Source of the DNA: Pecten maximus
Lineage: Eukaryota
Direction: 5' to 3'
Assembly (NCBI RefSeq): GCF_902652985.1
Contig: NC_047025.1
Location: 40,300,001-40,364,000, forward strand
Length of the DNA: 64,000 nucleotides
In this document: in pieces, positions 1 through 64,000 of the stretch
Position numbering within the stretch: position 1 is the first letter of the stretch
Layout: each line of letters opens with the position of its first letter
Notes under the pieces: model-generated
The model's database searches: none
What the model was told of the DNA's origin: nothing
Seen by the model: the letters and a program-made list of their open reading frames with translations, nothing else
Translations under genes and position numbers: made by a program

Positions 1-240
1 AGTGAGCCATGGAAGGTTGTACCGGAGGCCTGAACAATGCTGGTGTGTAGTGAGCCATGGACAGTTGTACCATTTGTATGTGATCAAGGCCTGCACAATG
101 CTGGTGTGCAGTGAACCATGAACTGTTGCACCCTTTGTATGTGATCAAGACCTGAACAATGCTGGTGTGTAGAAAGTCCGGGACAGTTGTACCATTGGTA
201 TGAGGTCAAAGTCTGAACAATGCTGGCGTGTAAATGAAAC
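1..240. repeat. Degenerate ~60-bp tandem repeat, ~4 copies, running off the window start
   Basis: Recurring ctgaacaatgctggtgtgtagtgagccatggacagttgtacc. Confidence 0.8.
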
Positions 241-837
241 CGAGACAATTGAACCTCAAGTATGTGTCCCACTATCCAACCACCACTTATCTGTTTGTTC
301 CAATACTGGCAGATATGTTTTGGATTATCGAATTAACAGTTTTAGGCTTTCTTATAATTAGTCCCACACCTAGAACCAGGGGAACTGGTAGGTTTTCCTT
401 GTGACTGTCCTTCCACACATTGTATTCTCTGGGGTCTATATATCTCCTACACAACTTGACACTGACACTTCATACTACATGGTTTACCTAAGTGAGGCAT
501 TGTATGATGTCTCAAAATTGGGTCACTTTGACCTATAAAGAAAACACTTGTCTGGGCTAAATCTCCTACATATACTACTAGACATGTTTTGGTTCATCAA
601 GGTAAAATGATGTGTTATGTGTCACAATATATAGTAGATCAGAGTGACCTACATCAAAGAAAACTTTTAGCTCCATCACATCTACTCTGACCTATATTTT
701 GACCTTTTTCCAACATCATTAAAGGTTTGTTGGGGCTCATGGAACAAGCTTGTTTATTACAAAATTATCATCTACGCATTCTAATGGAGGGCTTAATTTG
801 CAGGATTTTTCTCTCTTAACTGTGTTGCATATTTCAG

Positions 838-993
838 TGTAACCCTGGTGAATACTAGCCGCACTATACCGCTCAGCCAGAGATCACTTCTTTAGCTTGA
901 TCGATTGAGCGTAAGACTAGTTTACCAGAGATCCGGGTTCAATCCCTAGCGGAGGCAGTGATTTAAATTTAATTAATCCTGTGCTCTGTTACA
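838..993 (+). mobile_element. 156-bp TGT...ACA element with 4-bp TSD and an internal tRNA-like segment (Ginger-like MITE or solo LTR)
   Basis: tcag|TGTAAC ... GTTACA|tcag; internal A-box-like TAGCTTGATCG and B-box GGTTCAATCCC. Confidence 0.6.
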
Positions 994-1589
994 TCAGTAT
1001 GATATCAATGTTCTGTTTAAATATAGTTTCCTAGGGTTACTCACAAAGTAAATCAGATTTTTTGTATATGACCAAGTTTAGCAAAACCTATAATGCATCC
1101 TGTCTATTTGTTTACTGTATTACTACATCCATCTCTAAATCCCAAATGAAGATCAAAGTCACAACTGCAGAATCAGAACTTCACTTGAGCAAATTCCTAA
1201 TGAAGTTTTGTGTTGTGTCTGTCCTTACCTTGTCCTACCTCTACCTCCTACATACTTGGGGCATACTGGGTAAGTTCAGCTAGGTGAGAGGAGGAACCAA
1301 ATTAAAGTTACTTTGACCCAAACTAAACTTTGACCTACATGAAAGAAAGTTTTCATGGCTTCATTTCCAACATCACTTGTCACTGAAACTTTGGCAAGTG
1401 ACTGTGATCACCTACCATTTCTTTTTACAAACATCAAAACAGTTTGTAAGTTCTTGTCATATATAATTTACTGCTCTTTGTGGGGACTGTCGTGTTCACA
1501 ATAGTTTTGTTGTGAATTCCATTATGTATTAATAACAAATTTTAACATTAATCTTATATAATGCTTTACTATTATTGAGGTAGATACAG

Positions 1590-2228
1590 TTCTCAGCTAT
1601 TCAAATCGCCCTGCGTCTGTGGGCTGTCCGTCCCTCCGTAAACAATTCTTGTTAGCGCTATTTCTCATAAATTACTCTAATTTCATATGTAAGTTTCCCT
1701 TGGTCCCTAGTTTTACATATTGCATTTTGGGATTGATCGGAAAACATGGTCGATAAGCAGCCATCATTGATTTTGACAATTGAAGTTTGTTATCGCTATT
1801 TCTCAGAAGGTGCATTAGGGATCTTTCTCAAATTTCATATGCAAGTTTTCTTTGGTCCCTAGTTGTGCATATAGCATTTAGGGACTGATTAGGAAACAAC
1901 ATGGCCAACAGGTAGCCACCCTGGATATTGACAATTGAAGTTTGTTATAGCTATATCTTGGAAAGAAATGAAGGGATTTTTCTCAAATTTCATATACAAG
2001 TTCCCCTAGGTCCCTAGTTATGCATGATGCATTTTGGGATCGATCGGAAAACATGGCCCACAGACGGCCATCTTGGATTTTGATAATTACAGGTTGCTAC
2101 TGCTATATCGTGTTATGTTTAAAGTTTAAATTAAATGTTTTGAAAGAAGAGAAAAGATCAGTCTTTCATTTGACTGATATGGATCATTCAATGGTGGTCT
2201 CCAAGATCCCTCTAGGATCTCATTTGTA
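1590..2228 (+). mobile_element. HINE/DINE-1-like non-autonomous Helentron-type element with ~150-bp internal repeats
   Basis: cgtctgt/ccgtcc microsatellite, three copies of aatttcatat..ccctagtt..cattttggga, 3' hairpin agatccctctaggatct. Confidence 0.6.
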
Positions 2229-2394
2229 ATTGATTACGTGCTAATCTAGCACCTCAAAAAACGTAAGCTTACCATACACGTGTATAGTAAGAAAGACAAA
2301 ATCTAAACATGCTTTCTGGATGAAACATATCGATTTGGATACTTATTTGAATTACAACAGACACATACACTTTCAGCTGGATATGTTTATTTAT

Positions 2395-2535
2395 ACTACA
2401 ACTGTCAGGCATTGTACAATATTGGTTCTGTCTCTCACCTGTCTACAACTGTCAGGCATTGTACAATATAGGTTCTGTCTCTCACCTGTCTACAACTGTC
2501 AGGCATTGTACAATATTGGTTCTGTCTCTCACCTT
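2395..2535. repeat. 47-bp tandem repeat, 3 copies
   Basis: ctacaactgtcaggcattgtacaatattggttctgtctctcacctgt. Confidence 0.9.
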
Positions 2536-4307
2536 GACAACTTCAGTGGAATTATTGTCATTAATGTCGGGACATTAAAATAATTGTTTTTGTATTTAAT
2601 GAAACCTAGAAGCTTAATAACTGTTCCACTCCTGTAGTAGTGGTCATTTGTTTTAACTCTTACGTGATGTTGACCTGTAAATGTTTCATTTACTAACAGC
2701 AATATTGAGCACAATTCTAAAACTTGGTTGACAAACTTTATTCAGCATTACAGACTCAATTTGCTGTACACTTGACTACAGAGACACAGATTTCAAATCC
2801 CACATTCTACATATGTACACTATACTTTGATACGTACAATATACATATTTAGACTGCGGGGTTGGAAATCCATGCAAGGTAGCTGTGCATTAGACAATTT
2901 AAAAATATTTGAAAACTGACAGAGACATCTTACCTTTGTAACAATCGGACAACCAACAGAGGTATTCAACAATACACACCTACGATCAATCTATGGTAAA
3001 TACTACGTAAAACTATTTACATCATATTCTATATGTTGAGTCCCCTTTATGGAAACATATTGGGCCAGTCTTCCTCTAGAAACACTTTAATTCCCAAACT
3101 TTAATATAACACAAATTTGTATTAAATTTTCCGAAATAGTTAAAATTCAAACTTTGATTCCCATATGGCATGATAAAACTGCTGTATTTTTTCTCCATAA
3201 TAGATCACAGGATAAGGGTAGATCTACAACATTGGTAGGCAACACTTGGGGGGGAATCTACTGTCAAGTATTTCTGGCTACTCTAATACAAGCAATATCT
3301 TAAAAGCTATGTACTTAAATAGGCTTTATTTACAATACAGGGTCTACTGTAATGTTACATGAGTTCAGTGTTAATTACAGTTGGCAGTAATATCCACACT
3401 TATACAACAGTAGTGGATCAGGCAGATTCAAAATCAGATAAAACTGAGAATATAAGAAAACGAAGTTTAAATGCTTCTCTAATGTAAAAAGATAACAAAT
3501 ATTGAGAGTATAAACAATACACTACTTCAATAACATACAAACATGACGCTATCTTTCAAAAACCCACCACATTTCATTTTCTAGAAAAAAATTAAAAAAC
3601 ACCTGTAGTCAAAGAAACTTAAGTATACATATATTTTTCTTGAGGTACCAATCTACATACAAGTAGGTAAGCCTACCAGATCAAGTTAGATTTTCAACCC
3701 ATATAAAACTCTTTATGTTAATAAAATTTGATTGATATTTTAGTTGAACTTATTTATATAACCCAACAAACAACACAATGTTTCCACAATACACATATAA
3801 ATGAACTAGTTATACACACTTTGACTATGAAAGACGTTAGCGTGGCAATATCTCTGGTAATATGTTATATTTTACTTACAAATTTGATGTTCAAAAACAA
3901 AAATGACAGTGAAACCTTGTTAATCAGGTTACTTCGAAGAAAATGCTTGAAATCATGTTTATTTGCATTGGTGAATGAAAAATCAAAATTTACCAACATA
4001 GGAAGCTGTGCTCTCTGGACAACCACACTAATGCATTCCTGCAAGGATCCTAAGCAAGCAAATCTACCAAGTCTCATTTCAGTTTTTCATGCTATCAAAA
4101 TATAGATTAACAAGGTAACACTCATAAACAATGACCGATAAGTAAACGAATAAAACACTCTTGTGTTTCCGCATCAACTCAATCACTCCTCAAAACATCA
4201 TTTTCATATCATTAAAAACATATCTAAATGAAATGCAACAAAGAATAATGCCACTTCTGTTCGGAAGGTAAATATATTTACTCGTGTAAAACCAAATCTG
4301 GCCCCAG

Positions 4308-4990
4308 AATACATCTAAACCTGCTTTCTCTTCATCTCCCACAATACATCTAAACCTACTTCCTCTTCATCTCCCACAATACATCTGAACCTGCTTTCTC
4401 TTCATCACCCACAATACATCTAAACCTGCTTCATCTTCCACAATACAACTAAACTTGCTTTCTCTTCATCTCTTACAATACATCTAAACCTACTTCCTCT
4501 TCATCACCCACAATACATCTAAACCTACTTCCTCTTCATCTCCCACAATACATGTAAACCTGCTTTCTCTTCATCTCCCACAATACATCTAAACCTACTT
4601 CCTCTTCATCTCCCACAATACATCTAAACTTGCTTTCTCTTCATCTCCCACAATACATCTAAACCTGCTTCCTCTTCATCTCCCACAATACATGTACATC
4701 TAAACCTACTTTCTCTTCATCTCCCGTAATACATCTAAACCTGCTTCCTCTTCATCACCCACAATACATCTAAACCTACTTCCTCTTCATCTCCCACAAT
4801 ACATCTAAACCTGCTTCCTCTTCACCCACAATTCATCTAAACCTACTTCCTCATCATCTCCCACAATACATCTAAACCTACTTTCTCTTCATCTCTTACA
4901 ATACATCTAAACCTACTTCCTCTTCATCACCCACAATACATCTAAACCTACTTCCTCTTCATCACCCACAATACATCTAAACCTACTTCT
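4308..4990. repeat. 35-bp minisatellite, ~19 copies, in the probable ZFTRAF1 3'UTR
   Basis: aatacatctaaacctgctttctcttcatctcccac; begins ~270 nt past the stop codon. Confidence 0.92.
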
Positions 4991-5254
4991 TTTTCATCTT
5001 CATCATAAAAAGATATCGTTTAATCACTTAAAATTTTACTAGATTACAAACATTCTCTATGAATTTAAATATGGATGATTATTTCAATGTTAAATAAAAC
5101 AAAATGATTTGCTGCAAGCAAAGGCCTGATGAAAAGAAATTCCTCAGGTAATGGTACACTGGGGTCAGATATAGACTTGCTCGAGTGAAAGTAATAGGAA
5201 TCGCAAAAGAATATTGGAACAAAATGTAGAAACATTAAAATGTGTATAGTGATA

Positions 5255-8200
5255 TTATGAGGAGCTACTGAGCACCATTATGAGTCGCATGTTTATGGTT
5301 TTAGAAGCCAGCAGCTTGTTACACTCCATTGAGTTGTGTATCGGCAGATTATTATACTCTGTCTCTGGGTTTTCATTGGAAAACTCCTGACTGTACACAA
5401 CTGGGTTCATGAGCATCTCCCCGTATGGTCCCTTGAGAGCGATGAAGCTGACAGTGATTGGCTGGCTTGCCTTGCCCTTGAGGACCAGCTGATAAGACAT
5501 GCTCCGTTCAGTGGTCAATGCGGGATTCTTCTGGTCATTATTGATGCGGGCCTTGATCACCCACTGGTGATTAAATGCTGAGAAGCGACTCGTCTCGTAG
5601 AACAACTTTGTTATGAAGTCGTCAGTTCTGTATGGCTTCAGTTGTAGATCTACAAGGTAATAGATTTCATTATCTACAAGGTAATAGATTTCATTATCTA
5701 CAAGGTAATAGATTTCATTATCTACAAGGTAAAAGATTTCATTATCTACAAGGTAATAGATTTCATTATCTACAAGGTAATAGATTTCATTATCTACAAG
5801 GTAATAGATTTCATTATCTACAAGGTAATAGATTTCATTATCTACAAGGTAATAGATTTCATTATCTACAAGGTAATAGATTTCATTATCTACAAGATAA
5901 TAGATTTCATTATCTACAAGGTAATAGATTTCATTATCTACAAGGTAAAAGATTTCATTATCTACAAGGTAATAGATTTCATTATCAATTCATTGTGTTC
6001 AAAATTTACAGGTAGTAATCATTACATTTCTATTCCATCAAACAAGAAATTCTTCATCTTGTCCGACTCGTTAAGATTTGTTTTCAAATTATTTCATGAT
6101 GTTCTACCATTTTAACATCTATGGCAGTAATACGTTTGGTTTACCTGGTACATAATTTATTCTGTAAGGACTTCCAGGCTTGGTGTGTACCTACCATTGA
6201 AGGTAATCTTTTCACACGAGAGGAGAGAGAAGATCCTGCTGTAGAGCTGTGTCTCGTCCTTAACCTGCTGATCTATGCAGGCCACAGCCGCCATGATGTC
6301 GTCTCCTGACTTGTTGGGATGGTGACAGCCCTTCTCATGCTCTTTCAGCTCGTGATAGGGGCCTTTCCACGGACAACCGATGCGTGAGTATTTACATGTT
6401 GACAGCCTAGAAAATATGCAAATGGCAAATGTACCATCTTGTTGCGATTGCCACAAGAGCTGGACCTGCAAAAAAATTGTTTGTTTTGATTAGTGTACTT
6501 ACCTTTATATATCCGTGAAGCTAAAAAAAGGAATACAGAATGATAATATCCAAACAGCTGCATGACCTTGGCACGTTGTCACACACAGGTTTGTGTTAAT
6601 CCTCTTCTTAGTTGCATGTTTAGTGTTAACACACAGTTATTCTCATTGTAAATGGTGTTATTTAAAACCACCACATATTTTCCAGTATATGTATATATCC
6701 TGTTCAATGGAACACAGGGTGTGATAATTATACTGGTACAAACCAGTCTCCAGTAATCCAGTGTAGATAGTGCTAATTGTATGTACACCACTGCTTATCA
6801 CTACACGTATCCAGATTAATAAGCACCACATGTGGTGCCAGGATCAGATCCCCACTAGGACACACCAACACAAGGTTATCTCCACTAGGGGGGTAACACG
6901 TACAAGGTCAACTATAGGTCAGTTACCGTAACACACCTAATGATGATGTGTATACCACAACTCCAGTTCCAAATTCATGTAGTAACACATCATCAAATAT
7001 CGTAACGAGTTAGTGCAATGCTTTTCACAATCGTTTTAGTGTATCCATTTGATCTCTCAGTAAAAAGAGCACACCACTATAAGCTATCATATAAAATCCA
7101 CTTAATTTTCGACTGAAAACCTTTAAAATTCAACATTGGAAAAAACACAACAACACAGACAATGAAACACATCTTTATTTGTATTTTTTTCAAATCTCCA
7201 AGTTCATGAAACTCGCAGAACAAACATGAAATTATAACACCTGGACCAGAAAAATTATCTCCAAGTTAAACCAAAGGATGGTGTGCAGTCAAAATGTCAA
7301 TATTTGATAAGGCCAAAACTTTCGACTGGTCTGAATAAACCTGTACAATATTCATCAATTTGTTTTGTGAGCTTAAACTCACCATTTATTATACCATTTA
7401 TGCAGTTTTATACAGTTATCAGAAGTTCCAGTCCTTTTTAGATTGAAACACAAATGGCCAAACCAAATGGTTGAATTTGATAATCATCCATAATCCCTCT
7501 TAATAACTTTGAACTCTAAATATAGGAAATTTAGGAGGATCGAACAGAAAACTGACAAAAATATTGCATGCTACTTTTACTGCACCTTGAAAGATATGAA
7601 CATACTTGCCGCCTTCTGAAACATGTTTGTTGATTCAAGTCACTGTGGTCAACTTCTGAAATAGGCACTGACCCGCTGGTTGTAAAAGTGACCGTGATGA
7701 CACAACTCCATCGGTCCTGATCAGGAACAAAAGACAAAAGTGTGTTTCTAATTATTAAACATGTTAATCAACAACAAAGAAGAAAGCATCTGGACAGCTG
7801 GGCTGCCCCATCCCCTCCATACAGATGCTTTCTCCTTTGTGTCGGTCAATAGGTGAGTTAGAGAATAACGGTGTGTGTAGGTGTGTGTGGTAGAGATCTA
7901 ACTAAGCCTTAATTACGGAGGGCTTACCCAGACCACCCAATGCCTACCTCTCCTGACACAGCTCCCGCTCATGATGGTTGAGTAGATTACGTGGAAGCAG
8001 GCAGGCGCAGAACTGACAGGTACTGGGCAGCTCTGATACGGCTTTCTCTACAGCCAGGTTGCGGGTACAGGATGACTTGCTGATCTCACAGCGACAGTTG
8101 GGACATGTAGAGGTCTCGTCCTTCAGGCGTCCATCAGCAAGGAGATGGTTGAAACAACCAGCACACATCAGGTGGCCATTGGTACACTACAACACAAGTA

Positions 8201-10165
8201 ATACTGGTTATGATCAATTTGAAACGAGATAGTACAACTTGGCCTCACTACTTATGTAGCCTGGAAATTTCAACAACAAATACATTGTATTTCCAGTCTT
8301 TGGGATCTACATCTCAAAATGTTACAAAAAGGCTAGAATTAAAGGTTTGAGCCAAAATGATGTGTAACACAGCATGGCAGTAATCAATATATATTGATGG
8401 TTAACCAGCAAAATCAATACACCCCTAAGGAACTCCGTCATCTTATCAGCTTCTAGTAACCAACAGGAGGAAGATCGAGAATGATAATCTGTCTATGGTA
8501 GCTAACAGGCAAGACCTGCTGTCACAGTCACAGATATGGCAATGTTCGTTGAGTAACCAATTGAGGTAACAGTACTGGATAGGCAGAGAGGTATATGAAA
8601 GAGTGCCCATGGCCAAGTACACACTCCGAGAGACTGAGCTTTGGAGTAGACAGAAAATTTAGAAAAAGGTCAATATCAAGATGGCCAAGAAATGAAAATT
8701 AAATAACCACAATACAATCACAGTTTGGACATGTTTGGAATTCAATAAAATAATGTACAAGGTCTTCAAACAGACATATATGTTGTGTATTTTGACACAA
8801 GGGACATAGACAGGGGGAGGGGTCATCTCTGGTTTTTACATATTCTTGGTTCCAAATTTGGTTGAACACATTACTGATTCCCTATAGCTATCTCCTATAA
8901 TATATAGGGAGGGGGGGGGGGGGGGGGGGGGAATATAGGCGAGGGCTGGCAAAAGTGTATAGATAACTGAAAGGATTATGTTGAAAAATAATACAATATG
9001 TCCGACAAAATTCAAATCCTTCAATATGAGACTCACAACTTATCAATACAATATTGGTCATGAGTTCTCAACACCAGTTGATGTACTCGAAATGTAGTCA
9101 TATATAGAATCTATATTATTTGATATATTCATTGACCATGCATTGATGGAGTAAATGTTTTATTATTATTTCTAAACCAAATTACAACAAAAATAGATTA
9201 TATAATAAAAAAAAAATTAAAAAAAATTTGATTTGAAAAAAATGGATTCGTTTTGGAAAGCATACCACAGGTGCCTGACTCGTTTTATAAAATAATAACA
9301 TATAAGAGTACATATAGTGCGAGTCAGCACCTGTGATACAGCTATATTGTAAGCTTACTAACAGTTAACACAAGCTTATAATTATATTGCCAAAAATAGC
9401 TAAGATGCAATAGGCAAGTTCATACAAGCATCATGTACATCTACTTTCTACATGTATCAAGTGTGTGAATCAGCTCTGGCAAGCTGCCAAGTATGTTAAC
9501 GGGTCCACGACCAGTTTGTTATTGAATAGGTCAGCTGATCGTGTTCACGTGACGCTGACATACAGATCTGTCAGCATATGTTATGATCTGTCAGTTTATG
9601 TAGGTCACGAATGCATAACAAAGGTCATACACCAATTTAGTGCTATAAAATAACACGATTGCATTGCAAAAGTAACATAATTAAAATGTCAGACTACGAT
9701 TTATGGACCATACAACAAAGTCACATAAATTATAATTGTCTACCTATTGATGATGAAATCGCCAAATACGGCAAGATGCTTTTTCCAGTTTCTGTACAAC
9801 TGTACACGGATAATTAGTTAATAAGACTTGTGAATTAAATAATTAACTTTTACTAATTAACGCCACAATGAAGCAATTCATACCCCATTTGATATTTGAT
9901 TATGAGGAGAGAAATCAAGAAAAAAGGACTTTTAAATGACAGCTTGCTGTCAGTTCGCTACCTGGAAACATATTCGTGGCAGGTCCAGACAAACTGCGCA
10001 GCAAAGAATTCCGCTCAGGCGATCTTCTAATCTTTGATCTTTTTCTGTTGATGGAATATCTAATTTTGCTTTCTTTTTCTCAGGCTCGAATTCCAGGTCC
10101 ATATTTTCCTTATTTTCCACATTTTCTTGCAAGACAAGGTTCGATGGGCCAGGAATGTCAGCCAT
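5255..10165 (-). CDS. ZFTRAF1: Zinc finger TRAF-type-containing protein 1 (cysteine/histidine-rich protein 1), 349 aa, 4 coding exons
   Basis: Exons 10165-9962, 8186-7948, 6406-6195, 5649-5255; all GT-AG, phases consistent, total 1050 nt. RING ([24 protein letters not shown]), TRAF-type Zn finger ([24 protein letters not shown]) and [23 protein letters not shown] match CYHR1/ZFTRAF1. Confidence 0.95.
5648..5986 (-). repeat. 24-bp tandem repeat, 14 copies, reiterating the ZFTRAF1 last-exon splice acceptor
   Basis: Minus-strand unit aatgaaatctattaccttgtAG|AT. Confidence 0.95.
9266..9335. mobile_element. Internally deleted copy of the CACAGG-terminal hairpin MITE
   Basis: cacaggtgcctgactcgttttataaaataataacatat...cgagtcagcacctgtg; same family as 20442-20539. 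Confidence 0.75.
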
Positions 10166-10214
10166 CTCGTTTGTTTACGTTCTGCATTTGTTGACGTTTT
10201 CGGGGCTCACTCCA

Positions 10215-10325
10215 CTTCGCCTTGACGTCACAAACATCCAATCAGAACACGGCTGCTAAAAATAATCAACCAATCAATTCGTGTCTAACTCGTGCAAAGG
10301 GAAGTAACCACACACGCCACGTCAA
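10215..10325 (-). promoter_or_regulatory. ZFTRAF1 proximal promoter motifs (CRE, two CCAAT boxes, CCACGTCA)
   Basis: TGACGTCA at 10223-10230, CCAATCA at ~10238 and ~10270, GCCACGTCA at ~10316, all within 160 nt of the ATG. Confidence 0.55.
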
Positions 10326-11304
10326 CTGTCCAGAACAGTACATTACAATACACGTTGTAATATTCATGTTTTGTTCTTTGGTAAAGGTTAAGGCATAAAA
10401 AATAAAGTAGAACTTAGATGATTGATGATTTTATTCAAAGCAGTTACTGAAGTCCGCTAACCACAGTTTTATATACATTTATTGGGAGAGGACCATGCAT
10501 GACCAGCTGACGAAAGCATGGTTAGCTTAACGGCATTAAAAAATAAAACAATAATAGATACTAGTTCTAGACTGGATTTCTATTAACACGAAGTAGTTTT
10601 AATAGGTTCGATATATAACTTTAAATTTGCAGTGCGTGACAATATTTATATGTATATATAACAGCTATATTTTGAAAAGACACCTTTACTGTCAGTAAAA
10701 TCACAAGCGATGTGATATAGAATAGATCGACTTACATTGTGGATAAAGATATAAAGTCCGACGCAAGTCATATAAGACAACACAGTTCAGGTACAATGCA
10801 TTTATTTTCTCCGACACATCTATCAGCAATCCAACCCAATCGGCAAAAACCATAATTCATTGTAAAATTTGATTTCATAATTTTACTATTACACGTTTAT
10901 AATCATGCAAAACGAGCCCCGAATACCATACGTATTTAAATATAGTTTCAGAATAACAAGTTTATCTATCAGTACTATCAAATGACACCTATCAACCTCG
11001 ATAGCCTGGCTGAAAAAATTACACTGATCGCTATGTTAGTCTGATCTGTCACCCCGTCTTCCTATTATGGAAAACTTGTTTTTATTTCAGCTACACAAAT
11101 AAAAGAAACAATTTACAACAAATAACACGAATCATCAGGAAGATATGTCGTCAGTAGTGTATTAAGTTTTCTTTTATTGTTCTTCATTTCTTCATCATTC
11201 AGTAATCATTGTAATCTAGTTTTTCCAAGGCGAATTACAATATTTCTTTCTGGGTATTTGACGATGAATTCGGGGCGATTTCATTAGCACCGTGAGGAAG
11301 GCAC

Positions 11305-11640
11305 TTTGGTCACAATATTGGGCACCATTAGCAGCGCTACGGTCACAATACTGGGCACGTAATAGCGGAACGATTGTCACAATACTGGACACCATTAGCA
11401 GAACTACGGTCACAATACTGGGCACGTATTAGCAGCGTTACGGTCACAATACTGGGCACTATTAGCAGAACTACGGTCACCATACTGAGCACGAATTAGC
11501 AGAACGATTGTCACAATACTGGATACGTATTAGCAGCACTATGGTCACTATTATGGGCACGTATTAACAGAATGATGTTCACTTTACTGGACACGCATTA
11601 GCAGAACGATGTTCACAATACGGACACAAATTAGCAACTA
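11305..11640. repeat. ~34-36-bp degenerate minisatellite, ~9 copies
   Basis: ggtcacaatactgggcacgtattagcagcgctac. Confidence 0.85.
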
Positions 11641-11704
11641 CAATTAACAGTATTATAGATATTGTAACATAATTCTAATACATTTTTCACCTGAACAATA
11701 TTCT

Positions 11705-13065
11705 AGGGTTGTCCCCTAGGACATACACGTCCAATGGTGGTCCCCAACAGACATAACGTCCCAATGGTGGTCCCCATAGATAGTATGCCACATTGGTTGT
11801 CACCATAGATAGACTGTCCTAATAATGGTCCCCATAAATGGAACGTCCCAGTGGATATACACATAGGAATAACGCCCCTAAAGTGTCCCCATAGATCGGT
11901 CAAATGGTTGTCCTCATAGACAGAACATCCCAATTGTGGACCCCATGAACAGAAAGCTCTAGTGGTGGGCCTCATTGATAAAGCGTTCTAATTGTTGTCA
12001 ACGGAGAAAAAGAACTGTCCAATGGTTATATATATATAGATATCGGCGTTCTTTCTTTTCGAACGCCGATGTGGCGCAGCGGTATAATCTGCGGGTATTT
12101 CTGGCTAGGCGATTGGGTGCCGTAGATCGTGAGTTCGAGGCCCGGTCAGGGCACGAGTCAAAAAGTTGTCTTCCTTCGTCATTTGTGATTCTAAGCTATA
12201 TATATACGACAGAATGGCCCAATGGTGATCCCCATAGATAGAACATTCCAATGGTGACCCCCATAGATAAAACATTCCAATGATGATCCCCATAGATAAA
12301 ACATTCCAATGGTGACCCCCATAGATAAAACATTCCAATGGTGATCCCAATAGATAAAACATTCCAATGGTGATCCCCATAGATAGAACATTCCAATGGT
12401 GATCCCCATAGACAGAACATTCCAATGGTGATCCCCATAGATAGAACATTCCAATGGTGATCCCCATAGATAGAACATTCCAATGGTGATCCCCATAGAT
12501 AGAACATTCCAATGGTGATCCCCATAGACAGAACATTCCAATGGTGATCCCCATAGATAGAACATTCCAATGGTGATCCCCATAGATAGAACATTCCAAT
12601 GGTGATCCCCATAGACAGAGCATTCCAATGGTGATCCCCATAGATAGAACATTCCAATGGTGATCCCCATAGATAGAACATTCCAATGGTGATCCCCATA
12701 GATAGAACATTCCAATGGTGACCCCCATATATAAAACATTCCAATGGTGATCCCTATAGATAGAACATTCCAATGGTGATCCCCATAGATAGAACATTCC
12801 AATGGTGACCCCCATAGATAAAACATTCCAATGGTGATCCCCATAGATAGAACATTCCAATGGTGATCCCCATAGACAGAACATTCCAATGGTGATCCCC
12901 ATAGACAGAACATTCCAATGGTGATCCCCATAGATAGAACATTCCAATGGTGATTCCCATAGATAGAACATTCCAATGGTGATTCCCACAGACAAAACAT
13001 CCATATCATGATTTCCACAGACAAAACATCCGTATGATGATTCCAACAGACAGAACACCTATGGA
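11705..13065. repeat. 29-bp minisatellite; degenerate 11705-12025, homogeneous 12218-12990; interrupted by a tRNA-derived insert
   Basis: ccaatggtgatccccatagatagaacatt; source of the 317-aa pseudo-ORFs. Confidence 0.92.
12040..12197 (+). mobile_element. tRNA-derived (SINE-like) insertion with a 5' hairpin, flanked by (TA)n
   Basis: A box TGGCGCAGCGG, B box GTTCGAGGCC; stem atcggcgttc/gaacgccgat at 12042-12070. Confidence 0.6.
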
Positions 13066-13193
13066 TGTGATCTGCCAAGATCTTGAAAAGCTTAAGAGAA
13101 ACCTCAAACCTTGAGGGCTCTGTAACTTGCCCTAAATGTGACATCCCGAATTCTTTGTTTCAAAGACAAACAAAATGTAAGCCTAGATCCTGT

Positions 13194-13915
13194 TCATTAA
13201 AACTAGACTAAGGTCAGCAGGAAGTAGTATCATTAAAACTAGACTTAGGTCAGCAGGAAAAAGACGTATCGTTAAAACTAGACTAAGGTCAGCAGGAAGT
13301 AGTATCATCAAAACTAGACTAAGGTCAACAGGAAGTAGTATCATTAAAACCAGACTAAGGTCAGCAGGAAGTAGTATCATTAAAACTAGACTAAGGTCAG
13401 CAGGAAGTAGTATCATTAAAACTAGACTAAGGTCAGCAGGAAGTAGTATCATTAAAACTAGACTTAAATCAGTAGGAAGTAGTATCATTAAAACCAGACT
13501 AAGGTCAGCAGGAAGTAGTATCATTAAAACCAGACTAAGGTCAGCAGGAAGTAGTATCATTAAAACTAGACTAAGGTCAACAGGAAGTAGCATCATTAAA
13601 ACCAGACTAAGGTCAGCAGGAAGTAGTATCATTAAAACTAGACTAAGGTCAACAGGAAGTAGTATCATTAAAACTAGACTAAGGCCAACAGGAAGTAGTA
13701 TCATTAAAACTAGACTAAGGTCAGCAGGAAGTAGTATCATTAAAACTAGACTAAGGTCAGCAGGAAGTAGTATCATTAAAACCAGACTAAGGTCAACAGG
13801 AAGTAGTAATTAAAACTAGACTAATGGTCAGCAGGAAGTAGTATCATTAAAACTAGACTAATGTCAGCAGGGAAGTAGTATCATCAAAACTAGACTTAAG
13901 TCAGTAGGAATTGCA
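13194..13915. repeat. 36-bp minisatellite, ~20 copies
   Basis: aaactagactaaggtcagcaggaagtagtatcatta. Confidence 0.95.
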
Positions 13916-15066
13916 GTATCATCTATGATATGTTAGTAATGCTGATCTTGTCACACTTAATACTGCTATATATCTTATATACATGTATTATAAACTTGAT
14001 CAGCCTCATTCTCACTAATTGGCATGGTTGATAGGTTTCCACCTGGAAACATACCTGTATAAATGTGTCTATCTGTTAAGAACATGTGTTTAGTCAAACA
14101 TTGTACAGGCAAATACAATATAACAATATCTAATATACAACAAACAAACAAAACATTCTAAGCTAGAATAATTGAAAAATAATCACAGTAACCTGATTTA
14201 GGAAATTCTAAAATTTTGTGCCAAAGTCAAACAAGTTTAATTAAAGTAACAATTTATTTGTAACAATTCATTATTTGTAACAATCAGCTATTATTATAAT
14301 ATTTTTTCAAAGTATTAAGAACATTTACCTTACATTTGAAATATAACCATTAGTCATCAAAATGATTAAGAAAAGTTTAGCATTGACTGCAGCGTTTGAA
14401 AAATTAACCAAATTGCAAATGTACACAATTTTTTAGTGGCCATGCAGGCACCTTATAGGTCAATAACTGGTCGCCAATGGTGAATTTAAGGTGGCATGGC
14501 CACTAAAATAGGCGTCACTTTGAGCCCTGTAAAAGATAAACAAACAGTTGTCCAATCTTTAAAAATAAAAAGAAGTTGTATTTATTTCGTTGTTCAGAAA
14601 AGTAAACAACAAATGTTCATACACAACAAACATTTCATGTTCTACAGCTTCCAGATTTAGCATCTTGTCACTAAAACGTCGTGTCACTGGCCACACTTCA
14701 ACACAGTCAAGGGTTATCTCCCTTATATCACAAACTGAACACAATCTATAATAGGATGTAAACTTTTAATGAAACAATGATTTCTAATTAACATCTAATT
14801 AACCCCCAATATGATTTGTTAGCAATAATATTAAGTTTATATATGGATATATACACAATGAGACCTATAGGTCAAGGCAAGTTTTACAACCGGTTACCAC
14901 TGTCAATGTTCAGTACTGTAAAATTTAACTGTAACCGATATCTGCTCTTCTCTCTGTTTTGTGCAAAAAGAAATAACTTTTTGCACAAATATGAGATCTG
15001 TAATCACTGAAAAGCTGGGATACAAATTAATGTATGTCAATGAGCATGCTGCTCATTCTGTCTTCA

Positions 15067-15630
15067 CTACAGTGCTAATTTAAAGAGCGTGTTGCCTACA
15101 ATTAGAAAATAGTGAAGGAAGTCTACTTTTGGAATGTCCAGCAATTTACCATCAGAACCAAAAAGAATGCCAGCAGCTGCATACACGAAACAAGCTCCGA
15201 AGCCAAACCAGTTTTTGTTCATCGCACACAATGTTGCCATGGTGAGGATGGAGAACCCTGATACAGCCTGTGAACAAAGTTCTCGGTTCTTGGGTGGGAG
15301 GAAGAACACCACTAACAGGATACAAACAATAAATATTGAGATCTTATTGGCCAGGGCTGCTGATCCATACTTGTAACAAAACATGAGTGCAATCATAGGG
15401 ACACCGATAGCACCAGCTGACCAGGACAGGAATTTGTGGGCGTTATAGATAATGGTTCCCTGTGGTTGTTCCATGGCAAAACGGAAGATCCCCATGGATG
15501 CTGCACAGCCTTGTATGAACATCCCAATGGCTGCATTGTTGTATTTGTGTTCGTACCAGTAGTATGATACATAGAAGGCCGATATAGCCAGCATCAAATC
15601 GGACAACGAAGTGCTTAGCTGGCGAGGCAT
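15067..15630 (-). CDS. TMEM276: Transmembrane protein 276-like multi-pass membrane protein, 187 aa, single coding exon
   Basis: Intact hydrophobic ORF. STSLSDLML, AAIGMFIQGCAA, WSAGAIGVPMIALMF and LLDIPKVDFLHYFLIVGNTLFKLAL parallel human TMEM276 as I recall it (STALSHLVL, AAAGFLLQVLAA, WVATVIGLPLLAFDF, LLLPKEDVCRWALAVGSWAYCRAL). Acceptor ttttcag at 15650, 19 nt before the ATG; candidate 5'UTR donor CAG|GTAAGT at ~16921. Confidence 0.8.
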   Translation of the reverse strand: MPRQLSTSLSDLMLAISAFYVSYYWYEHKYNNAAIGMFIQGCAASMGIFRFAMEQPQGTIIYNAHKFLSWSAGAIGVPMIALMFCYKYGSAALANKISIFIVCILLVVFFLPPKNRELCSQAVSGFSILTMATLCAMNKNWFGFGACFVYAAAGILFGSDGKLLDIPKVDFLHYFLIVGNTLFKLAL

Positions 15631-17660
15631 GTTCTATTTTACCTGTGACCTGAAAATTAAAATAGTTACAATAAAAAACATGAAGCAGAAAAACAATGTA
15701 GTTGCACATATATATACAAAATGTATACAGAAAGGAAAAAGAAACCCAGCTAGAAATTGTCCTGTGTAGGGGAAATAAGACATAATAGAATGTAATGATG
15801 GTTTGATTGAAAGATAATGAACTTCTGAACAAAAGATGACGGTTGTGAATAAGTGCCTGTTGTTTCATCATCCACCAGGGCATGCACATCACCTTGGACC
15901 TGCCGGGGTTTGTAGCCCTTAGAACCAAGGTTATGTTCCCTTGTCACTATAAAGGGTACCTTCCCCTATATCCCATCCTCACTAGTCAAGAGTCATGATC
16001 CTACTCCTCTTCAAAAGGCAGAATGTAGGAGTAGGTAGATCATAGAAGTAGGCAGATGTAAACCTTGGCTAGTGAAGATGCCTATGACCTAATTGATCCT
16101 TGCCAATAAATGTTCAAGGTATCCATTACTAGACAAGTTACAAGATAAAAATTAAATTCCATGCAGATTAAATTAAAAACCTGATGGAAGCATTGTATCA
16201 GCATACCCTGCTGGAGAGCAGCGTAGGCAGGGTATGAATATTTGTTCTAATACTAATACTGTAATGACCGACCAACCAGAGCATCCTCCTATAACTTCCA
16301 GTTCTCAATCTGTTCAAGAAGTTGTGCTTGCTGTTTTGTGATGTTTCAAGATTTGTTAATGAATGCAATTAATAGTTGCTGTGTTGTGCATTCACATGGA
16401 CTTGTTCAGGCGTTAACAAAATATCGTCAATCCCCCTCCCCCCTCCCCCCAAAGGTGGTAATATATATAATTTAAACCAGGAGGTCCATTGGAAAACGAC
16501 GATTGGAGAGCTTATGGACACCGATGGGATAATGCAAGTTCAAAACCCTGATCCCCGGAAGTATCATGCGAAGTACGTGCAATCCTAATTCCGTGTCCCT
16601 GAAATTGCATTTTTCGAAGACATTGATTGCAACTTTCATAATCAGAATCGAGCTGATTATCACCATGGTGGCAACACGCCATCTCCTCATTAACAATTCT
16701 ACAGGCAGCTTATAAATCAATAACTGGAGCTGTTCAGGACGATCATTTGTCGACTGCATGTCACAATAATAATAACATACCGTACGAGAGACGGTGACAT
16801 TGACTCGGCCTACGTGCTGCTGAGATATGGGTTTGCGATATTGTCATAAACTCCACAAAAGTCATCGCGTGTTGTGACGACAAAATATTTTGAAATATGA
16901 CCAAAGTCTGTTCCAACTTACCTGTATGAGACTGGACTGCACACCTCTCGCAGCAAAACGCGTCTAACACTACAAACATCAGTAGTACTACACGCTCGCA
17001 ATGAAGGTCAAAGGGCAGAGTTTACCTTGGCACACGATCTCTTTCCGGGCTGCAAAGGATTCGTAACGCAGAGATTTTTTGTCAAGCATTTTATTTATTG
17101 CCAAACCCTGTGACAATAACCCGCACAATCCCTATCAACTATAGAGATAATGATATATATATATTTATATAAATATTATAAATATAATTTACAATGCTTT
17201 GGGGGGGTGGGGGTGGGGGGTTGGGGTTGGTTTGGGGGGGGGGGGGGGGGGGGGTTTGGTAAAAACGAAAAAAGGGGTGGTGGGGTTTTAGAAATAAAGG
17301 ACTAAAATTTTGTTATTATGGGGGGGGGGGGGGGGGGGGGGGGGGATAAAATATTTGAATAAAAAAAACTGAAAAAAAAATTCTGGTGGGTGTTTTAGAA
17401 ATAAAGGACTGCGTGCGCTAGGATTTGATGCTTGTTTGATAAATGGGTTGGTATTGAAAATTTCATTTCCGACATAGTTCCGGATGCCTACTCCGCATAA
17501 TTATACAGATATCACATACAATATCTCAAATTTATCCAGTCTATTGTTAAATATTTTAATATTTGGAGCAGATACAATGTCTTCTGATGAGCGGTTCCAC
17601 ATTTTTTAAAGTTCTTATTGTGAAACTATTTTCTCTCCGGTTAATTTGTCCTGTGCTGTT

Positions 17661-17691
<31 letters not shown>

Positions 17692-18176
17692 ATCTTGAAA
17701 TGACCTCGATCACTATGTCTGTGTCCTGTGTTCATCCAAAGCTTGACAAACTTACAAGATTTCCTTATCGTAAATACCACTTGTGATTTTGTAAAGTTCT
17801 ATCAAATAGCCTCTTATCCTTCTGTAGATTAGAGTTGGTAGTTTTAGTTTCTGTAGTCTCCCTTGGTATGTCAGATCCTTCATCCCTGGTAGACTTGTTG
17901 TGGCCCTTCTTTTGGACAGATTCAATTTTTTCTATATCCTTTACTTTGATAGGTGTTCACACCGAACTTGCATAGCCTAATTGTGACCCTACCAAGCTTT
18001 TGTATAGTCGAAGAACAGTTTTGGAGTTCATAAATTGAAATGTTCTTCTCAAAGAGTCCGAAATTTTTTTTTTCTTTCTTTTTTCTTTTCTTTCTTTTTC
18101 TGACTTTTTCACTGATGTGGTTTTCAAAAGTTAATTCAGAGTCTATGGTTACTCCAAAATCTTTTTCTTTATTTGT

Positions 18177-18814
18177 TACGGTGGCTGATTTGTTGCCATT
18201 TCGTTATTTGGTCTTTTCGCCCCGAAAAGACGAAAATGAAATATCTAAATTCTCGTTCTTTCGTCTTTTCGCCCCGAAAAGACGAGAATTAACAAACTTT
18301 AATTCTCGTCTTTTCGCCCCGAAAAGACGACAAGTCATACGCGAAAAGACGAAATTAATGCACGCTAATTAGCGACCTTAATTCTCGTCTTTTCGGGTTT
18401 AAAAATCTCGTCTTTTCGCCCCGAAAACACGAAATTTAACAAACCTTAATTCTCGTCTTTTCGTGTTTTCGGGGCGAAAAGACGAGAATTAAGGTTTGTT
18501 AATTGTTTTTACCTGGAGCAATATATGGTTATCAAAAATACATCCCGAAAAATGTAAACATATGCCAGTCGGTCAAAATACAGCACAAATAGAGGGATCA
18601 AGATCAACATACCAGTTACTAGGGAGTGAGCTACAAGTTACAAATAAAGAAGTTACAAATTACAGGTGGCTGATTTGAAAAGACGAGAATTAAAGTTTGT
18701 TAATTCTCGTCTTTACGGGGCGAAAAGACGAAAGAACGAGAATTTAGATATTTCCTTTTCGTCTTTTCGGAGTGAAAAGACGAAATAACGAAATGGCACA
18801 AATCAGCCACCGTA
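18177..18814. mobile_element. Non-autonomous TIR element with TACGG termini and 6-bp TSD (IS3EU-like), inserted in the LINE
   Basis: atttgt|TACGGTGGCTGATTTG ... CAAATCAGCCACCGTA|atttgt; internal palindromic repeats cgtcttttcgccccgaaaagacg. Confidence 0.8.
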
Positions 18815-20441
18815 ATTTGTAACTTCTTTATTTGTAACTTCTTTATTTGTAACTTGTATATGCTCAATCCCTAGTAACTGGTATGTTGGTTGATCTTGAT
18901 CCCTCTATTTTTGCTGTATTTTGACCGACTGGCATATGTTTACATTTTTCGGGATGTATTTTTGATAACCATATATTGCTCCAGGTTATCATGGTATTCA
19001 AATCCTCTTGCAGTATAACGTTATCTTCCTCCTTGGTAAAAACTCGAAAATGTTTTGTATAGTCTGCGAATAGAAACATATCTGATTTCACAAAATCAGG
19101 TAAATCATTTACAAACATAACAAAAAGTAACGGTCCCAGAACTGATCCTTGTGGAATACCTGATGTAACATCTTTCTATTCAGATTGTGTATCATTTATT
19201 CTTACTTTCTTCCATTTTAAAACTTGATATCCAGCTGATCTGGTCAGAAATGTTGTATGATCTTATTTTACTTAATAACATTTTGTGTAGTACTGTATCA
19301 AAAGCTTTCTGATAGTCCATATATATGCAATCAATCCCATAACCTTTATCCATAGCATCTGTCCATTTATCCAGCACTTCCAATAATTGTAATAAGGTCG
19401 ATCGACCCGATATAAATCCATATTGTCTAGGAGAGAACAGTTCAGTTGATAACATATATGTATTGATATACTCACGAATACTGGTTTCCGTGACCTTACA
19501 TATTACGGATGTGAGGCTGACTGGCCTGTAGTTCCCTGCTACCTTTTTGTCTCCCTTATATATTGCACACACTCGGGCATGCTTCCAATCGTTCGGGATG
19601 GTTCCCTCTCTAAGTGTTTGATTGAAGGTTTAGGCTAGTGGTATTGATATAGCTGAGGCAGTCTTCTTTAGGAATTCTGGGTGTATTTCATCTAAACCTG
19701 GTGATTTATTAGGATTTATTTTTTTTAGTACCTTGGTAACCATTTCACTGGTGATCAAAAGGGTTGTCATTTCTCTGGTGGTTCATTTCGTCTCTACTTT
19801 TGGTATTATTCCTTTTTCATCTTTGACAAATACGTCCCGGAAAAAGTTTGCTAATATGTCTGCATTAGCTTTGTTAGATGTGGATTTTTTTTTATTTATT
19901 ATCCTCAGGATGTTCGTATAACTCTACAATTTCTTCCTTTACTTTGGATTTAGTGTATATACATGTATATTTCCATATTAATTTATATTTCGATTTTGTA
20001 GCTAACGATTGTTCAAATTCCTTGCGAAGTTTTCTTGTCTTCAGTTTGACTCGGTTCCTTACTTTGTTATATTGTCTCTTTACTTCAGGATCTGGTGTTT
20101 CTGCTACCTTTTTTTGGAGAGAGCATGTTTCAGTCTGATTTTTGCGAGTGTATCCATATCTACAGGGAATTGATGTTTGCTGTTCTTGCTAGTTTTGATA
20201 ATTCTTGTTGGCTTATGCTTATCGACTAACTTTTTGATTATGCTCTTGAAGGTTTGCCTGATCGTTTATTACATCCCTCCAGTTGGTATCCCTGATTTGA
20301 GTGTTAATTTGTTTGTAATTAACTTTAGAATAATACTTTATGTTTCTGCCTTTTACCGTTGTACTTCAATCAATGTCCATATAAAGTACACTATGGTCAC
20401 TCTTTCCCAGCGGGCTATGGTATCCTATTGATGAAATACAC

Positions 20442-20539
20442 CACAGGTGCCTGACTCGTTTTATAAAATAATAACATATAGAGTACATATAAATGAGATA
20501 TATATGTTATTATTTTATAAAACGAGTCAGGCACCTGTG
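20442..20539. mobile_element. 98-bp foldback MITE with 7-bp TSD (P-like CA..TG termini)
   Basis: aatacac|CACAGGTGCCTGACTCGTTTTATAAAATAATAACATATA ... TATATGTTATTATTTTATAAAACGAGTCAGGCACCTGTG|aatacac. Confidence 0.85.
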
Positions 20540-20869
20540 AATACACGTGTAGTGTTATTATTGTTAGTTATTAGAAGATCCGAAACATGAGGTGTATCAT
20601 TTCCTCTCCATCCTGTAGGCTTGTTAATTGTTTGTAGTAAGAAGTTGTCCTGTAAACAATTAAGAAACATGTACTCCTGTGATTCGATGCTGTCACCTTT
20701 TGTATTCCACAAATCCCAGTTGATATTAGGGTAATTGAAATCTCCCAAAATGACTAGGTTAGTGTAGTTTTTTGTCGATACTTCGCTGATCAGTTATATT
20801 TGTACAGTATATTCAATAGAAATATCTCTAGATCTATACGAATATATCTAATTTGATCATTGATCATAA

Positions 20870-21745
20870 TCCCAAGCAACAGTGGTACCCTGAAGTCTTG
20901 GTACACGTATGTCACGTGTCCGTGAAGCACTCGTGTTGATTGGATGAGATGGTTGTACGGACATGTCCCTTCAGACCCACCTCTGACAAGGTCTCCGAGT
21001 CTGACGTCTTACTTAGAATCTCGATTTATACTTTGTGTTGAGCATTCTTGCTAGCCTTATTCTGAGCATCTTGATAAGCTACATCCTTCTAAGTATAGTA
21101 TATCGTAGAGGAGCGGAAATTACAAGTCTAATTTTAATTGGATTGCATCCTTCCTATTCCGGAGTTTCCCCGACACGTACAGGAGCTCGGATAACTTCAC
21201 CCTGCTGACCGGGTCAGTTCTTATGAAAGCGTCCACCGATAATTTGGGTACCACCTAGATATAAGAAAGTGTGGAGAACACCCCATGGCATTGTTTCGGG
21301 TTGTATTGTAGGCCAGGATCAATGGCGCTACATGGGACCTCCAAACATTTTTATTGGACACATCTCGGTAGGGACATATAAACTATCTTATTATATGTCC
21401 CTTATCTTGGGTAGCGAGCATCCATGTTAGTGTTTTATTGGACCTCTCCACAGAGCCATTTCCCATGGGATGGTATGGAGTTGTTCCAGATTTCTTAACT
21501 AACTCCGGCCACTTTGCAAAGTTTGATAACCTCGCTTTCAAAGTTATGACCCTGATCACGAAGGAACCTTTCTTGTGTCTACAGGGTATGGCTAGAGTAT
21601 ACCTAGTAAAGTGACCAGTGGTTACTAGAACACATTCTGACCCATCTGATGACCGTTTGAGACCCAGGAAGTCAATACGAGGATATCTGACTGTTTTGGT
21701 AACACCAGCTGTCTGGAATCCTGACCGTCAAGAGAAATGGTGCGA
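20870..21745 (-). mobile_element. Gypsy/Ty3 LTR-retrotransposon integrase remnant
   Basis: Manual minus-strand translation: IDFLGL..VLVTTGHFTRY, DQGHNFESEVI, TTPYHPMGNGSVER; disrupted. Confidence 0.8.
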
Positions 21746-22603
21746 AACAGAACACCGTTCTGTAAAACTCAGCCTAATGTAAAAGGATTAATAGCATATT
21801 ACAATTGTTGTAGCACTATTTAAAACTGACCTATACATCGGGATCAACTTATATAAATAAAAACAAGAACACGATAAAATACACACCAATATCGTCACGC
21901 GGTCTTCCCACTCAACCAGGAAATGGTGACCTATCGTGTGGGGCCAGTACATCCGGCTTGTGGCTTTTAGTGATTTCACTGGTAGGTAGCTGATGTATTA
22001 AATAGATAAATAATTCAGTATAGCATCCAATAGTTTAGAGCATGATATGTGTTATCTGCTCACGCACAAGAACCCTTCACCACGAAATCAAACTAATTAG
22101 ATTGACCATGAATGTTACCGCGAAAAAGTGAAAAATAGCGGCGTTTTTGTTTGTGTCGTGGCGTAAACGCAACAATTATGACATCAATGTAAACAGTGTC
22201 CTAATGAGCGACCTTAAGTTAACGATGTTGAAGAAGGGTTAGAACTGCCCGACATAAATCATGAACTTATGTCGTTTTTGAAGAGATTTCAAAAGCGTAT
22301 TGGATTTATTCTAAGCATATCTTCTCCTTGAAGTTGATGGTGGTGTTATTTTCACTCCAGCTTCGTATACTGTACGTTTATATTTTCTTAGAGGTAGATT
22401 TTTTTTTAAATTTCCCTTTGGGAGCTACGAGTGATGATTGGTATGTTGCGAGCCTCGTATTGAAGGAGGTACTCAAGGACGTTTTTTTAGTCCTACTATT
22501 CTCTGACTATATAGGGCCGTGTACCCAAGGACTGGTCTCATTTGGTTAGTTTATATCGAGGAAGTAGCAATCTAAAGTAAACAAGACGAGCGGCTTTTGC
22601 AAA

Positions 22604-22835
22604 ATGGACAAAATCGGTAAAAGAACAGTGATCCAATATTTGCATGGTTTATCACCTAAGGATATCCATAATGATATGGTAGCAACACTAGGGAAAGATG
22701 CCCCTTCATATGCTTCAGTGAAAAGGTGGGTGGCGGAGTTTAAGCGCGGCTGACAGAGCCTTGAGGATGACCCCCGTCCTGGAAGGCCTGGCAATGTTCC
22801 CATCCCTGAAAATGAACATAAAGATATTAAGCCAG
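22604..22835 (+). pseudogene. Mariner (Mos1/Hsmar-type) transposase N-terminal HTH fragment
   Basis: MDKIGKRTVIQYLHGLSPKDIHNDMVATLGKDAPSYASVKRWVAEFKRG*QSLEDDPRPGRP; internal stop; truncated by the adjacent array. Confidence 0.85.
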
Positions 22836-22871
22836 AAGACTTGGCATTACACAGGAAAAAGTACAGTGACA

Positions 22872-25800
22872 TTACCAGTAACAATGTCCAGGCCTGGAGC
22901 TGTGGGTAACCAGTAACATTGTCTGGGCCTTGAGCTGTGGGCACCAGTAACATTGTCCAGGCCTGGAGCTGTGGGTAACCAGTAACATTGTCTGGGCCTT
23001 GAGCTGTGGGTAACCAGTAACATTGTCCAGGCTTGGAACTGTGGGTAACAGTAACATTGTCCGGGCCTGGATCTGTGAGTAACCAGTAACAATGTCCAGG
23101 CCTGGAGCTGTGGGTAACCAGTAACATTGTCTGGGCCTGGAGCTGTGGGTAACCAGAAACATTGTCCAGGCTTGGAACTGTGTGTAACCAGTAACATTGT
23201 CCAGGCTTGGAACTGTGGGTAACAGTAACATTGTCCGGGCCTGGTGCTGTGAGTAACCAATAACATTGTCCAGGCCTGGAGCTGTTGGCACCAGTAACAT
23301 TGTCCGGGCCTGGTGCTGTGAGTAACCAGTAACATTGTCCAGGCCTGGAGCTGTTGGCACCAGTAACATTGTCCGGACCTGGGGCTGTGGGTAACCAGAA
23401 ACATTGTCCAAGCTTGGAACTGTGGGTAACCAGTAACATTGTCCGGGCCTGGAGCTGTGGGCACCAGTAACATTGTCCAGACTTGGAGCTGTGGGCACTA
23501 GTAACATTGTCCCGGCCTGGAACTGTGGGTAACCAGTAACATTGTCCTGGCCTGGAGCTGTGGGTAACTAGTAACATTGTCCCGGCCTGGAACTGTAGGT
23601 AACCAGTAACATTGTCTGGGCCTGGAGCTGTGGGTAACCAGTAACATTGTCCAGGCCTGGACCTGTGGGCACCAGTAACAGTAACATTGTCCAGGCCTGG
23701 ACCTGTGGGCACCAGTAACAGTAACATTGTCCAGGTCTGGAGCTGTGGGTAACCAGTAACATTGTCTAGGTCTGGATCTGTGGGTAACCAGTAACATTGT
23801 CCAGGCCCGGAGCTGTGGGTAACCAGTAACATTGTCCAGGCCCGGAGCTGTGGGTAACCATAACATTGTCTGGGCCTGGTGCTGTGAGTAACCAGTAACA
23901 TTGTCTGGGCCTGGTGCTGTGGGTAACCAGTGACATTGTCCAGGTCTGGAGCTGTGGATAACCAGTAACATTGTCCAGGCCTGGAGCTGTGGGTAACCAG
24001 TAACATTGTCCAGGCCTGGAGATGTGGGTAACCAGTAACATTGTCTGGGCCTGGTGCTGTGAGTAACCAGTAACATTGTCCAGGCCTGGTGCTGTGGGTA
24101 ACCATAACATTGTCCAGGTCTGGAGCTGTGGGTAACCAGTAACATTGTCCGGGCCTGGTGCTGTGGGTAACCAGTAACATTGTCCAGGCCTGGTGCTGTG
24201 GGTAACCAGTAACATTGTCCAGGCCTGGAGCTGTGGGTAACCAGTAACATTGTCTGGGCCTGGAGCTGTGGGTAACCAGAAACATTGTCCAGGCTTGGAA
24301 CTGTGTGTAACCAGTAACATTGTCCAGGCTTGGAACTGTGGGTAACAGTAACATTGTCCGGGCCTGGTGCTGTGAGTAACCAATAACATTGTCCAGGCCT
24401 GGAGCTGTTGGCACCAGTAACATTGTCCGGGCCTGGTGCTGTGAGTAACCAGTAACATTGTCCAGGCCTGGAGCTGTTGGCACCAGTAACATTGTCCGGA
24501 CCTGGGGCTGTGGGTAACCAGAAACATTGTCCAGGCTTGGAACTGTGGGTAACCAGTAACATTGTCCGGGCCTGGAGCTGTGGGCACCAGTAACATTGTC
24601 CAGACTTGGAGCTGTGGGCACTAGTAACATTGTCCCGGCCTGGAACTGTGGGTAACCAGTAACATTGTCCTGGCCTGGAGCTGTGGGTAACTAGTAACAT
24701 TGTCCCGGCCTGGAACTGTGGGTAACCAGTAACATTGTCTGGGCCTGGAGCTGTGGGTAACCAGTAACATTGTCCAGGCCTGGACCTGTGGGCACCAGTA
24801 ACAGTAACATTGTCCAGGCCTGGACCTGTGGGCACCAGTAACAGTAACATTGTCCAGGTCTGGAGCTGTGGGTAACCAGTAACATTGTCTAGGTCTGGAT
24901 CTGTGGGTAACCAGTAACATTGTCCAGGCCCGGAGCTGTGGGTAACCAGTAACATTGTCCAGGCCCGGAGCTGTGGGTAACCATAACATTGTCTGGGCCT
25001 GGTGCTGTGAGTAACCAGTAACATTGTCTGGGCCTGGTGCTGTGGGTAACCAGTAACATTGTCCAGGTCTGGAGCTGTGGGTAACCAGTAACATTGTCCA
25101 GGCCTGGAGATGTGGGTAACCAGTAACATTGTCTGGGCCTGGTGCTGTGAGTAACCAGTAACATTGTCCAGGCCTGGTGCTGTGGGTAACCATAACATTG
25201 TCCAGGTCTGGAGCTGTGGGTAACCAGTAACATTGTCCGGGCCTGGTGCTGTGGGTAACCAGTAACATTGTCCAGGCCTGGTGCTGTGGGTAACCAGTAA
25301 CATTGTCCAGGCCTGGAGCTGTGGGTAACCAGTAACATTGTCTGGGCCTGGTGCTGTGGGTAACCAGTAACATTGTCCAGGCCTGGAGCTGTGGATAACC
25401 AGTAACATTGTCCAGGCCTGGTGCTGTGGGTAACCAGTAACATTGTCTGGGCCTGGTGCTGTGAGTAACCAGTAACATTGTCCAGGCCTGGTGCTGTGGG
25501 TAACCATAACATTGTCCAGGTCTGGAGCTGTGGGTAACCAGTAACATTGTCCGGGCCTGGTGCTGTGGGTAACCAGTAACATTGTCCAGGCCTGGTGCTG
25601 TGGGTAACCAGTAACATTGTCCAGGCCTGGAGCTGTGGGTAACCAGTAACATTGTCTGGGCCTGGTGCTGTGGGTAACCAGTAACATTGTCCAGGCCTGG
25701 AGCTGTGGATAACCAGTAACATTGTCCAGGCCTGGTGCTGTGGGTAACCAGTAACATTGTCCGGGCCTGGTGCTGTGGGTAACCAGTAACATTGTCCAGG

Positions 25801-26030
25801 CCTGGAGCTGTGGGTAACCAGTAACATTGTCCAGGCCTGGAGCTGTGGATAACCAGTAACATTGTCCAGGCCTGGAGCTGTGGGTAACCAGTAACATTGT
25901 CCAGGCCTGGAGCTGTGGGTAACCAGTAACATTGTCCAGGTCTGGAGCTGTGGGTAACCAGTAACATTGTCCAGGTCTGGAGCTGTGGGTAACCAGTGGA
26001 CAATGTTACTTGTGCCCACAGCTCCAGGTG
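22872..26030. repeat. 35-bp minisatellite, ~90 copies, with a 1123-bp higher-order duplication and an inverted terminal unit
   Basis: gtaacattgtccaggcctggagctgtgggtaacca; source of the 799/694/474/422-aa pseudo-ORFs. Confidence 0.95.
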
Positions 26031-26631
26031 TTGATAAATTGACAATGTTCATGATTGATGAGTGAGGACATTTACAGGGTACACACAGCTCCAGACAGGA
26101 ATGTAGGGACTGATAACCACTTTTATTTCTTATTGAGACACAACAAATAATCATCATGATATCAAAGTTTTTATTTCAACAATTCACACATACAGACACA
26201 ATTTTACAAATTCTCATACACTGATCACTCACACCTGGGTTCTATACATGTACTGGGATGATACTGATTGATTTAGAAATAAGAGATCTTACAGGCACCT
26301 TTCTTTCAACTTAGTTTGCCCATCACTGTAATATTGATTCCAAATAAGATAACAGCCCTCAATCTACCAGTAAAACTGGTATAAAGAGATAATAGAAGAT
26401 CTTGCCTGTGCAAGAAATCAGAAGTTTCTTTTTTATTCTTCATTTCCTTGTCTTAAATGAGTGCAAACCAAATAGCAAGCAGTTGTTCTGTAGTCGATTT
26501 TGCTATATATACAATGTATATATATATATATATATATGCCTCTATGTAGCTTCACTAACAGATACTGTTAGATACATACAAATATTCACTAACATCAGTA
26601 CACATGATGGTAGATCTCAAAACAATTTTAT

Positions 26632-29600
26632 CTATGTTTCATCCTCAAAAGTTACTGATGGAGATGAAAATTTGAAAAGTTCATCGTCAAAATACTCCTC
26701 TTCTAATTCCTCTGATGCATCCTCGTTATAGAAAGTGGGCATGGGAGGACCCTCCCCAGGTTCTCGCCGCTTCTTCCTTAGAGTTGTGTCATAGATCCTG
26801 GTGTAGCAGTGGTTCGGACCTGGTAGTTGTCCCTTCAGGTAAAGGATGTTGTACTTGGTATTGACTCTCAGAACCTGTTACAGACACAGACAAATTAATA
26901 TTCTGTGACAGATAATACACAGGGTCAGTTCACTACATCACAATGTCACTAGACGGGCAGGTGACATCTACAACAAATGTCACATCACATGTCCAATGTC
27001 ATCTACAACAAATGTCACATCACAGGTCCAGTGTCATCTACATCACAATGTCACACCACAGGTCCAGTGTCACCCGCAACAAATGTCACACCACAGGTCC
27101 AGTGTCATCTACAACAAATGTCACACCACAGGTCCAGTGTCATCTACAACAAATGTCACATCACAGGTCCAGTGTCATCTACATCAAATGTCACACCACA
27201 GGTCCAGTGTCATCTACAACAAATGTCACACCACAGGGTCAGTGTCATCTACAACAAATGTCACATCACAGGGTCAGTGTCATCTACAACAAATGTCACA
27301 CCATAGGTCAATGTCATCTACATCACAATGTCACACCATATGTCCAGTGTCATCTACAACAAATGTCACATCACATGTCCAGTGTCATCTACAACAAATG
27401 TCACACCATAGGTCAATGTCATCTACATCACAATGTCACAACACAGGTCCAGTGTCATCTACATCACAATGTCACACCACAGGTCCAGTGTCATCTACAT
27501 CATAATGTCACATCACATGTCCAGTGTCATCTACAACAAATGTCACACCACAGGTCCAGTGTCATCTACATCACAATGTCACACCACAGGTCCAGTGTCA
27601 TCTACAACAAATGTCACATCACAGGTCCAGTGTCATCTACAACAAATGTCACATCACAGGTCCAGTGTCATCTACAACAAATGTCACATCACAGGGTCAG
27701 TGTCATCTACATCACAATGTCACACCACAGGTCCAGTGTCATCTACAACAAATGTCAGATCACAGGTCCAGTGTCATCTACATCACAATGTCACATCACA
27801 GGTCCAGTGTCATCTACAACAAATGTCACACCACAGGTCCAGTGTCATCTACACAAATGTCACACCACAGGTCCAGTGTCACCCACAACAAATGTCACAT
27901 CACAGGTCCAGTGTCATCTACAACAAATGTCACACCACAGGTCCAGTGTCATCTACATCACAATGTCACATCACAGGTCCAGTGTCATCTACAACAAATG
28001 TCACATCACAGGTCCAGTGTCATCTACATCACAATGTCACATCACAGGTCCAGTGTCATCTACAACAAATGTCACACCACAGGTCCAATGTCATCTACAA
28101 CAAATGTCACACCACAGGTCCAGTGTCATCTACAACAAATGTCACATCACAGGTCAAGTGTCATCTACATCACAATGTCACACCACAGGTCCAGTGTCAT
28201 CTACATCACAATGTCACACCACAGGTCCTGTGTCATCTACAACAAATGTCACATCATAGGTCCAGTGTCATCTACATCACAATGTCACACCACAGGTCCA
28301 GTGTCATCTACAACAAATGTCACATCACAGGTCCAGTGTCATCCACAATAAATGTCACACCATGGATCCAGTGTCACCCACAACACAATGTCACACCAGG
28401 GGTCCAGTGTCATTTACATCACAATGTCACACCATAGGTCCAGTGTTAACCATAGTCACAACACAGGTAAACAATCTACAGGGACAGATATTAGTCCTTA
28501 CCTAGTACAGGTAAACAATGGACAGGGACAGATATTAGTCCTTACCTAGTACAGGTAAACAATCGACAGGGACAGATATTAGTCCTTACCTAGTACAGGT
28601 AAACAATCTACAGGGACAGATATTAGTCCTTACCTAGTACAGGTAGACAATGGACAGGGACAGATATTAGTCCTTACCTAGTACAGGTAAACAACGACAG
28701 GGACAGATATTAGTCCTTACCTAGTACAGGTAAACAATGGACAGGGACAGATTTTAGTCCATACCTAGTACAGGTAAACAACCGACAGGGACAGATATTA
28801 GTCCTTACCTAGTACAGGTAGACAACGGACAGGGACAGATATTAGTCCTTACCTAGTACAGGTAAACAACTGACAGATATTAGTCCTTACCTAGTACAGG
28901 TAAACAATCGACAGGGACAGATATTAGTCCTTACCTAGTACAGGTAAACAACTGACAGATATTAGTCCTTACCTAGTACAGGTAAACAATCGACAGGGAC
29001 AGATATTAGTCCTTACCTAGTACAGGTAAACAATCGACAGGGACAGATATTAGTCCTTACCTAGTACAGGTAAACAATGGACAGGGACAGATTTTAGTCC
29101 TTACCTAGTACAGGTAAACAATCTACAGGGACAGATATTAGTCCTTACCTAGTACAGGTAAACAATACACAGGGACAGATATTAGTCCTTACCTAGTACA
29201 GGTAAACAATACACAGGGACAGATATTAGTCCTTACCTAGTACAGGTAAACAATCGACAGGGACAGATATTAGTCCTTACCTAGTACAGGTAGACAACGG
29301 ACAGGGACAGATATTAGTCCTTACCTAGTACAGGTAAACAACTGACGGAGACAGACATTAGTCCTTACCTAGTACAGGTAGACAACGGACAGGGACAGAT
29401 ATTAGTCCTTACCTAGTACAGGTAAACAACTGACAGATATTAGTCCTTACCTAGTACAGGTAAACAATCGACAGGGACAGATATTAGTCCTTACCTAGTA
29501 CAGGTAAACAACTGACAGATATTAGTCCTTACCTAGTACAGGTAAACAATCGACAGGGACAGATATTAGTCCTTACCTAGTACAGGTAAACAATGGACAG

Positions 29601-32600
29601 GGACAGATTTTAGTCCTTACCTAGTACAGGTAAACAATCTACAGGGACAGATATTAGTCCTTACCTAGTACAGGTAGACAACGGACAGGGACAGATATTA
29701 GTTCTTACCTAGTACAGGTAAACAACTGACAGATATTAGTCCTTACCTAGTACATGTAAACAATCGACAGGGACAGATATTAGTCCTTACCTAGTACAGG
29801 TAAACAACTGACAGATATTAGTCCTTACCTAGTACAGGTAAACAATCGACAGGGACAGATATTAGTCCTTACCTAGTACAGGTAAACAATCGACAGGGAC
29901 AGATATTAGTCCTTACCTAGTACAGGTAAACAATCGACAGGGACAGATATTAGTCCTTACCTAGTACAGGTAAACAATGGACAGGGACAGATATTAGTCC
30001 TTACCTAGTACAGGTAAACAATCTACAGGGACAGATATTAGTCCTTACCTAGTACAGGTAAACAATCTACAGGGACAGATATTAGTCCTTACCTAGTACA
30101 GGTAAACGATCCACAGGGACAGATATTAGTCCTTACCTAGTACAGGTAAACAATCGACAGGGACAGATATTAGTCCTTACCTAGTACAGGTAAACAACTG
30201 ACAGAGACAGATATTAGTCCTTACCTAGTACAGGTAAACAATCTACAGAGACAGATATTAGTCCTTACCTTGTACAGGTAAACAATTTACAGGGACAGAT
30301 ATTAGTCCTTACCTAGTACAGGTAAACAACTGACAGAGACAGATATTAGTCCTTACCTAGTACAGGTAAACAACTGACAGGGACAGATATTAGTCCTTAC
30401 CTAGTACAGGTAAACAATCTACAGAGACAGATATTAGTCCTTACCTAGTACAGGTAAACAACGACAGGGACAGATATTAGTCCTTACCTAGTACAGGTAA
30501 ACAATCGACAGGGACAGATATTAGTCCTTACCTAGTACAGGTAAACAACTGACAGAGACAGATATTAGTCCTTACCTAGTACAGGTAAACAACTGACAGG
30601 GACAGATATTAGTCCTTACCTAGTACAGGTAAACAATCTACAGGGGCAGATATTAGTCCTTACCTAGTACAGGTAAACAATCGACAGGGACAGATATTAG
30701 TCCTTACCTAGTACAGGTAAACGATCCACAGGGACAGATATTAGTCCTTACCTAGTACAGGTAAACAATCGACAGGGACAGATATTAGTCCTTACCTAGT
30801 ACAGGTAAACAATCGACAGGGACAGATATTAGTCCTTACCTAGTACAGGTAAACAATCGACAGGGGCAGATATTAGTCCTTACCTAGTACAGGTAAACAA
30901 TCGACAGGGACAGATATTAGTCCTTACCTAGTACAGGTAAACAATCTACAGGGACAGATATCCCCTACTGTATATCAGTGTTTACCGTAAATCACATACC
31001 TTTTTCCCCTTCTGTATATCAGTGTTTACTGTAAATGACATACCTTTATTCGCTTCTGTATATCAATGTTTACCGTAAATCACATACCTTTATCCCCTTC
31101 TGTATATTCCAGTCCATACCCATGTGTCCTGGCAGTTTTTTGCCTGGCATAACTCGTGAATGTCCCTGTAGGTAATATAGACTCCGTAAACATGGATTTA
31201 TGTCTGTGTTTACTGGTACAGAACATTAACTTTATATACACAGAAACCAAGGTAGCATATACATCTGTACAGTCAAACAATCAAGCATTCAGGTTCCAGT
31301 TTGCCTGAGATTTTTTAACCATCTACATGTATTTACCAAATATTACCATTAGATTATCTATTAACAGCTTTGTAAGACCAGGGCTTTTTCTCATTGATTT
31401 GGGAAGGGACCTTTTTGTCTCATTTTGGGAAGAAAATTGATGAATTGGGAAAGATTTTTTCAGGAGAAAACTACAAATTTTGGGAATTTGGCTTAAATAT
31501 GAAATAATTTCAATTGGGAATGGGGCCCATTAACGGCCCCAAAAAGCCCCCAGAAAAAGCCCTGAAGACCACACAAAAATTCCCAAAACTGTCTTAAAAA
31601 CACAGCAAAATTTACCAATTTTGTGTCTCCAAAAATTATTTCCCGTACTTTTTGGTTGATTTTTTCAAGTACATGATGAGGGCCTGCATCGATCACCTGG
31701 ATATTTCAGTAATTATGTCAAAATACTTTATTTAAGTTATTTCAAATATTTTCCTACTTTCTTTTGAACTTTTATCTTCCAACAATAGTCCAAAACACAG
31801 TGGAACCAAATCCTGTCATTCGTGAAAAAGGATTTTAAAGTTGAATTTTTTTGGCTATATTTCCCTTATCAGGCCCTTTCCTCCTCCCCCATGAGTTCCA
31901 CTTACTTTGTTTTTACAACATTAAATCTCATTTGGCCAATAATGCTCCCGACCAAATTTCATTAAAAGTAATTCAGTTGTTCCGGACTATAAGGGATTTA
32001 AATGATTTTCCTCTATTTTCCCTAAGGCCCAAAGCTCCTCCCATCCCAAGGGAGCCACACCCTCCGTTTATACATAAGATCTCCTTTGCCCATTTATGCT
32101 CCTGACCAAATTTCATCAAAATTCATTCCATCATTCAGGACTAGTAGGGATTTAAAGGATTTACCTCAATTTCCCCTATTTGACCCTGCCCCTTTGGCCC
32201 CAATGGAGCCACCTCCTCTGTTTATATAACACTAGATCTACTTTGCCCACTTATGCTCCAGATCAAATTTCATCAAAATTCATTCGATCGTTCAGAACTA
32301 GTAGGGATTTAAAGGATTTACCTCAGTTTCCCCTATAAGGTCCTGCCCTTTGGTCCCAGGGGAGCCACATCATCTGTTGATACAACATTAGATCTCCTTT
32401 GCTATTTAATGCTACAGACAAAATTTTATCAAAATCCATTTAGGTAGGGATTTAAATCATTTACCTTGATTTCCCCTATTGGGCACTGACCCTCTGGCCC
32501 AAGGAGAGCCACACCCTCCGTTTATACAAAATTAGATCTCTTTTGCCCAATAATGCTCCAGACATTTAAGCGTTCAGGACTAGTAGGGATTTAAAGGAAA

Positions 32601-35600
32601 TGTTGATGGACAGCGGACGGATGCTGGACGGATGCTGGACGGACGCCACACCGTGGCATAAACTCACTGGTTCTTTGGACCAGGTGAGCTAAAGACATTA
32701 ATGTCGCTCAGCTTCCTGAAAGCTGTCACAACCAAAAATATATGGATCATTGGCATACTTTTTATTAAAGATAAATAGATAAGCATTTGTCTTCTTTAAA
32801 TCTTAAGCTGCCCTATGTCCTAAGTCATCAAAGTAACTTACCTGTTGTCCAATAGACCCAGTTCGTCGCATAGTCTTTGTGTTGCCATGGGTTTTCCTAC
32901 CCCCAGTAAACCCCCATCGTTTGATCACACCTTGGAAACCATGACCGATACTGAAAAAAGTAAAGTGACAAGTTTACGTACAAATTCCCTGCAAAAGTAC
33001 ATCACTGACTTACCCGTCTTATCACTAACCACCTGTTATGTCCCTTATCGCCCCCTTTTATCACTTACCTCCCCTGTTATATCACTTACCTCCCCTGTTA
33101 TATCACTTACCTCCCCTGTTATATCACTAACCTCCCCTGTTATATCACTTACCTCCCCTGTTATATCACTTATCTCCCCTGTTATATCACTTACCTCCCC
33201 TGTTATATCACTAACCTCCCCTGTTATATCACTTACCTCCCCTGTTATATCACTTACCTCCCTTGTTATATCACTTACCTTCCTTGTTATATCACTTACC
33301 TCCCCTGTTATATCACTTACCTCCCCTGTTATATCACTTACCTCCCCTGTTATATCACTTACCTCCCTTGTTATATCACTTACCTCCCCTGTTATATCAC
33401 TTACCTCCCCTGTTATATCACTAACCTCCCCTGTTATATCACTAACCTCCCCTGTTATATCACTTACCTCCCCTGTTATATCACTAACCTCCCCTGTTAT
33501 AACACTTACCTCCCCTGTTATATCACTTACCTCCCCTGTTATATCACTTACCTCCCCTGTTATATCACTTATCTCCCCTGTTATATCACTTATCTCCCCT
33601 GTTATATCACTTATCTCCCCTGTTATAACACTTACCTCCCTTGTTATATCACTTACCTCCCCTGTTATATCACTTACCTCCCCTGTTATATCACTTACCT
33701 CCCCTGTTATATCACTTATCTCCCCTGTTATATCACCTACCTCCCCTGTTATATCACTTACCTCCCCTGTTATATCACTTATCTCCCCTGTTATTTCACT
33801 TATCTCCCTTGTTATATTGCTTATCTCCCCTGTTATATCACTAACCTCCCCTGTTATAACACTTACCTCCCCTGTTATAACACTAACCTCCCCTGTTATA
33901 TCACTTATCTCCCCTGTTATTTCACTTATCTCCCTTGTTATATCACTTATCTCCCCTGTTATATCACTTACCTCCCCTGTTATATCACTTATCTCCCCTG
34001 TTATATCATCACTTACCTCCCCTGTTATATCACTTACCTCCTCTGTTATATCACTTACCTCCCTTGTTATATTGCTTATCTCCCCTGTTATATCACTTAT
34101 CTCCCTTGTTATATCACTTACCTCCCTTGTTATAACTTACCTCCCCTGTTATATCACTTATCTCTCCTGTTATAACACTTACCTCCCCTGTTATAACACT
34201 TACCTCCCCTGTTATATCACTTATCTCCCCTGTTATATCATCACTTACCTCCCCTGTTATATCACTTACCTCCCCTGTTATATCACTTACCTCCCTTGTT
34301 ATATTGCTTATCTCCCCTGTTATATCACTTATCTCCCTTGTTATATCACTTACCTCCCTTGTTATAACTTACCTCCCCTGTTATATCACTTATTTCTCCT
34401 GTTATAACACTTACCTCCCCTGTTATATCACTAACCTCCCCTGTTATAACACTTACCTCCCCTGTAATATCACCTATCTCCCCTGTTATATCACTTACCT
34501 CCCCTGTTATAACACTTATCTCCCCTGTTATAACACTTATCTCCCCTGTTATATCACTTACCTCCCGTTATATCACTTATCTCCCTTGTTACATTAAATT
34601 AAAATATCTACTGGCAGTGATTAATACTGTATTCTATTTTAGGTTATACGCATTATGAATGCCAACTGCATAACAGGAAAACAGTCCTTTACTATATACG
34701 AAAAAATAATAACAGAAAACTGAATAAAAACATATCTCAAAGATCTTTCAGGAATGTTGAATTGGCAGAACAGTCCATAGTACATGCTCACTTTTCGTGA
34801 AAACGTTCCATGTACTTTCTTCAGGAACAGAGACTTTGAAATACAATCAGATAACACCTTGTCTTCTTTTGCAATGAATTTGTTTAAAAGTGCTTTAACA
34901 CTGGGAATAATGGTCCTTATTATAAATAGCATTGTTTGTTTATTGTGTCATACTGTAGAGGCATGTCCATTGAATTTGAAAACTGATTAATTAATGCTGT
35001 CAGAAATAGGTCAGGGTTGTTTGTTGTAGAAACGGCTGCAATATAATGTGATGCTTGAGAAACCGAATGCATGCATGCTGTTGTTGGTCAACAACACTGT
35101 AAAGTATTTACATCGTCTTTCTCCAGTACATGTATGTTGTGACAATGTCTACATTATTTCAGACGATAGACATACTGAAACGATACTGCTCATTCTGATA
35201 GTCAAGAGAGCCCTACATAGCAGACAGTGAGTGAACAAAATCTTGTGCCTCTGTTGACGAAAATTTCTTGTGTAATATTCAAACAGATTTATTCAATTCT
35301 GTCCAAAAAACTGATACAATAAGGTTATTTATCAGCAATAAATAAAGCATTTACATCCATCTCAGGTTTGATTCATACTCATTTCAGTTCCTAGTCCTAC
35401 AACTGGAAAGAATTTACTACATTCATATAAACAGTGACAGTGGAAATCATTGGTAGATTATCACTTACGTCTTGGCTTGTACGTCCACATAGTCTCCCAC
35501 TCGGAAGTGCATTACAGATAATGGGGTGCCTGGAAACACAAAGTTTGATAAACAGTCATTGGTGTCTTATTTCATCGAGTATTAAATCACCAACTTATCC

Positions 35601-38600
35601 TAGAATATCCGACAAGATTTCCATGATCAGTAAGGAAGAAGGAAAAATTAAATGATTCAGTTCCTAACAAAGGTAGAAGTGATTTTTTGACTTTAGAAAT
35701 TCATTTGAATAATAAAGGGAATGTAGCAAGAGCTGATGTTTATATCTATGTTAACATCTGGTGAGGTGAGTATGTGAAAAATTTCATATGAGGCAGAAAT
35801 GGATACAAAACACCAATGATTTTCTACATGCTTTTTATCATTCTTATTGATTTAAAAAGTGAGAAAATCAACACAGATCATAAATATCAGCATCAAACGA
35901 ATCATGACTACCACAGTGGTAGTGTTGAGTTCATTAAACTGACTGTCAGTAATGACATCATCAGGTGTAACTTACCTGACTGTCAGTAATGACATCACCA
36001 GGTGTAACTTACCTGGCTGTCAGTAATGACATCACCAGGTGTAACTTACCTGGCTGTATTGCTGCATTTGGTGTAACTAAGAATCGTGTTAGTTTCCGCT
36101 TAGGTGGTACACCTGCTTCCAAAAATAGGTTGTTGTATTCTTTTCTGAACTGAAATAAGATGATAATAATACATGCACATCAGATGAGATATCCAGGAAA
36201 ACTAAATTAGTCAATTAATGTTTGATTTCTCATTGTCCTAAGTTAAAACCAATGTCTGGTTCAGCTATTGATCAAATTGGTTTCCATGGTTACAAGGTAT
36301 TTATATGATTCCTTGTTAGCTGTGTAAGTTACTCACTTGATGGGGATATGAGCTGAGAGCTCCGACAACAACCGATCCAAATCTGTTCCAGTATGGAGTA
36401 CTTCCTATGGATGTACTGAATTCTTCTGGTGGTATATATCGTATCACATGATTGTCAATTATCTACAAAGCAAAAACATTCCTCATTCAGCAATTTTTAC
36501 TTATTTTTTTCTCATTGAAGTTTCACTTTCTAAGAAGAGCTGCAGTAATTAAAGCAAAACATAGTTAACAGGGAAAAAAATGGAAAGTGAACCCTATAAC
36601 CCTATATAGCAGACACTGACCAATATATATATATTATGCAACAATATATGGTCAGGAACACGCTGTTAAGTATGATCAAAAGAGACAATAGTTGTTAAAG
36701 TTTCAAATAATAGACTTATCTGATAATTAACAAGATTGATGAAAATATATCTTTAGTAACAGTGGCCCCAATTTTGATCCCATGCATGTGAAACATGAAC
36801 TTGTACAAGAGATGACGGCTGTAAGTGTATAAAGTCTCAGGGCAATCAGGTAATTAAAGAGGTCCGTTAGACTTCAATAATGTATTTATAGATGACCTCA
36901 TTTTGTATCCTAGGTGGTTGAAATGCCAGCTCATATACCATGAAAAAGAGTCCCTTAGCTATTAGAGGATTACAGTGATGTTAGAGGATTACACAGTGAT
37001 TTTAGAGGATTACACAGTGAGAAATCGAGGCCTTGATACCTCTAACTTCCCATGTCAGATTCAGACTTTGTAGTCTGTCTGAAATTAAAAACAAAAACTA
37101 TTGATATTAACCAATATATCCTTCCACCCAGATCACAGTGTGTAAATAATCAGATCAGAGACCTTTGATGCCTTAGCATGCTGTGCAAAGTAACCACAAT
37201 TAATATCTCATGACCCTAGTTTCATTAAGTTTCACATTATGATTCTGAAACTAGATAATCTCTAGAAGATTTTGTGCAGAAACAGTTCAGAAAAAAAAAT
37301 ATATATAGACAGGAAAATGTCTTATGCGTCAGATGAGCTAATATACGTCTTACATGTGAGTTCAAAGTTATGATAAACAACTGACCTGGTACAATGTCAC
37401 ATCCATTTTCTCGCCATTTTTCTTCCACTGTGCCATACCTCCAATCTTTAAAGCTAAAACACCTGTTCTCCGTGTACTAGAAAAAAAAATCATATAATTG
37501 GTTCTGTTTATCGAAAGACATAATATGCAAATTCATTTAACAGGCCTGTTAATTAATTATTTATACAGTTTGAAGGTCATGCTTTTTAATAGGCAAACTA
37601 CAGTCTCAATCTCATAAGACTTATTTTTTTTAAAATAATTTTAACAAATCATATAGATTATATTATGAGTACTGTGCCTTACGTTTTGTTCCATTCTCCT
37701 CTTGGCCAGATGTCTTCCTTGAGAGGACTTGGAACATTCTTAAACTTGTTTTCGGCTAGTTCCTTGAGGAACTCTCTGTTCTCCCATGTCAGCTGTTCAG
37801 GTGATACATTTGTTTTCTTCTTGACGTGCCAACCTGGTGGGGCACTGGTACGTTTCCTCTCCCGAACTGGTTGGTAACAGGTCAGTATCCTATTGTAAAA
37901 TAAACAATAGATACTTGACCACATTTTTCACTTAAAAAACTTACAAAAGAGAAGTACAATTGTAACAACACAAAAGATTTTATAATGCCATTCAGTTTTG
38001 TTTCCAATGCTAATTCCTAGGCAGCTCTGCAATTCCTAGGCAGCTCTGCAAGCCAAGTGCAAAGTTTCAAGGAAAATGTGTTCTTTTCTGTCAATGAGCA
38101 TGGACGTAAGTTGGCAACGGACACTAAACCACTGTATACTGTATATGTCGGTAGGGTTTGGCATCTGAGAAAATTGACAAAGTGCAAGATATAAAGGCTT
38201 GCGGTTCATTTTTTTTAAAAACATTTCTTTTCAGATCTCAAAGAACTACTGACCAAAGCAAAACTTTTTTTCTTCATATGAAGTCTTAAAAAAAAATAAC
38301 ATTACTCTTGTTATGCCCGCTGAAGTATAAATTATAAAGTTCGCAGCAAGTTTTATGTGTCTATCTTGCGCGCATGCAATGTCATCCGGAAAATGTTGTT
38401 TTCGTCAGTTTGGTATAGCAATAAATAGCTATTATAGCGACTTATACCTGTACTAGCGATACATTATCATATGCCCGACCTGAAGGGCACTTGTCACATT
38501 GAAGCTAGAGAACGAGCGATTACATTTGTAAATGCGGAAACATGCTAAATAACTATATTTAACGATGCGTTGATCCAGTTGATACATTACCTGGATGTTG

Positions 38601-38688
38601 CCAGGACATCTTTAAACAAAATACTTTGAAAAACACAATTTGATGCAGTCGCGAGCACCTGTCCGGCTTTTGCCATGGGGGCCGCCAT
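26632..38688 (-). CDS. MRPL3: Mitochondrial large-subunit ribosomal protein uL3m, 370 aa, 9 exons
   Basis: Exons 38688-38591, 37889-37683, 37476-37386, 36462-36337, 36149-36050, 35529-35469, 32950-32842, 31165-31088, 26874-26632; total 1113 nt. Motifs [69 protein letters not shown] on the minus strand at 26175 and 26127. Confidence 0.95.
26920..28460. repeat. 35/36-bp minisatellite, ~43 copies, MRPL3 intron 8 (acceptor side)
   Basis: aaatgtcacaccacaggtccagtgtcatctacaac. Confidence 0.95.
28463..30960. repeat. 44-bp minisatellite, ~57 copies, MRPL3 intron 8
   Basis: gtaaacaatcgacagggacagatattagtccttacctagtacag; contains TAG|GTAAGG on the transcribed strand. Confidence 0.95.
30961..31107 (-). 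repeat. 44-bp tandem duplication, ~3.3 copies, of the MRPL3 exon 8 donor junction
   Basis: atatacagaaggggataaag|GTATGTgatttacggtaaacattg. Confidence 0.9.
31379..31564. mobile_element. 186-bp MITE with CAGGG termini and 5-bp TSD (hAT5-like)
   Basis: aagac|CAGGGCTTTTTCT ... AGAAAAAGCCCTG|aagac. Confidence 0.75.
31780..32693 (-). mobile_element. HINE/DINE-1-like element with ~150-bp internal tandem cores
   Basis: Minus-strand start tttagctcacctggtccaaagaaccagtgag, then a cgtccgtcc microsatellite and repeated aaatttcatcaaaattc/gggatttaaag cores. Confidence 0.7.
33000..34595. repeat. 21-bp minisatellite, ~75 copies, MRPL3 intron 6
   Basis: tcacttacctcccctgttata; transcribed strand reads tataacaggggagGTAAGTga. 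Confidence 0.95.
35939..36058 (-). repeat. 37-bp tandem triplication of the MRPL3 exon 5 donor junction
   Basis: acagccag|GTAAGTtacacctggtgatgtcattactg; donors at 36049 (authentic), 36012 and 35975. Confidence 0.92.
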
Positions 38689-38911
38689 TGGTATACGGTA
38701 CCGCTTACACCAAAACAAAAATGAATCAAGATATCTTAATCGATAAAAAGCATCGAGAGTATGATAATGTTTTTCATTACGATCATTAATTTACCTTATA
38801 TTAGTTCTATGTATAGAGATATATATTCTTTGATAAAAAATACATTCCAAGTGTATTTATTTTCTGTGTACATAAGCGACAAAAGCATGGGCGACACCAG
38901 AGGCTGACAAA
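38689..38911. promoter_or_regulatory. Compact bidirectional promoter shared by MRPL3 and URI1
   Basis: Divergent ATGs about 200-220 bp apart; DRE-like ATCGATA at ~38739. Confidence 0.7.
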
Positions 38912-41900
38912 ATGAGCCAGCAGCAATTTTCACGTTTAAAAGAAGAACAAGAGAAAGCAATACAAGAAACAAACATCAAACTAGAGAAATGGTGATATGC
39001 TTTTCTATGCCGTGTTTCATATTAGATGTCAAAGGGTAAAATTGCCTGAACTGGTTGGCGTTACTCCAACAATGTTAGAGGTTTTACACGGCGAGATACT
39101 TTTGACAGGCGCGTCGCAGTCGGCAAAATAATATCCGATAGAAAAAGAGCCGACCAGTGGCCTCTTATGTTATAGGAGTATGGTTGGCGTCAGAACAAAA
39201 AAAAAAATAATAAAAATAGCCAGACATTTTACTACCTTTAGCTAGCTGAAGTATGGGAGACAATGAGACAGATCAGTTGAAAGATATGCCAGGTGTATTT
39301 AGGGGTTACATATGTATATTAGGCCAACGTATTTCAATAAAATCCTGGAATACATCGTACATTTGTAATAAGCAGCTCGGGTAGCACGGGTTTCCTCTGG
39401 CCCTGACACCATGTCTGGTGTAGGGCCACAACGCACTAGTGACTACTATACGAAAAAGTGGAATTCTCCGACACCGTTTGGTGTTGCTAAGATTTTGGTG
39501 CGAACAGAATAAAATCAAGCGCGACATAACACCTACCTTACATATATGGATAAATCAAAATTTATTTACCCCAAAACGTCCATTTTGTCCCCGATTTGTT
39601 TTCTATTCTGTCAGTGTATCATACACCTACCAACCATAAGTCTCGCTTTTTGTCACATATATCTTTTCTTGCAGAAATGCTTCAATTTGCTACTGTTTTT
39701 ATAGCTATATAGAGCTATCATAGTTCAATACCACTAATAGTGAAATCAGGACTTCTCCCCGGCCTGATAAGAGGAAGAAATGAGACGACCAGACCAGGAT
39801 TCCAACCAGGGACCTCCAAACTCTAAAAGACACACAAGAAATTTACCTACTTGGTGATCTAGTGATACAGGAGTCTATACACCATCAATGCATACATCTA
39901 AGGGAAGAATAATATTTTACATACTGTAAAAGAAAATCTAAACTTTATTTACAGCAATCGCCACACAATTTATATCAATTTATATTAATCACAGTTGGTT
40001 GCAGCTATTTGGAAAGGAGGGAAGAAGATTATATAATCTGATAGATAATCTTCAGTGATATTCCATTTTATAACATTCTTTATTAATGAACTAGGCATGG
40101 TGCAATATAATAAACGAGAACATGTACATGTAATTTCCTTTGTAATATCTGCTATGTGTTGTACCCAGGACCTTGGTTTTACTTGTCTGACACTGTTACA
40201 TTTAAATGAGTAAAAAAGAAATTCTTCTCAGCAAGTTAAATATTTATTCACCATGACGCTGTACATTACAGTTACCACATAACCTGTTATATATATATAT
40301 GGTTACTATTGGTTTACTATTACATATAGAATATATATCTTAAACATAGTGATAAAACACATTTAGCCATGGAAGTTGTTATTATTGCATGATTTGGGCA
40401 GGACTTTTAACATTTTTAACACTGTCTAACACTGCCTGTTATAGCTGTGAAAAAAACCCCAGTAAATTAAGATTGTATATCTTTTGCAGGGAACAATTTA
40501 GATCAGACTATGTTGCATTGAAAACCAGACTTAAAACTCTTCCCGACAAGGTCTCGCATGATGTAATGGTGAGTACAGTTGTAAACTGATACAGTTCTAT
40601 TAGAATGGTCTAGTGATTGAACCAGTATTATTGGGTTTGATTTCCATTTCAGAGACAATTTTATCCCTTCTACCATGTATAATTATCTTTATGATCATCA
40701 GCTGTTGTAGTGTTTCTAGGGTGATTCAGATTTCCGTTTACTGTGAGCGTAAGATGTTAAAATTTTACTTACTCTAAATAAATTGAGAGTTATAACATAT
40801 AGCCAGTACCCATATTCAATATTGATAAGATTTTGTGGTATCACACAAAGTATATGGAGTTCTAGCTGTCATAGTATGTTACAATGCGTGGTTACATTCA
40901 TCTATCTTCAAGTTCCAAATGGGAATTTCTCTTTTCAAAAATGGCAGACATTGACAATTCAATGATGATCGTTTTTCTGTGAAATGGTATGATTTACTCA
41001 ACGCCAAAGGCTGCATGAATTATACAGGTTTTAACTGTTAGTTTAAGGAAATGACTGTCACAGTTGTCAAAATGTTTTCTTCTGAAAAACTGAAAGTATA
41101 CTTTCCTATTAATTGATCCTTAGCATGTAAATATGTGACTTAGCATGTTGACATATAGAGTAATACAAGTTTTGCAAAAAGAACTATAACACAATATTCG
41201 AGGTCACTAACACAAGTATAAATGGTAAAATATTTTCTTCTGAAAAACAAAAAATGACTAACACTATCTTGCCAGAAGAACTTTGCAAAATAAATACCTC
41301 TGAAACAAGTGAGGGTCTTCAGGCTCCTTAGTATGAAAGATATTAGTGATAACAGCAGTGTAAGTCCAGATTTGATTTCATCATCACTTAATGCACCATC
41401 ATATATGAATAAAGCATGTTACACATCTATGTCATTTCAGGTTCCATTTGGTTCGTTGGCGTTCATGCCAGGAAAGTTGGTACATACCAATGAAGTATTA
41501 GTGTTGCTAGGTGATAACTGGTTTGCCGAACGTTCTGCCAAACAGGCAGCTGCTATTGTAGACCGCCGTCTGAAAGGTAGGCACATCATAATATCTATTT
41601 CATAACGTTTGATATCCTGATCCTAGTGTTCAAGGTAGACATATATCTGTCTCTGTTTGATATCCTGGTCCTAGTGTTCAAGGTAGACATATATCTGTCT
41701 CTGTTTGATATCCTAGTGTTAAAGGTAGACATATATCTGTCTCTGTTTGATATCCTAGTGTTAAAGGTAGACATATATCTGTCCCTGTTTGATATCCTAG
41801 TGTTAAAGGTAGACATATATCTGTCCCTGTTTGATATCCTAGTGTTAAAGGTAGACATATATCTGTCTCTGTTTGATATCCTGGTCCTAGTGTTGAAGGT

Positions 41901-44900
41901 AGACATATATCTGTCTCTGTTTGATATCCTAGTGTTAAAGGTAGACATATATCTGTCTCTGTTTGATATCCTAGTGTTAAAGGTAGACATATCTCTGTCT
42001 CTGTTTGATATCCTGGTCCTAGTGTTAAAGGTAGACATATATCTGTCTCTGTTTGATATCCTAGTGTTAAAGGTAGACATATCTCTGTCTCTGTTTGATA
42101 TCCTAGTGTTAAAGGTAGACATATATCTGTCTCTGTTTGATATCCTAGTGTTAAAGGTAGACATATATCTGTCTCTGTTTGATATCCTAGTGTTAAAGGT
42201 AGACATATATCTGTCTCTGTTTGATATCCTAGTGTTAAAGGTAGACATATATCTGTCTCTGTTTGATATCCTAGTGTTAAAGGTAGACATATATCTGTCT
42301 CTGTTTGATATCCTGGTGTTAAAGGTAGACATATATCTGTCTCTGTTTGATATCCTAGTGTTAAAGGTAGACATATATCTGTCTCTGTTTGATATCCTAG
42401 TGTTAAAGGTAGACATATATCTGTCTCTGTTTGATATCCTAGTGTTAAAGGTAGACATATATCTGTCTCTGTTTGATATCCTAGTGTTAAAGGTAGACAT
42501 ATCTCTGTCTCTGTTTGATATCCTAGTGTTAAAGGTAGACATATATCTGTCTCTGTTTGATATCCTGGTCCTAGTGTTAAAGGTAGACATATATCTGTCT
42601 CTGTTTGATATCCTGGTCCTAGTGTTGAAGGTAGACATATATCTGTCTCTGTTTGATATCCTGGTCCTAGTGTTAAAGGTAGACATATATCTGTCTCTGT
42701 TTGATATCCTAGTGTTAAAGGTAGACATATATATGCGTCTCTGTTTGATATCCTAGTGTTAAAGGTAGACATATATCTGTCTCTGTTTGATATCCTAGTG
42801 TTAAAGGTAGACATATCTCTGTCTCTGTTTGATATCCTAGTGTTAAAGGTAGACATATATCTGTCTCTGTTTGATATCCTAGTGTTAAAGGTAGACACAT
42901 ATCTGTCTCTGTTTGATATCCTAGTGTTAAAGGTAGACATATATCTGTCTCTGTTTGATATCCTGGCGTTAAAGGTAGACATATATCTGTCTCTGTTTGA
43001 TTGTCTGATCCTAGTGTTAAAGGTAGACATATATCTGTCCCTGTTTGATATCCTAGTGTTAAAGGTAGACATATATCTGTCTCTGTTTGATATCCTGGCG
43101 TTAAAGGTAGACATATATCTGTCTCTGTTTGATTGTCTGATCCTAGTGTTAAAGGTAGACATATATCTGTCTCTGTTTGATATCCTAGTGTTAAAGGTAG
43201 ACATATATCTGTCTCTGTTTGATTGTCTGATCCTAGTGTTAAGGTTGTAAATGATTTCTTAAACCCTTTGATATGACAATTTATTTTGTATCAGATTTGA
43301 TAGTATGTACTCAATTACAACACATGGCACAGTAATTAATTAGATTAACTTCATCACACATTTTATGTAAATATATGACTTACCTGTATTAATGTTTCAG
43401 ATGTTGAGTCTCAGATAGAAGGACTGAAGGAGCAGAAAAAGATATTGTCACCAAGGCTAGAATTTACATCAGATCTCGCAGAGGTAGTCAAATATTTATT
43501 GATAGATCTAACAAAAAGTGTGATATCAAAGATGTAAGCTACATGTATTTACCTGATTGAATCATTTTACTTCAAACTTAAAGAACATATATTGGCCAGT
43601 GTTTTACAGTTAAGTATGATAGTAACATCCAGTTAACTGTGATATGATGGTCGGGTTCTATTTTACATATATCAAGCTGCCCAGAAGTGCTATCTGTCTA
43701 CAGTAATTTTGTAACAATATTTCTTTGTTGTCCACAGGAACGTGGTGTTGTGGACATTACAGAGGAATATGATGAGGAGAAAGAAAAAGTCTGGAAAGGT
43801 GAGTCCTGAAATGAACTTATAGTCATCGGAGAAACTCTGATTAGGTGAGTCCTGAAGTGAACTTAAAGTCATCGGAGAAACTCGGATTAGGTGAGTCCTG
43901 AACCAAGCTTATAGTCATCGGAGAAACTCGGATTAGGTGAGTCCTGAAGTGAACTTATAGTCATCGGAGAAACTCGGATTAGGTGAGTCCTGAAATGAAC
44001 TTATAGTCATCGGAGAAACTCAGATTAGGTGAGTCCTGAAATGAACTTATAGTCATCGGAGAAACTCGGATTAGGTGAGTCCTGAAGTGAACTTATAGTC
44101 ATCGGAGAAACTCGGATTAGGTGAGTCCTGAACCAAGCTTATAGTCATCGGAGAAACTCGGATTAGGTGAGGCCTGAAGTGAACTTATAGTCATCGGAGA
44201 AACTCTGGAAAAAGTATGCCCTGAGAGAAACTGTGGAAAGGTGAGTCCTGAACCAAGCTTATACAATGTAGTCATCGGAGAAATTGATTACGTGAGTCTT
44301 GAAGCGAGCTTATAGTCATCCGAGAAAATCTGGAAAGGTGAGTCTCGAACCAAGCTTATAGTCATCAAAAAAAATCTGGAAAGATGAGTCCTGAAGCGAG
44401 CTTATTGTCATTGGAGAAACTCCAGCAAGATCTGTCCTGAGAGAAATTCTGGAAAGATGGGTCCTGAAAAAAGTCCTATCATAAGCTTATATTGATCAGA
44501 TAAGGAATGCAAAGGTGATTCCTCAGTGAAACTATTTATTAAGTTTTCGATGGACATTTCTCAAATTTCATTTCTTGTATCCCTTTGTCCTTAGTTGTGC
44601 ATGTTCAATTTTGGGCTTATGCCACGGCGCGGCGTCTGTCTGTCAATATGTCCGATATGGGAAAAAGAGGTTAGTCCTTTAAATCGTAACTAGTCATATA
44701 ATTATGAATGGATTTGAACCAAATTTGGTCCAGAACATCTTTGGGGGAACAGAGTTTGGGAACATGAGCGATGCAGGCCATCTTGGCCTCTTGTTTTGTT
44801 TTTTTTTGACAATTGGGGTACAGATATTAGGCACAATAGTGTAACTTACACTTCAGTTACAGACTTATGTCAATTGTTAGGCACACATGGATACTTAGGA

Positions 44901-47900
44901 ACAGTTGTGTGAAATAAAACTAGAACAATTCTAATTTTAGAACAACACAAGAAAAGGGTCCAGGAAATGAACAAAAAGAAAATATCCAGAAAAGATGGCG
45001 GATCAGAAGACAAGTCACAAGGTCGGGAAAAAGCAATGACTGACGAGCAGCTGTGGGCGAGGCTGGACGAACTTGAGAGGATTGAGAAAGAAGGGAATGA
45101 GTTACTAAAGTAATGTTGATTTAAAGTAATGTTGATTTAAAAGTAAGGTTGATTTAAAGTAATGTTGATTTAAAAGTAAGGTTGATTTAAAGTGATGTTG
45201 ATTTAAAAGTAAGGTTGATTTAAAGTAATGTTAATTTAAAAGTAATGTTGATTTAAAAGTAAGGTTGATTTATAAGTAAGGTTGATTTAAAAGTGATGTT
45301 GATTTAAAAGTAATGTTGATTTAAAAGTAAGGTTGATTTAAAAGTAAGATTGATTTAAAAGTAAGGTTGATTTATAAGTAAGGTTGATTTAAAAGTGATG
45401 TTGATTTAAAAGTAAGGTTAACTTAAAAATAAGGTTGATTTAAAAGTAAGGTTGACTTAAAAGTAATGTTAATTTAAAAGTAATGTTGATTTAAAGTAAT
45501 GTTAATTTAAAGTAATGTTGATTTAAAAGAGATGTTGATTTAAAAGTAAGGTTGATTTAAAAGTAAGGTTGATTTATAAGTAAGGTTGATTTAAAGTGAT
45601 GTTGATTTAAAGTAATGTTGATTTAAAGTAATGTTAATCTAAAAGTAAGGTTGATTTAAAAGTGATGTTGATTTAAAGTAAGGTTGATTTAAAGTCATGT
45701 TGATTTAAAGTAATGTTGATTTAAAAGTAATGTTAATTTAAAAGTAATGTTGATTTAAAGTAATGTTAATTTAAAAGTAAGGTTGATTTAAAAGTAAGGT
45801 TGATTTAAAAGTAAGGTTGATTTAAAAGTGATGTTGATTTAAAAGTAATGTTGATTTAAAAGTAATATTGACTTAAAAGTAAGGTTGATTTAAAGTAATG
45901 TTAATTTAAAAGTAAGGTTGATTTAAAAGTAAGGTCGATTTAAAAGTAAGGTTGAATTAAAAGTAAGGTTGATTTAAAGTCATGTTGATTTAAAGTAAGG
46001 TTGATTTAAAAGTAATGTTGACTTAAAAGTAAGGTTATTTAAAAGTAAGGTTGATTTAAAGTGATGTTGATTTAAAGTAATGTTGATTTAAAGTAATGTT
46101 AATCTAAAAGTAAGGTTGATTTAAAAGTGATGTTGATTTAAAGTAAGGTTGATTTAAAGTAATGTTGATTTAAAGTAATGTTGATTTAAAAGTAATGTTA
46201 ATTTAAAAGTAATGTTGATTTAAAGTAATGTTAATTTAAAAGTAAGGTTGATTTAAAAAGTAAGGTTGATTTAAAAGTGATGTTGATTTAAAAGTAAGGT
46301 TGATTTAAAGTAATGTTAATTTAAAAGTAAGGTTGAATTAAAAGTAAGGTTGATTTAAAGTAATGTTAATTTAAAAGTAAGGTTGATTTAAAAGTAAGGT
46401 CGATTTAAAAGTAAGGTTGAATTAAAAGTAAGGTTGATTTAAAGTCATGTTGATTTAAAGTAAGGTTGATTTAAAAGTAATGTTGACTTAAAAGTAAGGT
46501 TGATTTAAAAGTAAGGTTGATTTAAAGTAATGTTGATTTAAAAGTAAGGTTGATTTAAAGTAATGTTGATTTAATGTAAGGTTGATTTAAAAGTAAGGTT
46601 GATTTAAAGTGATGATGATTTAAAGTAATGTTGATTTAAAGTAATGTTAATTTAAAAGTAAGGTTGATTTAAATTAATGTTAATTTAAAAGTAAGGTTGA
46701 TTTAAAAGTAAGGTTGATTTAAAAGTAAGGTTGATTTAAAAGTGATGTTGATTTAAAAGTAATGTTGATTTAAAAGTAATATTGACTTAAAAGTAAGGTT
46801 GATTTAAAGTAATGTTAATTTAAAAGTAAGGTTGATTTAAAAGTAAGGTCGATTTAAAAGTAAGGTTGAATTAAAAGTAAGGTTGATTTAAAGTCATGTT
46901 GATTTAAAGTAAGGTTGATTTAAAAGTAATGTTGACTTAAAAGTAAGGTTGATTTAAAAGTAAGGTTGATTTAAAGTAATGTTGATTTAAAAGTAAGGTT
47001 GATTTAAAGTAATGTTGATTTAATGTAAGGTTGATTTAAAAGTAAGGTTGATTTAAAGTGATGATGATTTAAAGTAATGTTGATTTAAAGTAATGTTAAT
47101 TTAAAAGTAAGGTTGATTCAAATTAATGTTAATTTAAAAGTAAGGTTGATTTAAAAGTAAGGTTGACTTAAAAGTAAGGTTGATTTAAAGTCATGTTGAT
47201 TTAAAGTAAGGTTGATTTAAAAGTAATGTTGACTTAAAAGTAATGTTGATTTAAAAGTAAGGTTGACTTAAAAGTAAGGTTGATTTAAAGTCATGTTGAT
47301 TTAAAGTAAGGTTGATTTATAAGTAATGTTGACTTAAAAGTAAGGTTGATTTAAAAGTAAGGTTGATTTAAAGTGATGTTGATTTAAAGTAATGTTGATT
47401 TAAAGTAATGTTAATTTAAAAGTAAGGTTGATTTATAAGTAATGTTGAATTTAAAAGTAATGTTGATTTAAAGTAATGTTGATTTATAACCACTCCTAAC
47501 CATTTAACCACAGGATTTGAATGACTATTGTATTGCAGTCTCATTGTGACATTGTTACTTACAGGCATGATAGATGTGTTAAAACTCTCAGTCTGTAGTT
47601 AAATTGTGTAACATAGGTTTTTTTCTGACACATGTTGCTAGCAGTCTTGATAGCTCTGTCATACACTCTTAAGATATATTTTATTGAATGGATTCTCTTT
47701 TTTAGGTTGGATATGGAAGATGAGATCAAACTCTCTCTACCTCCCCAAAGTGATGAAGATGAAGAAGAATTTGAGGAAGATGAGGAAGATGAGGATGATG
47801 AGAGTTTGTTATCAGAGGGCAGTGAACTTGAGGATTCTTCACGGATAACCTTCACACACACCAAGGTCATAACTCTAGGAGTGCTTGTTTGTTTGTTTGT

Positions 47901-50298
47901 TTATGTTTTAACGGCCCATCGACAACTAGGGTCATTTAGGGCCAAACAATATACTATCATTTTTTATTTTGAACGTTAAAATCAGATAAAAATTGTCATT
48001 TTTAAAAGCATTCGTATTGTATATTTAGATCATTATGATAAAAAAGTTGGTTAAAAATGGTAAAATATATATATGTACGAATAGATTATGTGAACTTTGT
48101 GATATAAATAGAACGTCAAAGAGAGTAATGTAAAAGACATCAAAGTCTATAAAATAGATCGATTTCTTTCAAGTAGCTAAATATTGTTTTCGAATCCACG
48201 GAACTGAAAAGGGTTTTCATATCCGGGACTCGAAAGTATTTATCATGAATGTGCTTGAAATCGGAACATTCTATTAAAAAATGCTCCACTGTGAATTGAG
48301 CATCACATGCATAACACACCGGTGGATCCTCTCGTTTCAAAAGGAACGAATGAGTAGGATATGTGTGCCCGGTACGGAGCCGAGAGAGGACTATTTCCTC
48401 TCTACGATCCTTCCGACTCGAGGAGTGCTTAAAAAATTAATTTTAGTCTAAAGAGTGATGGCTAACCCTAACTTTTCATCTCATGATTAGGATAAATTTG
48501 ATCCTGACTGCTTTTAAAGTGCAGCACCATTTAGTGATGATTTGAACATAATACATGTACATTTGTCTACTATTTTGTTTCTATACAAGAGTTATTGCCC
48601 TTTATATACAAAATGGATTCAACCCTTAGTTTGATACATCTTACCTGTACCACCATAAACCAATACTTCTAAAGCTGCCTTCTTTTGAAGAAATTTGGTG
48701 TGTGATGTAACTCACACTCATAACATCAACTCTATTTTGTACTTCATTGAATGAATGTCACTTACTAACATTAACTAATTACTGCATTACTCCATTCTTA
48801 ATTAACATCAACTAATTACTGCATTACTCCATTCTTAATTAACATCAACTAATTACAGCATTACTCCATTCTTAATTAACATCAACTAATTACTGCATTA
48901 CTCCATTCTTAATTAACATTAACTAATTACTGCATTACTCCATTCTTAATTAACATCAACTAATTACTGCATTACTCCATTCTTAATTAACATCAAGTAA
49001 TTACTGCATTACTCCATTCTTAATTAACATCAACTAATTACTGCATTACTCCATTCTTAATTAACATTAACTTATTACTGCATTACTCCATTCTTATTGT
49101 TTACAAACACTTTATAATGGTAGCTTATTAACAAAATATTGTTTATCATCTTTGATATTTAGGTGGATGACACAGAAGAAAAAGAAAACTCTGGTAAAAT
49201 TGAAAGCCCAAGAGACATTTACCGACAGTTCTGTGAAGTAAAACCAAAATCTATAATGAAATCAAATACAGATAATGAAGGGCAGAAAGCAAAGGTGAAG
49301 AAAAAAGTAAAAATGAAAGAAAATGTCTCAGCTGAAGAGAACAGAAAAAAGCGAGGAATCGGCCAAGGTCCTTTGGTGAGTTTATAAAGGTCAAGGTCCT
49401 TTGGTGAGTTTATAAAGGTCAAGGTCCTTTGGTGAGTTTATAAAGGTCAAGGTCCTTTGGGGAGTTTATAAAGGTCAAGGTCATTTGGTGAGTTTATAAA
49501 GGTCAAGGTCATTTGGTGAGTTTATAAAGGTCAAGGTCCTTTGGTGAGTTTATAAAGGTCAAGGTCATTTGGTGAGTTTATAAATGTCAAGGTCCTTTGG
49601 TCCTTTGGTGAGTTTATAAAGGCCAATGTCCTTTGGTGAGTTTATAAAGGTCAATGTCATTTGGTGAGTTTATAAAGGTCAAGGTCATTTGGTGAGTTTA
49701 TAAAGGTGAAGGTCATTTGGTGAGTTTATAAAGGTCAAGGACCTTTGGCAAGTTTATGAAGGTGCTTAATTGGATTTGTAGATGTTTTGTGAGTTTGAAA
49801 CAACAAAGTTGTTGGTAATGGTCATTGTAGCATCTGTGTATTGGTCATAATTTTGTACATTAGATAGCTGAGTATCTTTGTCAGGCAGTGATTTGAGAGT
49901 GGAGTTATTATTGGGGTTGAATACTGAATACTAATATAAATAGGTACATGTACATTTCTAGGTCAGATAGTCTCTATGGTGCTGTTGACTCTACTTATAT
50001 CTCATTAGTGTATGACTTGTTCATATTTTAGACTGATGTTTTTCTTTTCTTTCAGGCATTTTCTGGTACAGTCATTGAGAAGAATCAAGATTCTTTAATA
50101 AAAACATTTGAGGACAGAAATTCTGATGAAACTGTCAAAACTGGAGAAATAAACAGCATGAGTAATTTAACCAGGCACCATACAGACCGAGCAGAAACAA
50201 GTGTAAAACAGACAGGAGGGAGTGTGAAGGACAGTACACAGCCGAGACGTGTGTCTAAGTTTAAGGCAGGGAGACAGCGTAACACGGATCCTTCATAA
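38912..50298 (+). CDS. URI1: Unconventional prefoldin RPB5 interactor 1, 407 aa, 9 exons
   Basis: Exons 38912-38991, 40490-40568, 41441-41576, 43401-43483, 43738-43798, 44941-45109, 47706-47865, 49163-49375, 50056-50298; total 1224 nt. Prefoldin segment VMVPFGSLAFMPGKLVHTNEVLVLLGDNWFAERSAKQA, LWARLDELE, acidic tract, KPKSIMK, AFSGTVIEK, C-terminal RVSKFKAGR. Confidence 0.95.
41570..43243 (+). repeat. 42-bp (48-bp variant) minisatellite, ~38 copies, following the URI1 exon 3 donor
   Basis: agtgttaaag|GTAGACatatatctgtctctgtttgatatcct versus authentic tgaaag|GTAGGCacatcataatatct. Confidence 0.93.
43790..44470 (+). repeat. 46-bp repeat (9 regular copies plus degenerate ones) starting at the URI1 exon 5 donor
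   Basis: GTGAGTcctgaagtgaacttatagtcatcggagaaactcggattAG at 46-nt spacing from 43799. Confidence 0.93.
44480..44795 (+). mobile_element. HINE-like fragment
   Basis: gggcttatgccacggcgcggcgtctgtctgtc and 3' end atgagcgatgcaggccatcttggcctcttgtt. Confidence 0.55.
45107..47490 (+). repeat. 16/17-bp minisatellite, ~145 copies, starting at the URI1 exon 6 donor
   Basis: aaa|GTAATGttgattt and aaaa|GTAAGGttgattt. Confidence 0.95.
47887..48420 (-). mobile_element. 5'-truncated I/Nimb-group LINE with 10-bp TSD
   Basis: RREEIVLSRLRTGHTYPTHSFLLKREDPPVCYACDAQFTVEHFLIEC (C-terminal CCHC knuckle); (AAAC)n tail; TSD aggagtgctt at 47877-47886 and 48421-48430. Confidence 0.88.
48762..49097 (+). repeat. 37-bp minisatellite, ~9 copies, just upstream of the URI1 exon 8 acceptor
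   Basis: taacatcaactaattactgcattactccattcttaat. Confidence 0.92.
49364..49765 (+). repeat. 28-bp repeat, ~14 copies, reiterating the URI1 exon 8 donor junction
   Basis: caaggtcctttg|GTGAGTttataaaggt (12 exonic plus 16 intronic nt). Confidence 0.95.
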
Positions 50299-50651
50299 CA
50301 GACAACTGATAAAACTCCTCTACTTTTATACCTGTGCTGGTTTTAGTTTCTCTCTATGCAGAATTTTAATACAATTATGTATTTCGTATTTTTGTCTGTT
50401 ACTTGAAATTATTTTATGTTGACATTGAAACATATTTTGTGTTGTACAGTATGAAGATTTGTGTGTATCAACACTTCAGAAACATTGTTTCATGCCCTGT
50501 GCCCAAAAACAGCATTTGCGGAGTACTTCTGAAGGGTACTTCTTGAAATGTATTTCATTGCTATTTACAACGACACATTTTACCAATGCACCACAAACCA
50601 GTTCTCTTTAGAATAAACTGGGATGTATAAGGTAGCTATTTGGAGTTGTCA

Positions 50652-51659
50652 AGCTGATCTGGTGGACCAAGGTGGGCTTATGCCATACTGTGGCGTCCGA
50701 TGTCTATCTGTCTGTCAACAATTAACTTCTTCATAACCGCTGATTGGAATTAAACTACAATTTAACTGGCAGCATTGCTGTGTGGTAAGGATTAATAAAA
50801 GGGGTCTTTTGGCTTAATTGATATAAATGACTTCTTCTTTGAAACTAAGCAATGGATATTGCTCATATTTGACTGGTAGCTCGTTATGTGGTGGTGATTA
50901 AAAATTGTACAAATAGTGAGGCTAACCTCCAGGGGGCCTGAGGAGCGGGGCCAAAAGAGGTCAATTTTGCTATGTAAGCTGGGGATGTCTCCGATTTGAC
51001 TGGAAGCACCACTTTGGGGTAAATGTGGGGAAAGGAACAAATGGTGGGGCTGGTTATGTTTTTGAAACTTTTGAGATCCCCATAACCATATAAAGCATTG
51101 ATGTGCATAAAGATATAAACAAAATCATGATGTAAAAATAAGCCCTGGAGTTTTTGCCACTCCAGGGTTCCTCTTATATCTTTGTTTAGATCCCCACCCC
51201 ATAACCATATATAGCATTGCTTGAAATCAAGAGATAAACACAATCCTGATGTAAAATTTAGGCCTAGTGGTCTTTCCCCATACCATAGGGACTTGGTTTC
51301 CTTGCTACATCTTTGAAATGGTTTAATTAACAACAAAAAAGAAACCCACACACAATCCTTATATAAACGGACCGAGGGATCTTTTCCCCACCTCAAGGGA
51401 CTTTTTTTTTAAAAACAAAATCATGTTGAAAATACCAATCCCTGGAGTCTTTTCACACCCTTAGGAAGTCTGAACTTCGTTCATGGGTTTTATCTTTGAA
51501 GCAGTTGAGATCCCTAACCCATAACCATAATAGCATGTTTGCTATCAACAAATACAAAAAAAAAAGTGTGAAGCTTTTAACAAATTGAACATGAAGATAT
51601 TTTGACATTTGATCAAATTCAACCAGGTGAGCAATACAGGTCATCTTGGCATCTTGTTA
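50652..51659 (+). mobile_element. HINE/DINE-1-like element downstream of URI1
   Basis: 5' gggcttatgccatactgtggcgtccg..tctgtctgtc, repeated ccataaccatat cores, 3' caggtgagcaatacaggtcatcttggcatcttgtt. Confidence 0.65.
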
Positions 51660-54600
51660 TTGCAGTGTCAGCTTAAAATATTTTATATTTCAGTTTTAAG
51701 TATTTTAGCTAATTATGATGCTGTCTATATTATCAGGAATGATAAGTGTAGTACATTGGTGATATAGACATTAATGTTTAGCATGTAGATAATCTGATGG
51801 TTTCTCAAGCTGGAAAAAACCCACATAAATCCTGATAGAGACTGCAGTCCTATACTGTCGACAATTAAAGAACGTTACACAAAACTTTAATTGAATTTAC
51901 TCCGGATGCAATACAAATGGGTAGCGACATTGTAGGCTGTTACCAAGTGTGAGACTGGTGCCCTCACAGGATGAGTCATCAACTTGATATATCCTAGTTC
52001 ACCTGTTATTTTTATTAACAAAATAAAACGTTTGTCAGAGAAATACAATTGTCTGTGCTCTTGATTATTTTAAAAATACAATGTAAAGTGTTTTATTTTG
52101 AAAGTATGATAAAAAATAAAAGTTATAATAGCATAAGTCCTCAGCTATTTCATAGTACATCAGCACATCCACGAGTTGTTGATCTAGATCAGAGACGTAC
52201 ATATCTATCATTCTCATCTATCCGAGTTACTTCCCTTTGTTTGATACCTTTACCGCCAATGGGGCTGGGAGAGATACACATACGAATGATTATGTACAAA
52301 GGGCAAAAACTCTATGATAATCATTGTATACAAATATTGAGATACTAAGGAACTGTTGCCCATATTTGTATACAAATATTGAGATACTAAGGAACTGTTG
52401 CCCATATCATTAGCTACTGTTGTAGGGGAATTAGCATTCTATAGACAAGTGTTGAATACAACATTAGCTACCATATCATATGTATACATCATAATGTTTC
52501 ACTAAAGACAATATAACTCGTATTCTTGGATCTGGTGTACAACGTAGCCACAAGTGATGGTGGCCTTGCCTGTATTATTGTGTGATCTACTAACATACAG
52601 GGTAGCATGCCAAGAATAGCAACTTCTCAAACTAAGAGTGTTCATACTCGGAAGCGTCCATTAATATTACTAACACCGGACCGCTGTCCGGTTCTCAAGA
52701 TAATTATGCTGCACGCTGTCCGGTTGTCAAACTTTAGGATTTGAAGAGATGTTACTTAGCGGACCAACTTGATTATATCCGTTGTCAATCAAGTTTTCGT
52801 TAATCAAAACAGACTTTATAACATACATGCTATTATAAAATATTTTTTCAGTGTGGAACCACGCCAGGGTCCTGCTTTTAATCCTGTCAATCCAATTTAA
52901 GTCCATGCCTAAACCAGACACCTATATAATAACGTGATAAATTCTTCGGAAAGGTCTTAATTGAAAAAAATGTAACCATTACTCCTTAAAGAAATGACGA
53001 AAAAGTGTCAACAGTACGCTCAAACCAAGCTTTCAACAACACCCAAGCTGTGATTCTGTGATTAAAGTGACAGATTTTGTATTTAGGGCTAACGAACTAT
53101 GCATATACTTCTATTCACCAGTGACTACGTGGTATCGACTGTCGATAGTTAATGGTGTCATGGTAACTGTACTTATAGGCAAATCAATGCCACCTGCTAC
53201 TTTGGCAGGCCCCCGTGGAAAATGGCGCGAGAGAGGAGTGCTGATTTACGTGAATTTCCTGTTCTAGTGACAGGGTATGGCTGTGTGTTACGTAGTCGGT
53301 TAGTCAGTCCGTGTCGACTCACACAGTCCCGACAGTGGATCACAGGGGACTATTAGCGACTCATATTCAATTATCTAGCTACAGTTGTTGACATGTCTTT
53401 GTGAAATTTATGTCGAGGAAATTATTAATTGGTTGTTTCTCGATATACAATTAGTCATGTTGCGCAAGTGGTTTATAACCATCTATCGATCAGTTCGGTG
53501 ACGTCTGATAGAGTCCAATCACCCCTGGTCACCGCCTTACAACAGGCACCTAAAATGTAACAGATACAAGTCATGTTTTTTTTAACTCCGTGTAGGACCA
53601 GGGACGTACGTATATGTTCCTGGTAGAACCTATACAAATGCTTTTATTCAGTATATTCATACTGCAAATAAATTTTAAGTTGAATCTATGACTTAAACAT
53701 TCCAGTAATCGAAATAACCATTTACCTTTTGTGATAATTTTACTGTGGTTTGGATTCAATCACAGATTTAGATAAACAATGATTCAATTTATGTTATTGA
53801 ACAGAGCTTTTGTTAAATGTTTGTCACCTAGTACTGTGTTTATGGCTTTGTACAGGCCAAATAGTGGAACATTTCGGAGCACCGTGATTATGTTACATTA
53901 TAGAAATAAGTTTAATTTTCAACATGTACAGTTTGGGCCGATACCGTCTCACTCTCTCTCGATCTCTAAACTCTTATAACACTATTAAGTATCGCCCTGG
54001 GGATTGTTTATCTACCAGTATCTCCGATACCATCTCACATCTAGTCTTCCGCGAACACTTCCTGGAAGATTTCTTTCTAAAGTATTTTGAAGCATTTAAT
54101 TGGTCATGGTTGATGTTTCGCACAATAGTTCTGTTTCTTAAAGAGATGCATCGTTTTGTGTATATGAAACCTAATATATAATAGCATTATGAAATGCCAA
54201 TTCCCAAGTAAATACAATTAATGTAAGAAAGTTTCCGGGAGCTTTGAGCTGTTTACCATAGTTACTGTAAAAAAAACCCCAACAAAATCACATGTTTATT
54301 TACCAGCGACTACCGTAGTTACTGTAATACAAAATCATATGTTTATTTACTGGAGACTGTCGTAGTTACGTTAGACCTTTACTGTAATACTTCTCACGTG
54401 ATTTGTTGTAGTCATAAAAAGCTGACCAGGGCCCGCGGGATCCTAGTCCAATGCTTTGTCGTTGCGTCATAATATATCTTATGTGAGAGGCCAAATAAGG
54501 GATTTGTAAATAAATGGACATAAACTGATGTTAAATACGAGATAATTACATATATAGAGCACTGATAATAAACATCAAAAATGTTTTACACATTTCTGAA

Positions 54601-57600
54601 TTCTAACTGATGTTTTGGGGGATAACGGACACCGTGAGCTGAAGACATCCTTGGGGAGCCCTTTGTTTTAACTATTATAGATACATTATGGCTAAAGGAT
54701 ATGATGTCCTTATCTGTAAATAACTATGCACAATCTGACCGCTGTTTGTCCTGACGCTTAATGTCAAACATTGCAGAATTGGACACTGATGGCCGGAGAG
54801 CGTACGGTCAAGCTGAGCGATCAGTTCACGGTTTGGACGGGAAGTGTTGTGATCGTGAAATTCGATCTGGTAATGGATATGGGTTATTGCGTACAAACTG
54901 ACGGTAGACATCTGTCGTCAGATATTTACTTTCTAGTCGAAATAAAGAACCGAAGTCCGGATGTTGTGGCGAGATTGACTTATCTATTTAGGCTTAATTT
55001 GTTATTATATGTATACCAGAACGATATTTGATCAGCATACACATTTCTGGTAAAATTAGACTTTTATACATCTCTATACTTTTGAATGATTACAAGTTTC
55101 ACCGAGACAAAGTAAAATGTGAAAACAAAAGGTCAGCTACAATATTGTATAGCCTATTACTTCACGACTGGGTCAACAGTCTTTCCAAACAATCTACATG
55201 TAATTCTGCTATATAATTTTACAATTTAAACGCTTTTTTTTCAAAGAATTTTTCTTAATTTGTTGATAGACCGATTTTAAAAAAAAAGTTTGTACGCTGA
55301 AAGATACTGGTTTCATGTTCATTTTCATAATAATTCCATCAATTTCCGATTTACATGAAAATTCAAAAGTTAACACTACATGCATTTTCGCAACATCATT
55401 TTGACGATATACGTGTATATTTGGTAAATGTATGATGATGACAATGCCAGGGGTAATTTAATTTTCTTTCTAGTTTTAATATATATCTTAGGGTATTGCG
55501 CGTCGGTATTTTACACGAGGAATTTCTATATAGGTCTTTATCAACACACCAAACATCAATAAAATACAACCATCAGTAAGTCAGGGCGAGTGGTTGAAAA
55601 ATGTGGAAAATACAAAGAAATTATTATATCTTTAACACCCCTACAGTATGTTGATTATTTTTCCAATAAGGAAGATGCCATTAAGAAGTTGAAGATTACA
55701 TGGGTAAACATGACCTTTACTTTGTATATTATTGTAGTATTCTGGATTTATGACGTAATTGGCATACAATTAAATTCTTACAATTAAACAGACAATGGAA
55801 CTCCATTTTTTTATGTATTTAAAATCCTATCCTCTCGTTCAATTCTTGTCTATCTTTCTGTTTCTACAGGTAGGTGAATATTAGATGTGCGAAATTTACA
55901 CATGTAGTTTCTGGTTTTTTTTTTAGTTAAGTTTCAAAAGATATTTTTCAATTTCAAAATAACTTTGAAAATTGAATACACTTGACCACGGCTACTATCT
56001 TCAATATCGTTGTACCATTTTTACTATAAAATGGTTTTGATTAAAATGAACTAATGTGTATCTGATACACGCTACACACAACCAATTGGTATGGCTGATT
56101 TCTGGACCCCCATTCGCGATCGAGGTGTCGCACCACAATCCCATTACGTCACAGGTCAAGTGGCCCCTTAATCTCGGAGATATTACATCCACAAACATTT
56201 TCATTGGAGGATTATGTCACCAATGACTTGGTAATGAATCAAGTGTTTTGGACATTGTTTAGCTAATGTACCTCTAATCTACCCTGGTATAAATCCGGAC
56301 AGAGAACGTCGCCAAATGTCCTGTCGCGGATCAAAGACACCGGAAACAGACACGCTCACCTGGAAAGGTAGCGGATTACATGTCAGGTGACAAGCTGACA
56401 AACTGTCGCGGGAATTTTGTTCGTATAGGTGTGGCAAATCACGGCCACACATAAACAATTCGAATGGACATTGGGGTACTAGTCGAGGTGGAGAGCCCTG
56501 TGCCGATAATCCAAATCTAGAGTCAAGCATAGAACTTCTTAAAATGGCTTGGCCGTAACATAATTAGTCCAGAGACTTTTATATCTGATATACAAGTCTC
56601 TGATTAGTCCCACTTCACAACCATTCCATGCTGGTGACTGCTCACAATATCGGATATCTACAATTTCGATATCTAAATATCCGCGAGGGTTACATTTATT
56701 TTTGTGTATTTTTTATTTGTCTTGGGTACAGGATGCATACTTCCACGAAAGTCTACTGTTGTCCATATAAAGCAATAGGTGAAAGCATTGTGGACACGCT
56801 ACCCCGGAGGTATTGGCCGTAATGGCGTGAAGAGTCATTCTAACCACGGACTTGGACAAGCACATTATGTACAGTAACTTATCACACAAAGACAAGCTAA
56901 TAGCTAATATCGGCGACATTTACGTATTAAGTACACACAATCTACGTCTAGTTTTCTTTATTGTTTGAATAGAAGCTAATCTTCATAACTCAAATGTAGA
57001 ATATGAAAATAAATTTATTTTATGATTCATCCCTTCACCTTTCACTGACATTCCTACCCGGGGCGTCTAAGACGGGATTACGTTATCCACCCCGGGTGTC
57101 ACGCTATCGGTCCGTCCATCAGTACTACAACACGACTCGCTAGTCTGATGACCATTCATTAATTCGGCCACAATATCATGTCAGAGTTACGGTTAATCCG
57201 GACAGGTCATCAGATAACAGTCAATGATATCTACATACTCTACTGGACGTCTTCACATACTTAGCCTGCACTATCTCACCGTGTATACCAGTTCTAGATG
57301 ATGTGGCGTTCACGGTGTTATGACACAAGTTGTCAGATATTTTAATGTACTGTGGCATATTGACAGAACCCAAATCAAATATCGGTTTGTTCCCGAAATG
57401 GCCCCATGGCTGATTACTCAGTTTCTTGTTGTTGTTTTTATTTTTTCTATCAAACTGCAATCACTATTGCAGAGACCTCATTCTGTTGTTTAGGTATCTG
57501 ACCCTATAGCGATGTCCTAAAATAAGCCAATAACTGATTGATAGAACCATTTCATTGTCATTATCTATAATCAGGAAAATACCAATTGAGAAAATAGGTA

Positions 57601-60600
57601 AGTAGGAAAAAAAAGTCGGGAGACGAGATCAGATGTACACATAATTCGGATTAAAAGTAAAATATAAATATGGGAATGTCCATCAGAGATAAACATGGGA
57701 ATGTCCATTAGATATATTTGTGATAGAAATAGCTAGTTCAATCGAGGAAGATGTCCATCTTTGAGAAACCATGGACGTGTAATGAGATTCAAAGTCCCCT
57801 TGAAACATTGACACCTTTCAACCACTAATTAATTTCGTAATTCAAAAGAGTAGAAGTAATTATTCTACATGTTCGTAATTTTCGGTGTTTTCCCTCGACA
57901 AACATGACGTTACAGCTGTTTTGCTGTTCTTCCTTCCTTGGGTACCAAATGCTGTAAAAACTGAACATCGCTGTGAAAACATTCGGTAGTAGTGTTTTTA
58001 TCTATAAATTACTGTACAATCACCGGCCCTACCAGTATGTCCACATCCTATTCATCTGGCATTAGTCCACTTATCGCCTAACCTACACGTGTAGGTTTTA
58101 CCATTCAGCCTATTGTGCCAGTAAATTGAGTTGACGCGTTCACTGGTCGCTCAGTGAGACGATTGTGTAGAGCCCCTTCTGAACCGATGACGTAAGCATA
58201 ATTAGAGCGATAACACGATTCAGTAATAATTAGACTCGTTCCAATGGTAAAACTAATAGTTTAGGACGTCACGTGGTTTAGGCACGCGTTACTTTTCTGT
58301 TTGCCTTGGTTGAATGGAAAAGCGCGGGAACCAAATGAGGTCGTTTAAAATAAGTAAATACATTGTAAACACGTCCGGGATTAGCTACTTAAGCTAAATT
58401 TTATGAAAAATAATCGTAATTTTTGTAATATCTCTTCATTCGAAATCTGAATATTTAACTGAATTTAATTGTATTGTAAGCCCCGGGCCCACCCCTTTAG
58501 TGAATCGTTGACATGTGGTGTTTGTAAACCGGACACAAGTGCCACGCCCTGGGGCACACACGCGTGGCCCTTTGTAGATATGGAGGCTATCTTTCACTGT
58601 CTCATCAAAGGTCCGAACAGAACCGACTCTATTTAGCACGATTTCGGGTATCGCCATAAATGTTTTAGGGCAGTACTAACAAAGAAGTCGGTTACGTATA
58701 CAAACCCGTACATAAAGCGCCCATTATCTGGTAGATGGAGAGATTTATCCCACGGCAATATTTCTAAATAGCAAATGCACTGCATTTATACTAGTTGATG
58801 ATTAAATCTTTTTTTTAAACAAATACTGTTATCCTTTACTCTGTTGATTTGGGTTAAAATATTACTACCCTCTTAGTACCCTGTGTAATTCAAACAATTT
58901 TCCGACCTTGGTCCGGATTTCAAGAATACTTTCCTCTCATTCATTCTCCATGATATGTAATAAACAGTTGTACAACAACAAAGTAAATTTAATTTAAAAC
59001 ATGTTTATTTTTGGTGAAGATACAACATACCCTAAAATTTCACTCGTTTAAAAGCATTGGTCCCTTTTAAGGAGTGTGACAGCACCTCCCTCATTGGTCC
59101 CTTTGTGATATATTTTGAGTAGTAACAATTACCATAGCCTGCTGATCTGATATATAACAAGCTCTGGACAAACGAGGAAAACAGTGAAAATCTCGTGACA
59201 AATTCAGGATTCAGTATTTGAAGTTACAAATCTGAAATGATTTCGCACACAATACTAACTTTGAAATTTTTGAAATTTGTATCTCAAGTTTTAACTCCTT
59301 ACAGGAACATCATGTCTTAATATCGAATCAACTTCCTCAAACATAAAGACCTTTTAAGGCAAATACAACATACATTCTCAGGGAATCCCTGATTGGGTTG
59401 ATATTATGTCTGGATACAAGGCAGGTTTTAGTAGAACAGGGTCCACTATTGGTACCGAAACCTTCAATAAATCTGCACGTTTCACTAGCTGGACTGGAAC
59501 AGACTTTCTTGTGATGTAAACAAATTCATTTCCACATTTTGGAGCAAAAGGATTGGGCAAAAGTTTTACAAATAAAATGCCTTTTTCTATTGTACATTGC
59601 AGAATGAACACAAATACAAAAGTGTGAAAATAACGCGTGAACTGTGACGTCATTTTGATTTGTAATAATTACCTTGAGATTTCTATTCAAATATATATTT
59701 TTTTTAAATACAACTAAACAAGAGATGAAAAAATAAGATGAAGCTCTAGCCGACATTTTAACTGAACCTGCTTGGCTTCCCTACATACACACCCTGTAGT
59801 AGCAGTAGGTTACTCAGACAGTACAATATTTCCATATATTGATTCAAATTAAATAAATTATATATTAACATTTTACTTAAGATTATTATCAAGTAATAAT
59901 CAGAGCTACAAATGAAATTAAAGAAATATGTCTTGAGCGTATAAATAGCATAAATTACTTAATTTAATTTAATTATATAAATCATTTCTCTTTAAATATC
60001 TGTACAATAGGTCCAAATGTGGAGTATTTAATGAGCGCCAGAATTTACCGGTGCTAATCAAACTCCCATTTTATACTGGACAGTTCATACATATTCAACA
60101 TATAATAGGATCCTTACACATGTTGAATTATTGACAATCCGTCTGTATTACTTTTTAAGTCAGGAAATGAGAACAAAATATATTTCAGACAAATGAAATT
60201 ATGAAACGAATAGCTGTACAATATTCTGACACTGTCCCTGATGCAGTACGACAAAAATCAAAACTGACTACCCGATATACAATACCTACGATTACCTAGG
60301 TGGCGTTGATCATACCTCTCTGATCTATAGTATACATGTAAAACTGCCTCCTTCAATCTTTCTGACTAGTGTTAATACAGGCAGTAACACATTCTCACAC
60401 ACCCACTGAAGTTTGCAGTTACTTCAGCACAAGTTTCACAACTTAAATAAAACATCCTTATAGACACTCATATAAAAATATAGATATGTTTACTTAAACT
60501 AAGCAATGAATGAAAACAACACAGACAATTTCATTATGGATTTACATCCCCCCCCCCCCCCCAATACCCATCTACTGTGATTTGATACTCGTCAATTTGC

Positions 60601-61739
60601 TTGTCCCAATATTACAATGTATTGCACATTAACTAAACAAGATTTTATCTCAACAGAATAGTTATTTCTACCAAGTAATTATATATAAAGCCCTATGAAT
60701 ATTTCTGATCCTCAGCAGTTGTTTCAAGTATCCACACTTTAATTTCTAACATAGCCCTCAAAATTGACAAAAGAGGATTCACAAAAAATTAAATGTTAGC
60801 AATGCAACAATCTACTGATTGGCAATGTCATCAAACGTCAAAGGAAGATAAAAAACATTTGCCCTCCCCCCTTCCTCCTCTGGAGTGATGTCTTGTCCCT
60901 TGAGGAGGGACATTTATTGGACAAATATATATATTAGGGATTAGGAACTAAGTATATGTATAAAGTTAATGAACACACAGGGCTATTTCAATACAATCTT
61001 CTGTACTGTACGGAATGTCCCCAAGACATAACATCAGTATACCTGCACCAGAGATCAACTATATATAAACAGAACACATCGGTGGGCAGACGAAATGCTA
61101 GCATTACTAGTTAATGGAGACATGTTCATCTCATAGATGACAGAATAATTATCAAGTGGCATGGTTATGCAGAGGAGTATCAAATCATCAAATTTAACAA
61201 ATCTCAAAACCTTTGTACAAGTAACAAGCACTATAACATCCTGATCTGTTGGCCATTTATAATAAAAAGTTCTTCACAAGAACATTTCTGAACACATTGG
61301 TGACTTGTAAATAAGATCCCTTGGGGATAGTGGTCAAATTATAGTAAAATGTATACGTTGCAGTTGCACATCTCTCGCAAAACAACATTCATCCATTTCA
61401 GTCACCCTGAATAAAACGTTACAGAGTAACAACTTCTGAGGCATCCATAAGTTACATGTACCAGTCAGTCACACACAAATTCTCTCAGTCATGTGTCCAA
61501 TATCTTGTACCTTGACGGACTATAAATGTTTATCCATCACTGTGTCCAATATCTTGTACCTCGAACGGACTTAAAATGTCTATCCATCACTGCACAGGAT
61601 TCAGTGTTTATTGCACACGATTAGAATCAATATTAATGTTTATTCACTTTTCATCTGTTCTTTACGGAGATGTAAAGTCTGTATGTGAACACAGTGCCTA
61701 CACTTTCCTGTGTTTTGCACTAGCTCATGTAAGAGTCCC

Positions 61740-61900
61740 TTTTAGAGTCGTGATACATCGTACACGTTAGTAGTGTCTTTGAACCATTTTAGTCGCGATA
61801 CATCGTACACAGTAGTAGTGTCTTTGAACCATTTTAGTCGCGATACATCGTACTCAGTATTAGTGTCTTTAAACCCTTTCAGTCGCGATACATCGTATGT
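61740..61900. repeat. ~45-bp repeat, ~3.5 copies, in the proximal cyclin E 3'UTR
   Basis: tttagtcgcgatacatcgtacacagtagtagtgtctttgaaccat. Confidence 0.85.
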
Positions 61901-61957
61901 CAAGTCCTCTATATAAATAGCACAATTATTTGTAAGTTATCCATTAATGAGCAGTTA

Positions 61958-63729
61958 TCATTTGCAATCCTCTGTATTTTCCAGTAGTTGGTCCTGATGT
62001 GGTGAACACAAGGGGTCTAGCGTGATGCCGGTCTTTTTGTTACTGTGAGGTGGAGTCAGTTGTGTGATCACTTGGGCCTGTAAGTCAGGACTTCCTGCTC
62101 GCAGAGAGTTGAGCACTTGCTCCTGCCTTTCTTGAGCTTTTTCCTGAAAAAAAAATAAAATCAAAAGACCTGTTTAAATAGTTCAAATGTATTATCTTAT
62201 ATACTATACAAATAAATATATACAAGGTAAAAATTCCAGCCCCACCCTCCCATGCTACTGAGTGGCACTAATATAATATTATAAACAGGAAATGAATCAT
62301 ACAGTATACACGACATTCGATGACGGCCATATTACTGTAATCTCGTACATACCAGGAGATTGAGGTCAATAGCATGTGTCTGGATGTGATGACTGTCCTC
62401 GGGTGCCACGTTAGGAAAGAACTTGACCTCTGCTGGACCAGACTCTCGCACGGTTATTGCAAATGGAGCCATCCAGCTGACACACTGAAGGATGTCTGCC
62501 CAACTGAAGCCTGCAACAATGAAACAAATATTAAACATTGTGTATAATCTAATATACAACTGTAATACAGGACTCAAAATATATTCCAAAGTTCATGTTA
62601 TATTCTATCAAGGGGAAATTTGTGCTAGTTCAGAGGATATATACAATGTGTACAAAGAGAATTTTGTTGATTGACTCTACTCATAGTGATGAGAACTGTT
62701 ACTTGTCTCTGTTGACTCTACTCATAGTGATGAGTGGGGCCGCGGTGGCCGAGTGGTTAAGGTGTCCCGACACTTTAACACTAGCCCTCCACCTCTGGGT
62801 TGCGAGTTCGAAACCTACGTGGGGCAGTTGCCAGGTACTGACCGTAGGCCGGTGGTTTTTCTCCGGGTACTCCGGCTTTCCTCCACCTCCAAAACCTGGC
62901 ACGTCTTTAAATGACCCTGGCTGTTAATAGGACGTTAAACAAAAACAAACCAAACATAGTGATGAGAACTGTTACTTACCAGAGACAGACAGTGCAATTT
63001 CTTTGGTTGTGAGATGGTAGAGTGCTGAGGCTGCTAGGACACTGTAGGGAAACTGTAGACACCCAGTATCCAGGATACACAAGTCGACTAGCTGTAAACA
63101 ATCAACATAACAGAAAATAAACATCATTCTCATGAATTGATGGAAATGGAACAATAAACTTTACATAATGGCGTTTCTGTGATTGTTGTCTGATGGACAG
63201 AAACAAACTGTTCTATATTCTCCCCTTATAGTCCCCAATCACTATATCATATAATGTAGAAATGTTTTTTCTTCAATCCCATGAAATACACATGAATGTA
63301 GTTCTTACCCGGGCTATCTGTATAAATGCATGTGAGGAATACTGAGGGAAGACAAATCCGTGTTCCGTTTCAACGATGTGCTCTATATTGGCAACTTGTA
63401 GGTAGAGGTTCAGCCAGCCATTGGTTGTTAGTGGTGACAAGTCCCACTTCAATGCCTACAAAATAAGTACAAAATATACAACTAAGGCACCATTAATGTA
63501 AACAGTTTATCATCTCTAAGAATGATCATAATGTAACCGGTTTATCATCCCTAACTTATGTGTTTTTATCTGTGAAGAATCCTTAGGAAAAATGTTAACC
63601 AAGTTATATCTGTTGACAAAATAATGTGGTTACCTTCAACATGATCAGTTCTTGGTCCAGTATTTCATCCTCTGTACAGGCGCCGTCTGTTACATACGCA
63701 AACTCTGCAATCTTTGGCGGGTAAATTTC
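61958..63729 (-). CDS. CCNE: G1/S-specific cyclin E, last five coding exons (5' part outside the window)
   Basis: Exons 63729-63634 ([24 protein letters not shown]), 63455-63309 ([18 protein letters not shown]), 63091-62980 ([18 protein letters not shown]), 62510-62353 ([14 protein letters not shown]), 62143-61958 with Fbw7 phosphodegron-like LTPPHS. Confidence 0.95.
62735..62954 (+). mobile_element. Full-length tRNA-derived SINE (V-domain-like core) with 12-bp TSD, in a cyclin E intron
   Basis: A box TGGCCGAGTGG, B box GTTCGAAAC, core TTTTCTCCGGGTACTCCGGCTTTCCTCCACC, AAAC tail; TSD catagtgatgag at 62723-62734 and 62955-62966. Confidence 0.9.
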
Positions 63730-64000
63730 CTGATAAATACAAAAATATGCCAACATTTTATTCTGGTCAGATAATATGATAATATATGGAGGAATTTTTC
63801 TTCAATTATTCAACAACATACAGATGTTAATAAATTTTATGCCATAAATGTATCATATTCTTTGTTATTTTTTTTATTGGAAACATTTCGACTCCAGATA
63901 TGCAGCATTGTACATTACAACCTTATTGCTGTGTTCAGTTCAATAAAAAGATAGGTACAACTATTGGAGCACAGAGCAACCATTTGGAATAATCGTACTT

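Follow-up and report, generated by a model that had tools for sequence, protein, structure and literature searches.

The introns of three adjacent genes (ZFTRAF1, MRPL3 and URI1) in a 64,000-nt stretch of the scallop genome, the window of this analysis, carry minisatellites that repeat the splice sites of those same introns, which raises the question of whether such arrays abut exon-intron junctions by accident or arise there through some process that favours these sites. The initial annotation had described seven arrays anchored on splice junctions, with 2-20 exonic nucleotides in most of their units, and had attributed them to a lineage-wide process that seeds tandem duplication at junctions. 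TRF recovered all seven as head-to-tail repeats with periods of 17-46 bp and 3.2-143 copies (Table 1). Every one of them begins or ends at a real exon-intron junction, fixed by RNA contigs for URI1 exons 5, 6 and 8 and by homology for MRPL3 and ZFTRAF1, and reiterates the splice site within the intron. The measured exonic portion of the unit has the same range as first described, amounting to 2 bases in ZFTRAF1, 8 and 20 in MRPL3 exons 5 and 8, and at least 3, then 2, 3 and 12 in URI1 exons 3, 5, 6 and 8 respectively. The decoy splice sites are mostly intact and spaced by the length of the unit, and arrays occupy 21-98% of the affected introns. While the count of seven stands, the denominator of about 24 introns given with it does not; 17 introns are definable in the three genes, and the affected share is 7 of 17-19. 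The exons were searched one by one, with phases checked by arithmetic only, and Pfam searches with single exons speak to gene identity only (Ribosomal_L3, Prefoldin).

Table 1. Tandem arrays and associated exons in the window (positions counted from its first nucleotide)
Feature	Positions	Strand	Unit and copies	Remarks
ZFTRAF1 last coding exon	5258..5649	-		start 5649 fixed by homologues reading TFN/DLQLKPY
ZFTRAF1 last acceptor array	5648..5986	-	24 bp x14.1	98% matches; TRF
MRPL3 intron 8 third array	26961..28446	-	35 bp x42	TRF
MRPL3 intron 8 second array	28463..30961	-	44 bp x58	immediately behind junction array; TRF
MRPL3 exon 8 donor array	30959..31107	-	44 bp x3.4	exon 31088-31165; TRF
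MRPL3 intron 6 array	33032..34591	-	21 bp x74	TRF
MRPL3 exon 5 donor array	35939..36057	-	37 bp x3.2	exon 36050-36149; TRF
URI1 exon 3 donor array	41577..43223	+	42/48 bp x38	exon 41441-41576
URI1 exon 5 donor array	43797..44468	+	46 bp x8.9 at 43797-44205 (TRF)	exon 43738-43798; diverged distal copies to 44468
URI1 exon 6 donor array	45107..47486	+	16/17 bp x143	exon 44941-45109; TRF
URI1 intron 7 array	48766..49096	+	37 bp x9	66 nt before exon 8 acceptor
URI1 exon 8 donor array	49364..49763	+	28 bp x14	exon 49163-49375; TRF

The array of ZFTRAF1 terminates on the last acceptor of the gene, with a unit of the form ...CCTTGTAG/AT (the slash marking the junction), and is stop-free and in frame. 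Homologues, as well as mRNA-derived proteins of relatives, read ...TFN/DLQLKPY over this junction, which identifies the last acceptor copy as the real acceptor. A 14-nt palindrome, TTGTAGATCTACAA, is located on the same junction. In the genomic reading frame of a relative (76% identical) the intron is found at the same position, free of any array and with unique sequence before its acceptor.

In MRPL3 each unit at the exon 5 donor reproduces CAG/GTAAGT, with two decoys identical to the real donor, and each unit at the exon 8 donor reproduces AAG/GTATGT, again with two identical decoys. Comparison with human uL3m, the continuity across junctions being read from PDB chain numbering, places the end of exon 5 at residue 189, the split codon at 190 and the start of exon 6 at 191, while exon 8 ends at residue 272 and exon 9 starts at 273; the exon phases are coherent. 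This protein continuity indicates that the first donor copy is the real donor at both exons. Use of any other copy, here as in ZFTRAF1, would result in a frame shift or in inserted residues that are missing from homologues. The 4213-nt intron 8 consists to 98% of three arrays, namely the junction array and the second and third arrays behind it. The unit of the second array bears a strong sense-strand donor, TAGGTAAGG; the notion that it is an older copy of the 44-bp junction unit was rejected, the similarity being not above that of shuffles. Degenerate copies of the 35-bp unit continue until about 45 nt remain ahead of the acceptor of exon 9. In intron 6, 12 of 13 bases agree between the 21-bp unit GAGGTAAGTGATA and the exon 6 donor GACGTAAGTGATA. 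An interspersed repeat separates the array from that donor, and the array is possibly a displaced junction array.

In URI1 the 17-bp array fills 92% of its intron and the array behind exon 3 fills 88%. TRF places the latter at 41620-43223 (42 bp x37), 43 bp downstream of the donor, and a first, diverged unit of 58 bp does start at the donor itself; all of its 37 decoys, AAGGTAGAC, are weaker than the authentic donor AAGGTAGGC. Exon 6 has a weak authentic donor, AAA/GTAATG (3.5 bits), and about 129 of its decoys score equal or higher, while the exon 8 array has 11 identical decoys, TTGGTGAGT. RNA contigs from three studies give the joints 43798/44941, 45109/47706 and 47865/49163. They lay exon 8 as 49163-49376, and since the next exon begins with G its donor GT is read at 49376-49377. 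The decoy junctions that the initial annotation proposed to count in RNA do not appear at exons 5, 6 and 8, where the contigs of all three studies, short assemblies that do not span the arrays and could miss rare decoy use, have only first-donor joints. Thus, in the arrays of 46-, 17- and 28-bp units it is the first copy that contains the used donor. Cross-species evidence for URI1 comes from contigs labelled 'organism B', which fall within the array of exon 5 and span the donor of exon 6. The 37-bp unit of URI1 intron 7 has no splice motif and serves as a contrast, being an ordinary intronic array. Both this array and the 35-bp array of MRPL3 were considered as acceptor copies, and the idea was rejected given that they stop about 45-66 nt before the acceptors.

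Two of the comparisons suggested at the outset could be made within the window. Of 14 intronic arrays, six lie over a junction, where 1.02 would be expected (P = 1.4e-4, a post hoc value for one of 784 annotated windows of the genome, uncorrected for their number and not decisive alone). Strong donors lie on the sense strand in seven of the window's arrays, as against one with a strong antisense donor. Arrays built on donors outnumber those built on acceptors by 6 to 1.

These seven arrays are junction-spanning minisatellites of a known kind, and the statement in the initial annotation that they were undescribed is mistaken. The term 'mirage' for such repeats reportedly goes back to Canestro et al. 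2002. In amphioxus, mirages occur in Adh3, the globins BflGb6 and BflGb9, troponin C (TnC) and PGBD5, with a first monomer that spans the exon-intron boundary, units of 10-160 bp at both 5' and 3' boundaries, and normal splicing; length instability has been demonstrated for Adh3. The scallop arrays resemble them as tandem repeats over the exon-intron boundary that repeat AG/GT signals within the intron, and in the divergence of edge copies alongside homogenised inner copies. They differ in the mollusc host, the strong dominance of donors, copy numbers of up to 145 and occupancy of up to 98% of an intron. In humans, comparable arrays are found in F7 IVS7 (37 bp), CBS IVS13 (31 bp), IFI6/6-16 (25 pseudo-sites), LMNB2 (100 bp, covering most of the intron) and PDGF (81 bp). 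The first F7 monomer comprises 4 exon and 33 intron bases, and experiments on this gene have established that the most upstream donor is selected and the identical decoys are silent. In the scallop too the first monomer unites the last exon bases with the donor, and RNA shows use of the first donor. For the choice among up to about 145 decoys that the initial annotation raised, the rule was already known from F7, and the three RNA data sets agree with it. CBS and IFI6 also use their first two decoys; the scallop contigs, which could miss rare use, contain nothing of the kind. Whereas the human examples are isolated, here seven fall in three adjacent genes and the genome holds thousands of candidates.

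The elementary event, a tandem duplication that includes AG/GT, is shared with the Rogers model, in which duplication over an AGGT proto-splice site creates a new intron inside a previously uninterrupted exon and both splice sites derive from the copies. The scallop arrays, in contrast, lie in existing introns and only lengthen them. Intron gain by AGGT duplication was rejected, since the affected introns have acceptors of unique sequence, unrelated to the array units, and the relative has the ZFTRAF1 intron without the array. A dispersed, transposon-borne satellite was rejected as well, because the units contain the local exon end and the donor arrays listed genome-wide have units unrelated to each other.

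Whether the bias toward donors extends beyond the window was addressed by counting triple tandem patterns in the whole genome, on sequence pattern alone and apart from gene annotation. The donor pattern AGGTAAGT gave 9653 matches against 915-2812 for five controls of the same composition (mirror, 915; scrambled, 1919 and 1365; GT swapped to TG, 2812 and 2099). The corresponding counts were 5893 against 2205 for AGGTGAGT and 3939 against 147 for CAGGTAAGT, the perfect U1 complement, which has the largest excess (27x). Tandem consensus donors are overall 5-27x commoner than composition-matched or mirrored controls, and the acceptor-like TTTTCAGG has no excess as a triple tandem genome-wide (277 against 424). 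Inside arrays the ratio of AGGTAAGT to its mirror is 10.5x, and outside them it is 1.2x (14 occurrences against 12). Since the donor word has no lead over its mirror away from arrays, uniform seeding fails to explain the excess. Position -3, left unspecified in the first pattern, is occupied by C in 41% of triplets, where the background is 0.18. The donor-specific bias of tandem arrays is thus real genome-wide; part of these donor arrays may simply be intronic arrays that carry a donor-like word. The proposal of a lineage-wide process seeding duplications at junctions is supported in so far as junction copies, enrichment and a genome-wide donor bias are found, and fails to extend to the acceptor-like motif.

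The further claim that junctions are a pervasive source of minisatellites does not hold. Tandem arrays make up about 23% of bases in a random sample of 19 stretches of 10 kb (190 kb), and strong donors are present in 2 of its 36 array units against 2.07 in shuffles, that is, without excess. Neither of the two arrays with such a donor is preceded by an open frame, and no junction array was seen in these 190 kb, although a class amounting to a few percent would escape a sample of this size. Junction arrays are a minority of the minisatellites of this genome, not their main source, and this window is an outlier.

The observations are very probably best explained as mirage minisatellites in which the junction was duplicated and then amplified, the first donor is used, and the birth or growth of arrays is favoured at 5' splice sites. 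The process began with tandem duplication of 17-46 bp astride the boundary, as shown by units that hold both exonic bases and a splice site. Slippage or unequal exchange, the ordinary behaviour of minisatellites, would then raise the number to 3-145 copies. The mRNA stays as it was, since splicing proceeds from the most upstream donor and later copies remain intronic; RNA shows this for three URI1 arrays and protein continuity for MRPL3. Acceptor copies, lying upstream of the authentic acceptor, would compete with it, and this would account for the 6 to 1 ratio and the lack of a genome-wide acceptor-like excess. Finally, over-representation of consensus donors beyond uniform seeding suggests that some process favours arrays at 5' splice sites, and our best guess at its cause would be a mutational bias that is linked to transcription or splicing and acts in genes expressed in the germline.

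That the arrays abut exons by chance in a minisatellite-rich genome, from which a striking window was picked, is highly improbable. Arrays do constitute 23% of random DNA, with units that lack a donor excess, and six overlaps where one is expected would not be very improbable somewhere among 784 windows. Yet the final 2-20 bases of the exon itself recur in the units, in register with the real donor, and the pattern counts largely refute this account, tandem donors exceeding controls 5-27x at equal single-copy frequency. Another account, which we consider unlikely though deserving of more weight, dispenses with mutational bias: duplication would be uniform, and selection would keep silent downstream donor copies while purging acceptor copies and other signal-bearing repeats. 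It accommodates the dominance of the upstream donor in the F7 experiments and in URI1 RNA, the acceptor-like arrays without genome-wide excess, the in-frame and stop-free state of the sole acceptor array, and the uniformly weaker decoys of URI1 exon 3. Tolerance, however, could bring donor arrays up to the frequency of neutral arrays and never above it, and the tenfold preponderance of AGGTAAGT over its mirror inside arrays, nearly absent outside, exceeds what it allows.

Alternatively, the donor-like sequence itself rather than the junction could be what matters, with no need of an exon start: array RNA that binds U1 snRNP might expand more readily through U1- or R-loop-linked instability, or be better tolerated in long introns through protection from premature cleavage and polyadenylation. 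The large arrays at 28463-30961 and 33032-34591, which have strong sense-strand donors and are now off any junction, are in keeping with this, as is the top rank of the perfect U1 complement. Against it stand the seven arrays that demonstrably have one end on a real junction and exonic bases in their units, the weak 3.5-bit donor of the largest array (17 bp) and the 41% of C at -3, which is close to its share in real donors and not higher, and we judge it slightly less likely than selection on its own. An RNA-mediated origin, in which a small intron RNA, circular or lariat, is reverse-transcribed by rolling circle and integrated at the junction, is scarcely credible. Its only point is that the units begin close to the intron's 5' end; an excised intron has no exonic bases where the units have 8, 12 or 20 of them, the ZFTRAF1 array is built on an acceptor, and units of 17-46 bp are far below the length of any intron. 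The rolling-circle copying of a circular intermediate named in the initial annotation is disfavoured, as regards an excised intron, by units with up to 20 exonic bases.

A bolder extension of the favoured explanation, mirage minisatellites preferentially born or enlarged at donors, is tentative and in our estimate somewhat more likely wrong than right. It holds that the 5' splice site is a hot spot of minisatellite birth or growth in this scallop lineage, coupled to transcription or splicing (e.g. by polymerase pausing or R-loops at donors), that it would have seeded roughly a thousand arrays or more with the AGGTAAGT word alone, and that it would be a main driver of intron expansion. As each unit recreates AG/GT, the arrays might perhaps be removed stepwise by recursive splicing.

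This type of repeat has so far been treated as a curiosity of single genes, and its seven occurrences in three adjacent housekeeping genes are unusually dense. The new element is a controlled whole-genome count in which tandem arrays are strongly enriched in consensus donors but not in acceptor-like or scrambled words; for amphioxus the generality of mirages was suggested ('a more general phenomenon'). It thereby becomes testable in one organism whether the places at which tandem duplications originate are biased by splice sites or by transcription, and how much junction arrays contribute to intron growth. The arrays also offer natural test cases for 5' splice-site choice, such as the weak authentic donor of URI1 exon 6 followed by its many decoys of equal or higher score.

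Tandem Repeats Finder recovered all seven junction-anchored arrays claimed by the initial annotation in three genes, with the same periods and copy numbers, as well as many additional arrays in the window. The junctions themselves are supported by RNA joints at URI1 exons 5, 6 and 8, continuity of the uL3m protein in MRPL3 and homologs of ZFTRAF1. As had been proposed, the repeat units comprise a splice site together with 2 to 20 bases from the exon edge, and the decoys, i.e. the further splice-site copies inside an array, are mostly intact and spaced by the unit length. Of five arrays inspected, four have their cleanest copies next to the junction and a decayed interior end. The array share of the affected introns is 21-98%. 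Each exon was searched individually.

Genes, arrays and other features, in window positions
Feature	Position	Strand	Basis or description
ZFTRAF1, four coding exons	within 5258-10174	minus	homologs
MRPL3, mapped exons	37889 down to 26632	minus	Pfam Ribosomal_L3 and PDB uL3m matches
URI1, exons	~40500 to 50295	plus	Pfam Prefoldin
URI1 exon 3	41441-41576	plus	Prefoldin match
ZFTRAF1 last acceptor array	5648-5986		24 bp x14
MRPL3 exon 8 donor array	30959-31107		44 bp
MRPL3 exon 5 donor array	35939-36057		37 bp
URI1 exon 3 donor array	41577-43223		42/48 bp
URI1 exon 5 donor array	43797-44468		46 bp
URI1 exon 6 donor array	45107-47486		16/17 bp
URI1 exon 8 donor array	49364-49763		28 bp
MRPL3 intron 8 array	28463-30961		44 bp x58
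MRPL3 intron 6 array	33032-34591		21 bp x74
Palindrome at ZFTRAF1 acceptor	5641-5654		TTGTAGATCTACAA
Decayed retroelement frames	16000-22000		reverse-transcriptase-like 18867-19629; integrase-like 21386-21727
Pure poly-G runs	17320-17345, 17661-17687		26 and 27 bases, 340 bp apart
Interval between MRPL3 and URI1	37889-40571		~2.5 kb
Acidic GAA/GAT-rich stretch, URI1 exon 7	47751-47802		in-frame 9-nt deletions at 47772 and 47788
Retroelement tail, URI1 intron 7	48143-48436		good contig coverage in all four RNA runs
Cyclin-box-like open frames	62975-63801	minus	shortly downstream of URI1

MRPL3 and URI1 are divergently oriented, and the first exons of both lie somewhere in the interval between them, which probably serves the two genes as a bidirectional promoter region. 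The cyclin-box-like frames beyond URI1 are putatively cyclin E. URI1 and CCNE1 are adjacent in the human genome too, and if this identity holds the arrangement would be a conserved linkage.

The URI1 joints were obtained by placing assembled RNA contigs from three independent studies on 43730-49729. The joints 43798|44941, 45109|47706 and 47865|49163 are present in all three; exon 8 spans 49163-49376 in contigs that then leave the stretch, and its donor GT is placed at 49376-49377 because the following exon starts with a G. The first copy of the 46-, 17- and 28-bp units holds the used donor of exons 5, 6 and 8 respectively. With regard to the decoy use that the initial annotation wished to see counted, no joint from a later donor copy occurs among the contigs of the three studies, which may miss rare forms. 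The decoys number 37 at exon 3, 8-9 at exon 5, ~130 at exon 6 and 11 at exon 8. The authentic donor of exon 6 is weak (AAA|GTAATG) and is equaled or exceeded in score by ~129 decoys. Downstream of the exon 3 donor, a diverged 58-bp unit precedes 42/48-bp units each carrying AAGGTAGAC, and every decoy is weaker than the authentic site. The deletions in the acidic tract of exon 7 vary among RNA data sets and amount to a length polymorphism of the tract. In intron 5 (44530-44929) one run gives a summed RNA-contig word depth of up to ~55,000, indicating that the intron contains an element that is either repeated and very abundant or highly expressed.

In MRPL3 the exon ends and phases are mutually coherent and run on without a gap in human uL3m numbering (chain 3j7y_E): residue 189 is the last of exon 5, residue 190 is the split codon and exon 6 opens with 191; likewise, 272 is the last residue of exon 8 and 273 the first of exon 9. 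Each of the exon 5 and exon 8 donors is followed by two decoys, and splicing from the second copy would lengthen the mRNA by 37 or 44 nt, respectively, and break the frame. Arrays occupy 98% of the 4213-nt intron 8, extending from the donor to ~45 nt upstream of the acceptor. The two large arrays of MRPL3 introns 6 and 8 that are now away from junctions also have strong sense-strand donors; the 21-bp array agrees with the exon 6 donor at 12 of 13 bases, and between the two lies an interspersed repeat that has at least 47 relatives in the genome.

At the ZFTRAF1 junction, full-length homologs and evidently mRNA-derived proteins of relatives read TFN|DLQLKPY, which identifies the exon-nearest acceptor, the last of 14 copies, as the authentic site. 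This array is in frame and without stops. Comparison with related species, also suggested earlier, bore fruit in this gene: the genomic reading frame of one relative has the intron in the same position, and the array is absent. A perfect 14-nt palindrome is centered on the junction where the array stops, and might have favored the first duplication there.

For a chance test within the window, each array was randomly placed within its own intron, permitting a 20 nt overhang, across 17 defined introns of the three genes. Six of the 14 intronic arrays overlap a junction against 1.02 expected (exact P = 1.4e-4), a post hoc result, the window being one of 784 in this genome given such annotations. 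In the strand comparison suggested earlier, made within the window, strong donors were present in seven arrays on the sense strand versus one on the antisense strand. A systematic sample of the 918-Mb, 19-chromosome assembly (19 x 10 kb, 190 kb) consists of tandem arrays for 23% of its bases, and the minisatellite load of this genome is very high for an animal; the sampled units are mostly 14-60 bp and some arrays exceed 5 kb (e.g. 1-7865 of sampled stretch L018 and 4618-10000 of L007). A strong donor occurs in just two of the 36 units of this sample, the same as in shuffles, and neither donor-bearing array has an open frame upstream. Thus, junction arrays are a minority of the genome's minisatellites with the window far above average, and the suggestion that they are a pervasive source of minisatellites is not supported.

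The whole genome was then searched on both strands for motifs occurring three times in tandem at gaps of 9-38 (the 9-mer at 8-37), with the identical pattern read backwards as the control for each.

Genome-wide triple-tandem matches
Motif	Pattern	Matches	Reversed
Consensus donor	AGGTAAGT	9653	915
Perfect 9-mer	CAGGTAAGT	3939	147
Second donor class	AGGTGAGT	5893	2205
Scrambled	GATGAGTA	1919	1365
GT swapped to TG	AGTGAAGT	2812	2099
Acceptor-like	TTTTCAGG	277	424

The acceptor-like motif shows no genome-wide triple-tandem excess over its reversal. Position -3 was left free in the first pattern; C occupies it in 41% of triplets, compared with a background of 0.18. In the chromosome 1 listing the units of donor-word arrays are unrelated to one another, and such arrays are ~4x more frequent per megabase than control-word arrays. 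Outside arrays in the 190 kb, AGGTAAGT occurs 14 times and its mirror 12 times (the mean of 560 same-composition permutations being 6.9), so that uniform seeding would account for no more than a one- to two-fold excess, as against the 5- to 27-fold seen. The donor-specific bias in tandem arrays, counted genome-wide as a sequence pattern, is real. We did not find an earlier description of such a controlled genome-wide donor excess in the literature searched.

The sequences show that a stretch across an exon-intron junction was duplicated, that the exon-proximal donor is the one seen in RNA and that protein-coding continuity is kept; the array would then have grown through slippage or unequal exchange. 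Acceptor duplications would be purged, as copies upstream of the real acceptor would compete with it, which fits the 6:1 ratio of donor to acceptor arrays, the failure of the acceptor-like motif to exceed its control across the genome and the in-frame, stop-free nature of the sole acceptor array. Tolerance alone cannot raise donor arrays above neutral ones; hence, a mutational bias tied to transcription or splicing is favored as the basis of the donor preference. The main alternative is a U1-dependent effect on array growth or tolerance. Rolling-circle copying of excised introns, raised in the initial annotation, is disfavored by the exonic bases within the units.

Boundary-spanning tandem repeats were termed "mirages" in amphioxus Adh3 and recur in the globin, troponin C and PGBD5 genes of amphioxus, with no aberrant mRNAs. 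In human F7, CBS, IFI6, LMNB2 and PDGF the first monomer of a minisatellite likewise lies across an exon-intron boundary. Fifty F7 constructs demonstrated 5'-to-3' oriented scanning, the most upstream donor being chosen despite identical or stronger decoys. Amphioxus mirages have been put forward as a route of intron gain; the scallop arrays do not fit this, because the introns pre-exist, the relative having the ZFTRAF1 intron in the same place with no array in it. In their head-to-tail units, boundary-spanning monomers and use of the authentic site, the scallop arrays share the defining features of mirages and of the human boundary-spanning minisatellites. Overall, the initial observation holds and its interpretation is supported in part: the genome-wide donor bias stands under controls, the kind of repeat is already known, and the scallop case is a new, unusually dense instance of it in a mollusc.
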